A DNA stretch of 64,000 nt. Origin: Mobula hypostoma. Its lineage: Eukaryota. Made by a program: the position numbers and the translations under genes. The notes under the pieces were generated by a model that was given only the letters and a program-made list of their open reading frames with translations, did no database searches and was not told the DNA's origin. The DNA lies in assembly GCF_963921235.1 (NCBI RefSeq), contig NC_086108.1, positions 2,232,001 to 2,296,000 on the forward strand. Reading direction: 5' to 3'. This document shows, in pieces, positions 1 to 64,000 of the stretch. How positions within the stretch are numbered: position 1 is the first letter of the stretch; each line of letters opens with the position of its first letter.

Positions 1-1349
1 CAAACTTCTTTCAGAAGATCGGGAAAGCATGCGGTCACGGGGTGAACACACAAACTTCTTACAGAACATGTGGGGGAGACCACGCGGTCACGGGGTGAAC
101 GTACAAACTTCTTACAGAACATGTGGGGGAGACCACACGGTCACGGGGTGAACGTACATACTTCTTACAGAACATGGGGAAAGCACGCGGTCACGGGGTG
201 AACGTAAAAACTTCTTACAGAACATGTGGGGGAGACCACGCGGTCACGGGGTGAATGTACAAACTTCTTTCAGAAGATGGGGAAAGCACGCGGTCACGGG
301 GTGAACGTAAAAACTTCTTACTTAACATGTGGGGGAGACCACGCGGTCACGGGGTGAACGTACAAACTTCTTACAGAACATGTGGGGGAGACCACACGGT
401 CACAGGGTGAACGTACAAACTTCTTACAGATTATGTTGGGGAGACCACGCGGTCACGGGGTGAACGTACAAACTTCTTACAGAACATGGGGAAAGCACGC
501 GGTCACGGGGTGAACGTACAAACTTCTTACAGAACATGTGGGGGAGACCACGCGGTCACGGGGTGAACGTACAAACTTCTTTCAGAACGTGTGGGGGAGA
601 CCACGCGGTCACGGGGTGAATGTACAAACTTCTTTCAGAACATGGGGAAAGCACGCGGTCACGGGGTGAACGTACAAACTTCTTACAGAACATGTGGGGG
701 AGACCACGCAGTCACGGGGTGAACGTACAAACTTCTTTCAGAACATGTGGGGGAGACCACACGGTCACAGGGTGAACGTACAAACTTCTTTCAGAAGATG
801 GGGAAAGCATGCGGTCACGGGGTGAACGTACAAACTTCTTTCAGAACATGTGGGGGAGACCACGCGGTCACGGGGTGAAGGTAAAAACTTCTTACAGAAC
901 ATGTGGGGGAGACCACACGGTCACGGGGTGAATGTACAAACTTCTTACAAAACATAGGGAAAGTACGCGGTCACAGGGTGAACGTACAAACTTCTTTCAG
1001 AACATGTGGGGGAGACCACGCGGTCACGGGGTGAAGGTAAAAACTTCTGTACAACTGCAGAAGGACCTCTTTTCTCTTATACTCAATTCCCCTTGTTATT
1101 TCCTGTCATCACCGGACACAACAGACAAACACCACTACATTGAAACATCGTAATATACAGTGAAATGTATCGTTTTTGCCTCAATGACCAATACAGTCCG
1201 AGGGGCAGCCCACAAACGTTGTCACACCTCTGCGCCAACATAGTGTTTCCACAATTCACTAACTCTAACTATTACGTCTTTGGACTGTGCGAGGGAACCA
1301 GAACATGTGGGGAAAGCACGCGGTCACGGGGTGAACGTACAAACTTCTA

Positions 1350-2424
1350 TAAACGGGAATAAACGGGACCTTTTCAGAATGGCAGGCGGTGACTAGTGGG
1401 GTACCGCAAGGCTCAGTGCTGGGACCCCAGTTGTTTACAATATATATTAATGACTTGGATGAGGGAATTAAATGCAGCATCTCCAAGTTTGCGGATGACA
1501 CGAAGCTGGGTGGCAGTGTTAGCAGTGAGGAGGATGCTAAGAGGATGCAGGGTGACTTGGATAGGTTGGGTGAGTGGGCAAATTCATGGCAGATGCAATT
1601 TAATGTGGATAAATGTGAAGTTATCCACTTTGGTGGCAAAAATAGGAAAACAGATTATTATCTGAATGGTGGCCGATTAGGAAAAGGGGAGGTGCAACGA
1701 GACCTGGGTGTCATTATACACCAGTCATTGAAAGTGGGCATGCAGGTACAGCAGGCGGTGAAAAAGGCAAATGGTATGCTGGCATTTATAGCGAGAGGAT
1801 TCGAGTACAGGAGCAGGGAGGTACTACTGCAGTTGTACAAGGCCTTGGTGAGACCACACCTGGAGTATTGTGTGCAGTTTTGGTCCCCTAATCTGAGGAA
1901 AGACATCTTTGCCATAGAGGGAGTACAAAGAAGGTTCACCAGATTGATTCCTGGGATGGCAGGACTTTCATATGAAGAAAGACTGGATGAACTGGGCTTG
2001 TACTCGTTGGAATTTAGAAGATTGAGGGGGGATCTGATTGAAACGTATAAGATCCTAAAGGGATTGGACAGGCTAGATGCAGGAAGATTGTTCCCGATGT
2101 TGGGGAAGTCCAGAACGAGGGGCCACAGTTTGAGGATAGAGGGGAAGCCTTTTAGGACCGAGATTAGGAAAAACTTCTTCACACAGAGAGTGGTGAATCT
2201 GTGGAATTCTCTGCCACAGGAAACTGTTGAGGCCAGTTCATTGGCTATGTTTAAGAGGAAGTTAGATATGGCCCTTGTGGCTACAGGGGTCAGGGGGTAT
2301 GGAGGGAAGGCTGGGGCGGTGTTCTGAGTTGGATGATCAGCCATGATCATAATAAATGGCGGTGCAGGCTTGAAGGGCCGAATGGCCTACTCCTGCACCT
2401 ATTTTCCATGTTTCTATGTTTCTA
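1350..2424 (+). mobile_element. 5'-truncated young CR1 LINE (RT C-terminal part), copy 1
   Basis: [14 protein letters not shown] and [11 protein letters not shown] motifs; (TTCTATGT)n tail; interrupts a minisatellite monomer. Confidence 0.93.
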
Positions 2425-4375
2425 TCAGAACATGTGGGGGAGACCACGCAGTCACAGGGTGAACGCACAAACTACTTACAGAACATGTGGGGGAGGTCAC
2501 GCAGTCACAGGGTGAATGTACAAACTTCTTTCAGAAGATGGGGAAAGCACGCGGTCATGGGGTGAACGTACAAACTTCTTACAGAACATGTGGGGGAGAC
2601 CACACGGTCACGGGGTGAACGTACAAACTTCTTACAGAACATGTGGGGGAGACCACACGGTCACGGGGTGAACGTACAAACTTCTTTCAGAACATGGGGA
2701 GACCATGCGGTCACGGGGTGAATGTACAAACTTCTTACAGAACATGGGGAAAGCACGCGGTCACGGGGTGAATGTACAAACTTCTTTCAGAACATGGGGA
2801 AAGCACGTGGTCATGGGGTGAACGTACAAACTTCTTTCAGAAGATCGGGAAAGCACGCGGTCACGGGGTGAACGTAAAAACTTCTTTCAGAACATGGGGA
2901 AAGCACGCGGTCACGGGGTGAACGTACAAACTTCTTACAGAACATGGGGAAAGCACGCGGTCACGGGGTGAACGTACAAACTTCTTACAGAACATGTGGG
3001 GGAGACCACGCGGTCACAGGGTGAACGTACAAACTTCTTACAGAACATGTGGGGGAGACCACACGGTCACGGGGTGAACGTACAAACTTCTTTCAGAACA
3101 TGGGGAGACCATGCGGTCACGGGGTGAATGTACAAACTTCTTACAGAACATGGGGAAAGCACGCGGTCACGGGGTGAATGTACAAACTTCTTTCAGAACA
3201 TGGGGAAAGCACGCGGTCATGGGGTGAACGTACAAACTTCTTTCAGAAGATCGGGAAAGCATGCGGTCACGGGGTGAACACACAAACTTCTTACAGAACA
3301 TGTGGGGGAGACCACGCGGTCACGGGGTGAACGTACAAACTTCTTACAGAACATGTGGGGGAGACCACACGGTCACGGGGTGAACGTACATACTTCTTAC
3401 AGAACATGGGGAAAGCACGCGGTCACGGGGTGAACGTAAAAACTTCTTACAGAACATGTGGGGGAGACCACGCGGTCACGGGGTGAATGTACAAACTTCT
3501 TTCAGAAGATGGGGAAAGCACGCGGTCACGGGGTGAACGTAAAAACTTCTTACTTAACATGTGGGGGAGACCACGCGGTCACGGGGTGAACGTACAAACT
3601 TCTTACAGAACATGTGGGGGAGACCACACGGTCACAGGGTGAACGTACAAACTTCTTACAGATTATGTTGGGGAGACCACGCGGTCACGGGGTGAACGTA
3701 CAAACTTCTTACAGAACATGGGGAAAGCACGCGGTCACGGGGTGAACGTACAAACTTCTTACAGAACATGTGGGGGAGACCACGCGGTCACGGGGTGAAC
3801 GTACAAACTTCTTTCAGAACGTGTGGGGGAGACCACGCGGTCACGGGGTGAATGTACAAACTTCTTTCAGAACATGGGGAAAGCACGCGGTCACGGGGTG
3901 AACGTACAAACTTCTTACAGAACATGTGGGGGAGACCACGCAGTCACGGGGTGAACGTACAAACTTCTTTCAGAACATGTGGGGGAGACCACACGGTCAC
4001 AGGGTGAACGTACAAACTTCTTTCAGAACAAGTGGGGGAGACCACACGGTCACGGGGTGAAGGTAAAAACTTCTGTACAACTGCAGAAGGACCTCTTTTC
4101 TCTTATACTCAATTCCCCTTGTTATTTCCTGTCATCACCGGACACAACAGACAAACACCACTACATTGAAACATCGTAATATACAGTGAAATGTATCGTT
4201 TTTGCCTCAATGACCAATACAGTCCGAGGGGCAGCCCACAAACGTTGTCACACCTCTGCGCCAACATAGTGTTTCCACAATTCACTAACTCTAACTATTA
4301 CGTCTTTGGACTGTGCGAGGGAACCAGAACATGTGGGGAAAGCACGCGGTCACGGGGTGAACGTACAAACTTCTA

Positions 4376-5450
4376 TAAACGGGAATAAACGGGACCTTTT
4401 CAGAATGGCAGGCGGTGACTAGTGGGGTACCGCAAGGCTCAGTGCTGGGACCCCAGTTGTTTACAATATATATTAATGACTTGGATGAGGGAATTAAATG
4501 CAGCATCTCCAAGTTTGCGGATGACACGAAGCTGGGTGGCAGTGTTAGCAGTGAGGAGGATGCTAAGAGGATGCAGGGTGACTTGGATAGGTTGGGTGAG
4601 TGGGCAAATTCATGGCAGATGCAATTTAATGTGGATAAATGTGAAGTTATCCACTTTGGTGGCAAAAATAGGAAAACAGATTATTATCTGAATGGTGGCC
4701 GATTAGGAAAAGGGGAGGTGCAACGAGACCTGGGTGTCATTATACACCAGTCATTGAAAGTGGGCATGCAGGTACAGCAGGCGGTGAAAAAGGCAAATGG
4801 TATGCTGGCATTTATAGCGAGAGGATTCGAGTACAGGAGCAGGGAGGTACTACTGCAGTTGTACAAGGCCTTGGTGAGACCACACCTGGAGTATTGTGTG
4901 CAGTTTTGGTCCCCTAATCTGAGGAAAGACATCTTTGCCATAGAGGGAGTACAAAGAAGGTTCACCAGATTGATTCCTGGGATGGCAGGACTTTCATATG
5001 AAGAAAGACTGGATGAACTGGGCTTGTACTCGTTGGAATTTAGAAGATTGAGGGGGGATCTGATTGAAACGTATAAGATCCTAAAGGGATTGGACAGGCT
5101 AGATGCAGGAAGATTGTTCCCGATGTTGGGGAAGTCCAGAACGAGGGGCCACAGTTTGAGGATAGAGGGGAAGCCTTTTAGGACCGAGATTAGGAAAAAC
5201 TTCTTCACACAGAGAGTGGTGAATCTGTGGAATTCTCTGCCACAGGAAACTGTTGAGGCCAGTTCATTGGCTATGTTTAAGAGGAAGTTAGATATGGCCC
5301 TTGTGGCTACAGGGGTCAGGGGGTATGGAGGGAAGGCTGGGGCGGGGTTCTGAGTTGGATGATCAGCCATGATCATAATAAATGGCGGTGCAGGCTTGAA
5401 GGGCCGAATGGCCTACTCCTGCACCTATTTTCCATGTTTCTATGTTTCTA
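4376..5450 (+). mobile_element. 5'-truncated young CR1 LINE, copy 2 (tandem duplicate of copy 1)
   Basis: 312-aa ORF differs from copy 1 by one residue; same junctions. Confidence 0.93.
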
Positions 5451-7920
5451 TCAGAACATGTGGGGGAGACCACGCAGTCACAGGGTGAACGCACAAACTA
5501 CTTACAGAACATGTGGGGGAGGTCACGCAGTCACAGGGTGAATGTACAAACTTCTTTCAGAAGATGGGGAAAGCACGCGGTCATGGGGTGAACGTACAAA
5601 CTTCTTACAGAACATGTGGGGGAGACCACACGGTCACGGGGTGAACGTACAAACTTCTTACAGAACATGTGGGGGAGACCACACGGTCACGGGGTGAACG
5701 TACAAACTTCTTTCAGAACATGGGGAGACCATGCGGTCACGGGGTGAATGTACAAACTTCTTACAGAACATGGGGAAAGCACGCGGTCACGGGGTGAATG
5801 TACAAACTTCTTTCAGAACATGGGGAAAGCACGTGGTCATGGGGTGAACGTACAAACTTCTTTCAGAAGATCGGGAAAGCACGCGGTCACGGGGTGAACG
5901 TAAAAACTTCTTTCAGAACATGGGGAAAGCACGCGGTCACGGGGTGAACGTACAAACTTCTTACAGAACATGGGGAAAGCACGCGGTCACGGGGTGAACG
6001 TACAAACTTCTTACAGAACATGTGGGGGAGACCACGCGGTCACAGGGTGAACGTACAAACTTCTTACAGAACATGTGGGGGAGACCACACGGTCACGGGG
6101 TGAACGTACAAACTTCTTTCAGAACATGGGGAGACCATGCGGTCACGGGGTGAATGTACAAACTTCTTACAGAACATGGGGAAAGCACGCGGTCACGGGG
6201 TGAATGTACAAACTTCTTTCAGAACATGGGGAAAGCACGCGGTCATGGGGTGAACGTACAAACTTCTTTCAGAAGATCGGGAAAGCATGCGGTCACGGGG
6301 TGAACACACAAACTTCTTACAGAACATGTGGGGGAGACCACGCGGTCACGGGGTGAACGTACAAACTTCTTACAGAACATGTGGGGGAGACCACACGGTC
6401 ACGGGGTGAACGTACATACTTCTTACAGAACATGGGGAAAGCACGCGGTCACGGGGTGAACGTAAAAACTTCTTACAGAACATGTGGGGGAGACCACGCG
6501 GTCACGGGGTGAATGTACAAACTTCTTTCAGAAGATGGGGAAAGCACGCGGTCACGGGGTGAACGTAAAAACTTCTTACTTAACATGTGGGGGAGACCAC
6601 GCGGTCACGGGGTGAACGTACAAACTTCTTACAGAACATGTGGGGGAGACCACACGGTCACAGGGTGAACGTACAAACTTCTTACAGATTATGTTGGGGA
6701 GACCACGCGGTCACGGGGTGAACGTACAAACTTCTTACAGAACATGGGGAAAGCACGCGGTCACGGGGTGAACGTACAAACTTCTTACAGAACATGTGGG
6801 GGAGACCACGCGGTCACGGGGTGAACGTACAAACTTCTTTCAGAACGTGTGGGGGAGACCACGCGGTCACGGGGTGAATGTACAAACTTCTTTCAGAACA
6901 TGGGGAAAGCACGCGGTCACGGGGTGAACGTACAAACTTCTTACAGAACATGTGGGGGAGACCACGCAGTCACGGGGTGAACGTACAAACTTCTTTCAGA
7001 ACATGTGGGGGAGACCACACGGTCACAGGGTGAACGTACAAACTTCTTTCAGAAGATGGGGTAAGCATGCGGTCACGGGGTGAACGTACAAACTTCTTTC
7101 AGAACATGTGGGGGAGACCACGCGGTCACGGGGTGAAGGTAAAAACTTCTTACAGAACATGTGGGGGAGACCACACGGTCACGGGGTGAACGTACAAACT
7201 TCTTACAAAACATAGGGAAAGTACGCGGTCACAGGGTGAACGTACAATCTTCTTTCAGAAGATGGGGAGACCACGCGGTCACGGGCTGAACGTACAAACT
7301 TCTTACAGAACATGTGGGGGAGACCACGCGGTCATGGGGTGAACGTACAAACTTCTTTCAGAAGATGGGGAGACCACGCGGTCACGGGGTGAACGTACAA
7401 ACTTCTTACAGAACATGTGGGGGAGACCACGCGGTCACGGGGTGAATGTACAAACTTCTTTCAGAAGATGGGGAAAGCACGCGGTCACGGGGTGAACACA
7501 CAAACTTCTTACAGAACATGTGGGGGAGACCACGCGGTCACGGGGTGAACGTACAAACTTCTTATATAGCATGGGGAAAGCACGCGGTCACGGGGTGAAC
7601 ACACAAACTTCTTTCAGAACATGTGGGGGAGACCACGCGGTCACGGGGTGAACGTACAAACTTCTTATATAGCATGGGGAAAGCACGCGGTCACGGGGTG
7701 AACGTACAAACTTCTTACAGAACATGTGGGGGAGACCACACGGTCACAGGGTGAACGTACAAACTTTTTACAGAACATGGGGAAAGCACGCGGTCATGGG
7801 GTGAACGTACAAACTTCTTTCAGAACAAGGGGAAAGCACGCGTTCATGGGGTGAACGTACAAACTTCTTACAGAGCATGGGGAAAGCACGCGGTCACGGG
7901 ATGAACGTACAAACTTCTTA

Positions 7921-7996
7921 CAGGCAGCAGTGGGTATTGAACCCAGGTCGGAGACATTGTGAAGTGTTCGGCCAACCGCTACGCTGCCTTGCTGCG
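7921..7996 (-). mobile_element. tRNA-derived SINE head (Pol III A and B boxes) capping the minisatellite
   Basis: Minus strand GGCAGCGTAGCGGTTGG (A-box-like) ... GGGTTCAATACC (B-box-like) runs directly into the monomer sequence. Confidence 0.75.
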
Positions 7997-8095
7997 TAAT
8001 CTGAATTACCTGCGATCATTAACTGAACGGTGGAATAACAGCACTGTTCCTATGTGATTCCTACTTCCCAGTTTGATTTTAAGAATTGTACAGAC

Positions 8096-8190
8096 CTGAA
8101 TTTGGGATTCTCCGAGGTGACGACGCCAACTTCTATCTCTGAAGCCTTGAAGTCCAGCGCCAGAACAGAGGACAAGCAGGTGATCGCAAG
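8096..8190 (-). CDS. psma6l: PSMA6-like exon 6 ([32 protein letters not shown])
   Basis: Acceptor ctaacag|CTT; donor AG|gtctgt; 95 nt. Confidence 0.94.
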
Positions 8191-11100
8191 CTGTTAGAAA
8201 GAGAAGGGTCAAACTTAGTGGCAGCTACAAAAGATGGCTGCTGTGCTGAGAACAAGGAACGGTTCAGGGGTTGGGGCCTGAGCTTCCTCATACAAGTCCT
8301 ATTTCGATCGAGTTATGTTTTGTAACTTCGAAACATTCATTCAAAGCAAGAGATGGGAGTATGGAACGTGGGCCTTACTTCGAGTTTACTGAAGCAAGAC
8401 ATGCACGTATCTCCTGGTAACATGATGATGTAAGCAATTAACATATTTTTTACATATAACCTGTAATTAATCATTCAAATGGACAAGAATGCTTAATCAA
8501 ACTATATGTATATATATTAATACACACACACACACACCCACACACACACATATACAGTATATAACCCAAAATATTATTGAAATATGAAATACACAACAAA
8601 TTATTATGGTAAAACAGTTCCCTGTAATCACCAGAATATAAAGGTGGGTGGGGATGGAGGAAGGGAGGGAGGCTAGCTGTAAGGTGATAGGTGAACCCAG
8701 GGACGTGGGGAAGATCAAGGGCAGGAGAAGAAAGACTGGAGAGGAGAGAGGACAACAGCAGATAGGCTTTTGGCACGTTGGCCTTCATAAATCAGAGCAC
8801 TGAATACAGGAGTTCAGATGTTATTTTGAAGGTGTATAAGATATTGGCAAGGCTTAATTTGGAATATTGTGCCACCTGTCTACAGGAAAGATATCAATAA
8901 GATTGAAAAAGCACAGAGAAAATTTACAAATATGTTACTAGGAGAAACATAGAAACATAGAAAATAGGTGCAGGAGTAGGCCATTCGGCCCTTCGAGCCT
9001 GCACCGCCATTTATTATGATCATGGCTGATTATCCAACTCAGAACCCCGCCCCAGCCTTCCCTCCATACCCCCTGACACCCGTAGCCACAAGGGCCATAT
9101 CTAACTCCCTCTTAAATATAGCCAATGAACTGGCCTCAACTGTTTCCTGTGGCAGAGAATTCCACAGATTCACCACTCTCTGTGTGAAGAAGTTTTTCCT
9201 AATCTCGGTCCTAAAAGGCTTCCCCTCTATCCTCAAACTGTGGCCCCTCGTTCTGGACTTCCCCAACATCGGGAACAATCTTCCTGCATCTAGCCTGTCC
9301 AATCCCTTTAGGATTTTATATGTTTCAATCAGATCCCCCCTCAATCTTCTAAATTCCAACGAGTACAAGCCCAGTTCATCCAGTCTTTCTTCATATGAAA
9401 GTCCTGCCATCCCAGGAATCAATCTGGTGAACCTTCTTTGTACTCCCTCTATGGCAAGGATGTCTTTCCTCAGATTAGGGGACCAAAACTGCACACAATA
9501 CTCCAGGTGTGGTCTCACCAAGGCCTTGTACAACTGCAGTAGTACCTCCCTGCTCCTGTACTCGAATCCTCTTGCTATAAATGCCAGCATACCATTCGCC
9601 TTTTTCACCGCCTGCTGTACCTGCATGCCCACTTTCAATGACTGGTGTATAATGACACCCAGGTCTCGTTGCACCTCCCCTTTTCCTAATCGGCCACCAT
9701 TCAGATAATAATCTGTTTTCCTATTTTTGCCACCAAAGTGGATAACTTCACATTTATCCACATTAAATTGCATCTGCCATGAATTTGCCCACTCACCCAA
9801 CCTATCCAAGTCACCCTGCATCCTCTTAGCATCCTCCTCACAGCTAACACTGCCACCCAGCTTCATGTCATCTGCAAACTTGGAGATGCTGCATTTAATT
9901 CCCTCATCCAAGTCATTAATATATATTGTAAACAACTGGGTCCCAGCACTGAGCCTTGCAGTACCCCACTAGTCACCGCCTGCCATTCTGAAAAGGTCCC
10001 ATTTATTCCCACTCTTTGCTTCCTGTCTGCTAACCAATTCTCCACCCACACCAATACCTTACCCCCAATACCGTGTGCTTTAAGTTTGCACACTAATCTC
10101 CTGTATGGGACCTTGTCAAAAGCCTTTTGAAAATCCAAATATACCACATCCACTGGTTCTCCCCTATCCACTCTACTAGTTACATCCTCAAAAATTCTAT
10201 GAGATTCGTCAGACATGATTTTCCTTTCACAAATCTATGCTGACTTTGTCGGATGATTTCACTGCTTTCCAAATGTGCTGTTATCACATCCTTGATAACT
10301 GACTCCAGCAGTTTCCCCACCACCGACGTTAGGCTAACCGGTCTATAATTCCCCGGTTTCTCTCTCCCTTCTTTTTTAAAAAGTGGGGTTACATTAGCCA
10401 CCCTCCAATCCTCAGGAACTAGTCCAGAATCTAACGAGTTTTGAAAAATTATCACTAATGCATCCACTATTTCTTGGGCTACTTCCTTAAGCACTCTAGG
10501 ATGCAGACCATCTGGCCCTGGGGATTTATCTGCCTTCAATCCCTTCAATTTACCTAACACCACTTCCCTACTAATGTGTATTTCGCTCAGTTCCTCCATC
10601 TCATTGGACCCTCTGTCCCCTACTATTTCTGGAAAATTATTTATGTCCTCCTTAGTGAAGACAGAACCAAAGTAATTATTCAATTGGTCTGCCATGTCCT
10701 TGCTCCCCATAATCAATTCACCCGTTTCTGTCTGCAGGGGACCTACATTTGTCTTTACCAGTCTTTTCCTTTTTACATATCTATAAAAGCTTTTACAGTC
10801 CGTTTTTATGTTCCCTGCCAGTTTTCTCTCATAATCTTTTTTCCCTTTCCTAATTAAGCCCTTTGTCCTCCTCTGCTGAACTCTGAATTTCTCCCAGTCC
10901 TCAGGTGAGCCACTTTCTCTGGCTAATTTGTATGCTTCTTCTTTGGAATTGATACTATCCCTAATTTCTCTTGTCAGCCACGGGTGCACTATCTTCCTTG
11001 ATTTATTCTTTTGCCAAACTGGGATGAACAATTGTTGTAGTTCATCCATGCAACCTTTAAATGCTTGCCATTGCATATCCACCGTCAATCCTTGAAGTGT

Positions 11101-14100
11101 CATTTGCCAGTCTATCTTAGCTAATTCACGTCTCATACCTTCAAAGTTACCCCTCTTTAAGTTCAGAACCTTTGTTTCTGAATTAACTATGTCACTCTCC
11201 ATCTTAATGAAGAATTCCACCATATTATGGTCACTCTTACCCAAGGGGCCTCTCACGACAAGATCGCTAATTAACCCTTCCTCATTGCTCAAAACCCAGT
11301 CCAGAATAGCCTGCTCTCTAGTTGGTTCCTTGACATGTTGGTTTAAAAAACCCTCCCGCATACATTCCAAGAAATCCTCTTCCTCAGCACCTTTACCAAT
11401 TTGGTTCACCCAATCTACATGTAGATTGAAGTCACCCATTATAACTGCTGTTCCTTTATTGCACACATTTCTAATTTCCTGTTTAATACCATCTCCGACC
11501 TCACTACTACTGTTAGGTGGCCTGTACACAACTCCCACCAGCGTCTTCTGCCCCTTGGTGTTACGCAGCTCTACCCATATCGATTCCACATCTTCCCGGC
11601 TTATGTCCTTCCTTTCTGTTGCGTTAATCTCTTCTTTAACCAGCAACGCCACCCCACCTCCCCTTCCTTCATGTCTATCCCTCCTGAATATTGAATATTC
11701 CTGAACGTTGAGCTCCCATCCCTGGTCACCCTGGAGCCATGTCTCTGTGATCCCAACTATATCATAATCATTAATAACAATCTGCACTTTCAATTCATCC
11801 ACCTTATTACGAAAGCTCCTTGCATTGACACACAAAGCCTTCAGGCGCTCTTTTACAACTCTCTTAGCCCTTTTACAATTATGTTGAAAAGTGGCCCTTT
11901 TTAATGCTTGCCCTGGATTTGTCGGCCTGCCACTTTTACTTTTCTCCTTAGTACTTTTTGCTTCTACCCTCACTTTACACCCCTCTGTCTCTCTGCACTG
12001 GTTCTCATCCCCCTGTTGTGAACTAACCTCCTCACGCCTAGCCTCTTTAATTTCATTCCCACCCCCCAACCATTCTAGTTTAAAGTCACCTCAGTAGCTC
12101 CCGCTAATCTCCCTGCCAGGATATTGGTCCCCCTAGGATTCAAGTGTAACCCGTCCTTTTTGTACAGGTCACGCCTGCGCCAAAAGAGGTCCCAATGATC
12201 CAAAAACTTGAATCCCTGCCCCCTGCTCCAATCCCTCAGCCACACATTTATCCTCCACCTCATCGCATTCCTACTCTCACTGTCGCGTGGCACAGGCAGT
12301 AATCCCGAGATTACTACCTTTGCGGTCGGTTGAATGGGTTTGAACTTTATCCTCTGGAGCGTCAAAGAATGAGAGGAGATTCGATAGAGGAATACAGAAT
12401 GATGAGGGGTATAGATAGGGTAAATGCAAACAGGTTTTCTCCTCTCATGTTGGGTGAGACTGGAGTTAGAGGTCATGGGTTAAGGGTGAAAGGTGAAATA
12501 TTTCAGGGGAACCTGAGGGGGAACTTCTTCACTCAGAGGAATACGTGAGTGTGAACAAGTTGCCAGTGGAAGTGATAGATCGTTTAGTTTCAAACCTTTT
12601 AAGAGGTTTAGATGGATAGGAGGGGTATGGATGGCTATGGTCCAGGTGTGGGTCGATGGGATCAGGGAGAGGTTTGGATAGGTACATGGATAGGAGGGGT
12701 ATGGAAGGCTATGGTCCAGGTGTGGGTCGATGGGATCAGGGAGAGGTTTGGATAGGTACATGGATAGGAGGGGTATGGAAGACTATGGTTCAGGTGTGGG
12801 TCGATGGGATCAGGGAGAGGTTTGGATAGGTACATGGATAGGAGGGGTGTGGATGGCTATGGTCCAGGTGTGGGTTGGTGGGATCAGGGAGAGGTTTGGA
12901 TAGGTACATGGATAGGAGGGGTATGGAAGACTATGGTTCAGGTGTGGGTCGATGGGATCAGGGAGAGGTTTGGATAGGTACATGGATAGGAGGGGTATGG
13001 AAGACTATGGTTCAGGTGTGGGTTGGTGGGATCAGGGAGAGGTTTGGATAGGTACATGGATAGGAGGGGTATGGAAGACTATGGTCTCGGTGTGGGTTGG
13101 TGGGATCAGGGAGAGGTTTGGATAGGGACATGGATAGGAGGGGTATGGAAGACTATGGTCCAGGTGTGGGTCGATGGGATCAGGGAGAGGTTTGGATAGG
13201 TACATGGATAGGAGGGGTATGGAAGACTATGGTCCAGGTGTGGGTCGATGGGATCAGGGAGAGGTTTGGATAGGTACATGGATAGGAGGGGTATGGAAGA
13301 CTATGGTCTCGGTGTGGGTCGGTGGGATTAGGGAGAGGTTTGGATAGGTACATGGATAGGAGGGGTATGGAAGACTATGGTCTCGGTGTGGTTCGGTGGG
13401 ATCAGGGAGAGGTTTGGATAGGTACATGGATAGGAGGGGTATGGAAGACTATGGTTCAGGTGTGGGTCGATGGGATCAGGGAGAGGTTTGGATAGGTACA
13501 TGATAGGAGGGGTATGGATGGCTATGGTCCAGGTGTGGGTCGATGGGATCAGGGACAGGTTTGGATAGGTACATGGATAGGAGGGGTATGGAAGACTATG
13601 GTCCAGGTGCAAGTCGATGGGACAGGGAGAATAACAGGTTGACACGGACTAGATGAGCTGAGGGACACATTTCTGTGGTGTAGTGCTCTAGTACTCCAAT
13701 CATCTTAAAGGAGGAGAGGAGGGCAGGGGTCTATTTACTGATCCCTCAGGTCCTCGTGACACAGAGGATGAACAATCGGGGTTTTCCATGGATGGAGGAA
13801 ATGAGACAGAAGCAAGCAATTTGGTCCTTCAAGTCCAATCTTCCACCTCAGCATCACATTCCTGCCCTATCACTATATCCCTTAAAGTACATCAGTGTTT
13901 GCTTTGAGTAATTCAATGCATAAGCCAGAACAGCTCCCTGTCCTAAACACCCACGTCAGGATGCTGTTCATCGACTATAGCTCAGCATTTAATACCCTAA
14001 TCCTCACAATCCTGATTGAGAAGTTGCAGAACCTGGGCCTCTGTACCTCCCTCTGTAATTGGATCCTTGACTTCCTAACCGGAAGACCACAATCTGTGTG

Positions 14101-17100
14101 GATTAGTGATAACATCTCCTCCTCGCTGACGATCAACACTGGCGCACCTCAGGGGTGTGTGCTTAACCCACTGCTCTACTCTCTGTATACACATGACTGT
14201 GTGGCTAGGCATAGCTCAAACACCATCCACAAATTTGTTGAGGATATAACCATTGTTGGTAGAATCTCAGGTGGTGACGAGAGGGCATACAGGAGGGAGA
14301 TATGCCAACTAGTGGAATGGTGCCACAGCAACAACCTGGCACTCAACGTCAGTAAGACAAAAGAGCTGATTGTGGACTTCAGGAAGGGTAAGACGAAGGA
14401 ACACATACCAATCCTCGTAGAGGGATCGGAAGTGAAGAGAGTGAGTAGTTTCAAGTTCCTGGGTGTCAAGATCTCTGAGGATCTAACCTGGTCTCAACAT
14501 ATTGATGTAGTCATAAAGAAGGCAAGACAGTGGCTATACTTCATTAGGAGTTTGAAGAGATTTGGCATGTCAACAAATACACTCAAAATCTTCTATAGTT
14601 GTACTGTGGAGAGCATTCTGACAGGCTGCATCACTGTCTGTTATGGAGGGGCTACTGCACAGGACAGAAAGAAGCTGCAGAAGGTCGTAAATCTAGTCGG
14701 CTCCATCTTGGGTACTAGCCTACAAAGTACCCAGGACATCTTCAAGGAGCAGTGTCTCAGAAAGGCAGCGTCCATTATTAAGGACCCCCAGCACCCAGGG
14801 CATGCCCTTTTCTCACTATTACCATCAGGGAGGAGGTACAGGAGCCTGAAGACACACACTCAGCGATTCAGGAACAGCTTCTTCCCCTCTGCCATCCGAT
14901 TTCTGAATGGACATTGAACCCTTGGACACTACCTCACTTTTTTTAATATATAGTATTTCTCTTTTTTGCACTACTTTTAATCAGTTCAATATACGTCAAC
15001 TTTGATTGATTTACTTGTTTATTTATTATTATTATTATTTTATTTTGTTTTTTTTTTCTTCTACATTATGTATTGAATTAAACTGCTGCCGATAAGTTAA
15101 CAAATTTCACGTCACATGCTGGTGATAATGAACTTGATTCTAATTCTCCCTGGTCCCTGAGACAGGGGGATTCCTGATGCTTGAAACATGAAACAGCTGC
15201 TGGTCACTGTCCAATTCCTGGTTATGCAACCACTGACGCCAGGCAGCCAGCCTCTGAGGAGTATTGATAATGTCTGGGGTCACCCGTCTCGTAAATTACG
15301 ACACTGCCCAGAAGAAGGCAATGGCAAACCACTTCTGTAGAAAAATTTGCCAAGAGCAATCACAGTCATGGAACGACTATAATCGCCCAAGTCATAGACA
15401 CAGCACATAACAAGTAAACAAACGATGGTGAGGTGGCCTTCATTAGACAGGAGAATGAGTTCAAGAATCGTACGGTAATGTTGCAGCTGTGTAAAACCCT
15501 GGTTCGACCACACCCAGAATATTTTGTTCAATTTCAATCACCTCATTATGGGAAGGATGTGAAAGCTTTGAGGGGAGGTGTAGTGCAGAAGGCTGCCTGG
15601 ATTTTCCAAGAACAATCAAGGTCATGCAAACGCCATGATCGCCTCCTTCATATGACACAGCACATAACAATGATGTCAGAGCACATGGCACATAATGACG
15701 ATGATGGTGAATCCATACCCATTCTTGCAAAAATCCTACATCTCCAGAAACTAACAGAAAGGACAGAGGGAAGTGTGTCCTGGAAAGAAGCTGTGTTGAA
15801 ACACAGGGTACCTCCACAGTGGCTTTGTACGTCAGGTCCGGTTTCTTTCTCAGCTTCTTCTCTAAGTAGCTGCTGGCCTCGATCTGCTTAACCCCTGCAG
15901 TAGTGGCCTTGAAGCCGCAGTAATAACCAGCGGGGTCACATTTGTATAGTTGCGGTCCGCGTTCGTCGTCGATGGCCAGAAGCATCATACCTGCAAAGCA
16001 ACAGCGAGAGAGGAGGCGGTAAGTGCTTCCCTGGAGCAATATGATAGACTCCTGACCTCACAATCCACCTCCTTACGATCTTGCTCTTTATTGTTTACGT
16101 GCACTGCACTCTCTCTGGAGTTGCTACACTTCATTCTGCATTGGTGTTGTTTCACTTTGTTCTACCTCACTGCACTGTGTACTGATCTGATCTGTATGAA
16201 CAGTATGCAAGACAAACTTTTCACTGTGTCTCCGTACATGTCCTCCAAGAGGACCACAAGCCTTATCTTAAGGTTTGGAGGTTTGTGTGCCTCAATGACC
16301 CGGAGAGCTGTGTTGGCTGAAGTCAGGGCTTTATGCTTTGGTTCCTGGTAGGGTTACCTGTGTCAAAAAGGTAGGGGCCAGACTAAGAGTGGTCCACCGG
16401 TCCTCCAGGTTCAGGGGTTTAACTCAGGGCTAACAACCCTGGGTCAAACAAAACTGTTACTGAAACAGCAATGAAGAATCCTCCTACATCTGAGGATGTC
16501 CAAGGACAGAGAGAGATGGAGGTCCTTAGCGTAGGGACGTAACTAACAATAATGAGCCAATTCCAAAGCAAGTTTCAACATTGGTTGATGATTTATAAGC
16601 AAGGTTTGTTTACTGGCGAACTGCACAGATGGGACTAGCAGAACTTAAGTATGCACATGACTCATACGAAATAGAATGCTTGCTGGAAATACTCAGCTCA
16701 AGATGCAGCTATAAAGATGGCCAGATGATGGTTTTTAATTTGGAGTTTGAGGAGATTTGATGTGTCACCTGAAACACTTGAAAATTTCTGTGGGTGTACT
16801 GTGGAGAGTGTTCTGACTGGCTGCATCACTGTCTGGTGTCTGGTATGGGGGGTGAGGTGCTACTACACAGGTTCAGTGGATGTCGTGTATATGGATTTCA
16901 GCAAGGCATTTGATAAGGTTCTCCATGCAAGGCTTATTGAGAAAGTAAGGAGGCATGGGATCCAAGGGGACATTGCTTTGTGGATCCAGAACTGGCTTGC
17001 CCACAGAAGGCAAAGAGTGGTTGTAGACAGGACATATTCTTCATGGAGGTTGGTGACCAGTGGTGTGCCTCAGGGATCTGTTCTAGGACGCCTACTCTTT

Positions 17101-20100
17101 GTGATTTTTATGAACAAACCTGGATGAAGAAATGGAAGGGTGGGTTAGTAAATTTGCTGATGACACAAAGGTCGGGAGTGTTGTGGATAGTCTGAAGGGC
17201 TGTCAGAGGTTACAGCGGGACATCGATAGGATGCAGAACTGGGCTGAGAAGTGGCAGATGGAGTTCAGCCCGGATAAGTGTGAAGTGAGACACACAAAAT
17301 GCTGGTGGAACGCAGCAGGCCAGGCAGCATCTACAGGAAGAAGTACAGTCAACGTTTCGGGTCGAGACCCTTCGTCAAGTGTGAAGTGTGAGATGGTTCA
17401 TTTTGGTAGGTCAAATTTGAAGACAGAATATAGCATTAATGGTAAGCTTCTTGGTAGTGTGGAGGATCAGAGGGATCTTGGGGTCCGTGTCCATAGAATA
17501 TTCAAAGCTGCTGTGCAGGTTGTCAGTGTTGTTAAGAAGGCATATAGTGTGTTGGCCTTCATCAACTGTGGGATATGGAGCTTAGAAAAATAGAGGGCTC
17601 TGCACTAGGGAAATTTTAGGCATTTTCTAGAGTAGGTTACGTGGTCAGCACAACATAGTTGGCCGAAGGGCCTGTAATGTGCTGTAGATTTCTATGTTCT
17701 ATGTCCTAAGCTGCAGAGAGTTATAAAATCAGTCAGCTCCATCACAGGTACTTGTCTCTGTAGTATCCAGGACATCCTCAAGGAGCGATGCCTCAGAAAG
17801 GCACCATTTGTTATTAAGGACCCCACCACCAAGGACATGCCCTCTTCTCATTGTTACCATCAGGGAGGAGGTACAGAAGCCTGAAGACAGTCACTCAATG
17901 ATTCAGGAACAGCTTCTTCCCCTCTGCCATCAGATTTCTGACTGGACATTGAACCCATCAACACTACCTCACTACTTTTTTATTTTTATTTTGCACTACA
18001 TATTTAATTTAAATATTTAATATACATATACAGTGCCTATAAAAATATTCACCTCCCCCTCTTGGAAGTTTTCATGTTATATTATTTTACAACATTGAAT
18101 CACAGTGGATTAATGTGGCTTTCTTTGACACACTGATCAACAGAAAAAAGACTCTTTGATGTCAAAGTGAAAACAGATCTCTACAAAGTGATCTGAATCA
18201 ATTGCAAATACAAAGCACAAAATAATTGATTGCATAAGTATTCACACCCTTTAATATGACACACCAAACCATCACTGGTGCAGCCAATTGGTTTTAGAAT
18301 TGCGTAGGGTGCCCTAGCTACCCTGGACCCCCATCAATTTGCCTATCGCCCCAACAAGTCTACAGAGGATGCCATCTCCACAGCACTTCACTCTGCCCTG
18401 ACCCACCTGGACAGCCCCAACTCTTACATTAGAATGCTGTTCATTGACTTTAGTTCCGCATTCAATACTGTGATCCCCTCCAAGCTTATGGCCAAACTTC
18501 GCCAGCTTGGTATCAGCTCATCCCTCTGCAATTGGACCCTGGACTTTCTGACTAACAGACCCCAATCAGTTAAGTTAGACAACCTCTCCTCCTCCACTCT
18601 CACCCTGAACACTGGCGTGCCTCAAGGCTGTGTGCTGAGCCCTCTTCTGTACTCCCTTTTCACCCGTGACTGTGCTCCTGTACATGGATCTAACTCCATA
18701 ATCAAGTTCGCAGACGACACCCATGGTGGTTGGCCTGATCAGAGGGAATGATGAGACGACTACAGGGTCGAGGTCCAGCACCTGGCTGCGTGATGTGCTG
18801 ACAACAACCTGGCCCTTAACACCCAGAAGACCAAGGAGATTATTGTGGACTTCAAGCATGCTAGGAGCCACACTCATGTCCCCATCTACATCAATGGAGC
18901 TGTAGTGGAGTGTGTATCAAGCTTCAAATTCCTTGGTGTCCACATTTCCGAGGATCTCACCTGGTCCCTGAACTCTTCCATCCTGATCAAAAAGGCACAA
19001 CAGCGTCTTTATTTCCTGCAGAGCATCAAGAAAGCTCACCTCCGTCCCAGGATACTGACGGACTTTTACCGCTGTACCATTGAGAGCATACTCACCAACT
19101 GCATCTCAGTGTGGTATGGCAATTGTCCCATATTGGACCACAAAGCACTCCAGCGTGTGGTGAAAACTGCCCAGCGGATTATCGGCACCAAATTGCCCAC
19201 CATTGCGAACATCTACCATAAATGCCACCTGGGCAGGCGAAAAGCATTATCAAGGATGCACCTCACCCTAACCATGGACTTTCTACTCTCCTCCCACCCA
19301 GTAGGCACAGGAAGAGCTTCTTCCCTGAGGCTGTGACCCTGCTGAACCTCACATCACAGCGCTAAGCAGTATTGCACCCATATTGTACTGTCTCAGTACT
19401 TTTATATTTGTGTGCTGTAGCACTTACTTTTTATTCAAAGTTATTTTGTAAATAACACTATTCTTTTGCACTTCTGGTCAGATGCTAATTGCATTTCATT
19501 GGCTTTGTATCTGCACTCAACACAATGACAATAAAATTCAATCTAAGCTAATCTATATATAAACCTATGTGCAGTTAAGGTGTTTCAATTGATTGTAGTA
19601 AAAATACACCTGTATCTGGAAGGTCCAACTGCTGGTGAGTCAGTATCCTGGCAAAAACTACACCATGAAGACAAAAGAACACTCCAAGCAACTCCATGAA
19701 AAGGTTATTGGAAAGCACAAGTCAGGAGATAGATACAAGAAAATTTCCAAGTCACTGAATACCCTTGGAGTACAGTTAAGTCAATCATCAAGAAATGAAA
19801 AGAATTTGGCACAACTGTAAATCTGCCAGAGCAGGCCGTCCTCAAAAACTGAGTGACTGTGCAAGAAGGGGACTAGTGAGGGAGAGCCATGACAGCTCTG
19901 GAGGAGTTACAAGCTTCAGTGGCTGAGATGGGAGAGACTGCACATACAACAACTGTTGTCTGGGTGCTTCACCAGTCACAGCTTTATGGGACAGTGGCAA
20001 AGAGAAAGCCATTGTTGAAAAAATTCACATGAAATGTCAGCTAGAGTTTGCCAGAAGGTACATGGGAGATTCTGAAATCAGCTGGAACAAGGTTCTATGG

Positions 20101-23100
20101 TCTGATGAAACCCAACAGCATGACTGGCCGCAATGCTTCACTACCAGATGGACTCAACGCCTTCTATGCCCACTTTGAAAGGGAGAACACAACTACAGGT
20201 GTGAAGATCCCTGCTGCACCTGATGACCCTGTGATCTCAGTCTCAGAGGCCGATATTAGACTGTGAACTCTCGCAAGGCAGAAGGTCCCAATGGGGTACC
20301 TGGTAAGGCTCTGAAAACCTGTGCTAACCAACTAACAGGAGTATTCAAGGGCATTTTCAACCTCTCACTGCTATGGGTGGAAGTTCTCACTTGCTTCAAA
20401 AAGGCAACAATTATACCAGTGCCTAAGAAGAATAATATGAGTTGCCTTAATGACTATCACCCAGTAGCACTGACATCGACAGTGATGAAATGCTTTGAGA
20501 AGTTGGTCATGACTAGACTGAACTCCTGCCTCAGCAAGGACCTGGACCCACTGCAATTTGCCTATTGTCACAATAGGTCAACGGCAGACACAATCTCAAT
20601 GGCTCTCCACACAGATTTAGACCACCTGGACAACACAAACACCTACGTCAGGATGCTGTTCATTGACTATAGCTCAGCATTTAATACCATCATTTCCACA
20701 ATCCTAATTGAGAAGTTGCAGAACCTGGGCCTCTGTACCTCCCTCTGCAATTGGATTCTTGACTTCCTAACTGGAAGACCACAGTCTGTGTGGATTGGTG
20801 ATAACATCTCCTCCTCGCTGACGATCAACACTGGCGCACCTCAGGGGTGTGTGCTTAGCCCACTGCTCTACTCTCTCTATACCCATGACTGTGTGGCTAG
20901 GCATAGCTCAAACACTATCTACAAATATGCAGATTATAAAACCATTGTTGGTAGAATCTCAGGTGGTGATGAGAGGGTGTACGAGAGTGAGATATGCCAA
21001 CTAGTGGAGTGGTGTCACAGCAACAACCTGGCACTCAACGTCAGTAAGACGAAAGAGCTGATTGTGGACTTCAGGAAGGGTAAGATGAAGGAACACATAC
21101 CAATCCTCATAGAGGGATCAGAAGTGGAGAGAGTGAGCAGTTTCAAGTTCCTGGGTGTCAAGATCTCTGAGGATCTAACCTGGTCCCAACATATCGATGT
21201 AGTCATAAAGAAGGCAAGACAGCGGCTGTACTTTATTAGGAGTTTGAAGAGATTTGGCATGTCAACAAATACCCTCAAAAACTTCTATAATTGTACCGTG
21301 GAGAGCATTCTGACAGGCTGCATCATGTCTGGTATGGAGGGGCTACTGCACAGGACAGAAAGAAGCTGCAGATGGTTGTAAAACTAGTCAGCTCCATCTT
21401 GGGTACTGGCCAACAAAGTACCCAGGACATCACTAGGGAGCGGTGTCTCAGAAAGGCAGCGTCCATTATTAAGGACCTCCAGCACCCTGGGCTGCCCTTT
21501 TCTCACTGTTACCATCAGGTAGGAGGTACAGAAGCCTGAAATCACACACTCAGTGATTCAGAAACAGCTTCTTCCCCTCTGCCATCCAATTCCTAAATGG
21601 ACATTGAATCTTTGGACAGTACCTCACTTTTTTAATATACAGTATTTCTTTTTTTTGCACATTTTTGTTTTAATCTATTCAATATACATAATTGTTTTAC
21701 TTGTTTATTTATTATTATTTTATTTTATTTATTATTATTTTTTTCTCTCTGCTAGATTTTGTATTGCTGCTGCTAAGTTAACAAATTTCACGTCACATGG
21801 CGGTGATAATAAACTGATTCTGATTCTGAAAATTTGAGCTTTTTGGCCATCAGACTAAATGCTATGTTTGGTGTAGCCAGACACCACACATCATCAAAAA
21901 CACACCATCCCTACCGTGAAGCATGGTGGGGGCTGCATCATGCTGTGGGGATGCTTCACTGCTGCAGGCCCTGGAAGGCTTGTGACGGTAGAGGGTAAAA
22001 TGAATACAGCAGATCCTGCAGGAAAACCTGATGCAGTCTGCAAGAGAACTGCATTGTGGGAGAAGGTTTGTTTTCCAGCAAGACAATGACCTCAAGCAAA
22101 AACCAAAGCTACACAGGAATGGCTTAAAAACAAAAAGTTAATGTCATGGAGTGGCCAAGTCAGGTCCAGACCTCAATTTAATTAAAAGTTTGTGGCTGGA
22201 TTTCAAAAGGCCTGTTCACTCATGATCCCTAGGCAGACTGACAGAACTTGAGCAGTTTTGTAAAGAATGGGGAAAAATTGCAGTGTCCAGATGTGCGAAG
22301 CTGATAGAGACCTGACCACACAGACTCAAGGCTGTAATTGCTGCCAAAGGTGCATCTGCTAAATACTGACTTGAAGGGGGTGAACACTTATGCAGAACAT
22401 GATGGGCTGAACAGCCTATGTTGTATGATTTCCCTTTAACCTTGGAATATTTCTTGAAGCCTGCTGCTAAGGACTATTCTCACCATTCTATCAAAGAGCC
22501 TTTTGCTGGAGGGTCTCTGTGGCATCTGTCGGGGGAGAGGAACTGTCGATATTTTGGATTGAAACTCATTCACTAGGTTCAGAAACGTCAACAATTCCTT
22601 TCTCCCCCACAGACACTGCTCGGCCCTCTGAGACCTCCAGAAGATTGTGAGCTGCTCCAGATTCCACCATCTTGTGTCTCCGTTATCAAACAGCATTTCA
22701 AATCCTGACTGTTGACAGGGATTAAAGATAGGAATTATTTGTCACAGGTATATTGAAACATACAGTGAAATGTGATGTCAGCAGCAATGACCAACACAGT
22801 CTGAGGATGTGCTGGGAGCAGTCTGCTGGCACCAACACAGCACGCCCACAACCCACTAACCCCAAATCAAACATCTTTGGAACGTGGGAGGAGACCAGAA
22901 CACCCGGAGGAAACCCACGAGGTCACCAGGAGAACGTACGAACGCCTTACTGGCAGTTGCGGGAATTGAACCTGGGTTGTTGGCTTTGTTATAGTTTTAT
23001 GCTACAGTGCCCCCAGCCCCCCTCCCCCCTCAGCAAGCATTCTCAGATTAAAGTCGAAATGTACTCACAACAGCCTAAGGGTCTCATTTCGGCATTCTGA

Positions 23101-26100
23101 GTATAGACCTGTGAGATGTCGGCCATTCTCTTGCACAGCATGTCCACTGGGATATCATATCCATACTTATACTTACAGTTGGCAGCCTCGTGACGAGATC
23201 TCTGTACCTGTGACCGGCAGTCCGCTGGTTACGTTGGGAGGGTAGGGGGCATAGAAGTGTCAGAGAGAAAAGTGTGTTAAACACAGTTGCCATGGCTACG
23301 AAAGAACGGGCCCACAAGCAGGCGGCAAAAAGGACTAACCTAGCATGCCTGTCATGGTGCAGCCGATCTTGTCCGTTAGGCGGTGCATGTTGGTCACGGT
23401 GCTGGCATCAATAAGTTTATCCTGAAATACAACAAGCATTGGCAAGCTGACGTCCGATGTTGACAGTCTGAATCTCCAGCAGAAAGAGCTGGAGTCACTC
23501 ACTGGGTCAGAGTCCAAGATTAATTTATTCCCAAAGTAGTGCGAACACTTGAATCGAGTATGATGTGGGAGATCTGTGATCATGGACATGGCTAATAACT
23601 GTTTTTGAACCTGGTGGTGTGGGACCCGAGGCTCCTGTACCTCCTGCCCGCTGGTAGCAGTAGAGGATGGCATGGGCTGAATGGTGGGCCTCTGTGATGA
23701 TGATAACCAATGGAAGAAGTGACCTATTGTAAGATCTTGAGTAGAAGATATTGTGTAAGACTGTTACTGACATGGTAGGTGCATCTGCTTGTATTCAGGG
23801 AATGGCAAAGATAGACTGAGATAATCTAATGTGAGGAGAATCTTCTTGAATAGCTTCCTTGTTTTTTTCTGATTTGCCCAGAGCATGTCAGAAACCCAAC
23901 TAATTGATGCAGGGACTTGGCCCAAAACTGTTTATTCCTCTCTATAGATGCTGCCTGACCTGCTGAGTTCCTCCAGCATTTTGTATGTGTTGCTCCTGAT
24001 TTCCAGCATCTGCAGAATCTCTTGCGTAATTGATGCTGTAATTGTTTTGCCATTATGTAATCAAAATGATTTTCCTCCAGCTGAATGTGATATTAATAAC
24101 TCGTGCTGTTTTAAAGATGCGCTGAAAATGAACTAGGCACTCCCAAGTATGAATCATCACAGAGTCCCTGACAAACGCCCCTCTAAAGGGACAGAGGGTG
24201 CTGTCAAGTCCTGCACAATGGTCCTTTTGGACTGTCATGGGTGGAAGGTGGGGAGGGGGACAGTGGAATTTAGATCACAGGGTCCTGTTACTCAGCACCG
24301 GATAGTCCAGGGGCATCTTGGAGAGGAAACAAAAAACTACTCGGCAGGTCAGGCAGCGTCTGTACAAGGTAGAATGCCGTCAGCATTTCTGGTCAGTGGC
24401 CTTCCAGCAGAACAGGAAAAGTGAGACAACGCATTAGTTTTAATTTGCAGAAAGGGTGGGGGTAGGAAGGTTAGGACAAAGGGAATGGCTCTGATAGGGT
24501 GTGGACAGGGTTGCCATGACGACGTGTTGTCTATGAAGCCATCTGATTGGCAGATTAATGAGGACCACTGAGGGTATCCTGTGTTTTGCCCGTGGAGTAT
24601 TGGACCTCTTTGTGGCGAGGTGGCGCCAGTGACCAACGCCCAGCGCCAAAATCCTGTAGACAGCTCATGGAGCAGCTAGATATTCTTCTTTTAAATATAT
24701 TTCTTACCCTGAACTGAGACCAACTGCAGCCTGTAAATTCCATCTTGAGAATGTATTTTTGAGCCGACTAAACGATTTGGCGCTATTGCCAAATCTTCAG
24801 GGATTCGGCGAGGTTGAGAAAGGTTGTGCAGGGACAGTCATCAATTCCTGACAGCGGAATGCGAACCCGCGGTCGGCTCCAGTACTCCACTCCGATTAAA
24901 GCATCGAGCAAGATTAAAATCGAAGAGGACCCGAGTGGAAAACGAACGGGTGTTCAGCGCCGTTCTGCCTGCGTTTCACCGGTCTCCCTTTCCCTGTTGC
25001 CACTGGAAGGCGCAGGAGTCTTGGGTCGCACGCTGCAAAGTTCGATCGCCTCGGCGCCTCACGGCTGTGGACTCATTTTCAAGGGACTCTGCAGTCCGAT
25101 GACCAACGTCCTCAATGCTGGACGCGCTCCACGGCTGTAGGCTCACTCTGCTGTTCATGCTCCACGTGTTTTTCTTTACTCCTTTTTACGCCATCTTGCG
25201 CGATTTGATCACGGCGTCTCAGCGCGGAACTGGCTCTGCACACACGCTGTAGCCTGCAGCCGCTGACACAGTGCTGAACTCAGAGGCTGTGACTCTTGGA
25301 CCGTTTCAGGGACCGGGCAGGGTGATGATGTTTAATTGTCACTGTGTTATTTACTTGGTTTTTGCCAAGTGTTTAAATGGGTATGTGGTGTTTTCTTTAA
25401 TCGGGTCCCATGGTGTTTCTATGTTTCTTAGCTATCCATGGGAATATCAGGGTTGGATTCTATATACATAATTAAATAATAAGAGTAGTTTGAATCTTTG
25501 ACCTCTGTGGTAACGAGGCCAAAACGTTGTCCGTTTACTCTTCTCCGTAGATGCTGCCTGACCTGCTGAGTTCCTCCAGCATTTTGGGTGTGTTACTCTG
25601 GATTTCCAGCATCTATTGAATCTTCTTATTCTGGCTTCGTCACCCTTCCTGTACATCCTTGGGTTCCTCCAGCATTTTAGATCATACAGTATAGGAGCAG
25701 AATTAGACCATTTGGCCTAAAATCTATTCTACATTTCATCATGGCTGATCCATTTCTCTCTCAGCCCCATTCTCCTGCCTTCTCCCTGTATCCCTTCATG
25801 CCCTGACTAACCCCTGCCTTAAATATACCCAATGACTTGGCCTCCACAGACACCTGTGCAATAAATTCCACAGATTCACCACTCTCCGGCTAAAGAAATT
25901 CACCACACCTCCATCCTAAATGGACGTCCTTTTATTTTGAGGCTGTATCCTCTGGTCCTAGACTCCCCCACCACAGGAAATCTCCTCTCCACATCCACGT
26001 TAAGGCCTTTCAGCATTTGATAGGTTTCATTGAAGAACCCCCCCCACCCCCCAATTCTTCTGAACTCCAAGCAGTACAGACCCACAGCCATCAGACTTTC

Positions 26101-29100
26101 TTCATATGACAAGCCATTCTCGTGAACCTCCTCTGAACCCTTTTCAATGTCAGCACATCCTCTCTAACGGACCCAAAATTGCTCACAATACTCCAAATGA
26201 GGCCTCACCAGTGATTTATAAAGTCTCAACATTACATCCTTGCTTTTCTATTCTAGTCCTCTTGAAATGAACGTTAACATTGCATTTGCCTTCCTCACCA
26301 CCGACTCAACCTGCAAATTAACCTTTAGGGAATCCTGCACAAGATTTTTCAAGTCTCTTTGCACCTCAGATTTTTGAATGTTCTCTTCATTTAGAAAATA
26401 GTCTACACTTTTATTTCTTTTACCAAAGTGCATGACCATATACTTCCCAACACGGTATTCCATCTGCCACTTCTTTGCCTATTCTCCTAATCAGTTTAAG
26501 TCTTACTGCCGCCTCCCTGTTTCCTCAACACTACCTGTCCCTCCACCTACCTTTATATAATCTGGCAAACTTGGCCACAAAGCCATCAGTTCCATCATCC
26601 AAATCATTGACATGAAACATAGAAAGAATTAGTCCCAACAACAGACCCATGTGGAACATCACTCGTCACCGGCAGCCAACTAGAAAAGGCTCCCTTCATT
26701 CCCAATCTTTGCTTTCTGCCAATCAGCCAATGCTCTATCCATGCTCTTTCCTGTAATACCACGGGCTCTTATCTTGTTAAGCAGTCTTATGTATGTCACC
26801 TTGTCAAAGGCCTTCTGAAAATCCAAATACACATCCACTGATTTTCCTTTGTCTATCCTGCTTGTTATTTCTTCAAAGAATTCCAACAGATTGCTCAGCA
26901 AGATTTTCCCTTAAGAAAACCATGCTGACTGCGGCCTATTTTATCATGTGCCTCCAAGTACTCCAAAAGCACATCCTTAACAATCAACTCCAATTCTTCA
27001 TTCTTGAGGAGTGGAATGACATTTGCAAATTTCCATACTTCCAGAAGCATGCCAGAATCTATTGATTCTTGATCATTACTAATGCCTCCAAAAATCTCTT
27101 CAGCCACTTCTTTCGGAACCCTGGGGTGTGCACCATCTTGTCCAGATGACTTATCTACCATCAGACCTTTCAGTTTCCCTAGCACCTTCTTCTCATTAAT
27201 GGCAACCTCACTCTCTTCTGTGTGCTTACACTCTTGAACTTCTGGCATACTGCTAGTGTTTTCCACAGTGAAGACTGATGCAAAATATCTACTCAGTTCA
27301 TCCACCATTTCCTTGTCCCCTATTACTACCTCTGCAGCAGCGTTTTCCAGTGGTCCGATATCTACTCTCCCCTCTCTTTTACTCTTTATGTATCTGAAGA
27401 AACTTATGGTATCCTCTTTAATATTATTGGCTAGCTTACCTTTATATTCCATCTTTTCACTCTTTATGCCTTTTGTTGGTTTTTAAAAGCTTCCCAATCC
27501 TCTAACTTCCTACTAATTTTTACTCCATTATATGCACTTTATTTGGCTTTGACTTCCCTCGTCCACCCCAGTTGCATTATCTTGTCTTATCTAATTTTGC
27601 CCTATCGTCAGCCTGACCTTGCTAGCAGTCTCACTACACGCTGCCTCTATAAACCAAATGCATGTGTTGCTCTGGATTTCCAGCATCTGCAGAATCTCTT
27701 GTGTAATTGATGCCGTAATTGTTTTGCCATTATGTAATCAAAATGATTTTCCCCCAGCTGAATGTGATATTAATAACTCGTGCTGTTTTAAAGATGCGCT
27801 GAAAATGAACTAGGCACTCCCAAGTATGAATCACCACAGAGTCCCTTACGATTGCCCCTCTAAAGGGACAGAGGGTGCTGTCAAATCCTGCACAATGGTC
27901 CTTTTGGACTATCATGGGTGGAAGGTGGGGAGGGGGACAGTGGAATTTAGATCACAGGGTCCTGTTACTCAGCACCGGATAGTCCAGGGGCATCTTGGAG
28001 AGGAAACAAAAAACTACTCGGCAGGTCAGGCAGCGTCTGTACAAGGTAGCATGCCGTCAGCATGTCTGGTCAGTGGCCTTCCAGCAGAACAGGAAAAGTG
28101 AGACAACGCATTAGTTTTAATTTGCAGAAAGGGTGGGGGTAGGAAGGTTAGGACAAAGGGAATGGCTCTGATAGGGTGTGGACAGGGTTGCCATGACGAC
28201 GTGTTGTCTATGAAGCCATCTGATTGGCAGATTAATGAGGACCACTGAGGGTATCCTGTGTTTGCCAGTTGAGAAACAGACTGCTGCAATAATGGTAATA
28301 ACTCATAAACACAAGAGATTCTGCAGGTGCTGGAGACCTTGAGTAACAGGCACAAAATGCTGGAGGAACTCAGCAGGTCGGGCAGCATCTATGGAGAAGA
28401 GTCAACATTTCGAGCCAAGGCCCTTCCTGAAGACCCAGCTAGCCTCTTGCCCCACTCCCCCACCTTTTTATTTTGGCACCTTCCCACTCCCTTCTCAGTC
28501 CCGAAGAAGGGTCTTGGCCCAAAACATCCACTGTTTATTCATCCCCAACGTTAGGATTGATGCCCATATTGCCACTGAATGTGTTCTTGCTGTTTGCCAA
28601 GAGTTTCTGTCCTTTGGTCTTTTTATCTCAAGCTCTTTGTCTTTTTGTCCAATTATATAGGTTGCCTTTTTACCCACCATTCTTCTCACCCTCGCCATGA
28701 CATTCACAAATTTCTTCAGACGAATCGTAGAGAGAGTATTCTGGCTGTCTGCATCAGCAGTCTGGTATGGTGGTGGGGGGAGCTACTGCACAAAATTGAA
28801 TCAAGCTGCAGGGAGTTGTAAATTCAGTCAGCTCCATCATGGGCACTAGCCTCCCCAACATCTTCAAGGAGCAATACCTCAAAAAGGCGGCGTCCATCAT
28901 TAAGACAAGAAAGTCTGCAGATGCTGGAAATTGAAAGCAGCACCATCCTGAAGAAGGGTCTCAGCCCAAAACATCGACTGTTTACTCTTTTCCATAGATG
29001 CTGCCTGACCTGCAGAGATTCCCCAGCATTTTGTGTGTGTTGCTCAAGATTTTCGGCATCTGCAGGAATTTACTGTGTTTGTGATTTAACTTAATCTCGA

Positions 29101-32100
29101 TCCAGTAACTTAATCTGTTGGGCACTACGCCCTGCCCTGCAGTGACAACTACCAGTCTCTTAAACTCAGCATCCCCTGGGGTTACATTCCTGACACCAAA
29201 CAGGAACAATGCCAGCTAAATCTAGTTCTTATTGGGCAGCTGAGATATTAAAAACAAGTTTAGTTAGGTTCCTGCTGTGACATTTGGTTACCAAGCGAGC
29301 CACATGGTAGTGCAATGCTCTCAGTGCCAGCGACCCGGTTCAGCTTCCACCGTTGTCTGTGAGGTGTTTGTGCGTTCTCCCCACAGATGGTCAGGCATCC
29401 TATGTTAGCACAGGAAACATGCCAGCACTTGTGGACTGTTCACAGCTCAATCTTCACTGACTCGATTTGATGCAAAGTGATGCATTTTACTTTATGTTTC
29501 AATGTACACACTTTTAAATTGGATGTCACAAGCTCATTTGGCCAGAAGGGTCTGTTACCATGAGATGGTAGGACGACAATCAGAATCAGGTTTAATATGT
29601 CCTGAAATTTGTTGTCTGTGTGGCAGCAGTACAATACAATACATAATAACAGAGAACCAACTGTGTACGTCTGTATGTATATATATTAAATTGTTAAATT
29701 AAATAAGCAGTGCAAATAAGAAAGCAGTGAGGTAGTGTTCATGGGTTCAATGCTCATTCAGAAATCGAATGGCAGAGGGGAGGAAGCTGTTCCTGAATAG
29801 CTGAATGTGTGTCTTCAGACTCCTGTACCTCCTTCCCGATGGTAGCAATGAGAACAAGACATGGCCTGGGTGATTGCTGTTTAAGAGATATCCTGGATAC
29901 TACAGAGGCTGGTGCCTGTGATGGAGCTAAGCTTACAACTCCCTGCAGCTTATTCTGATCCTGTGCAGTAGACCCTCACCATACTGGGCAGTGACGCAGT
30001 CAGAATGCTCTCCACATGTGTCAATCTCCTCAAACTCCAGATGGAATATAATCACTGCTATTCCTTCTTTGTAACTGCATCAATATGTTGGGTCTCAGAG
30101 ATATTGAAACCCAGGAACTTGAAATTGCTCACTATTTCACCTTCTGATCCCTCTATGAGGACTGGTGTGTGTGTTTCCTTGTCCTAGATATAGGAGCCGA
30201 TTTAGGCCACTGGGCCCATTCCATTCTGGCTGATATATTCTCTTGCCCCTCTCCCCATAACATTTGATGCACTACTAGTGAAGAATCTATCACCCAGTGA
30301 CTCGCCCTCCACACCCATCTGTGGCAATGAATTCCACAGATTAACCACTCTATCGTGTACCACTCAATTAAATTTACAAAATAATGTGGTGAGACTGATG
30401 GAGACCTGCTCCATTGTGCCACATAGTGGTTGAAGCCTGCAACAACACCATGACGGTTGACAGAGGAAATTGCACGAGAAAGGTTGACTCTCAAATTAAA
30501 CTGGCAAACATGGACAGTAAAATGTGACCAAAAACTCAAGAGGTAAGTAAAGTTTCTGTATGGAGCCTCTGCGTAACGTCAGGGGTATTTTAATGTCTCT
30601 GGGCCAGAGGGGACATCTCAGTGAAACCTACCGGATATTGAAGGCCTGGATAGAGTGGATGTGGAGAGGATGTTCCCAGTCATGGGGAAGTCTAGGACCA
30701 GAGGGAACAATCCCAGCGTACAAGGACCTATACTGAGATGAGGAGGAATTTCTTCAGCCAAAGGGTGATGAATCTATGTAATTCTTTGCCAAGGAGGACA
30801 GTGGAGGCCAAGGTATTGGGTGTTTTTCCTCTCACTTTAAAAGTAAAGGTGCTTCAAATTTGCAGAGACTGCTAGGTTCTTGAATGGTAAGGGGGTTAAG
30901 AAAAGAGAAATTAGCCTCTATTGAGTGGTGGAGCAGACTCGATGGGCCAAATGGCCAGTTCTGCTCCTACATCTATGGTCCTATGCTTTTGCCAGCTTTA
31001 AAAGTATTCTGACTATGCATCGATTTGATCAACTCTGATCAAATTTTACAACTAATCAGGAGTTAATGACATTGGAGGCCATTCGGCCCATTGATCCCAG
31101 GCCTTTTAAAAATAAATTTTGCTAGGACAGATCTGTAACACGTGAGGAGTGTTTTTGAAGGCTCTGGGGCTGTACGCACTGGAGTTTAGAAGAACGAGGT
31201 GGGGGAGGGGATTCATTGAAACCTATCAAAATATTGAAAGGCCTAGATAGACTGGATGTGGAGAGGCTGTTTCCTATGGTGGGAGAGTCCAGAACCAGGG
31301 GGCACAGCCACAGGAAACAAGGACATCCCTTTAGGACAGAGATGAGGAGGAATTTCTTTAATTAGTCAGGTCATCAAAAGTTATGGGGAGAAGGTAGGAG
31401 AATGGGGTTAAGAGGAATAACAAATCAGCCATGATAGATTGGCCGAGCAGACCAAGTGGCTAATTCTGCTTCTATGTCGTATGCTCTCACGGCGTTGAGC
31501 AGCAGGCAGCAGAGGTAAGTGCAGGAAGGGAGGACACTGTCCATGCACCACCACAAACCTGACGGGAAGCCTCTCTCACAACGCACCATCGATTCCCACC
31601 TTCCTACACCAGGTTCGCGTGATGAGGAAGTCGAGGATCCAGTTGCAGAGGGAGGTAGAGAGATCTTGGAGCTTGTTGATTCATTCTGAGAGTATGACTG
31701 TGTTGAAATCAATCAACAGCAGCCTGATGTGGGTGTTGCTGTTGTCCAGTGATCTCAGGCGGAGTGGAGAGCTAATGAGATCGTGTCCGCTGTAGACCTG
31801 TTGTTGTGACAGGCAAATTGCAGTGAGACAGGGGTCGATTCTGGCCGTGACCAACCTCTCAAAGCACTTCTTCACAGTAGATGTGAGTGCTACTGGGCGA
31901 TAGTCGTTGAGGCAGCTCACCCAGTTCTACCTGGGCACTGGTATGATTGTCACCCTTTGGAAGCAGGAGAGAACGTCTGACTGCAGCAGTGAGAGACTGA
32001 ACATGGCCCGGAACACTCCTGCCAGTTGGTCGGCACTGGTTTTCAGTGCCCCACTGGGTACACCATTAGGGCCTGACGCCTTGCAAGAGTTCACCCTCTT

Positions 32101-35100
32101 GAAAGGTGCTCTGACGTCAGCCTCCGAGACTGAGATCACAGGGTCACCTGATGGCGCAGGGATTCGCATAGCTGTAGTTTTATTCTCCCTTTCGAAGTGT
32201 GTGTGAAAGGCGTTGCGCTCACCCGCGAGTGGGGCATCACTGCCATTCATGATGTTCAGACCTGCCAGAGCCGATGTGCATCCTATTCTGTCTCTCACCT
32301 CAACGGGACTTGTTTACTTGCTCTTAAAACAATGCCAGCTGTTTGCCCGGAGGGGGGTTGTGTGAAGGGGTGTTGCTGACAGGGCATGGACACCCCTGAA
32401 CCCTATAGAACATAGAACGTAGAATAGTACAGGCCCTTTGGCCCACATTGTTGTGCTGACCCTCAAATCCTGCCTCCCATAAATTCCTCCATGTACCTGT
32501 CGAGTAGTCTCTTAAACTTCACTAGTGTATCTGCCTCCACCACTGACTCAGGCAGTGCATTCCACACACCAACCACTCTCTGAGTAAAAAACCTTCCTCT
32601 AATATCCCCCTTGAACTTCCCACCCCTTACCTTAAAGCCATGTCCTCTTGTATTGAGCAGTGGTGCCCTGGGGAAGAGGAGCTGGCTGTCCACTCTATCT
32701 ATTCCTCTTAATATCTTGTATGTATACCTCGATCATGTCTCCTCTCATCCTCCTTCTCTCCAAAGAGTAAAGCCCTAGCTCCCTTAATCTCTGATCATAA
32801 TGCATACTTTCTAAACCAGGCAGCATCCTGGTAAATCTCCTCTGTACCCTTTCCAATACTTCCACATCCTTCCTATAGTGAGGTGACCAGAACTGGACAC
32901 AGTACTCCAAGTGTGGCCTAACCACAGTTTTATAGAGTTGCATCATTACATCGCAACTCTTAAACTCAATCCCTCGACTTATGAAACCTAACACCCCATA
33001 AGCTTTCTTCACTACCCTATCCACCTGTGAGGCAACTTTCAGGAATCTGTGGACATGTACCCCCAGATCCCTCTGCTCCTCCACACTACCAAGTATCCTG
33101 CCATTTACTTTGTACTCCGCCTTGGAGTTTGTCCTTCCAAAGTGTTCCACCTCACACTTCTCCGGGTTGAACTCCATCTGCCACTTCTCAGCCCACTTCT
33201 GCATCCTATCAATGTCTCTCCGCAATATTTGACAATCCTCTACACTATCTACAACACCACCAACTTTTGTGTCATCTGCAAACTTGCCAACCCACCCTTC
33301 TACCCCAACATCCAGGTCATTAATAAAAATAACGAAAAGTAGAGGTCCCAGAACAGATCCTTGTGGGACACCACTAGTCACAACCCTCCAATCCGAATGT
33401 ACTCCCTCCACCACCACCCTCTGCCTTCTGCAGGCAAGCCAATTCTGAATCCACCTGGCCAAACTTCCCTGGATCCCATGCCTTCTAACTTTCTGAATAA
33501 GCCTACCGTGTGGAACCTTGTCAAATGCCTTACTAAAATCCATGTAGATCACATCCACTGCACTACCCTCATCTATATACCTGGTCACCTCCTCAAAGAA
33601 CTCTATCAGGCTTGTTAGACACGATCTGCCCTTCACAAAGCCACACTGACTGTCCCTGATCAGACCATGATTCTCTAAATGCCCAGAGATCCTATCTCTA
33701 AGAATCTTTTCCAACAGCTTTCCCACCACAGAGTATAAGCACAGTAAGGAGCTAAATGTATTTTCTTAACATTTATATTAACATGAAGCAGATAGTTTCT
33801 CGAAACACGCCCAGTCAGGGGGAGCGCCACTTAAGTGGAAGGTGATGTTGTGTGAGTAGATCTAAATCCAAGTGAGAGCCGACACCATTGGCGGAAGGGG
33901 AAGCGGGGAAATGGGGAAACGAGGGGGGGAACAGGCAAACAAGGGGCAAGGAGACCTCCACTCACCACCACTTTCTTCTGCGTCACAACGACAACTGAGT
34001 CCTTCCCTCTGATGGCCACTGTGGTGAGACCACTCTGGTTGATGGCTTTGAAGGCATATTCTGAAAAGCACAGAAAGGAACGTGAGGTGCCCCCGGTGTG
34101 GACTCACTTGCCAGAGTCAGTACGCTTTGGATTGCAGATTTTTGGGTAAGTCCGCGGGGCAGTGCTGGGAATATGTGGTACCACTGGTGATGGTGCACTT
34201 TTGGATGAGATATTACTGAGTCCCTGTTCTCTGTCTCACATTAACACCAATGGTTCTTTGGTTCTAGTGATAAAAAAGCAGCAAGTGGCCTCGGGGCAGT
34301 ACATAACCCTTCAATCAAAGTCAAAGGACACTGCCAATGCTGTTAATCCAGAGCACACACATCGAACGCCGGTCAGGAGGCATCTGTGGAGGGAAATAAG
34401 CAGTTGACATTTCGGGCTGAGACCCTTCAACAGGACAGGACGGGAGAGAAGGGAGAAGAAGCCAGAATAGGGAAGTGGGGGAGGGGAAGGAGAACAAGCT
34501 GGCAGGTGATAGGTGAGGAACAAGTTGGGTGAGGGGAATGAAGTGAGAAGCTGGGAGGTGATAGGTGAGGGACAAGTTGGGTGAGGGGAATGAAGTGAGA
34601 AGCTGGGAGGTGATAGGTGAGGGACAAGTTGGGTGAGGGGAATGAAGTGAGAAGCTGGGAGGTGATAGGTGAGGGACAGGTTGGGTGAGGGGAATGAAGT
34701 GAGAAGCTGGGAGGTGATAGGTGAGGGACAAGTTGGGTGAGGGGAATGAAGTGAGAAGCTGGGAGGTGATAGGTGAGGGACAAGTTGTGTGAGGGGAATG
34801 AAGTGAGAAGCTGGGAGGTGATAGGTGAGGGACAGGTTGGGTGAGGGGAATGAAGTGAGAAGCTGGGAGGTGATAGGTGAGGGACAAGTTGGGTGAGGGG
34901 AATGAAGTGAGAAGCTGGGAGGTGATAGGTGAGGGAAAAGTTGGGTGAGGGGAATGAAGTGAGAAGCTGGGAGGTGATAGGCGAGGGACAAGTTGGGTGA
35001 GGGGAATGAAGTGAGAAGCTGGGAGGTGATAGGCGAGGGACAAGTTGGGTGAGGGGAATGAAGTGAGAAGCTGGGAGGTGATAGGCGGGGGACAAGTTGG

Positions 35101-38100
35101 GTGAGGGGAATGAAGTGAGAAGCTGGGAGGTGATAGGCGAGGGACAAGTTGGGTGAGGGGAATGAAGTGAGAAGCTGGGAGGTGATAGGTGGGGGACTGA
35201 GAAGCTGGGAGGTGATAGGTGAGGGAAAAGTTGGGTGAGGGGAATGAAGTGAGAAGCTGGGAGGTGATAGGTGGACGAGGTAAAGGGCTGAAGAAGTAGG
35301 TATCGTATAGGTTAGAACAGAGGACCATGGGAGAAGAAAGCTAATATGCTGAACCTGCATATTAGCCTTTGAGAATCATATATCATGGCAGATCTCTCAA
35401 TGTTTAGGGGATTTTTTTTTAATAACCTTCAGCAGAGGAAGCAGGAGATTGGGGCTGAGAGTGAAATGGATCAGCCATGATGAAATGGTGGAGCAGACTT
35501 GATGGGCCAAATGGCCTAATTCTGCTCCTGTCTTACCTTACGGTCTTAAACCCAATCGTACATGTTTTCTTCTGCCCAATGGGCAAGAACAGAAGAGAGT
35601 TTATGTGGTAGCTGGGGTCTTTGCTAATGCTGGCTGCTTTCTTGAGGTAGCAATAAGGTACAGAGAGTCCATGGAGGGGAAATTGGTTTCTGCGATGTGC
35701 TGAGCTGTGTCCACAACTCTCTGCAGTTTCTTAAACACAAGAGATTCTGCAGATGCTGGAAATCCAGAGTAACACTCATAAAATGCTAGAGGAACTCCAC
35801 AGGTTAGGTAGCTTCTATGGAGGGGAATATAATATAAAGGCATCCGTTAGTCTTGCGAGACCATGGATCTGCGCCTGGAAAGTCTTCACTCTCCAGGGCG
35901 CAGGCCTGGGCAACGAGGGGATAAATGGTTGACCATTTGGCCAATTCTGCAGTTTCTTGCAGTCTTGGGCAGATGAATCTGAGGGGGCCAATACCCTGAT
36001 GGGGAGGTTTGCTAATGCTATTGGGGAGGGTTTAAGCTAGATTTGCAGGGGGGGTGGGAACCGAAGTGAAGAGGTAGAGGATGGGGTGGTTGGCGGACAA
36101 GTAGAGACAGCATAGGGAGTTTGCAAAGAAGGATAAGCAGATGTTAGAGCAAAAATAGACTCAGCTATATGGTTTGAGATGTGTCTATTTTAAGGGAAGG
36201 GTGAATTTAGAGCGTGGATCAATATGTGGAACTATGACGTTGTGGCCATTACAGAGACTTGGGTGTCTCAGGGGCAGGAATGGCTGCTGAGTGTGCCGGG
36301 CTTTAGATGTTTCAAAAAGGACAGGGGGGGAGTCAAAAGAGGTCGGGGTGTAGCACTGCTAATCAGGGATAGTATCATGGCTACAGAAAAGGAGGAAGTC
36401 ATGGAGGGATTATCTACCCAGTCACTGTGGGTGGAAGTCAGAAACAGGAAGGAGGCAATAACAACTGGGTGTTTTTTATAAACCTCCCCAATACTAACAG
36501 AGATATCAAGGAGCAAATAGGGAGGCAGATTCTGGAACAGTACAATAATAATAAGGTTGTTGTGATGGGAGATGCTAAATTTCCTAATATTGACTGGCAC
36601 CTCCTTACAGCAAGGAATTTAGATGGGATGGAGTTTGTTAGGTGTGTTCAGGAAGGTTTCCTGACACAATATGTAGATAAGCCAACTAGAAGAGAGACTG
36701 TACTTGATCTGGTACTGGGAAATGAACCTGGTCAGGTGTCAGATCTCTCAGTGGGAGAGCATTTTGGAGGTAGTGATCATAACTTTATCTCCTTCACCAT
36801 AGTGCTGGAGACAGATAGGAGCAGACAATTTGGGAAAACATTTAATTGGAGAAGGGGGAAATATGATGCTAATAGACAAGAACTTGGGAACATAAATTGG
36901 GAGCAGATGGTCTCAGGAAAATGCACGGCAGAAATGTGGCAAGTGTTCAGGGACCATTTGCATGGTGTTCTGCATAGGTGTGTTCCACTGAGTCAGGGAA
37001 AGGATGGTAGGGTAAAAGAACCATGGTGTACAAACGTTTGTACAAAGGTTGTGGAAATCTAGTTAAGAAGAAAAGGAAACTAGGTACTGATAGGATTCTA
37101 GAAAATTACAAAGTTGCCAGGAGGGAGTTTAAGAATGAAATTAGGAGAGCTAGAAAGGGCCATGAGAAGGCCTTGGCGGACAGGATTAAGGAAAACCCCA
37201 AGGCATTCTACAAGTATATGAAGAGCAAGAGGATGAGCCGAGTGAGAATAGGACCAATCAGGTGTGATAGTGGAAACGTGTGCATGTAGTCAAAGGAGGT
37301 AGTGGAGGTACGTTGCTTCAGTATTCACCAGGGAAAAGGACCTTGGCAGTTGTGGGGATGACTTACAGCGGACTGAAACGCTTGAGCATATAGACATTAA
37401 GAAAGAGGATGTGCTGAAGGTTTTGAATGGTACTAAGTTAGATACGACACCAGATCCAGACAAGGTGTGCCCCCGGCTACTGTGGGAAGTGAGAGAGGAG
37501 ATTGCTGAGCCTCTGGCAATGATCTTTCCATCATCAATAGGGACGGGAGAAGTACTGGGGGATTGGAGGGTTGCAAACATTGTTCCCTTGTTCAAGAAAG
37601 GGAGTAGTGGTAACCCAGGAAATTAATAGACCAGTGAATCTTACTTCAGTGGTTGGCAAGTTGTTGGAGAAGATCCTGAGAGGCAGGATTTTGGGGATGT
37701 GTTCTGGGACCCCTCCTCTTTGTGATTTTTATAAATGACCTGGACGAGGAAGTAGAAGGGTGGGTTAGTAAGTTTTCTGATGAGATAAATGTTGATCAAT
37801 ACAATGCAGAACTGGACTGAGAAGTGGCAGATGGAGTTCAACCCAGATTTGTGTGAAGTGGTTCATTGTGGTAGGGCAAATTTGAAGACAGAATATAGTA
37901 TTAATGGTATGACTCTTGGCAGTGTGGAGGATCAGAGGGATCTTGGGGTCTGTGTACATAGGACACTCAAAGCTGCTGCATGTGTTGACAGCGTTGCTAA
38001 GAAGGCATATGGTGTGTTGACCTTCATCAACCACGGGATTGAGGTCAAGAGCCATGAGGTAATGTTACAGCTGTATAGGACCCTGGTCAGACCCCACTTG

Positions 38101-41100
38101 GAGTACTGTGCTCAGTTCTGGTCACCTCACTACAGGAAGGATGTGGAAACCATAGAAAGGGTGCAGAGGAGATTTACAAGGATGTTGCCTGGATTGGAGA
38201 GCGTGCCTTTGAGAACAGATTGAATGAACTTGGCCTTTTTTCCTTGGAACAACGGAGGATGAGAGGTGACCTGATAGACCTGATAAGATGATGGGAAGGC
38301 ATTGATCGTGTGGACAGTCAGAGGCTTTTTCCCAGGGCTGGAATGGCTAGCACGAGAGGGCACAGTTTTAAGGTGCATGGATGCTGGTATAGAGGGGATG
38401 TCAGGGATAAGTTTTTCATACAGACAGTGGTGGGTGCATGGAATGCACTGTCAGTGACATTGGTAGAGGTGGATACAATTGGGTCTTTTAAGAGACTCTT
38501 GGATAGGTACATGGAGGTTAGAAAAATAGAGGGCTATGCGGTAGGGTAAGTCTAGGTAGCTTCTAGAGTAGGTTACATAGTCGGCACAACATTGTGGACT
38601 GAAGGGCCTGCAATGTGTTGTAGATTTCTATATTCTATGTTCCTGCCTAATGGTAAGGGACCAAAGAGATTGTGCGATGGCCGGGAAGGATCTGAAGCCT
38701 CTGCTCCTGATAGGTATTTCTGATAGGTGGAAGAGAGACCCTGAGGATCCTCTCAGCTGTCCTCACAATCCTTTGTAGGGACTTGCAGTCAGACGCCTTG
38801 CAGTTTCTGTACCAGACGGGTGATGCAGTCAGGACTGTCTGATTGATGCTCTAGTAACAGTCATATCACTCATTAATCATCGGAAGGAAGTTAAGACACC
38901 AGCGTTCACTCCTGTGGCAGACCACTTACACATCTGGTAGGCCAGTTTATGCGCACTTGTTTCCTATTAGCCTACCAATCTTTGACCTATGTCAGGCTGT
39001 GCCCTCCCACACATTCAACATTTGTTTTCTGCAATAATCTTTGATGTTGGATTTCATCAACCTGATTTCAGGGAATCCAACTACAGGACATCTACCACCT
39101 CCCCCTCATGCAAGTGCTTGTTACTTCTAAGAACTCCAATATATTGGTCAAACATGACTTCCCCTTCACAGAACCAGGTTGAATTGCCCGATTTTCTTGA
39201 ATCATTGTCCCCACCATGTGGGACATGCCATCTTCTCACAACTACCATCGGGCAAGAGGTACAGAACCCTAAAGTCCCACACCACTAGGTTCAAAAACAG
39301 CTACTTCCCTTGTTCATTAGGAATTTGAGGAAATTTGTTATGTCATCGAAGACCGTAGCAAGTTTCTACAGATGTACCATGGAGAGCATTCTGACTGGTT
39401 GCCCCACCGGGGAGGGGCACTACACAGGGTCGGAAAAAACTCAGCCAGCTCAATCGTGGACACCAGCCTCCCCACCATCGAGGACATCTTCAAACGGTGA
39501 CGTCGCAGGAAGGTGGCACCTATCATGAAGGACCTCACCACCCAGGCCATGCCCTCTTCTCAACAATGCCATCAGGGAGGAGATACAGGAGCCTGAAGAC
39601 CTACACTCAGTGTTTTAGTCACAGTTTCTTGCCTTCCACCATCAGAATTCTGTATGGTCCATGAACTCATGGAGACCTCTCACTTACTGTACATTTTTAT
39701 TTATTTTTAAAATAATTCTAAATAGTAAGTTTTAATGTTCTACACTGACACAGAACAACACACTCTATGTCAGTGATGGTAAACCATATTATGATACTGA
39801 CTATTCTGGTATTGATTCAATCATTCGGTTCTTGAACCAACCCTGCACAACCCTAATCATTACCTCAGCACTACAACACGATGACCACTTTGGAGAGGCC
39901 AGTCCAAAGAACTCCCAGTTAGTAGGTTAATTGGTCATAGTATAAGCTCCTGTGATTAGGCTAGAGTTAAAGAGGTCGGTTGCTGGGTGGCGTGGATCGA
40001 AGGGTGCCGTATCTGCAAATAAATAAATCAACAGCCGATGTTTCAGGTCGAGACCCTTCATCAGGAATCATCTGAAACATCCACTATTTATTACTCTCCA
40101 TAGATGCTGCCTAACCTGCTGAGTTCCTCCAGCATTTTGTGTGTGTTACTCTGACCATCGACACTGTCTGACCTGCTGAGTTCCTCCAGCATTTTGTGTG
40201 TGTTACTCTGACCATCGACACTGTCTGACCTGCTGAGTTCCTCCAGCATTTTGTGTGTGTTACTCTGACCATCAACACTGTCTGACCCGCTGAGTTCCTC
40301 CAGCATTTTGTGTGTGTTACTCTGACCATCGACACTGTCTGACCCGCCGAGTTCCTCCAGCATTTTGTGTGTGTTACTCTGACCATCGACACTGTCTGAC
40401 CGGCTGAGTTCCTCCAGCATTTTGTGTGTGTTACTCTGACCATCGACACTGTCTGACCTGCTGAGTTCCTCCAGCATTTTGTGTGTGTTACTCTGACCAT
40501 CGACACTGTCTGACCTGCTGAGTTCCTCCAACAACAAGAGGATAAGACGTGAGAGAATAGGACCATCAAGTGTGACAGTGGGAAAGTGAGTATGGAATCG
40601 GAGGAAATAGCAGAGGTACTTAATGAATACTTTACTTCAGTATTCACTATGGAAAAGGATCTTGGCGATTGTAGGGATGACTTGCAGCAGATTGAAAAGC
40701 TTGAGCATGGAGATAATAAGAAAGAGGATGTGCTGGAGCTATTGGAAAGCATCAAGTTAGGTAAGTCTCTGGGACTGGATGAGTTGTACCCCAGGCTACT
40801 GTGCAAGACGAGGGAGGAGATTGCTGAGCCTCTGGCAGTGATCTTTGCATCATCAATGGGGACAGGAGAGGTTCTGGAGGATTGAAGCGTTGTAGATTGT
40901 GTTCCCTTATTCAAGAGAGGGAGCAGAGATAGCCCAGGAAATTATAGACCAGTGAGTCTTACTTTAGTGGTTGGTAAGTTGATGAAAAAGATCCTGAGAG
41001 GCAGGATTTACGAACATTTGGAGAGGCATAATATGATTAAGAATAGTCAGCATGGCTTTGTCAAAGGCAGGTCGTGCCTTACGAGCCTGATTGAATTTTT

Positions 41101-44100
41101 TGAGGATGTGACTAAACACATTGATGAAGGTAGAGCAGTAGATGTAGTGTATATGGATTTCAGCAAGGCATTTGACAGGGTACCCCATGCAAGGCTTATT
41201 GAGAAAGTAAGCAGGCATGGGATCCAAGAGGACCTTGCTTTGTGGATTCAGATTTGGCTTGCCCACAGAAGGCAATGAGTGGTTGTAGAGACAGGTCATA
41301 TTCTGCATGGAGATCGAGGATGAGTGGTGTGCCTCAGGGATCAGTTCTGGGACCCCTTCTCTTCGTGATGTTTATGTTTATAGTGGAGTGATGGGTTAGT
41401 AAATTTGCTGATGACACAAAGGTTGGGGGTGTTGTGGACAGTGTGGAGGACTATCAGTCTGAGCACATCCCTTCTCCATCACCTGCCTATCCTCCCTCTC
41501 ACACTGTCTACAAGCTTTCTCTATTTGTGAGCCAACAGCCCCTTCCTCCATCACTTCAGTTCGGTCTTCACCCACCAGTAATTCTAGTATAAACTCTCCC
41601 GAACAGCCTTAGCAAACCTCCCCGCCAGGATATTGGTCCCCCTCAGATTCAAGTACAACCCGTCCTTTTTGTACAGGTCACTCCTGCCCCAAAAGATGCC
41701 CCAGTGATCCAGAAATTTGAATCCCTGCCCCCTGCTCCAATCCCTCAGCCACGCATTTATCCTCCACCTCACTCTGTTCCCATACTCACTGTTGTGTGGC
41801 ACAGGCAGTAATCCCAAGATTACTATGCTTGTGGTCCTGCTTCTCAAATTCCTTCTTAACTCCCTGTAGTCTGCTTTCAGGACCTTCTCCCTTTTCCTCC
41901 CTATGTTGTTGGTACCAATATGTACCACAACCTCTGGCTGTTCACCTTCCCACATCAGGATATCGAGGACGCGATCAGAAACATCCTGGACACTGGCACC
42001 TGGGAGGCAAACTACAATCCATGTTTCTTTCCTGCATCCGCAGAATTGCCTGTTTGACTCCCTAACTATAGTCCCCTATTACTGCTGCCATCCTCTTCCT
42101 TTCCCTACCCTTCTGAGCCACAGGGCCAGACTCTGTGCCAGGTAGCTTGTACCCCCAACAGTACTCAAGCAGGAGTACTTATTATTAAGGGGGACAGCCA
42201 CAGGGGTCTCTCTAGTATCTGACCCTTGCCCTTTCCTCCCCTGACTGTTACCCACTTACCTGTGTCCCGAGGCACCGGTGTGACTAACTGCCTATAGCTC
42301 CTCTCTGTCACCTCCTCACTCTCCCTGACCAGGCTGCATCTCGAGTTCCCTTACCCGGTCCCTAAGGAGCTGCAGCTCGATGTACCTGGTGCAGATATGG
42401 CCTTCCGGGAGGCTGGGAGTCTCCCAGACTTCCCACATCTGACAACCAGTACAGAATACCGGCCTCACAGATATACTTTGACAAGGTACCACATATTACG
42501 CTGTTTACCAAGTTAAGAGCCCATGCTATTTCAGGAAATAGTTAGAGCATTGGCTGATTGGTAGGAGGCAGCGAGTGGGAATAAAAGGTTCCTTTTCTGG
42601 TTGGCTGCCAGTGACTATTGAGGTTCTGCAGGAGTCAGTGTTGGGACCACTTCTTTTTATGTTGTATATCAATGATTTAGATGATAGAATAATGGCTTTC
42701 TTGCTAAGTTTTTGGATGATATGAAAATTGGTAGAGGGGGAGGTCGTGTTGAGGAAACAGATGGGCTGCAGAAGGATTTAAACAGATTAGGAGAATGGGC
42801 AAGAGAGTAATAAATGAAATACAATGTTGGAAAATGCATGGTCATATGCTTTGGTAGAATAAATAAATGTGCAAATTATTTTCTAAATAGGGAGAAAATC
42901 AAAAAAACTGTGATGCAAAGGGTCTTGGGAGTCCTTGTGCAGAACACCCTGAAGGTTAATTTGCAAGTTGAGTCGATGGTGAGGAAGGCAAATGCTATGT
43001 TAACATTCATTTCAAGGGGTCTAGAATACAAGAGCAGGGATGTGATGCTGAGGCTTTAGAAGGCACTGGTGAGGCTTCACCTTGCGTATTGTGAACAGTT
43101 TTTATACTTGCCTAAGAAAAGATGTGCTGGCATTGGAGAGGGTTCAGAGGAGGTTCACAAGGATGAACCCAGGAATGAGGGGGTTATCATACGAGGAATC
43201 TTTGATGGCTCTGGGTCTGTACTCACTGGAATTTAGAGGGATGAGGGGGAATCTCATTGAAACCTTTTGAATGTTGAAAGGGCTAGACAGAGTAGATGTG
43301 GAAAGGATGTTTCCCATGGTGGGGGAGTCTAGGACAAGAGGCACAAGCTCAGATTAGAGGGGTGTCCATTTAAAACAGATGCAGATAAATCTCTTTAGCC
43401 ACAGGGTGAATTTCAATAGGTCCAATAGGTGCAGTTAATGTCAGAGAAATGTATACACTTCTTTTTCCTTGTGGAATTTGTTACCACAGGCAGCTGTGGA
43501 GGCCAGGTTGTTGGGTATATTTAAGGAGGGAGCTTGATAGTTCTTGATTAAACACGATTTCAAAGGTCGAGGGGAGGTCCGGGGAGTGGGGCTGAGGAGG
43601 GGAGGAAGGATCAGCCATGATTGAATGGTGGAGCAGGTTCAATGGACCAAGGGCCTAATACTGCTCCTATGTCTTATGGTCTAATGACCGTGAGGCTCCG
43701 ATGTCATATTCAAGTTTGCTGATGACACCACTGTTGCTGGCCAAATTGAAGGTGGTGATGAATTAGCAATTGAAAATTTGACTGAGTGGTGTTCCAACAA
43801 CCTCTTGCTCAATGTCGGCAAGACCAAAGAGCTGATAATTGACTTCAGGAGGAGGAAGCCAGAGATCAATGCACCAGCCCTCACTGGAGGATCAGAGGTG
43901 GACAGGGTCAGGCAAGTTTAGATTCTTTAGTGTCTCATTTCAGAAGACCTGTCCTGGGCCCAGTACATAAGGAAGAAAGCATGGCAGCTCATTTACTTTC
44001 TTAGAAGTTTGTGAAGATTTGGCATGAGATCCATAACTTTGACAAACCTCTATAGATGTGTAGTGGAGAGTGTATTGACTGGTTCCATCATGGTCTGGTA

Positions 44101-47100
44101 TGGAAACCAATGCTTTTGACAGAAAATTCTGTAAAACTTGATACAGCCCAGTCCGTCATGGGTAAAGCCCTCCCGACTAGTGAGCACGCCTACTCGGGGA
44201 GTGCTGTCACAGGAAAGCAGCATCCATCATCGTGTCATGGTCCGGTCCGTGAAGTCTGCATTCTGGTTCACGGTCCAGTCCATCGATCTGTGTTCCGGGT
44301 GTTCCCTGTTTTCCCTGGTTCCGTTGGGCTCCTTAATCGAGGCACCTGATTCTAGTTTTAGGCTGGCGACATAAAGAGCTTCAGGATTCAGCTTCTTTCC
44401 CCCTCCATCCGAATCCCCGGTAGTTACCTCAGCAGTCACCTCATCAAGTACCCTCGGCAGTCATCCCGGCCCTGCATCCAAGAAAGGGTCCCGACCCTGC
44501 GAAAGCATCCTGGCCCCGCGTCTTAGAAAGGGTCCCGGCCCTGTGCTCCAAGAAGGAGTCCCGGCTCTGTACCCAAGGGCCTAACCAAGCCGAGTCCAAG
44601 AGCCGAGCCTAGCTTAGTCCAAGAGCCAAGTCCTGCCCTGGAGTTCCATGTCCAGCCCAGGAGTCCCTCACCCGGTGCTGGAGTTCCCTCACCAGGTGCT
44701 GGAGTCCCTCGTCTAGTCCAACCCTCGTCCAAGAACCTTGTCTAGTCCAAGCCTCGTCCAAGAACCTCGTCTAGTCCAAGCCTTGTCCTAGAACCTCGTC
44801 TAGTCCAAGCCTTGTCCTAGAACCTCGTCTAGTCCAAGCCACATTCAAGAACCTCGTCCAAGTCCAAGTCAAGGCTTTGTGTTCTCGTCCTGTCCATGTG
44901 CCTCGTCCTGTGCAGGAGTTCCACATCCAGTCCTGTAGCCATGTCTTGTCCTTGCCTAGATCCAGGGTCTGAGCCCGAGTCAAGACACAGGTTCTGGGTC
45001 CTTGTCCAGTCTCTGGCTTGGAGTCCTAGCCCAGGCTCCTAGTTCCAAGATCCTTGTCCTGGTCCCGCTTTCCTAGTCTTAGTCCTAGCCCAGGCCCGGT
45101 GTCCTTGTCTCGTCCAGGGCCTGTGTCCATGTCCAGCGTCGTTTCTTCCTGACTCCCCTTGCTTTCTCGATAAACCTAATCCTGTTCCTAGTACTTCAGT
45201 TCCTGCGTCTTGCATTTAGGTCCGCCATCAACGCCCACCTAATAACACATCAGGGACCCCCACTACCCAGTACATGCTCTCTTCTCGCTGCTGCCATCGG
45301 GAAGGCGTTACGGGAACCAACGAACTCGCACCACTGGGTTCAGGAACAGATACTACCCCTCAAGCATCAGGCTGTTACCAGGGGATAACCACTCAACTTT
45401 ACTTGCCCCATCACTGAATTGCCCCCACTCACTTTCACACACCCTTCATCTCATGTTCTCGATATTTATTGCCCTTTTATTTATTATGAATTTGCTTGGG
45501 TCTTTTTGTTGCTTCTTTGCATCTACTTTGAACGCCCGGAAGGAAACGAATCTCAGGGTTGTACATATACTTTGATAATATACGATATCATATACTTTCT
45601 GATGAACAGACCCCAATCAGTTAAGTCAGACAACCTCTCCTCCTCCACTCTCACCCTGAACACCAGCGTGCCTCAAGGCTGTGTGCTGAGCCCTCTTCTG
45701 TACTCCCTTTTCACCTATGGCTGCGTTCCTGTACATGGTTCTAACTCCATAATCAAGTTCGCAGATGACACCACGGTGGTTGGCCTGATCAGAGGGGATG
45801 ATGAGACGGCCTACAGGGACGAGGTCCAACACCTGGCCGCGTGGTGTGCCGACAACAACCTGGCCCTTAACACCCAGAAGACCAAGGAGATCATTGTGGA
45901 CTTTAGGCATGCCAGGAGTCACACTCACGTCCCCATCTACATCAACGGAACCGGAGTAGAGCGTGTATCAAGTTTCAAATTCCTTGGTGTCCACATTTCT
46001 GAGATCTCACCTGGTCCCTGAACTCCTCCATCCTGATCAAAAAGGTGCAACAGCGTCTTTATTTCCTGCAAAGCATCAAGAAAGCTCACCTCTGTCCCAG
46101 GATACTGACAGACTTTTACTGCTGTACCATTGAGAGCATACTCACCAACTGCATCTCAGTGTGGTATGGCAATTGTCCAATATTGGACCACAAAGCACTC
46201 CAGCGTGTGGTGAAAACTGCCCAGCAGATTATCGGCACCCAATTGCCCACCATTGCGAACATCTACCATAAACACTGTCTGGGCGGGTGAAAAGCGTTAT
46301 CAGGGATGCATCTCACCCTAACCATGGACTTTTTACTCTCCTCCCATCTGGTAGGCGCTACAGGAGCCTCCGCTCCCGCACCAGCAGGCACAGGAAGAGC
46401 TTCTTCCCTGAGGCTGTGACCCTGCTGAACCTCACATCACAGCGCTAAGCAGTATTGCACTCATACTGTACTGTCTCAGTACTTTTATATTTGTGTGCTG
46501 TAGCACTTACTTTTTATTCACAGTTATTTTGTAAATAACATTATCGTTTGCAGTTCTGGTCAGGTGCTAACTGCATTTCATTGGCTTTGTATCTGTACTC
46601 GGCACAATGACAATAAAGTTGAATCTAATCTAATCTAATAATACGTTGACTTTGAACTCTGAACAACCCAGTCAGCCACACTTCACCAATAAGAAATTGA
46701 TAGAAAATTGTAAGAAGCATCTTTATTTCTTAGGTTGTTTTCTTGGGGGGGGGGAAGTCCCCTGCTTTTTGGGGAGTCATCGATGTGTGTCCTGTTAACA
46801 AATTTATTCTGGCGGAATGTGGGGATTTCCAGTTTTGCTGACTGCAGTAACACTCCTTAGCTAAGTCACGGAAGAAGAACAAAACCCCGGTTTAAATATT
46901 GTTTTAATATACAAAATTTAAATAACTTCATCCAATGCACTGAAGTTATTCTTAGAAAAATTTCAAACCTTAAAAATAAAGTGATACTCAAAAAGGGTCT
47001 GTTTCTGATTCGAAAGTTGATGTTAATCATTCAAATACCCCCGTCAATCAACATGAAACCCCGCCCACTCACCATTCGATTGGAGGATGCGCAGGGATTA

Positions 47101-47327
47101 CACCATCTGATTGGACAGCCGCGCTGTCAATAGTGAATGCGGCCGCTGATGGACGTGGCGGACAGAAGACGGCGGTAAAGGACGGCGGAGACAGGCGCGA
47201 TTTCGGAGCAGAATCGCGGACAGAAGAATCGCATTTGCAAATATGACTGACCTACTTGGTAGAGCCTCCCTTCGGGAGAGAAGATGGTGATGTGACGGTC
47301 GAAGCCGGCGCTCGAACCGCGGCTCAT
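8096..47327 (-). CDS. psma6l: Proteasome 20S subunit alpha type-6-like gene (alpha-1 paralogue), spliced coding exons 1-6; final exon not in window
   Basis: Six exons of 76/95/82/156/179/95 nt join in frame, all with GT-AG boundaries, matching the PSMA6 exon layout. Protein: [227 protein letters not shown](R). PSMA6 family is certain; the psma6l assignment is inferred from divergence. Confidence 0.93.
8522..8550. repeat. (CA)n microsatellite
   Basis: acacacacacacacccacacacacaca. Confidence 0.85.
8943..12328 (-). mobile_element. Young CR1 LINE: 3' part of ORF1 esterase plus ORF2 (APE endonuclease + RT) with two frameshifts, nested in an older + strand CR1 fragment (~8765-8942 / 12329-12610)
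   Basis: [29 protein letters not shown] and FADD motifs; DGLHLN esterase motif; frameshifts near 10185 and 9940. Confidence 0.93.
12604..13625 (+). repeat. 74-bp minisatellite (~13-14 copies) derived from the CR1 ORF2 3' end
   Basis: Unit GGTTTGGATAGGTACATGGATAGGAGGGGTATGGAAGACTATGGTCCAGGTGTGGGTCGATGGGATCAGGGAGA; period 12671->12745; colinear with the flanking CR1. Confidence 0.9.
13945..15145 (+). mobile_element. Rex1/Babar-like LINE, 5'-truncated
   Basis: [22 protein letters not shown] and KKARQWLYF motifs; GATTCT-type tail. Confidence 0.85.
15205..15415 (+). mobile_element. RTE-tail-type SINE/LINE 3' fragment
   Basis: GAAGGCAATGGCAAACCACT resembles RTE/BovB-derived 3' ends (recognised from memory). 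Confidence 0.45.
15812..15990 (-). CDS. psma6l: PSMA6-like exon 5 ([60 protein letters not shown])
   Basis: Acceptor ttgcag|GTATG; donor GAG|gtaccc; 179 nt; [11 protein letters not shown] motif. Confidence 0.95.
16255..16545 (+). mobile_element. RTE (Rex3/Expander-like) 5' UTR-derived fragment
   Basis: CAATGACCCGGAGAGCTGTGTTG...CCTGGTAGGGTTACC...GGTCCTCCAGGTT...GGGCTAACAACCC resembles RTE 5' UTRs. Confidence 0.45.
16870..17705 (+). mobile_element. Internally deleted CR1 RT fragment nested in a Rex-like 3' fragment (~16735-16870 / 17706-18030)
   Basis: [19 protein letters not shown] and FADD motifs; TTCTATG tail. Confidence 0.8.
18305..19556 (+). mobile_element. Rex1/Babar-like LINE, 5'-truncated and frameshifted, inside Tc1
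   Basis: [31 protein letters not shown]-type tail. Confidence 0.85.
20113..21829 (+). mobile_element. Rex1/Babar-like LINE inserted into the Tc1 WSDETK catalytic segment
   Basis: 372-aa RT ORF; (GATTCT)n tail; host resumes at AAATTTGAGC. Confidence 0.88.
22730..23010 (-). mobile_element. Degenerate tRNA-derived SINE related to the 1-7996 minisatellite source
   Basis: GAAACCCACGAGGTCACCAGGAGAACGTAC core, GGAATTGAACC B-box complement, and a tail similar to 1140-1310. Confidence 0.7.
23069..23224 (-). CDS. psma6l: PSMA6-like exon 4 ([52 protein letters not shown])
   Basis: Acceptor aaccag|CGGAC; donor T|gtgagt; 156 nt; reading frame absent from the ORF track, translated by hand. Confidence 0.95.
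23340..23421 (-). CDS. psma6l: PSMA6-like exon 3 ([27 protein letters not shown])
   Basis: Acceptor tttcag|GAT; donor G|gttagt; 82 nt. Confidence 0.95.
23983..24590 (+). repeat. ~600 bp local direct duplication, copy A
   Basis: Near-identical to 27660-28266 (offset 3677). Confidence 0.92.
25685..27590 (-). mobile_element. Old CR1 ORF2 fragment
   Basis: [11 protein letters not shown] and [11 protein letters not shown] motifs; multiple disruptions. Confidence 0.85.
27660..28266 (+). repeat. ~600 bp local direct duplication, copy B
   Basis: Near-identical to 23983-24590. Confidence 0.92.
29575..30170 (-). mobile_element. Degenerate Rex1/Babar 3' fragment
   Basis: AATCAGAATCAGG tail complement; FKFLG-like segment. 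Confidence 0.65.
30570..31485 (+). mobile_element. Two degenerate CR1 3'-end fragments (~30570-30985 and ~31140-31485)
   Basis: SRTRG / RRNFF segments and the CR1 3' UTR motif. Confidence 0.7.
31490..32310 (-). mobile_element. Degenerate Rex1/Babar RT fragment
   Basis: [12 protein letters not shown] and ASGPNGV motifs. Confidence 0.75.
32405..33732 (-). mobile_element. 5'-truncated CR1 LINE (RT)
   Basis: 344-aa RT ORF with [25 protein letters not shown] tail complement. Confidence 0.9.
33966..34060 (-). CDS. psma6l: PSMA6-like exon 2 ([32 protein letters not shown])
   Basis: Acceptor ttttcag|AATATGCC; donor GTG|gtgagt; 95 nt. Confidence 0.95.
34330..35340 (-). repeat. Penelope-terminal-repeat-derived element containing a 52-bp minisatellite (~14 copies, ~34495-35275)
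   Basis: Unit ATAGGTGAGGGACAAGTTGGGTGAGGGGAATGAAGTGAGAAGCTGGGAGGTG; degenerate hammerhead core at ~34401-34438. Confidence 0.85.
35975..38642 (+). mobile_element. Decayed CR1 LINE (ORF1 end, APE, RT)
   Basis: VAITETW, SDHN and [11 protein letters not shown] motifs; TTCTATG tail. Confidence 0.88.
40105..40530 (+). repeat. 57-bp minisatellite (~7 copies) derived from a Penelope-type terminal repeat
   Basis: Unit CTGACCTGCTGAGTTCCTCCAGCATTTTGTGTGTGTTACTCTGACCATCGACACTGT. Confidence 0.9.
40535..41455 (+). mobile_element. Internal CR1 ORF2 fragment
   Basis: [13 protein letters not shown] and MDFSKAFD motifs. Confidence 0.85.
41460..42475 (-). mobile_element. Decayed CR1 ORF1 (SGNH esterase) fragment
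   Basis: VVVHIGTN and DGLYLN motifs. Confidence 0.8.
42480..43682 (+). mobile_element. Decayed CR1 RT 3' fragment
   Basis: [11 protein letters not shown] motif; CR1 3' UTR. Confidence 0.82.
44233..45247 (+). mobile_element. Solo LTR (1015 bp) with internal short tandem repeats, inserted into a Rex-like fragment (~43700-45390)
   Basis: TGTCA...TAACA termini; 5-bp TSD CATCG/CATCA; host sequence resumes colinearly; strand inferred. Confidence 0.8.
45595..46638 (+). mobile_element. Rex1/Babar-like LINE, 5'-truncated
   Basis: [13 protein letters not shown]; (AATCT)n tail; same family as 18305-19556. Confidence 0.87.
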
Positions 47328-47350
47328 CTTTACAGCGAAAACGGAGAAAT
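47040..47350. promoter_or_regulatory. CpG-rich promoter/exon 1 region with GC box and two CCAAT boxes in the start of intron 1
   Basis: Dense CpG; CCCCGCCC at 47059-47066; ATTGG at 47079 and 47110 (31 bp apart). Confidence 0.5.
47252..47327 (-). CDS. psma6l: PSMA6-like coding exon 1 ([25 protein letters not shown])
   Basis: ATG at 47327; alpha-subunit N-terminal signature; donor G|GTCAGT at 47251. Confidence 0.96.
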
Positions 47351-47353
47351 GTG

Positions 47354-47372
47354 CACTTTTACTTTCGGTTTC
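47354..47372 (-). promoter_or_regulatory. ISRE / IRF-binding element just upstream of the PSMA6-like ATG
   Basis: Minus strand GAAACCGAAAGTAAAAGTG fits GAAANNGAAA plus a third IRF-like half-site; core lies 34-45 bp from the start codon. Confidence 0.7.
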
Positions 47373-47954
47373 ATAAACAAAACAAAACCAGGAAATAAAG
47401 TGCTAAACAATTGGTCTGATTCGATGTAAGATATCAAATCCTTGTATTCCTGGGGTCTATTTTCAGCGATAAGGAGAAACACACAGCATATACTGGAAAT
47501 CGAACATAAAAATCAGAAAATGGCAGAAATGGACACGGCTGGTTATATGAGATGGGTTTCAAATATTACAAAGTAAATTTTATTATCATGACACCACATA
47601 CAAACCTGAGATTCTTTTTCCTGCGGGCGTACTTAGAAAAACCTATAGAACATAGTTTCTACAGTTTAAGTTCCATGTGGAATATTTTGGAGGATCAAGA
47701 ACCAAGAAGAGTAATTGTAAACAGGATCAATGGACAACAAACTCTGAAAATGCAGTTATAAATAAATAGCAATAAATAATGAGAGCATGAAATAACAAGA
47801 TAAAGTATCCTTAAACTGAGACCATGGGTCGTGGGAATGCCAGAAATAGAATGAGTGTAGTTATCACCTTCTGTTCAGCAGCCTGACGGTTGAGGGGCAG
47901 TAACTGTTCTTGAACCTGGTGGTGTGAGTCCTGAGGCACCTGTACCTTCCATCT

Positions 47955-49680
47955 CACAAAATACTCTGCAGATGCTGGGGTCAAAGCAACATGCACAACA
48001 CGCTGGAGGAAATCAGCAGGTTGGGCAGCATCCGTGGAAAAGATCGGTCGACGTTTCGGGCCGGAACCCTTCATCAGGACTGTAGGGGGAAGGGGCAGAG
48101 GCTCTATAAAGAAGGTGGGGAGGGTGGGAAGGAGAAGGCTGGTAGGTTCCAGGTGAAAAACCAGTAAGGGGAAAGATAAAGGGGTGGGGGAAGGGAGGCA
48201 GGGAGGTGATAGGCAGGAAAGGTGAAGAAGGAATAGGAGAAAACACAATGGGTAGTAGAAGGAGGTGGAACCAAGAGGGAGGAGATAGGCAGCTGGGGGA
48301 GGGGGCAGAGTGACATAGGGATAGGGGAAGGGAAGGGGAGGGAATTACTGGAAGTTGGAGAATTCTATGTTCATACCAAGGGGCTGGAGACTACCTAGAT
48401 GATATATGAGGTGTTGCTCCTCCAACCTGAGTTTAGCCTCATCATGGCAGTAGAGGAGGCCATGTATGGACGTATCTGAATGGGAGTGGGGAGCAGAGTT
48501 GAAGTGGGTGGCTACTAGGAGATCCTGTCTGTTTTGGCGGACGGAGCGGAGGTGCTCGATGAAGCTGTCCCCCAATCTGATGTAGAGGAGGCCACACCAG
48601 GAGCACCGGATGCAATAGATGACCCCAACAGACTCACAAGTGAAGTGTTGCCTCACCTGGAAGTACTGTTTGGGGCCCTGAATGGTGGCAGGAGAGGAGG
48701 TGTAGGGACAGCTGTAGCACTTGCGCTTACAGGGATAAGTGCCAGGTGGGAGATCCGTGGGGAGGGATGTGTAGACCAGGGAGTAGCGGGGGGACCAATC
48801 CCTGTGGAAAGCAGAGAGGGGTGGAGAGGGAAAGATGTGCTTAGTGGTGGGGTCCTGTTGAAGGTGGCGGAAGTTGCGGAGGATAATGTGCTGGATCCGG
48901 AGGCTGGTGGGGTGGTAGGTGAGGACAAGGGGAACTCTGTCCCTGTTGTGGTGTTGGAAGGATGGGGTGAGGGCCGAAGTGCGGGAAATGGAGGACATGC
49001 AGGTGAGGGCATCATTGATGACGGCAGAAGGGAAACCATGATCCTCAAAGAAAGAGGACATTTGAGATGTCCTGGAATGGAAAGCCTCATCCTGGGAGCA
49101 GATGCGGTGGTGACAGAGGAACTGGGAATAGGGAATAGCAGTTTTTCATGTGACAAGGTGGGAAGAGGTATAGTCGAGGTAGTTATGAGAGTTAGTGGGC
49201 TTATAGAAGATGTCAGTGGACAGTCTGTCTCCAGAGATGGAGACCGAGAGATTGAGAAAGGGGAGAGAAGTTCAGAGATGGACCAAGTGATTTTGAGGTC
49301 TGGGTGGAAGTTAGAAGCAATTTCGATGAAATTGACGAACTCAGCATGGGTGCAGGAAGCAGCACCAATGTAGTCATCAATGTAGCGAAGGAAAAGTTGG
49401 GGAGCAGTACCAGTAAAGGTTTGGAGCACAGACTGTTCCACATAACCAATGAAGAGGCAGGCATAGCTCAGGCCCATGCGAGTGCCCATAGCTACACCCT
49501 TAGTCTGAAGAAAGTAGGAAGAGCCAAAAGAGAAGTTATTAACTGTGAGTACCAGTTCTGCCAACTGGAGGAGGGTTGTGGTGATGGGGAACTGGTGAGG
49601 TCTATTGTCCAGGAAGTAGCAGAGGGCTTTGAGGCCTTCTTGATGGGGAATGGAAGTGTATAAGGATTGGACATCCATAA
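47955..49680 (-). mobile_element. 5'-truncated Penelope-like element (Neptune type): RT, Cys-rich linker, GIY-YIG, terminal repeat
   Basis: MDVQSLYTSIP, GVAMG, FLRYIDD, CKRKCYSC and VIYCIRC..LLYI motifs. Confidence 0.9.
48045..48082 (-). ncRNA. Minimal hammerhead ribozyme motif (core intact, one helix I mismatch)
   Basis: CAGTC-CTGATGA-A-GGGTTCCGGCCC-GAAAC-GTC^GACCG. Confidence 0.72.
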
Positions 49681-50105
49681 GTACTGAGACAGTACAATAT
49701 GGGTGCAATACTGCTTAGCGCTGTGATGTGAGGTTCAGCAGGGTCACAGCCTCAGGGAAGAAGCTCTTCCTGTGCCTGCTGGTGCGGGAGCGGAGGCTCC
49801 TGTAGCGCCTACTGGATGGGAGGAGAGTAAAAAGTTCATGGTTAGGGTGAGATGCATCCCTGATAATGCTTTTCACCCGCCCAGGCAGCGTTTATGGTAG
49901 ATGTTCTCAATGGTGGGCAATTGGGTGCTGATAATCCACTGGGCAGTTTTCACCACACGCTGGAGTGCTTTGCGGTCTGATACGGGACAATTGCCATACC
50001 ACACTGAGATGCAGTTGGTGTGTATGCTCTCAATGGTACGGCGGTAAAAGTCCGTCAGTATCCTAGGACAGAGGTGAGCTTTCTTCATGCTCCGCAGGAA
50101 ATAAA
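49681..50105 (-). mobile_element. Internal Rex1/Babar fragment lacking both ends, at the Penelope inversion junction
   Basis: LYFLRSMKK...CISVWYGNC; homologous to ~46058-46483. Confidence 0.82.
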
Positions 50106-50127
50106 GGGCCCCTACCCCCTCCTTCTT

Positions 50128-50165
50128 CAGTCCTGATGAAGGGTTCCGGCCCGAAACATTGACTG
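50128..50165 (+). ncRNA. Minimal hammerhead ribozyme motif with decayed cleavage site (ATT)
   Basis: CAGTC-CTGATGA-A-GGGTTCCGGCCC-GAAAC-ATT-GACTG. Confidence 0.6.
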
Positions 50166-53100
50166 TTCGTTTCCACAGATGCTGCCCGACCTGCTGAGTT
50201 CCTCCAGCGGGTTGTGCGTGTTGCTTTGACCCCTGCATCTGCAGAGTATTTTGTGTTTAAGATGCTGCAAAGTCTCTTCAAGGTATGCCTACCCTGAAGA
50301 AGTTTAAATCCTCTCTTCGACGGGAGTTCAGTGAGACCCTCTCTCACTGCTCCCTCTCTGTGATCTCCGCCTCTCTCCGACTCTTTGACCAGATCCTGAC
50401 CCAGACCCACTACCACACGCCACGTCTCCTTCCTGGGAACGTGTCTTGGCCGCCATCTTGTACAGCAGGGATTCCAGCTCTGGCTCCAGGCCTCCCAGTT
50501 TGGTCCCAGCGAAGGTCCCAGGTACCTCTGTTTCATTGACGGCTGCTCCCGCCGGATTCTCCGCGCCATGCTCACTGCCATGCGAAGATACCTATGGGCC
50601 CTGTCCCTCTGTCTGCCACCACTCCGGGCCTCGCTCTTCACCATCTGCCATGGACCTCTCCTACACATCATTCTCCACCGGATTCACGCCTCCAACCGCC
50701 GTTTCTTCTCCTTCCTCGTGTCCAAGAAGGACCACAAGCTCACCCACCTGGAGCCCACGACAACGATCAGCTCCAGCCTGGACCCCCACCCCTCGGACCT
50801 CGACTTCTCAGGCCTTCGGCAGGCCGAAGACCCATCCGCCTCTGACTCTGACCCCGACTGGAACCACAACCTCCCGGACATGGGCACCTGACCCCCCGGC
50901 GGGCCATGTACTCGCTCACCTCCGACTCCGACCTCAGCTCTGGGGCCCTGCAGGCTGCAGGCTCCGCCACCCCCAGCTCCGGATCCAGCTCAGACCGAGA
51001 TCCCGACCCTCTCCGGACCGGGAATGCTCTTACTGCCACTGGGTCCTACCGCCCGCCTGATTCCCCCACTACCCTCTTTCCTCCCCGTGACTCCCAACCT
51101 TCCCTCTACCCCTCATCCCCCTCCATTCCTCTGATCCATCATCCTCCCCTAACAATGCTCTCCCTGAACATCCCAACACCCCTGTCCCTCCTGAGACCTC
51201 CCACTCTTCACCCTCCTCCGAACCCAGCCCCAACCCTTGCCGTGTCTTCACCATCCCCTCTGACCTTCCCCTCTCTGAGGCAGAACGTTCTGTCCTTAGC
51301 AAGGGCCTCACTTTTGTCCCCCTCCGTCCACACCTCAGTGAGTTCCATGCCCGCCATGACGCTGAACTCTTCTTCCGTCGCCTACGTCTCCGAGCCTACT
51401 TCTTTGGCAAGGATTCCCCTCCCCCTACTGATGACCCCTTCTCCTGTCTTCAACCCTCCTCCTCCTCCTGGACACCCCGTCCGGGCCTTCTACCTGCACT
51501 CGATCTCTTCATCTCCAACTGTCGCCGAGACATCAACCATCTCAACTTCACCACTACTATCTCCTGTTCCAACCTCATTCCCTGAGAACACACTGCCCTC
51601 CACTCTCTCCACACTAATCCCAACCTCATCATCAAACCTGCTGACAAAGGTGGTGCTGTTGTAGTCTGGCAGATGGACCTCTACCTCACTGAGGCCAAAA
51701 GGCAGCTCTCTGACACCTCCTCTTACTTACCCCTGGAACAGGACCCGCCAAAAAACATCAAACCATTGTCTCCCACACCATCACTGCCCTTATCAACTCC
51801 GGAGACCTTCCATCCTCAGCCACAAAACTCATAATTCCCACACCCCGTACCGCTCGGTTTTACCTCCTCCCCAAGATCCACAAGCCTGACTGTCCCGGTA
51901 GACCCATAGTTTCTGCCTGCTCCTGTCCCACCGAACTTGTATCTGCCTATCTGGACTCCATTTTGTCACCCATAGTTCAGTCCCTCCCCACCTACATCCA
52001 GGATACATCTCATGCCCTCCACCTCTTCAATAACTTCCAGTTCCCCGGTCCTGACTGCCTCATTTTCACTATGGATGTCCAATCCTTAAACACCTCCATT
52101 CCCCATCAAGAAGGCCTCAAAGCCCTCCGCTACTTCCTGGATAATAGACCTCACCAGTTCCCCACCACTACCACCCTCTTCCAGTTGGTGGAACTGGTTC
52201 TCACACTCAATAACTTCTCTTTTGGCTCTTCCCACTTTCTTCAGACTAAGGGTGTAGCTATGGGAACTCGCATGGGACCCAGCTACGCCTGCCTCTTCGT
52301 TGCTTATGTGGAACGGTCTGTGCTCCAAACCTACTCTGGTACTGCTCCCCAACTTTTTCTTCGGTACATTGACGACTACATTGGTGCTGCTTCCTGCACC
52401 CATGCTGAGTTCGTCAATTTCATCGACTTTACTTCAAACTTCCACCTAGCCCTCAAATTCACTTGGTCTATCTCGGACACTTCTCTCCCCTTTCTCAATC
52501 TCTCGGTCTCCATCTCAGGAGACAGACGGTCCACTGACATCTTCTATAAGCCCACTGACTCTCATAACTACCTCGACTATACCTCTTCCCACTCCGCCAC
52601 ATGCAAAAATGCCATTCACTATTCCCAGTTCCTCCATCTCCGCCGCATCTGCTCCTAGGATGAGGCTTTCCATTCCAGGACATCTCAAATGTCCTCTTTC
52701 TTTAGGGATCGTGGTTTCCCTTCTGCCATCATCAATGATGCCCTCACCCACATCTCCTCCATTTCCTCCACTTTGGCCATCACCCCATCCTCCTGTCACC
52801 ACAACAGGGACAGAGTTCCCCTGGTCCTCACCTACCACCCCACCAGCCTCTGGATCCAGCACATTATCCTCCACAACTTCCACCACCTTCAACAGGACCC
52901 CACCACTAAGCACATCTTTCCCTCTCCACCCCTCTCCGCTTTCCGCAGGGATTGGTCCCTCCGTGACTCCCTGGTCTACACGTCCCTCCCCACGGAACTC
53001 CTACCCGGCACTTATCCCTGTAAGCGCAAGTGCTACACCTGTCCCTACACCTCCTCTCTTGCCACCATTCAGGGCCCCAAACAGTACTTCCAAGTGAGGC

Positions 53101-53240
53101 AACACTTCACTTGTGAGTCTGTTGGGGTCATCTATTGCATCTGGTGTTCCTGGTGCGGCCTCCTCTACATCGGTGAAACCTGACGCAGATTGGGGGACCG
53201 CTTCGTCGAGCACCTCCGCTCCGTCCGCCACAACAGACAG

Positions 53241-53876
53241 GAATTGACAATAAAATGGACTGGTCAAAGAACACTGAGGCTGTCTACAAGAAGGATCAGA
53301 GCCATCTCTATTTCCTGAGGAGACTGTGGTCCTTTAACATCTGCTGGACGATGCTGAGGATGTTCTACGAGTCTGTGGTCGCCAGTGCTATCATATTTTG
53401 TGTGCTGGGGCAGCAGGCTGAGGGGAGCAGACACCAACAGAATCAACAAACTCATTCGTAAGGCCAGTGATGTTGTGGGGATGGAACTGGACTCTCTGAC
53501 AGTGGTGTCTGAAAAGAGGATGCTGTCCAAGTTGCATGCCATCTTGGACAATGTCTCCCATCCACTACATAATGTACTGGGTGGGCACAGGAGTACATTC
53601 AGCCAGAGACTCATTCCTCCGAGATGCAACACTGAGTGTCATAGGAAGTCATTCCTGCCTGTGGCCATCAAACTTTACAACTCCTCCCTTGGAGGGTCAG
53701 ACACCCTGAGCCAACAGGCTGGTCCTGGACTTATTTCCATCTGGCATAATTTACATATTATTATTTAATTATTTATGGTTTTATATTGCTATATTTATAC
53801 TCTATTCTTGGTTGGTGCAACTGTAAAGAAAACCAATTTCCCTCGGGATCAATGAAGTATGTCTATCTATCTATCT
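53241..53876 (+). mobile_element. Rex1/Babar 3' fragment inserted into the Penelope GIY-YIG region
   Basis: Near-identical, inverted, to ~58341-58966; microsatellite tail. Confidence 0.85.
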
Positions 53877-54305
53877 CCCGGTTGACACCCACTGCTTCCC
53901 ATTCCCATTCAGATATGCCCATACATGGCCTCCTCTACTGCCATGATGAGGCTAAACTCGGGTTGGAGGAGCAACACCTCAGTCTAGGTAGTCTCCAGCC
54001 CCTTGGTATGAACATAGAATTCTCCAACTACCGGTAATTCCCTCCCCCTCCCTCCCCCTATCCCTATGTCACTCTGCCCCCTCCCCCAGCTGCCTATCAC
54101 CTCCCTCATGGTTCTGCCTCCTTCTACTACCCATTGTGTTTTCCCCTATTCCTTCTTCACCTTTCCTGCCTATCCCCTCCCTGCCTCCCTTCCCTCACCC
54201 AGCCCTTTATCTTTCCCCTTACTGGTTCTTCACCTGGAACCTACCAGCCTTCTCCTTCCCACCCTCCCCCCACCTTCTTTATAGAGCCTCTGCCCCTTCC
54301 CCCTA

Positions 54306-54343
54306 CAGTCCTGACGAAGGGTTCTGGCCCGAAACGTCGACTG
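54306..54343 (+). ncRNA. Minimal type I hammerhead ribozyme motif (intact) in the Penelope 3' pseudo-LTR
   Basis: CAGTC-CTGACGA-A-GGGT(TCTG)GCCC-GAAAC-GTC^GACTG: 5-bp helix I, 4-bp helix II, palindromic ACGT in place of helix III. Confidence 0.78.
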
Positions 54344-54402
54344 ATCTTTTCCACGGATGCTGTCCGACATGCTGAGTTCCTCCAGCGTGTTGTGAGTGTT
54401 GC

Positions 54403-55050
54403 ACCTTCTAGCTGATGGCAGCAGTGAGAAAAGAGCATGGGTTGGGTGGTGAGAATCTTTGATGATGGATGTTGCTTTCCTATGGCAACGTTTCATGTCG
54501 ATGTGCTCTACGTTTGGGAGGTTTTATCTGTGTTGGACTGGACGAAACACTAAAGTCTGTAGGTTTTCTGCTCAAAGGCGTTGGTGTTCCCATACCAGGA
54601 AGTAACGCAGCCAGTCAGCACACTTTCTACCACACATCTATAAAAGTTCGCAAGGTTTTTGATGACATACCAGATCTCCTGATGTGCCTTCTTTGCAATT
54701 ACATTTATATGATAGAACAGGTCTTCTGAGAGAGTGACACCCAGGAATTTAAACTTACTGACCTTCTCCACCTCTGATCCTACGATAATTACTGGCTTCT
54801 GGACCTCTGGATTTCCTCTCCTGAAGTCCACCATCAGTTAATTGGTTTTATTGACATTGAGTGAGAGGTTGTTGTTATTTCGCCACCCAGCCAAGTTTTC
54901 AGTCTCCCTCCTGTATGCTGATTCGATTCATCACCATCTTTGATAGAGTCCACAAAGAGTATCATCAGCAAACTTGTATTTGGTGTTGGAGTTGTACTTG
55001 GCCACACAGTCACAGGTATAAAGTGAGTAGAGCAGGGGCTAAGCACACAT
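54403..55050 (-). mobile_element. Degenerate Rex1/Babar fragment (its 3' part lies at ~47550-47954, across the Penelope block)
   Basis: VDFRR, FKFLGV and ESVLTGC motifs; colinear with sequence left of 47955. Confidence 0.72.
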
Positions 55051-55595
55051 CCCTATTGTGTTTCTGTGCAGACGGAGCTGAGGCGCTCTCTTGTTGATGG
55101 AGATTTTTGAGCTGTGGTGCTCCTGTGCAGATGTGGTATTCTGATGCTGATGGAGATAGTGTATCTGTGTACTCCGATGGTAATTGTAGAAGTGTGGTGT
55201 TCCTGCATTGATGGAGACTGTGGAGCTCTGGTGTTTCTCTGTTGTTGGAGATGTGGTGTTTCTACGCAGATGGAGATTGTGAAGTTGTGAAGCCCCGTGC
55301 TGATGCAGAGAGTGGAGCTGATTTACTCCTGTGCAGATGGACATTGTGGAGATGTTGTGCTTCTGTGTTGATGGAAATTGTGGTGCTGTGAAGCACCTAT
55401 GCTGAATACAATTGTGGATCTGTGCTGATGGAGATTGTGGAGCTGTGGCTCTCTTGTGCCAATGGAGAATTTGGAATGTGAAGCTCCTGTGCTGATGGAG
55501 ATAGTGGAACTGATTTGCTCATGTACTGATGAAGATTGTGGAAATATGCAGCTCCTCCACTGATGGAAATTGTGGAGCTGTGGTCTTCCTGTGGT
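55050..55595. repeat. Degenerate ~30-bp tandem repeat derived from the Rex RT segment TISISTGAPQ
   Basis: Units such as GCTGTGGTGCTCCTGTGCTGATGGAGATTGTGGA; minus strand translates ISSTISISTGAS. Confidence 0.75.
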
Positions 55596-58500
55596 CATAT
55601 AACCATTACAGTACATAAACATACCATCTCGGCCCTTGTAGTCCGTGCCAAACTCTTACTCTCACCTAGTCCCACTGACCTGCACTCAGCCCATAACCCT
55701 CTATTCATTTCCTGTCCATATAGCTGTCCAATTTAACTTTAAACGACAACATCAAACCTGCCTCTACCACTTCTGCTGGAAGCTCATTCCACACAGCTAC
55801 CATTCTGAGTAAAGAAGTTCCCCCTCATGTTACCCCTAAACTTTTGCCCTTTAACTCTCAACTCATGTCCTCTTGTTTGAATCTCCCCCACTCTCAGTGG
55901 AAAAAGCCTATCCACGTCAACTCTATCTATCCCCCTCATAATTTTAAATACCTCTATCAAGTCCCCCCTCAACCTTCTATGTTCCAGAGAATAAAGACCC
56001 AACTTGTTCAACCTTTCTCTGTAACTTAGGTGATGAAAGCCAGGTAACATTCTAGTAAATCTTCTCTGTATTTTCTCTATTTTGTTGACATCTTTCCTAT
56101 AATTCGGTGACCAGAACTGTACACAATACTCCGAATTTGGCCTCACCAATGCCTTGTACAATTTCAACATTACATCCCAACTCCTATACTTAATTGTCTG
56201 ATTTATAAAGGCCAGCATACCAAAAGTTTTCTTCACCACCCTATCCACATGAGATTCCACCTTCAGGGAACTATGCACCATTATTCCTAGATCTCTCTGT
56301 TCTACTGCATTCTTCAATGCCCTACCATTTACCATGTATGTCCTATTTTGATTAGTCCTACCAAAATGTAGCACCTCACATTTATCAGCATTAAACTCCA
56401 TCTGCCATCTTTCAGCCCACTCTTCTAACTGGCCTAAATCTCTCTGCAAGCTTTGAAAACCTACTTCATTATCCACAACTCCACCTATCTTAGTATCATC
56501 TGCATATTTACTCATTCAATTTACCACCCCATCATCCAGATCATTAATGCATATGACAAACAACATTGGACCCAGTACAGATCCCTGAGGCACACCACTA
56601 GTCACCGGCCTTCAAATCTGACAAACGGTAATCCACCACCACTCTCTGGTGTCTCCCATCTAGCCACTGCTGAATCCATTTTACTACTGCCATATTAATA
56701 CTTAACAATTGAACCTTCCGAACCAACGTTCCATGTGGAACCTTGTCAAAGGCCTTACTGAAGTCCATATAGACAACATCCACCGCTTTACCCTCGTCAA
56801 CTTTCCTAGTAACCTCTTCAAAAAATTCAATAAGATTTGTCAAACATGACCTTCCATGCACAAATCCATGTTGACTATTCTTGATCAGACCCTGTCCATC
56901 CAGATAATTATATATACCATATCTAAGAATACTTTCCATTAATTTACCCACCACTGACGTCAAACTTACAGGCCGATAATTGCTAGGTTTACTCTTAGAA
57001 CCCTTTTTAAACAATGGAACAACATGAGCAATACGCCAATCCTCCGGCACCATTCCCGTTTCTAATGACATTTGAAATATTTCTGTCAGAGCCCCTGCTA
57101 TTTCCACACTAACTTCCCTCAAGGTCCTAGGGAATATCCTGTCAGGACCCGGAGACTTATCCACTTTTATATTCCTTAAAAGCTCCAGTACTTCCTCTTC
57201 TTTAATCATCATAGTTTCCATAACTTCCCTACCTGTTTCCCTTACCTTACACAATTCAATATCCTTCTCCTTAGTGAAAACTGAAGAAAAGAAATTGTTC
57301 AAAATCTCCCCCATCTCTTTTCGTTCCTCACATAGCTGTCCACTCTGATTCTCTAAGTGACCAATTTTATCCCTCACTATCCTTTTGCTATTAATATAAC
57401 TGTAGAAACCCTTGGGATTTATTTTCACCTTACTTGCCAAAGCAACCTTGTATCTTCTTTTAGTTTTTCTAATTTCTTTCTTAAAATTCTTTTTACATTC
57501 TTTATATTCCTCGAGCACCTCATTTACTCCATGCTGCTTATATTTATTGTAGATATCTCTCTTTTTCCGAACCAAGTTTCCAATATCCCTTGAAAACCAT
57601 GGCTCTCTCAAATGTTTAACCTTTCCTTTCAACCTAACAGGAACATAAAGATTCTGTACTCCCAACATTTCACCTTTAAATGACCTCCATTTCTCTATTA
57701 CATTCTTCCCATAAAACAAATTGTCCCAATCCACTCCTCCTAAATCCTTTCACATCTCCTCAAAGTTAGCCTTTCGCCAGTCAAAAATCTCAACCCTGGG
57801 TCCAGCCCTATCCTTCTCCATAATTATATTGAAACTAATAACATTGTGATCACTGTCCCGAAGTGCTCCCCAACACAAACCTCCGTCACCTGCCCTATCT
57901 CATTCCCTAACAGGAGATCCAACACTGCCCCTTCTCTCGTTGGTACCTCTACGTATTGCTGCAAAAAACAATCCTGCACACATTTTACAACCTCCAAACC
58001 ATCCAGCCCTTTTACAGTATGGGCTTCCCAGTCTAAGCGTGGAAAATTAAAATCTCCCACAATCACAACTTTGTGCTTACTACAAATATCTTCTATCTCC
58101 CTACAAATTTGCTCCTCCAATTCTTGCTCCCCATTTGGTGGTCTATTATATACCACCATAAGAGTTACTACACCTTTCCCATTCCTCAATTCCACCCAAA
58201 TAGCCTCCCTAGCCGAGCCCTGTAATCTATCCTGCCGGAGCACCGCTGTAATATTTTCTCTGACAAGCAATGCAACACCTCCCCCTCTTGCCCCTCCAAT
58301 TCTATCACACCTGAAGCAATTAAATCCAAGAATATTTAGTCATAGTCATACTCTATTGATCCCGGGGGAAATTGCTTTTCGTTACAGTTGCACCATAAAT
58401 AATAAATAGTAATAGAACCATAAATAGTTAAATAGTAATATGTAAATTATGCCAGTAAATTATGAAATAAGTCCAGGACCAGCCTATTGGGTCAGGGTGT

Positions 58501-61500
58501 CTGGCCCTCCAAGGGAAGAGTTGTAAAGTTTGATGGCCACAGGCAGGAATGACTTCCTATGACACTCTGTGCTGCATCTCGGTGGAATGAGTCTCTGGCT
58601 GAATGTACTCCTGTGCCCAACCAGTACATTATGTAGTGGATGGGAGACATTGACCAAGATGGCATGCAACTTAGACAGCATCCTCTTTTCAGACACCACC
58701 GTGAGAGAGTCCAGTTCCATGCCCACAACATCACTGGCCTTACGAATGAGTTTGTTGATTCTGTTGGTGTCTGCTACCCTCAGCCTGCTGCCCCAGCACA
58801 CAACAGCAAACATGATAGCACTGGCCACCAAAGACCCGCAGAACATCCTCAGCATCGTCCGGCAGATGTTAAAGGACCTCAGTCTCCTCAGGAAATAGAG
58901 ACGGCTCTGACCCTTCTTGTAGACAGCCTCAGTGTTCTTTGACCAGTCCAGTTTATTGTCAATTCGTATCCCCAGGTATTTGTAATCCTCCACTATGTCC
59001 ACACTGACCCCCTGGATGGAAACAGGGGTCACCGGTACCTTAGCTCTCCTCAGGTCTACCACCAGCTCCTTAGTCTTTTTCACATTAAGCTGCAGATAAT
59101 TCTGCTCACACCATGTGACAAAGTTTCCTACCGTAGCCCTGTACTCAGCCTCATCTCCCTTGCTGATGCATCCAACTATGGCAGAGTTATCAGAAAACTT
59201 CTGAAGATGACAAGACTCTGTGCAGTAGTTGAAGTCCGACGTGTAAATGGTGAAGAATAAGGGAGACAAGACAGTCTCCTGTGGAGCCCCAGTGCTGCTG
59301 ATCACTCTGTCGGACACACACTGTTGCAAGCACACGTACTGTGGTCTGCCAGTCAGGTAATCAAGAATCCATGATACCAGGGAAGCATCCACCTCCATCG
59401 CTGTCAGCTTCTCCCCCAGCAGAGCAGGGCGGATGGTGTTGAACGCACTGGAGAAGTCAAAAAACATGACCCTCACAGTGCTCGCTGGCTTGTCCAGGTG
59501 GGCATAGACACGGTTCAGCAGGTAGACGATGGCATCCTCAATTCCTAGTCGGGGCTGGTAGGCGAACTGGAGGAGATCTAAGTGCGGCCTGACCATAGGC
59601 CGGAGCAGCTCCAGAACAAGTCTGTCCAGGGTCTTCATGATGTGGGAGGTCAATGCCACCGGTCTGTAGTCATTGAGGCCGCTGGGGCGCGGTGTCTTCG
59701 GCACAGGGACGAGGCAGGACGTCTTCCACAGTACAGGAACCCTCCGGAGCCTCAGGCTCAGGTTGAATGCATAGCAAAGTACTCCGCACAGCTGAGGGGC
59801 ACAGGCTTTGAGCACCCTGGTACTGACACCATCCCGTCCTGCAGCCTTGCTTGGGTTGAGACGTTTCAGCTGTCTTCTCACCTGTTCAGCTGTGAAGCCC
59901 ACCGTGGTGGTTTCGTGTGGGGAAGGGATATAGTCATGAGAGCAGGGTGGGGGACTGTGAGGAGGGGTAGGAGGGGAGAGTGGAATATGTGTTGGTTGGG
60001 GGTCGACAACAGATGGCTCATGTGGGGGATGGGCAGGGGTCACAATGTCAAATCTGTTAAAGAACAGGTTATGTTCATTGGCCGTGTCCACACTGCCTTC
60101 AGTTCCTCTGTTGCTAGTTTGCCGGAACCCAGTGATGGTCCTCATCCCCCTCCAGACCTCTCTCATGTTGTTCTGCTGGAGCTTCCACTCAAGCTTCCTC
60201 CTGTACCTGTCTTTAGCCTCCCTGATCCTGGCTTTCAGGTCCCTCTGTATTGCCCTCAGCTCCTCCCTATTTCCATCTCTAAACGCCCTCTTTTTAGCGT
60301 TCAGGATGTCCTTAATGTCCTTTGTCACCCATGGCTTGTTATTTGAATAACAAAGGACAGTTCTTGTTGGAACATTGCAGTCCACACAGAAGTTGATGTA
60401 ATCAGTGATGCACTCTGTGAGCCCGTCAATATCCTCTCCATGTGGCTCACAGAGTGCCTGCCAGTCTGTCACCTCAAAACAACCCTGGAGCGCCTCATAA
60501 GCCTCCTCCGACCATTTCCTCACTGTCCTCGAGGTTGCAGGTTTACTCTTCACCAGAGGCACGTAGCAGGGTTTTAGATGCACCAGGTTGTGATCTGACC
60601 TTCCCAGTGGGGGGAGGGGAGAGGAGCTGCATGCATCCTTAACGTTAGCGTACATCAAATCCAGAGTCCTCTCCCCTCTGGTTGTACAGCTCACATACTG
60701 CGTGAAGTTGGGCAGTGTTCTAGCCATGGTAACCTGGTTGAAGTCACCCGAGATGGTAATGAGGGCACTCGGGTGCTGGGTTTGTAGTCTGGCTATGATG
60801 GTGTAAATGATGTTACACGCCGACGTCAGGTTGGCAGAGGGAGGGATGTACACAACAACCACAATTGCATGCGAGATTTCCCTTGGCAAATAATATGGCT
60901 GGAGTCCAACAGCAAAAAGTTCAATATCCAGCCTACAAACACGTTCCTTGATCGTAATATGACCAGGATTGCACCATCTGTTGTACACCAGAACCGCAAG
61001 CCTCCTCCTTTACGCTTACCGCTCTCAGTGTAATTCTGGTCAGCTCGAACGGTCTGGAAGCCCTCTATGGAAACGCTTTTGTTGCCAATCACACCCCTCC
61101 TGTAACCATGTCTCACTAATAGCTGCCACATCATACTTCCAGGTATCAATCCATGCTTTAAGCTCATCAACCCTTCTTATAATGCTCCTAGCATTAAAAT
61201 CAATGCATTTAAGAACTTTTCCACCTCTTACTCTCTGTTTATCACTAACAGTGCAAACAACTTTACTATTTTCTTTTTCTTCCTTCTTCCCTACATCGGT
61301 TCCTACACTCTGGTTCCCCTCCCCCCTCGTATCTAGTTTAAATCCACCGGAGCCGCTCTAGCAAACCTACCTGCAAGAATATTTGTCCTCCTCCAGTTCA
61401 GATGTAGACCGTCCCACTGGAACAGGTCCCACCTTCCCTGGAAAACTGCCCAAATATCTATAAATCTGAAGCCCTCCCTCCTGCACCATGTCTTCAGCCA

Positions 61501-62515
61501 CGTGTTGATCTGTGCTATCCTACTACTTCTAAAACTGCCCGCACATGGCACTGCTAGCAATCCTGGGATTGCTATCCTGGAGGTCCTGTCCTTTAACTTG
61601 GTGCCTAACTCCCTAAAATCACCTTTCAGGACCTGCTCACTCTTCCTAGCCACGTCATTGGTCCCTACATGGATCACAACATCCGGCTGTTCACCCTCCC
61701 TCTTGAGAATTCTGAGAACTCGGCCTGAGATATCGTGGACCCTGGCACCAGGGAGGCAACAGACCATCCGGAATTCTCGATCTCTCCCAGAGAACCTCTT
61801 ATCTGTCCCCCTAACTATCGAATCCCCTATCACTACTGCTCTCCTCTTTTCCCTCCTTCCCTTCTGAGCTGAGGGCCCCATCTCAGTGCCAGAGACGCAA
61901 CCACTGCAACTTATCCGTGGCAGGTCGTCCCCATCAACAGTATCCAAAACGATGTACTTATTAGTGGTGGGAATGGCCACAGGGGTGCTCTGCTCATTCT
62001 GTCTATTCCCATTCCCTCTCCTGACAGTGACCCAGCTACCTGTCTCCTGACTCTTAGGGGTGACTGTCTCCCTGTAACTCCTGTTTATTTCTGCCTCTGC
62101 CTCACGAATGATCTGAAGTTCATCCAGCTCCAGCACCAGTTCCCTAACTCAGTTTGTCAGGAGCTGCAGCTGGATGCACCTTTCACAGGTGTAATCATCA
62201 GGGACAATTGTGCTCACCCTGAACTCCCACATCCTACAAACGGAGCACTCAACTGTCCAAACTGCTATCTCCATTACCTACTGTTAAGGCAATTAGATTT
62301 ATTAAAGGAACTTAAACTGCCTTACCTCACTTGGAGTGAAGCTCTTCCTCAGCCTCTGCTCGCCAAACCCTCAGGAGCCAAAGCCTTCGTACTCTGTCTC
62401 CCTCTACACCGTCACCCGCTCCGTTAATCAGCTCACTATTAAATACTCCCAGTACCTCACGGTACACCTTACATGTGCTTGCGCAGTCGTGCCCCGCAAC
62501 TGCCGAAGAAAATGC
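55596..62515 (-). mobile_element. Full-length decayed CR1 LINE (ORF1 C4 zinc finger/coiled coil/SGNH esterase from ATG 62274; ORF2 APE-RT), interrupted by a Rex element
   Basis: [44 protein letters not shown] and YADD motifs. Confidence 0.9.
58341..61079 (-). mobile_element. Young Rex1/Babar LINE (part of APE plus complete RT, 834-aa ORF) nested in the CR1 endonuclease
   Basis: [17 protein letters not shown] and [10 protein letters not shown] motifs; catalytic DD altered to FSDN; TATGAC-type tail. Confidence 0.9.
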
Positions 62516-62519
62516 TCCT

Positions 62520-64000
62520 GAGCTGTTGTGCTGTTGTAAATTGTGGCGCATCTGTACAGATGGACATTATGGAGCTGTAGTGCTGTTCGAGATTCAGAAG
62601 CTGTGGAGTTGATGGAGATTGTGAAGCTGTGTTACTGATGGAGATTGTGAAGCTGTGTTACTGATGGAGATTGTGAAGCTGTGTTACTGATGGAGATTGT
62701 GAAGCTGTGGTGTTGACGGAGATTAGGTGATGTGGTGTTGATGAAGATTATGAAGCTGTGGTGTTGATGGAGATTGGGTGATGCGGTGTTGATGGAGATT
62801 GTGAATCTGTGGTGTTCATGGACTTTGTGAACCAGTGGTGTTGATGGAGACTGAGAAGCTGTGGTGTTGATGGAGATTGGAAGCTGTTGTGTTGTTGGCG
62901 ATTTTGACGCTGTAGTGTTGATGGAGATTGTGAAGCTGTGGTGTTCATGGAGTTTGTGAACCTGTGGTGTTGATGGAGATTGGAAGCTGTGGTGTTGATG
63001 GAGATTGGAAGCTGTGGTATAGATGGCGATTGTGACGCTGTAGTGTTGATGGAGATTGTGAAGCTGAGGTGTAGGTGGAGATCGGGTGTTGTTGTGTTGA
63101 TGGAGATTGGGTGACATGGTGTTGATGGAGATTGTGAAGCCGTGGTGTTGAAGGAGATTGTGAAGCTGTGGTGTTGATGGAGATTGTGAAGCTGTGGTGT
63201 TGATGGAGATTGTGAAGCTGTGGTGTTGAAGGAGATTGGGTGATGTGGTGTTGATGGAGATTGTGAAGCTGTGGTGTTGATGGAGATTGGGTGATGTTGT
63301 GTTGATGGAGAGAGTGTGATGTGGTGTTCATGGAGCTTGGGTGATGTGGTGTTGATGGAGATTGGGTGTTGCGGTGCTGATGCAGATTGTGAAGTTGTGG
63401 TGTTGATGGAGATTGTGAAGCTGTGGTGTTGACGGAGATTAGGTGATGTGGTGTTGATGAAGATTATGAAGCTGTGGTGTTGATGGAGATTGGGTGATGC
63501 GGTGTTGATGGAGATTGTAAACCTGTGGTGTTGATGGAGATTGGAAGCTGTGGTGTTGATGGAGATTGGAAGCTGTGGTGTTGATGGAGATTGGAAGCTG
63601 TGGTGTTGATGGCGATTGTGACGCTGTGGTGTTGATGGAGATTGTGAAGCTGAGGTGTAGGTGGAGATCGGGTGTTGTTGTGTTGATGGAGATTGGGTGA
63701 CATGGTGTTGATGGAGATTGTGAAGCCGTGGTGTTGAAGGAGATTGTGAAGCTGTGGTGTTGATGGAGATTGGGTGATGTGGTGTTGATGGAGATTGTGA
63801 AGCTGTGGTGTTGATGGAGATTGTGAAGCTGTGGTGTTGATGGAGATTGGGTGATGTGGTGTTGATGGAGATTGTGAAGCTGTGGTGTTGATGGAGATTG
63901 GGTGATGTTGTGTTGATGGAGAGAGTGTGATGTGGTGCTCATGGAGCTTGGGTGATGTGGTGTTGATGGAGATTGGGTGTTGCGGTGCTGATGCAGATTG
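62520..64000. repeat. 26-bp minisatellite with ~0.6-0.7 kb higher-order periodicity; runs off the window
   Basis: Unit GTGGTGTTGATGGAGATTGTGAAGCT; variant landmarks recur at offsets 716, 586 and 612. Confidence 0.92.

Follow-up and report, generated by a model that had tools for sequence, protein, structure and literature searches.

The immunoproteasome of the textbooks differs from the standard proteasome in its beta subunits and its PA28 cap and in nothing else. PSMB8 and PSMB9 are linked to the MHC, although such linkage is not strictly required of immunoproteasome subunits. That a paralogue can fill a position of the alpha ring is known from PSMA8 (alpha-4s), the testis-specific alpha variant of mammals. 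In fishes, the available text of two reports gives zebrafish psma6l an expression signature in common with psmb8a, psmb9a, psmb12, psmb13a, psme1 and psme2 (PMC7423392, PMC9751191). According to the available portions of two further reports, one or two of the five PSMA6 copies of Atlantic salmon rise with IFN-gamma, at log2 values of 2.8–3.75 (PMC7573153, PMC12234341); these PSMA6 copies are at most putative members of psma6l. A 2026 survey of teleosts, in the part available, reports of psma6 duplicates only that their tissue abundance is copy-specific, and assigns the fish duplicates to the teleost-specific genome duplication (PMC13664112). A literature search of article texts found no functional or expression study of the elasmobranch gene, here called PSMA6L.

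The window is a stretch of 64,000 nucleotides from Mobula hypostoma (contig NC_086108.1, positions 2,232,001 to 2,296,000). It holds most of the ray's psma6l orthologue, which is the genome's second gene for alpha-1, a position in the outer ring of the 20S proteasome. The features of the gene are as follows, with positions counted within the window unless a contig is named.

47361..47372, minus strand: ISRE/IRF-E-like 12-mer GAAACCGAAAGT, 34–45 nt before the ATG
47328..47367, minus strand: 5' UTR, as far as the RNA contigs extend; run X3 gives the longest of them, which stops at 47367
47252..47327, minus strand: exon 1, with the ATG at 47327; codes for residues 1–25 and one further base
33966..34060, minus strand: exon 2; codes for residues 26–57, the last of which are KKVV
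23340..23421, minus strand: exon 3; codes for residues 58–84, with 9 of 27 residues changed, H68N among them
23069..23224, minus strand: exon 4; codes for residues 85–136 and carries Y96H and W101C
15812..15990, minus strand: exon 5; codes for residues 137–196, with 18 of 60 residues changed, W189L among them
8096..8190, minus strand: exon 6; codes for residues 197–228, its 3' end being a GT donor and not a stop
1..8095, minus strand: a portion of the 15.0-kb intron 6, with 53/156-bp satellite arrays and LINE fragments
C50:2225107-2225050 (L003:3107-3050), minus strand, outside the window: exon 7, with 18 codons and a stop, intact

The six exons in the window had been placed correctly in a preliminary description of this DNA; each lies between an AG acceptor and a GT donor, and together they give 228 codons without a stop. 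That description had read them as an intact six-exon reading frame. The frame is indeed intact, but the gene has seven exons. A search of window positions 1–8095 gave no match to exon 7 scoring 30 or more, and the exon was found, undisrupted, in the flank, 6.9 kb beyond the window start and across intron 6. About 200 nt of 3' UTR lie between the stop codon and an AATAAA, likewise outside the window. The whole coding sequence is 741 nt long and codes for 246 amino acids, and all six introns are GT-AG.

PSMA6L is a 20S proteasome subunit of the alpha type, as indicated by Pfam matches above the cut-off to PF10584 on exon 1 (E 9.4e-10) and to PF00227 on exon 4 (E 7.2e-10) and exon 5 (E 9.2e-9). 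Among the seven alpha types it is nearest to PSMA6. The best matches of exon 5 to solved structures are human PSMA6 chains (E 8.1e-24), followed by yeast alpha-1 at 4.7e-11 and other human alpha types at 5.5e-4 or worse, and the named matches are all PSMA6 or PSMA6-like.

A separate canonical PSMA6, for which the preliminary description had proposed a search, is present in the same genome on another contig (C1:64039332-64054058). Its 7 exons code for 246 amino acids, and its protein matches turtle PSMA6 at 93.5% identity. The two genes have the fold family and the seven-exon layout of alpha-1 ('iota'; human structures 1IRU, 5VFO) in common, with exon lengths of 76, 95, 82, 156, 179, 95 and 58 nt in both, whereas PSMA6L differs from the C1 copy in its contig, in its IkB neighbour and in its AT-rich promoter with an ISRE. 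The two proteins are 78.9% identical, 52 of 246 residues being different.

A tree of 65 rows, built under a site-heterogeneous model, indicated the origin of the gene. The window protein falls into a clade of 41 rows with support of 100/98, outside which canonical gnathostome PSMA6 lies, and its earlier assignment to the psma6l lineage is thereby borne out. The clade comprises the elasmobranch "alpha type-6-like" proteins (Hypanus, Narcine, Scyliorhinus, Carcharodon and others) and the psma6l of ray-finned fishes, all of 246 amino acids, together with copies from lungfish, turtle and tuatara. Teleosts had been named as keepers of psma6l; they do keep it, but the statement was too narrow, as bichirs, sturgeon, bowfin, gar, lungfish, turtles and tuatara keep it as well. 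With the annotated 'alpha type-6-like' protein of Hypanus sabinus the window protein shares 92.7% of its residues, but with teleost psma6l only 73–77%; the elasmobranch copies carry fixed changes of their own. On the canonical side, the cartilaginous fishes are represented by the C1 model and Callorhinchus only, because no canonical PSMA6 of other elasmobranchs was named among the results of one protein search, probably as a result of clustering with other vertebrates at 90% identity.

A recent duplication within cartilaginous fishes, or a pseudogene, with likeness to psma6l produced by convergence or long-branch attraction, is very improbable. The AU test rejects a duplication confined to chondrichthyans (p-AU 0.006, delta lnL 41.5). 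H68N occurs in every one of the clade's three groups, and W189L in the elasmobranchs and ray-finned fishes among them; the two paralogues have different IkB neighbours, and the reading frame is intact and its RNA spliced. What can be said for so young an origin is that fast-evolving rows partly define the clade and that the base of the tree is somewhat unstable: lamprey and hagfish PSMA6 adjoin the PSMA6L clade in the free tree (95/82), but not robustly, for constraining all gnathostome rows together costs only 2.5 lnL units (p-AU 0.43). We conclude that PSMA6L and canonical PSMA6 split before cartilaginous and bony vertebrates diverged, and that PSMA6L is an old lineage of jawed vertebrates which is absent from mammals. 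This corrects the dating of psma6 duplicates to the teleost-specific duplication, as given in the part of the survey available (PMC13664112). Automatic annotation has already recorded the gene in the genomes of several sharks and rays, and the teleost orthologue is named, in zebrafish as 'proteasome 20S subunit alpha 6, like'. The locus as such is therefore no discovery; the new point is the age of the lineage, the kind of gene being annotated already.

The neighbourhood of the two paralogues points to an origin of PSMA6L within a duplicated block that included the neighbouring IkB gene, because both have a convergent neighbour of the IkB family. An IkB-beta-like gene lies about 70 kb from PSMA6L, and an IkB-alpha-like gene, whose degron reads DSGIGS, about 35–40 kb from canonical PSMA6; this evidence concerns paralogy within the one genome. 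A DSGxxS search did not find the N-terminal degron exon of the IkB-like gene on C50. In 230 kb of PSMA6L flanks we scanned 273 unique ORFs of 60 amino acids or more and obtained two meaningful Pfam matches, both ankyrin, so that the IkB-family gene alone was recognised; short exons escape such a scan, and further neighbours may therefore exist.

The changed residues give the next line of evidence. The preliminary description had counted about 48 differences in 228 residues against human PSMA6, and exactly 48 are obtained against another mammalian PSMA6, that of beaver (P0087), the full comparison giving 56 differences over 246 residues (77.2% identity). Exon 1, which had been called unchanged, has zero differences from the beaver protein. 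The four substitutions singled out then are likewise all present against the genome's own canonical copy: P57V (in KKVV), TNMHRL at residues 67–72, Y96H and W101C. W101C is found in this genome alone and is no lineage trait, since the other elasmobranch rows retain W (8/8). Further changes fixed in elasmobranch PSMA6L are S39T, C47S, L61I, T84L, G142A and S207A. The changes are concentrated in exons 3, 5 and 7, parts predicted to face the adjacent alpha subunits and the regulator-binding surface. In comparison with the C1 copy residues 1–34 are identical, and exon 1, with the N-terminal gate and the alpha-subunit signature, has 0 differences.

Such changes might reflect relaxed constraint instead of specialisation, in a redundant, fast-drifting duplicate or one with a role outside the 20S ring. 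We regard this as improbable, though there is evidence in its favour. PSMA6L evolves several times faster than the canonical gene: mean identity between batoid and shark copies is 85.7% (15 pairs, exon 1 invariant), against 93.5% for canonical PSMA6 across the deeper split between ray and turtle. W101C is a radical change at a near-invariant position in this genome, and the introns are swollen by repeats, the gene spanning 54 kb compared with 14.7 kb for its canonical paralogue; within the window, satellite arrays of intron 6 alternate with two near-identical LINE reverse-transcriptase fragments. Against drift stand the unchanged residues 1–34, the preservation of frame, length and all splice sites over the 41 rows of elasmobranchs, ray-finned fishes, lungfish and reptiles, and a transcript that is present and correctly spliced. 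The mean of 85.7% between batoids and sharks, with exon 1 invariant, can equally be read as constraint.

PSMA6L is transcribed and spliced. RNA contigs from three of four runs (X2, X3 and X4) join exon 1 to exon 2 as modelled: they leave exon 1 precisely at 47252 and continue with the initial 30 bases of exon 2 (window 34031-34060). Exon 1 is covered in these runs and intron depth is zero, and in run X1 exon 1 is uncovered in the stretch examined. The runs are unlabelled, both as RNA and as to treatment; that they contain RNA shows in their spliced contigs, and they were read for the presence and splicing of contigs, not for depth. If the runs with PSMA6L transcripts came from untreated tissue, the expression seen would be basal.

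An ISRE or a GAS element at the promoter is expected of an interferon-stimulated gene, and PSMA6L carries GAAACCGAAAGT at −45 to −34 from the ATG. The element overlaps the 5' end of the longest RNA contig; since the contig begins within it, the transcription start site may coincide with the motif or lie just upstream of it. On the 3' side of the motif AAAAGT comes first and then, as far as about 47335, a pair of GAAA half-sites in inverted orientation. Within the 64 kb the pattern GAAANNGAAASY occurs 3 times against 0.50 expected, a number reached by 2 of 100 shuffles, and the two other matches lie in introns of the same window. The 10-mer core GAAACCGAAA recurs before this genome's viperin gene, the single control used, as the sole ISRE core within 952 bp of upstream sequence. 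The 5.4 kb preceding canonical PSMA6 hold no ISRE core, and the promoter of that gene is rich in GC and carries an Sp1 box. The ISRE of the preliminary description is thus a real motif, placed at the 5' end of the transcript, with a core shared with viperin and absent from the canonical promoter.

With an interferon-type motif at the start of its gene, PSMA6L may be an immune-specific part of the proteasome. We put at about even the chance that it is an alternative alpha-1 subunit, driven by the ISRE, of an immune-type proteasome. PSMA6L protein would occupy the alpha-1 position of some 20S particles, with the gate-forming N-terminus kept and the differences concentrated in exons 3, 5 and 7. 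The ISRE/IRF element at the start site would drive its transcription, and PSMA6L would therefore rise alongside the interferon-inducible beta subunits and PA28. The outcome would be an immune-type proteasome that exchanges an alpha subunit as well. Both interferon induction and incorporation into immunoproteasomes are inferred here, and in this species the putative link to interferon comes from one motif of 12 nt.

PSMA6L resembles PSMB8, PSMB9 and PSMB10, and PSMB12 and PSMB13 of fishes, in being a paralogue, of jawed-vertebrate age, of a constitutive 20S subunit. The interferon-type promoter element proposed for it would be a further likeness, and co-expression in teleosts is reported in the available text of three sources (PMC9751191, PMC7573153, PMC12234341). 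Unlike PSMB8/9/10, it is a non-catalytic alpha subunit and is unlinked to other proteasome genes, and its exchange into particles is putative. Of 33 PF00227 matches in the genome, the two on C50 are exons of PSMA6L itself, which shows the lack of linkage to immunoproteasome beta genes; nor did the genome-wide PF00227 matches and the 230 kb of flanks reveal linkage to the MHC or to inducible proteasome genes.

PSMA6L could instead be a true alternative alpha-1 subunit that is constitutive or tissue-restricted, like PSMA8 of the testis, with the ISRE-like motif fortuitous or of minor effect. This is possible, if somewhat doubtful. It accords with transcripts in three of the four runs with no stimulation on record, with a single motif into which the longest RNA contig reaches at its 5' end, with a contig C50 free of linked proteasome or MHC genes, and with the tissue abundance described in the part of the teleost survey available (PMC13664112). 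The position of the motif, the identity of its core with the viperin ISRE and its absence from the canonical PSMA6 promoter speak against it, as do the co-expression with immunoproteasome genes and the IFN-gamma induction of the teleost reports, as far as their available text goes (PMC7423392, PMC9751191, PMC7573153, PMC12234341). PSMA6L differs from PSMA8 in ring position and tissue logic, and the origin of PSMA8 is much younger.

Should PSMA6L be regulated together with the immune beta subunits, a possibility hinted at by the zebrafish and salmon data, most vertebrate classes would exchange a fourth subunit, and the mammalian system would be secondarily simplified. More speculatively, the earliest immunoproteasome of jawed vertebrates may have swapped a subunit of the alpha ring in addition to three catalytic beta subunits. 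On this tentative proposal, PSMA6L would have come from the same early genome duplications as the inducible beta subunits and PA28, would have been under ISRE control since before sharks and bony fishes split, and would tune assembly or regulator docking at alpha-1; it would later have been lost in mammals, birds and perhaps amphibians and kept in rays, sharks, ray-finned fishes, lungfish, turtles and tuatara. A GAS-type palindrome lies at −215 of canonical PSMA6, which may thus respond to interferon too.

PSMA6L, the minus-strand gene of the window (G000:C50:2232001-2296000, from a genome of 3.48 Gb), is built from seven exons, and all of its introns start with GT and end with AG.

Exons of PSMA6L (window coordinates unless prefixed)
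47327-47252, minus strand, exon 1, the ATG exon
34060-33966, minus strand, exon 2
23421-23340, minus strand, exon 3
23224-23069, minus strand, exon 4
15990-15812, minus strand, exon 5
8190-8096, minus strand, exon 6, ending at a donor site with no stop
C50:2225107-2225050 (L003:3107-3050 in the flanking locus, outside the window), minus strand, exon 7, 18 residues and TAA with a good acceptor

The preliminary description had reported an intact six-exon ORF of the PSMA6 type. These six exons were confirmed, but the gene has a seventh, which is intact in the flank; window positions 1-8095 hold no candidate for a last exon, and an AATAAA lies about 200 nt 3' of exon 7. The joined exons give a CDS of 741 nt encoding 246 aa with no internal stops, and their lengths (76, 95, 82, 156, 179, 95 and 58 nt) equal those of canonical PSMA6, the ordinary alpha-1 gene of the same genome. 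The exon translations contain the Pfam alpha-subunit N-terminal signature and the proteasome domain, and human PSMA6 chains are the best solved-structure relatives of exon 5 (E 8e-24). The gene extends over 54 kb because its introns are full of satellite arrays and of LINE ORFs for reverse transcriptase, endonuclease and esterase.

A search with exon 5 of PSMA6L led to the canonical gene on contig C1 (69% identity), so the window gene is not the sole PSMA6 of the genome. Canonical PSMA6 is a compact gene of seven exons and 246 aa at C1:64039332-64054058, and its product is 93.5% identical to the turtle protein, 90.2% to cyprinid psma6a, 85.8% to the amphioxus protein and 82.9% to the sea-anemone protein. 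PSMA6L shares 78.9% identity with canonical PSMA6 and 73.6-77.2% with the turtle, cyprinid psma6a, amphioxus and sea-anemone proteins; it is therefore more divergent from canonical PSMA6 (78.9%) than a cnidarian PSMA6 is (82.9%). In some fish records (P0129, P0216), a PRORP domain (mitochondrial RNase P protein 3, PF16953) is fused to PSMA6. These are probably run-together annotations of adjacent genes, which hints at the neighbor of canonical PSMA6.

Eight elasmobranchs (Hypanus, Narcine, Pristiophorus, Carcharodon, Cetorhinus, Hemiscyllium, Scyliorhinus and Heptranchias) yielded close relatives in the protein searches under the name 'proteasome subunit alpha type-6-like'; the Heptranchias protein is partial, and the other seven, all full-length, have 85-93% identity to the query or the window protein. 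A tree of 65 rows was calculated with IQ-TREE under LG+C20 from 63 near-full-length proteins, chosen from about 225 returned, and two spliced models, with named proteins preferred and fragments and most unnamed rows omitted. PSMA6L falls in a clade of 41 rows (support 100/98) that comprises nine elasmobranch 'like' proteins including the window gene, 28 ray-finned rows (two bichirs, sturgeon, bowfin, gar psma6l and 23 teleosts, seven of them named psma6l) and four sarcopterygian rows, namely lungfish (SAR_Protopterus_L), tuatara (SAR_Sphenodon) and two turtles (SAR_Gopherus_L, SAR_Chelydra). The canonical gnathostome group (15 rows, 94/93) holds the C1 gene, Callorhinchus, coelacanth, frog, turtle, two rodents and eight teleosts, of which seven are named psma6a and one is an unnamed trout protein. 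The assignment of the window gene to the psma6l lineage, already proposed in the preliminary description, is well supported by this phylogeny, in which PSMA6L does not cluster with canonical PSMA6. The accompanying remark that teleosts keep an extra psma6l had the lineage right, but the 41-row clade is older and wider than was assumed.

Forcing the elasmobranch 'like' proteins together with the two canonical chondrichthyan rows cost 41.5 lnL (p-AU 0.006), and a duplication confined to chondrichthyans was rejected. That PSMA6L should be a lineage-specific duplicate or a pseudogene is highly improbable. On this phylogenetic evidence, the PSMA6/PSMA6L duplication is older than the split between cartilaginous and bony vertebrates. 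The PSMA6 proteins of lamprey and hagfish adjoin the PSMA6L clade (95/82) and not canonical gnathostome PSMA6, but an alternative tree that keeps all gnathostome rows together is not rejected (p-AU 0.43). The tuatara, turtle and lungfish members of the clade show that PSMA6L has persisted in some tetrapods, a survival of which no mention was found in the portions of the literature covered by the search. A 2026 survey, in the part available, puts the psma6 duplicates of seabream and seabass down to a teleost-specific duplication and calls its own tree uncertain (PMC13664112). Such an origin is contradicted by the topology of our 65-row tree for the psma6a/psma6l split.

No other host gene was detected in the window. 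A whole-genome scan with PF00227 gave 33 exon matches on 13 contigs, and those on C50 are PSMA6L exons 4 and 5 only, so there is no linkage to other proteasome genes. Two pairs of proteasome-domain exon matches have identical scores on two contigs, C91:57424812-57436047 and C100:177010-222312 (42.2 and 42.1 bits; 47.1 and 37.2 bits), and may represent duplicated or alternative-haplotype proteasome beta genes.

The flanks (230 kb) contain 1,335 ORFs of at least 60 aa, 273 of which were kept as unique and not of low complexity; two of the 273 were ankyrin exons. They led to an IkB-family gene, and a genome search with its first exon gave four non-self matches (E < 1e-5), one of them at C1:64092912-64093181 (minus strand), 39 kb past the last exon of canonical PSMA6.

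IkB-family genes beside the two PSMA6 paralogues
C50:2147922-2148230, 2151796-2151972 and 2154302-2154562 (L014/L015), plus strand, three ankyrin ORFs and an acidic tail, near PSMA6L
C1:64092223-64094391 (L030), minus strand, IkB-alpha-like gene with a DSGIGS degron exon and ankyrin exons

The C50 gene is convergent with the 3' end of PSMA6L at a distance of about 70 kb, and among natural solved structures it is matched best by IkB-beta, with collinear alignments over residues 44-99 and 190-271. The C1 gene, best matched by IkB-alpha among natural solved structures, is convergent with canonical PSMA6 about 35-40 kb downstream. The two PSMA6 paralogues are thus each paired with a convergent IkB paralogue, a hallmark of block or whole-genome duplication that argues against PSMA6L having arisen as a retrocopy or a tandem copy. 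We take human PSMA6 and NFKBIA to be convergent neighbors at 14q13 and NFKBIB to lie at 19q13; on that arrangement, the NFKBIB region is where PSMA6L was lost in mammals. Contig C50 has another IkB-like gene about 170 kb beyond the first one (C50:1979585-1984316, plus strand, L031).

PSMA6L differs from beaver PSMA6 (P0087) at 56 of 246 residues. Exactly 48 of these changes are in residues 1-228, the number that had been estimated by hand, and exon 1, earlier described as unchanged, is identical both to beaver PSMA6 and to the canonical gene of the ray itself. Against the latter, 52 of 246 residues differ (0, 6, 9, 5, 18, 7 and 7 in exons 1-7), among them all of the substitutions singled out earlier (P57V, the 67-72 block, Y96H and W101C), and the changes are concentrated near residue 68 and in 139-151, 173-197 and 229-242. 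Codon 101 (window 23172-23174, minus strand) is TGT for Cys, where nearly all PSMA6 proteins have Trp; the window gene is the only one of nine elasmobranch PSMA6L rows with this substitution, which may be fixed, polymorphic or the product of an error in the assembly. Lineage-wide substitutions were counted at positions where canonical and outgroup rows agree, across three groups of the PSMA6L clade. H68N is present in 100% of the elasmobranch, ray-finned and sarcopterygian groups, and E74D/P, W189L, Q193 (variable), T197L and D236E also depart from the canonical residue in all three; W189L is fixed in the elasmobranch and ray-finned groups but not among the sarcopterygians. Over 15 pairs, PSMA6L of batoids and sharks averages 85.7% identity, whereas canonical PSMA6 of this ray is 90-93.5% identical to that of bony vertebrates; PSMA6L therefore evolves faster and yet is clearly constrained. 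A drifting or otherwise employed copy is rather unlikely.

Four RNA runs of one study contain the PSMA6L 3' UTR, and their contigs were aligned to window positions 46500-48300. Contigs of three runs (X2, X3 and X4) cover exon 1, starting exactly at 47252 and reaching 47329, 47367 and 47321, respectively, and depth is zero in the intron stretch 46683-47231. Each runs 177 letters past exon 1, off the aligned stretch. This number is the sum of the lengths of exons 2 and 3, and the match, checked over the first 30 letters, is to window 34031-34060, the start of exon 2. As the contigs join exon 1 to exon 2 without intron depth, PSMA6L is transcribed and spliced as modelled.

The proximal ISRE announced in the preliminary description is present.

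Interferon-type element of PSMA6L
47372-47361, minus strand (gene strand), ISRE-like element GAAACCGAAAGT, 45 to 34 nt before the ATG

After it come AAAAGT and two GAAA half-sites in inverted orientation. The longest RNA contig, which ends at 47367, begins inside the element, and the element therefore lies at the start site and not well upstream. The pattern GAAANNGAAASY has three matches in the window, the other two intronic, where 0.50 would be expected, and a count of three was attained in 2 of 100 shuffles; at these rates, the chance that a match falls within 100 nt of any one start site is about 0.001-0.005, ignoring the free choice of what to report in the first reading. No GAAANNGAAA core is found in the 5.4 kb upstream of canonical PSMA6, the sole one in 10 kb being 5.4 kb away. 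The proximal 200 bp of canonical PSMA6 have 60% GC and an Sp1 box, compared with 35.5% GC in PSMA6L, and the canonical promoter has a GAS-type palindrome, TTCCCAGAA, at L006:9117-9125, 215 nt from the ATG; chance alone would give about 0.3 sites of this type in 1.1 kb. The viperin gene of the same genome (C2:64784070-64797588) was used as a positive control; it has exactly one ISRE core in the 952 bp before the first in-frame Met, 205 nt upstream, and this is the same 10-mer, GAAACCGAAA, as in PSMA6L. With viperin as the one control gene, it is credible that this form of the motif works as an ISRE in the ray. PSMA6L might otherwise be a constitutive or tissue-specific variant, a possible but somewhat doubtful alternative; the RNA samples are unlabelled, and contig depth cannot rank expression.

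From these sequence features, an interferon and immunoproteasome reading appears plausible. PSMA6L would serve as the alpha-1 subunit of some 20S particles and would be raised via the ISRE together with the inducible beta subunits and PA28, a proposal to which we give about an even chance. Normal ring membership would be expected because the gate and first helix are unchanged. We assume that residue 68 is the counterpart of the archaeal alpha-subunit pocket lysine that receives activator C-termini and that the later alpha-subunit helices are presumably on the outer, regulator-facing side; on these assumptions, the changes would be expected to affect how PA28 or 19S docks, or the contacts made during assembly.

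Genes of this kind already have a name in teleosts and automatic annotations in elasmobranchs; no paper on PSMA6L in cartilaginous fishes was found in the literature searched. In the parts of the papers available, zebrafish psma6l is grouped with psme1, psme2, psmb8a and psmb9a as LPS-responsive proteasome genes (PMC9751191), and psma6l, psmb12 and psmb13a have an expression signature in common with psmb8a/9a, with zebrafish-specific proteasomes suggested by the authors (PMC7423392). One of five PSMA6 copies is reported up by log2 2.9 with IFN-gamma in Atlantic salmon SHK-1 cells (PMC7573153), and two salmon copies are up with IFN-gamma and ISAV, which was "surprising" to the authors (PMC12234341); these copies may or may not belong to the psma6l lineage.

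The repeats in and around PSMA6L are as follows.

Repeats of the window
1-1053, 2426-4079 and 5452-7923, satellite arrays with a 53/156-bp unit, last PSMA6L intron
1265-2515 and 4291-5541, near-identical LINE reverse-transcriptase fragments, last PSMA6L intron
10180-12090, minus strand, LINE endonuclease and RT start ORF, 636 aa
12612-13630, tandem array, period 74 bp, PSMA6L intron
34496-35197, tandem array, period 52 bp, PSMA6L intron
40107-40530, tandem array, period 57 bp, PSMA6L intron
58484-61009, minus strand, LINE reverse transcriptase ORF, 841 aa
61333-62148, minus strand, LINE GDSL-esterase-type ORF, 271 aa
62559-64000, tandem array, period 26/77 bp, upstream of PSMA6L

The four tandem arrays (periods 74, 52, 57 and 26/77 bp) have 81-97% matches, and some LINE copies with long open frames may be young. 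The satellite arrays alternate with the two LINE fragments in a higher-order tandem duplication of about 3 kb (window 1-7923).
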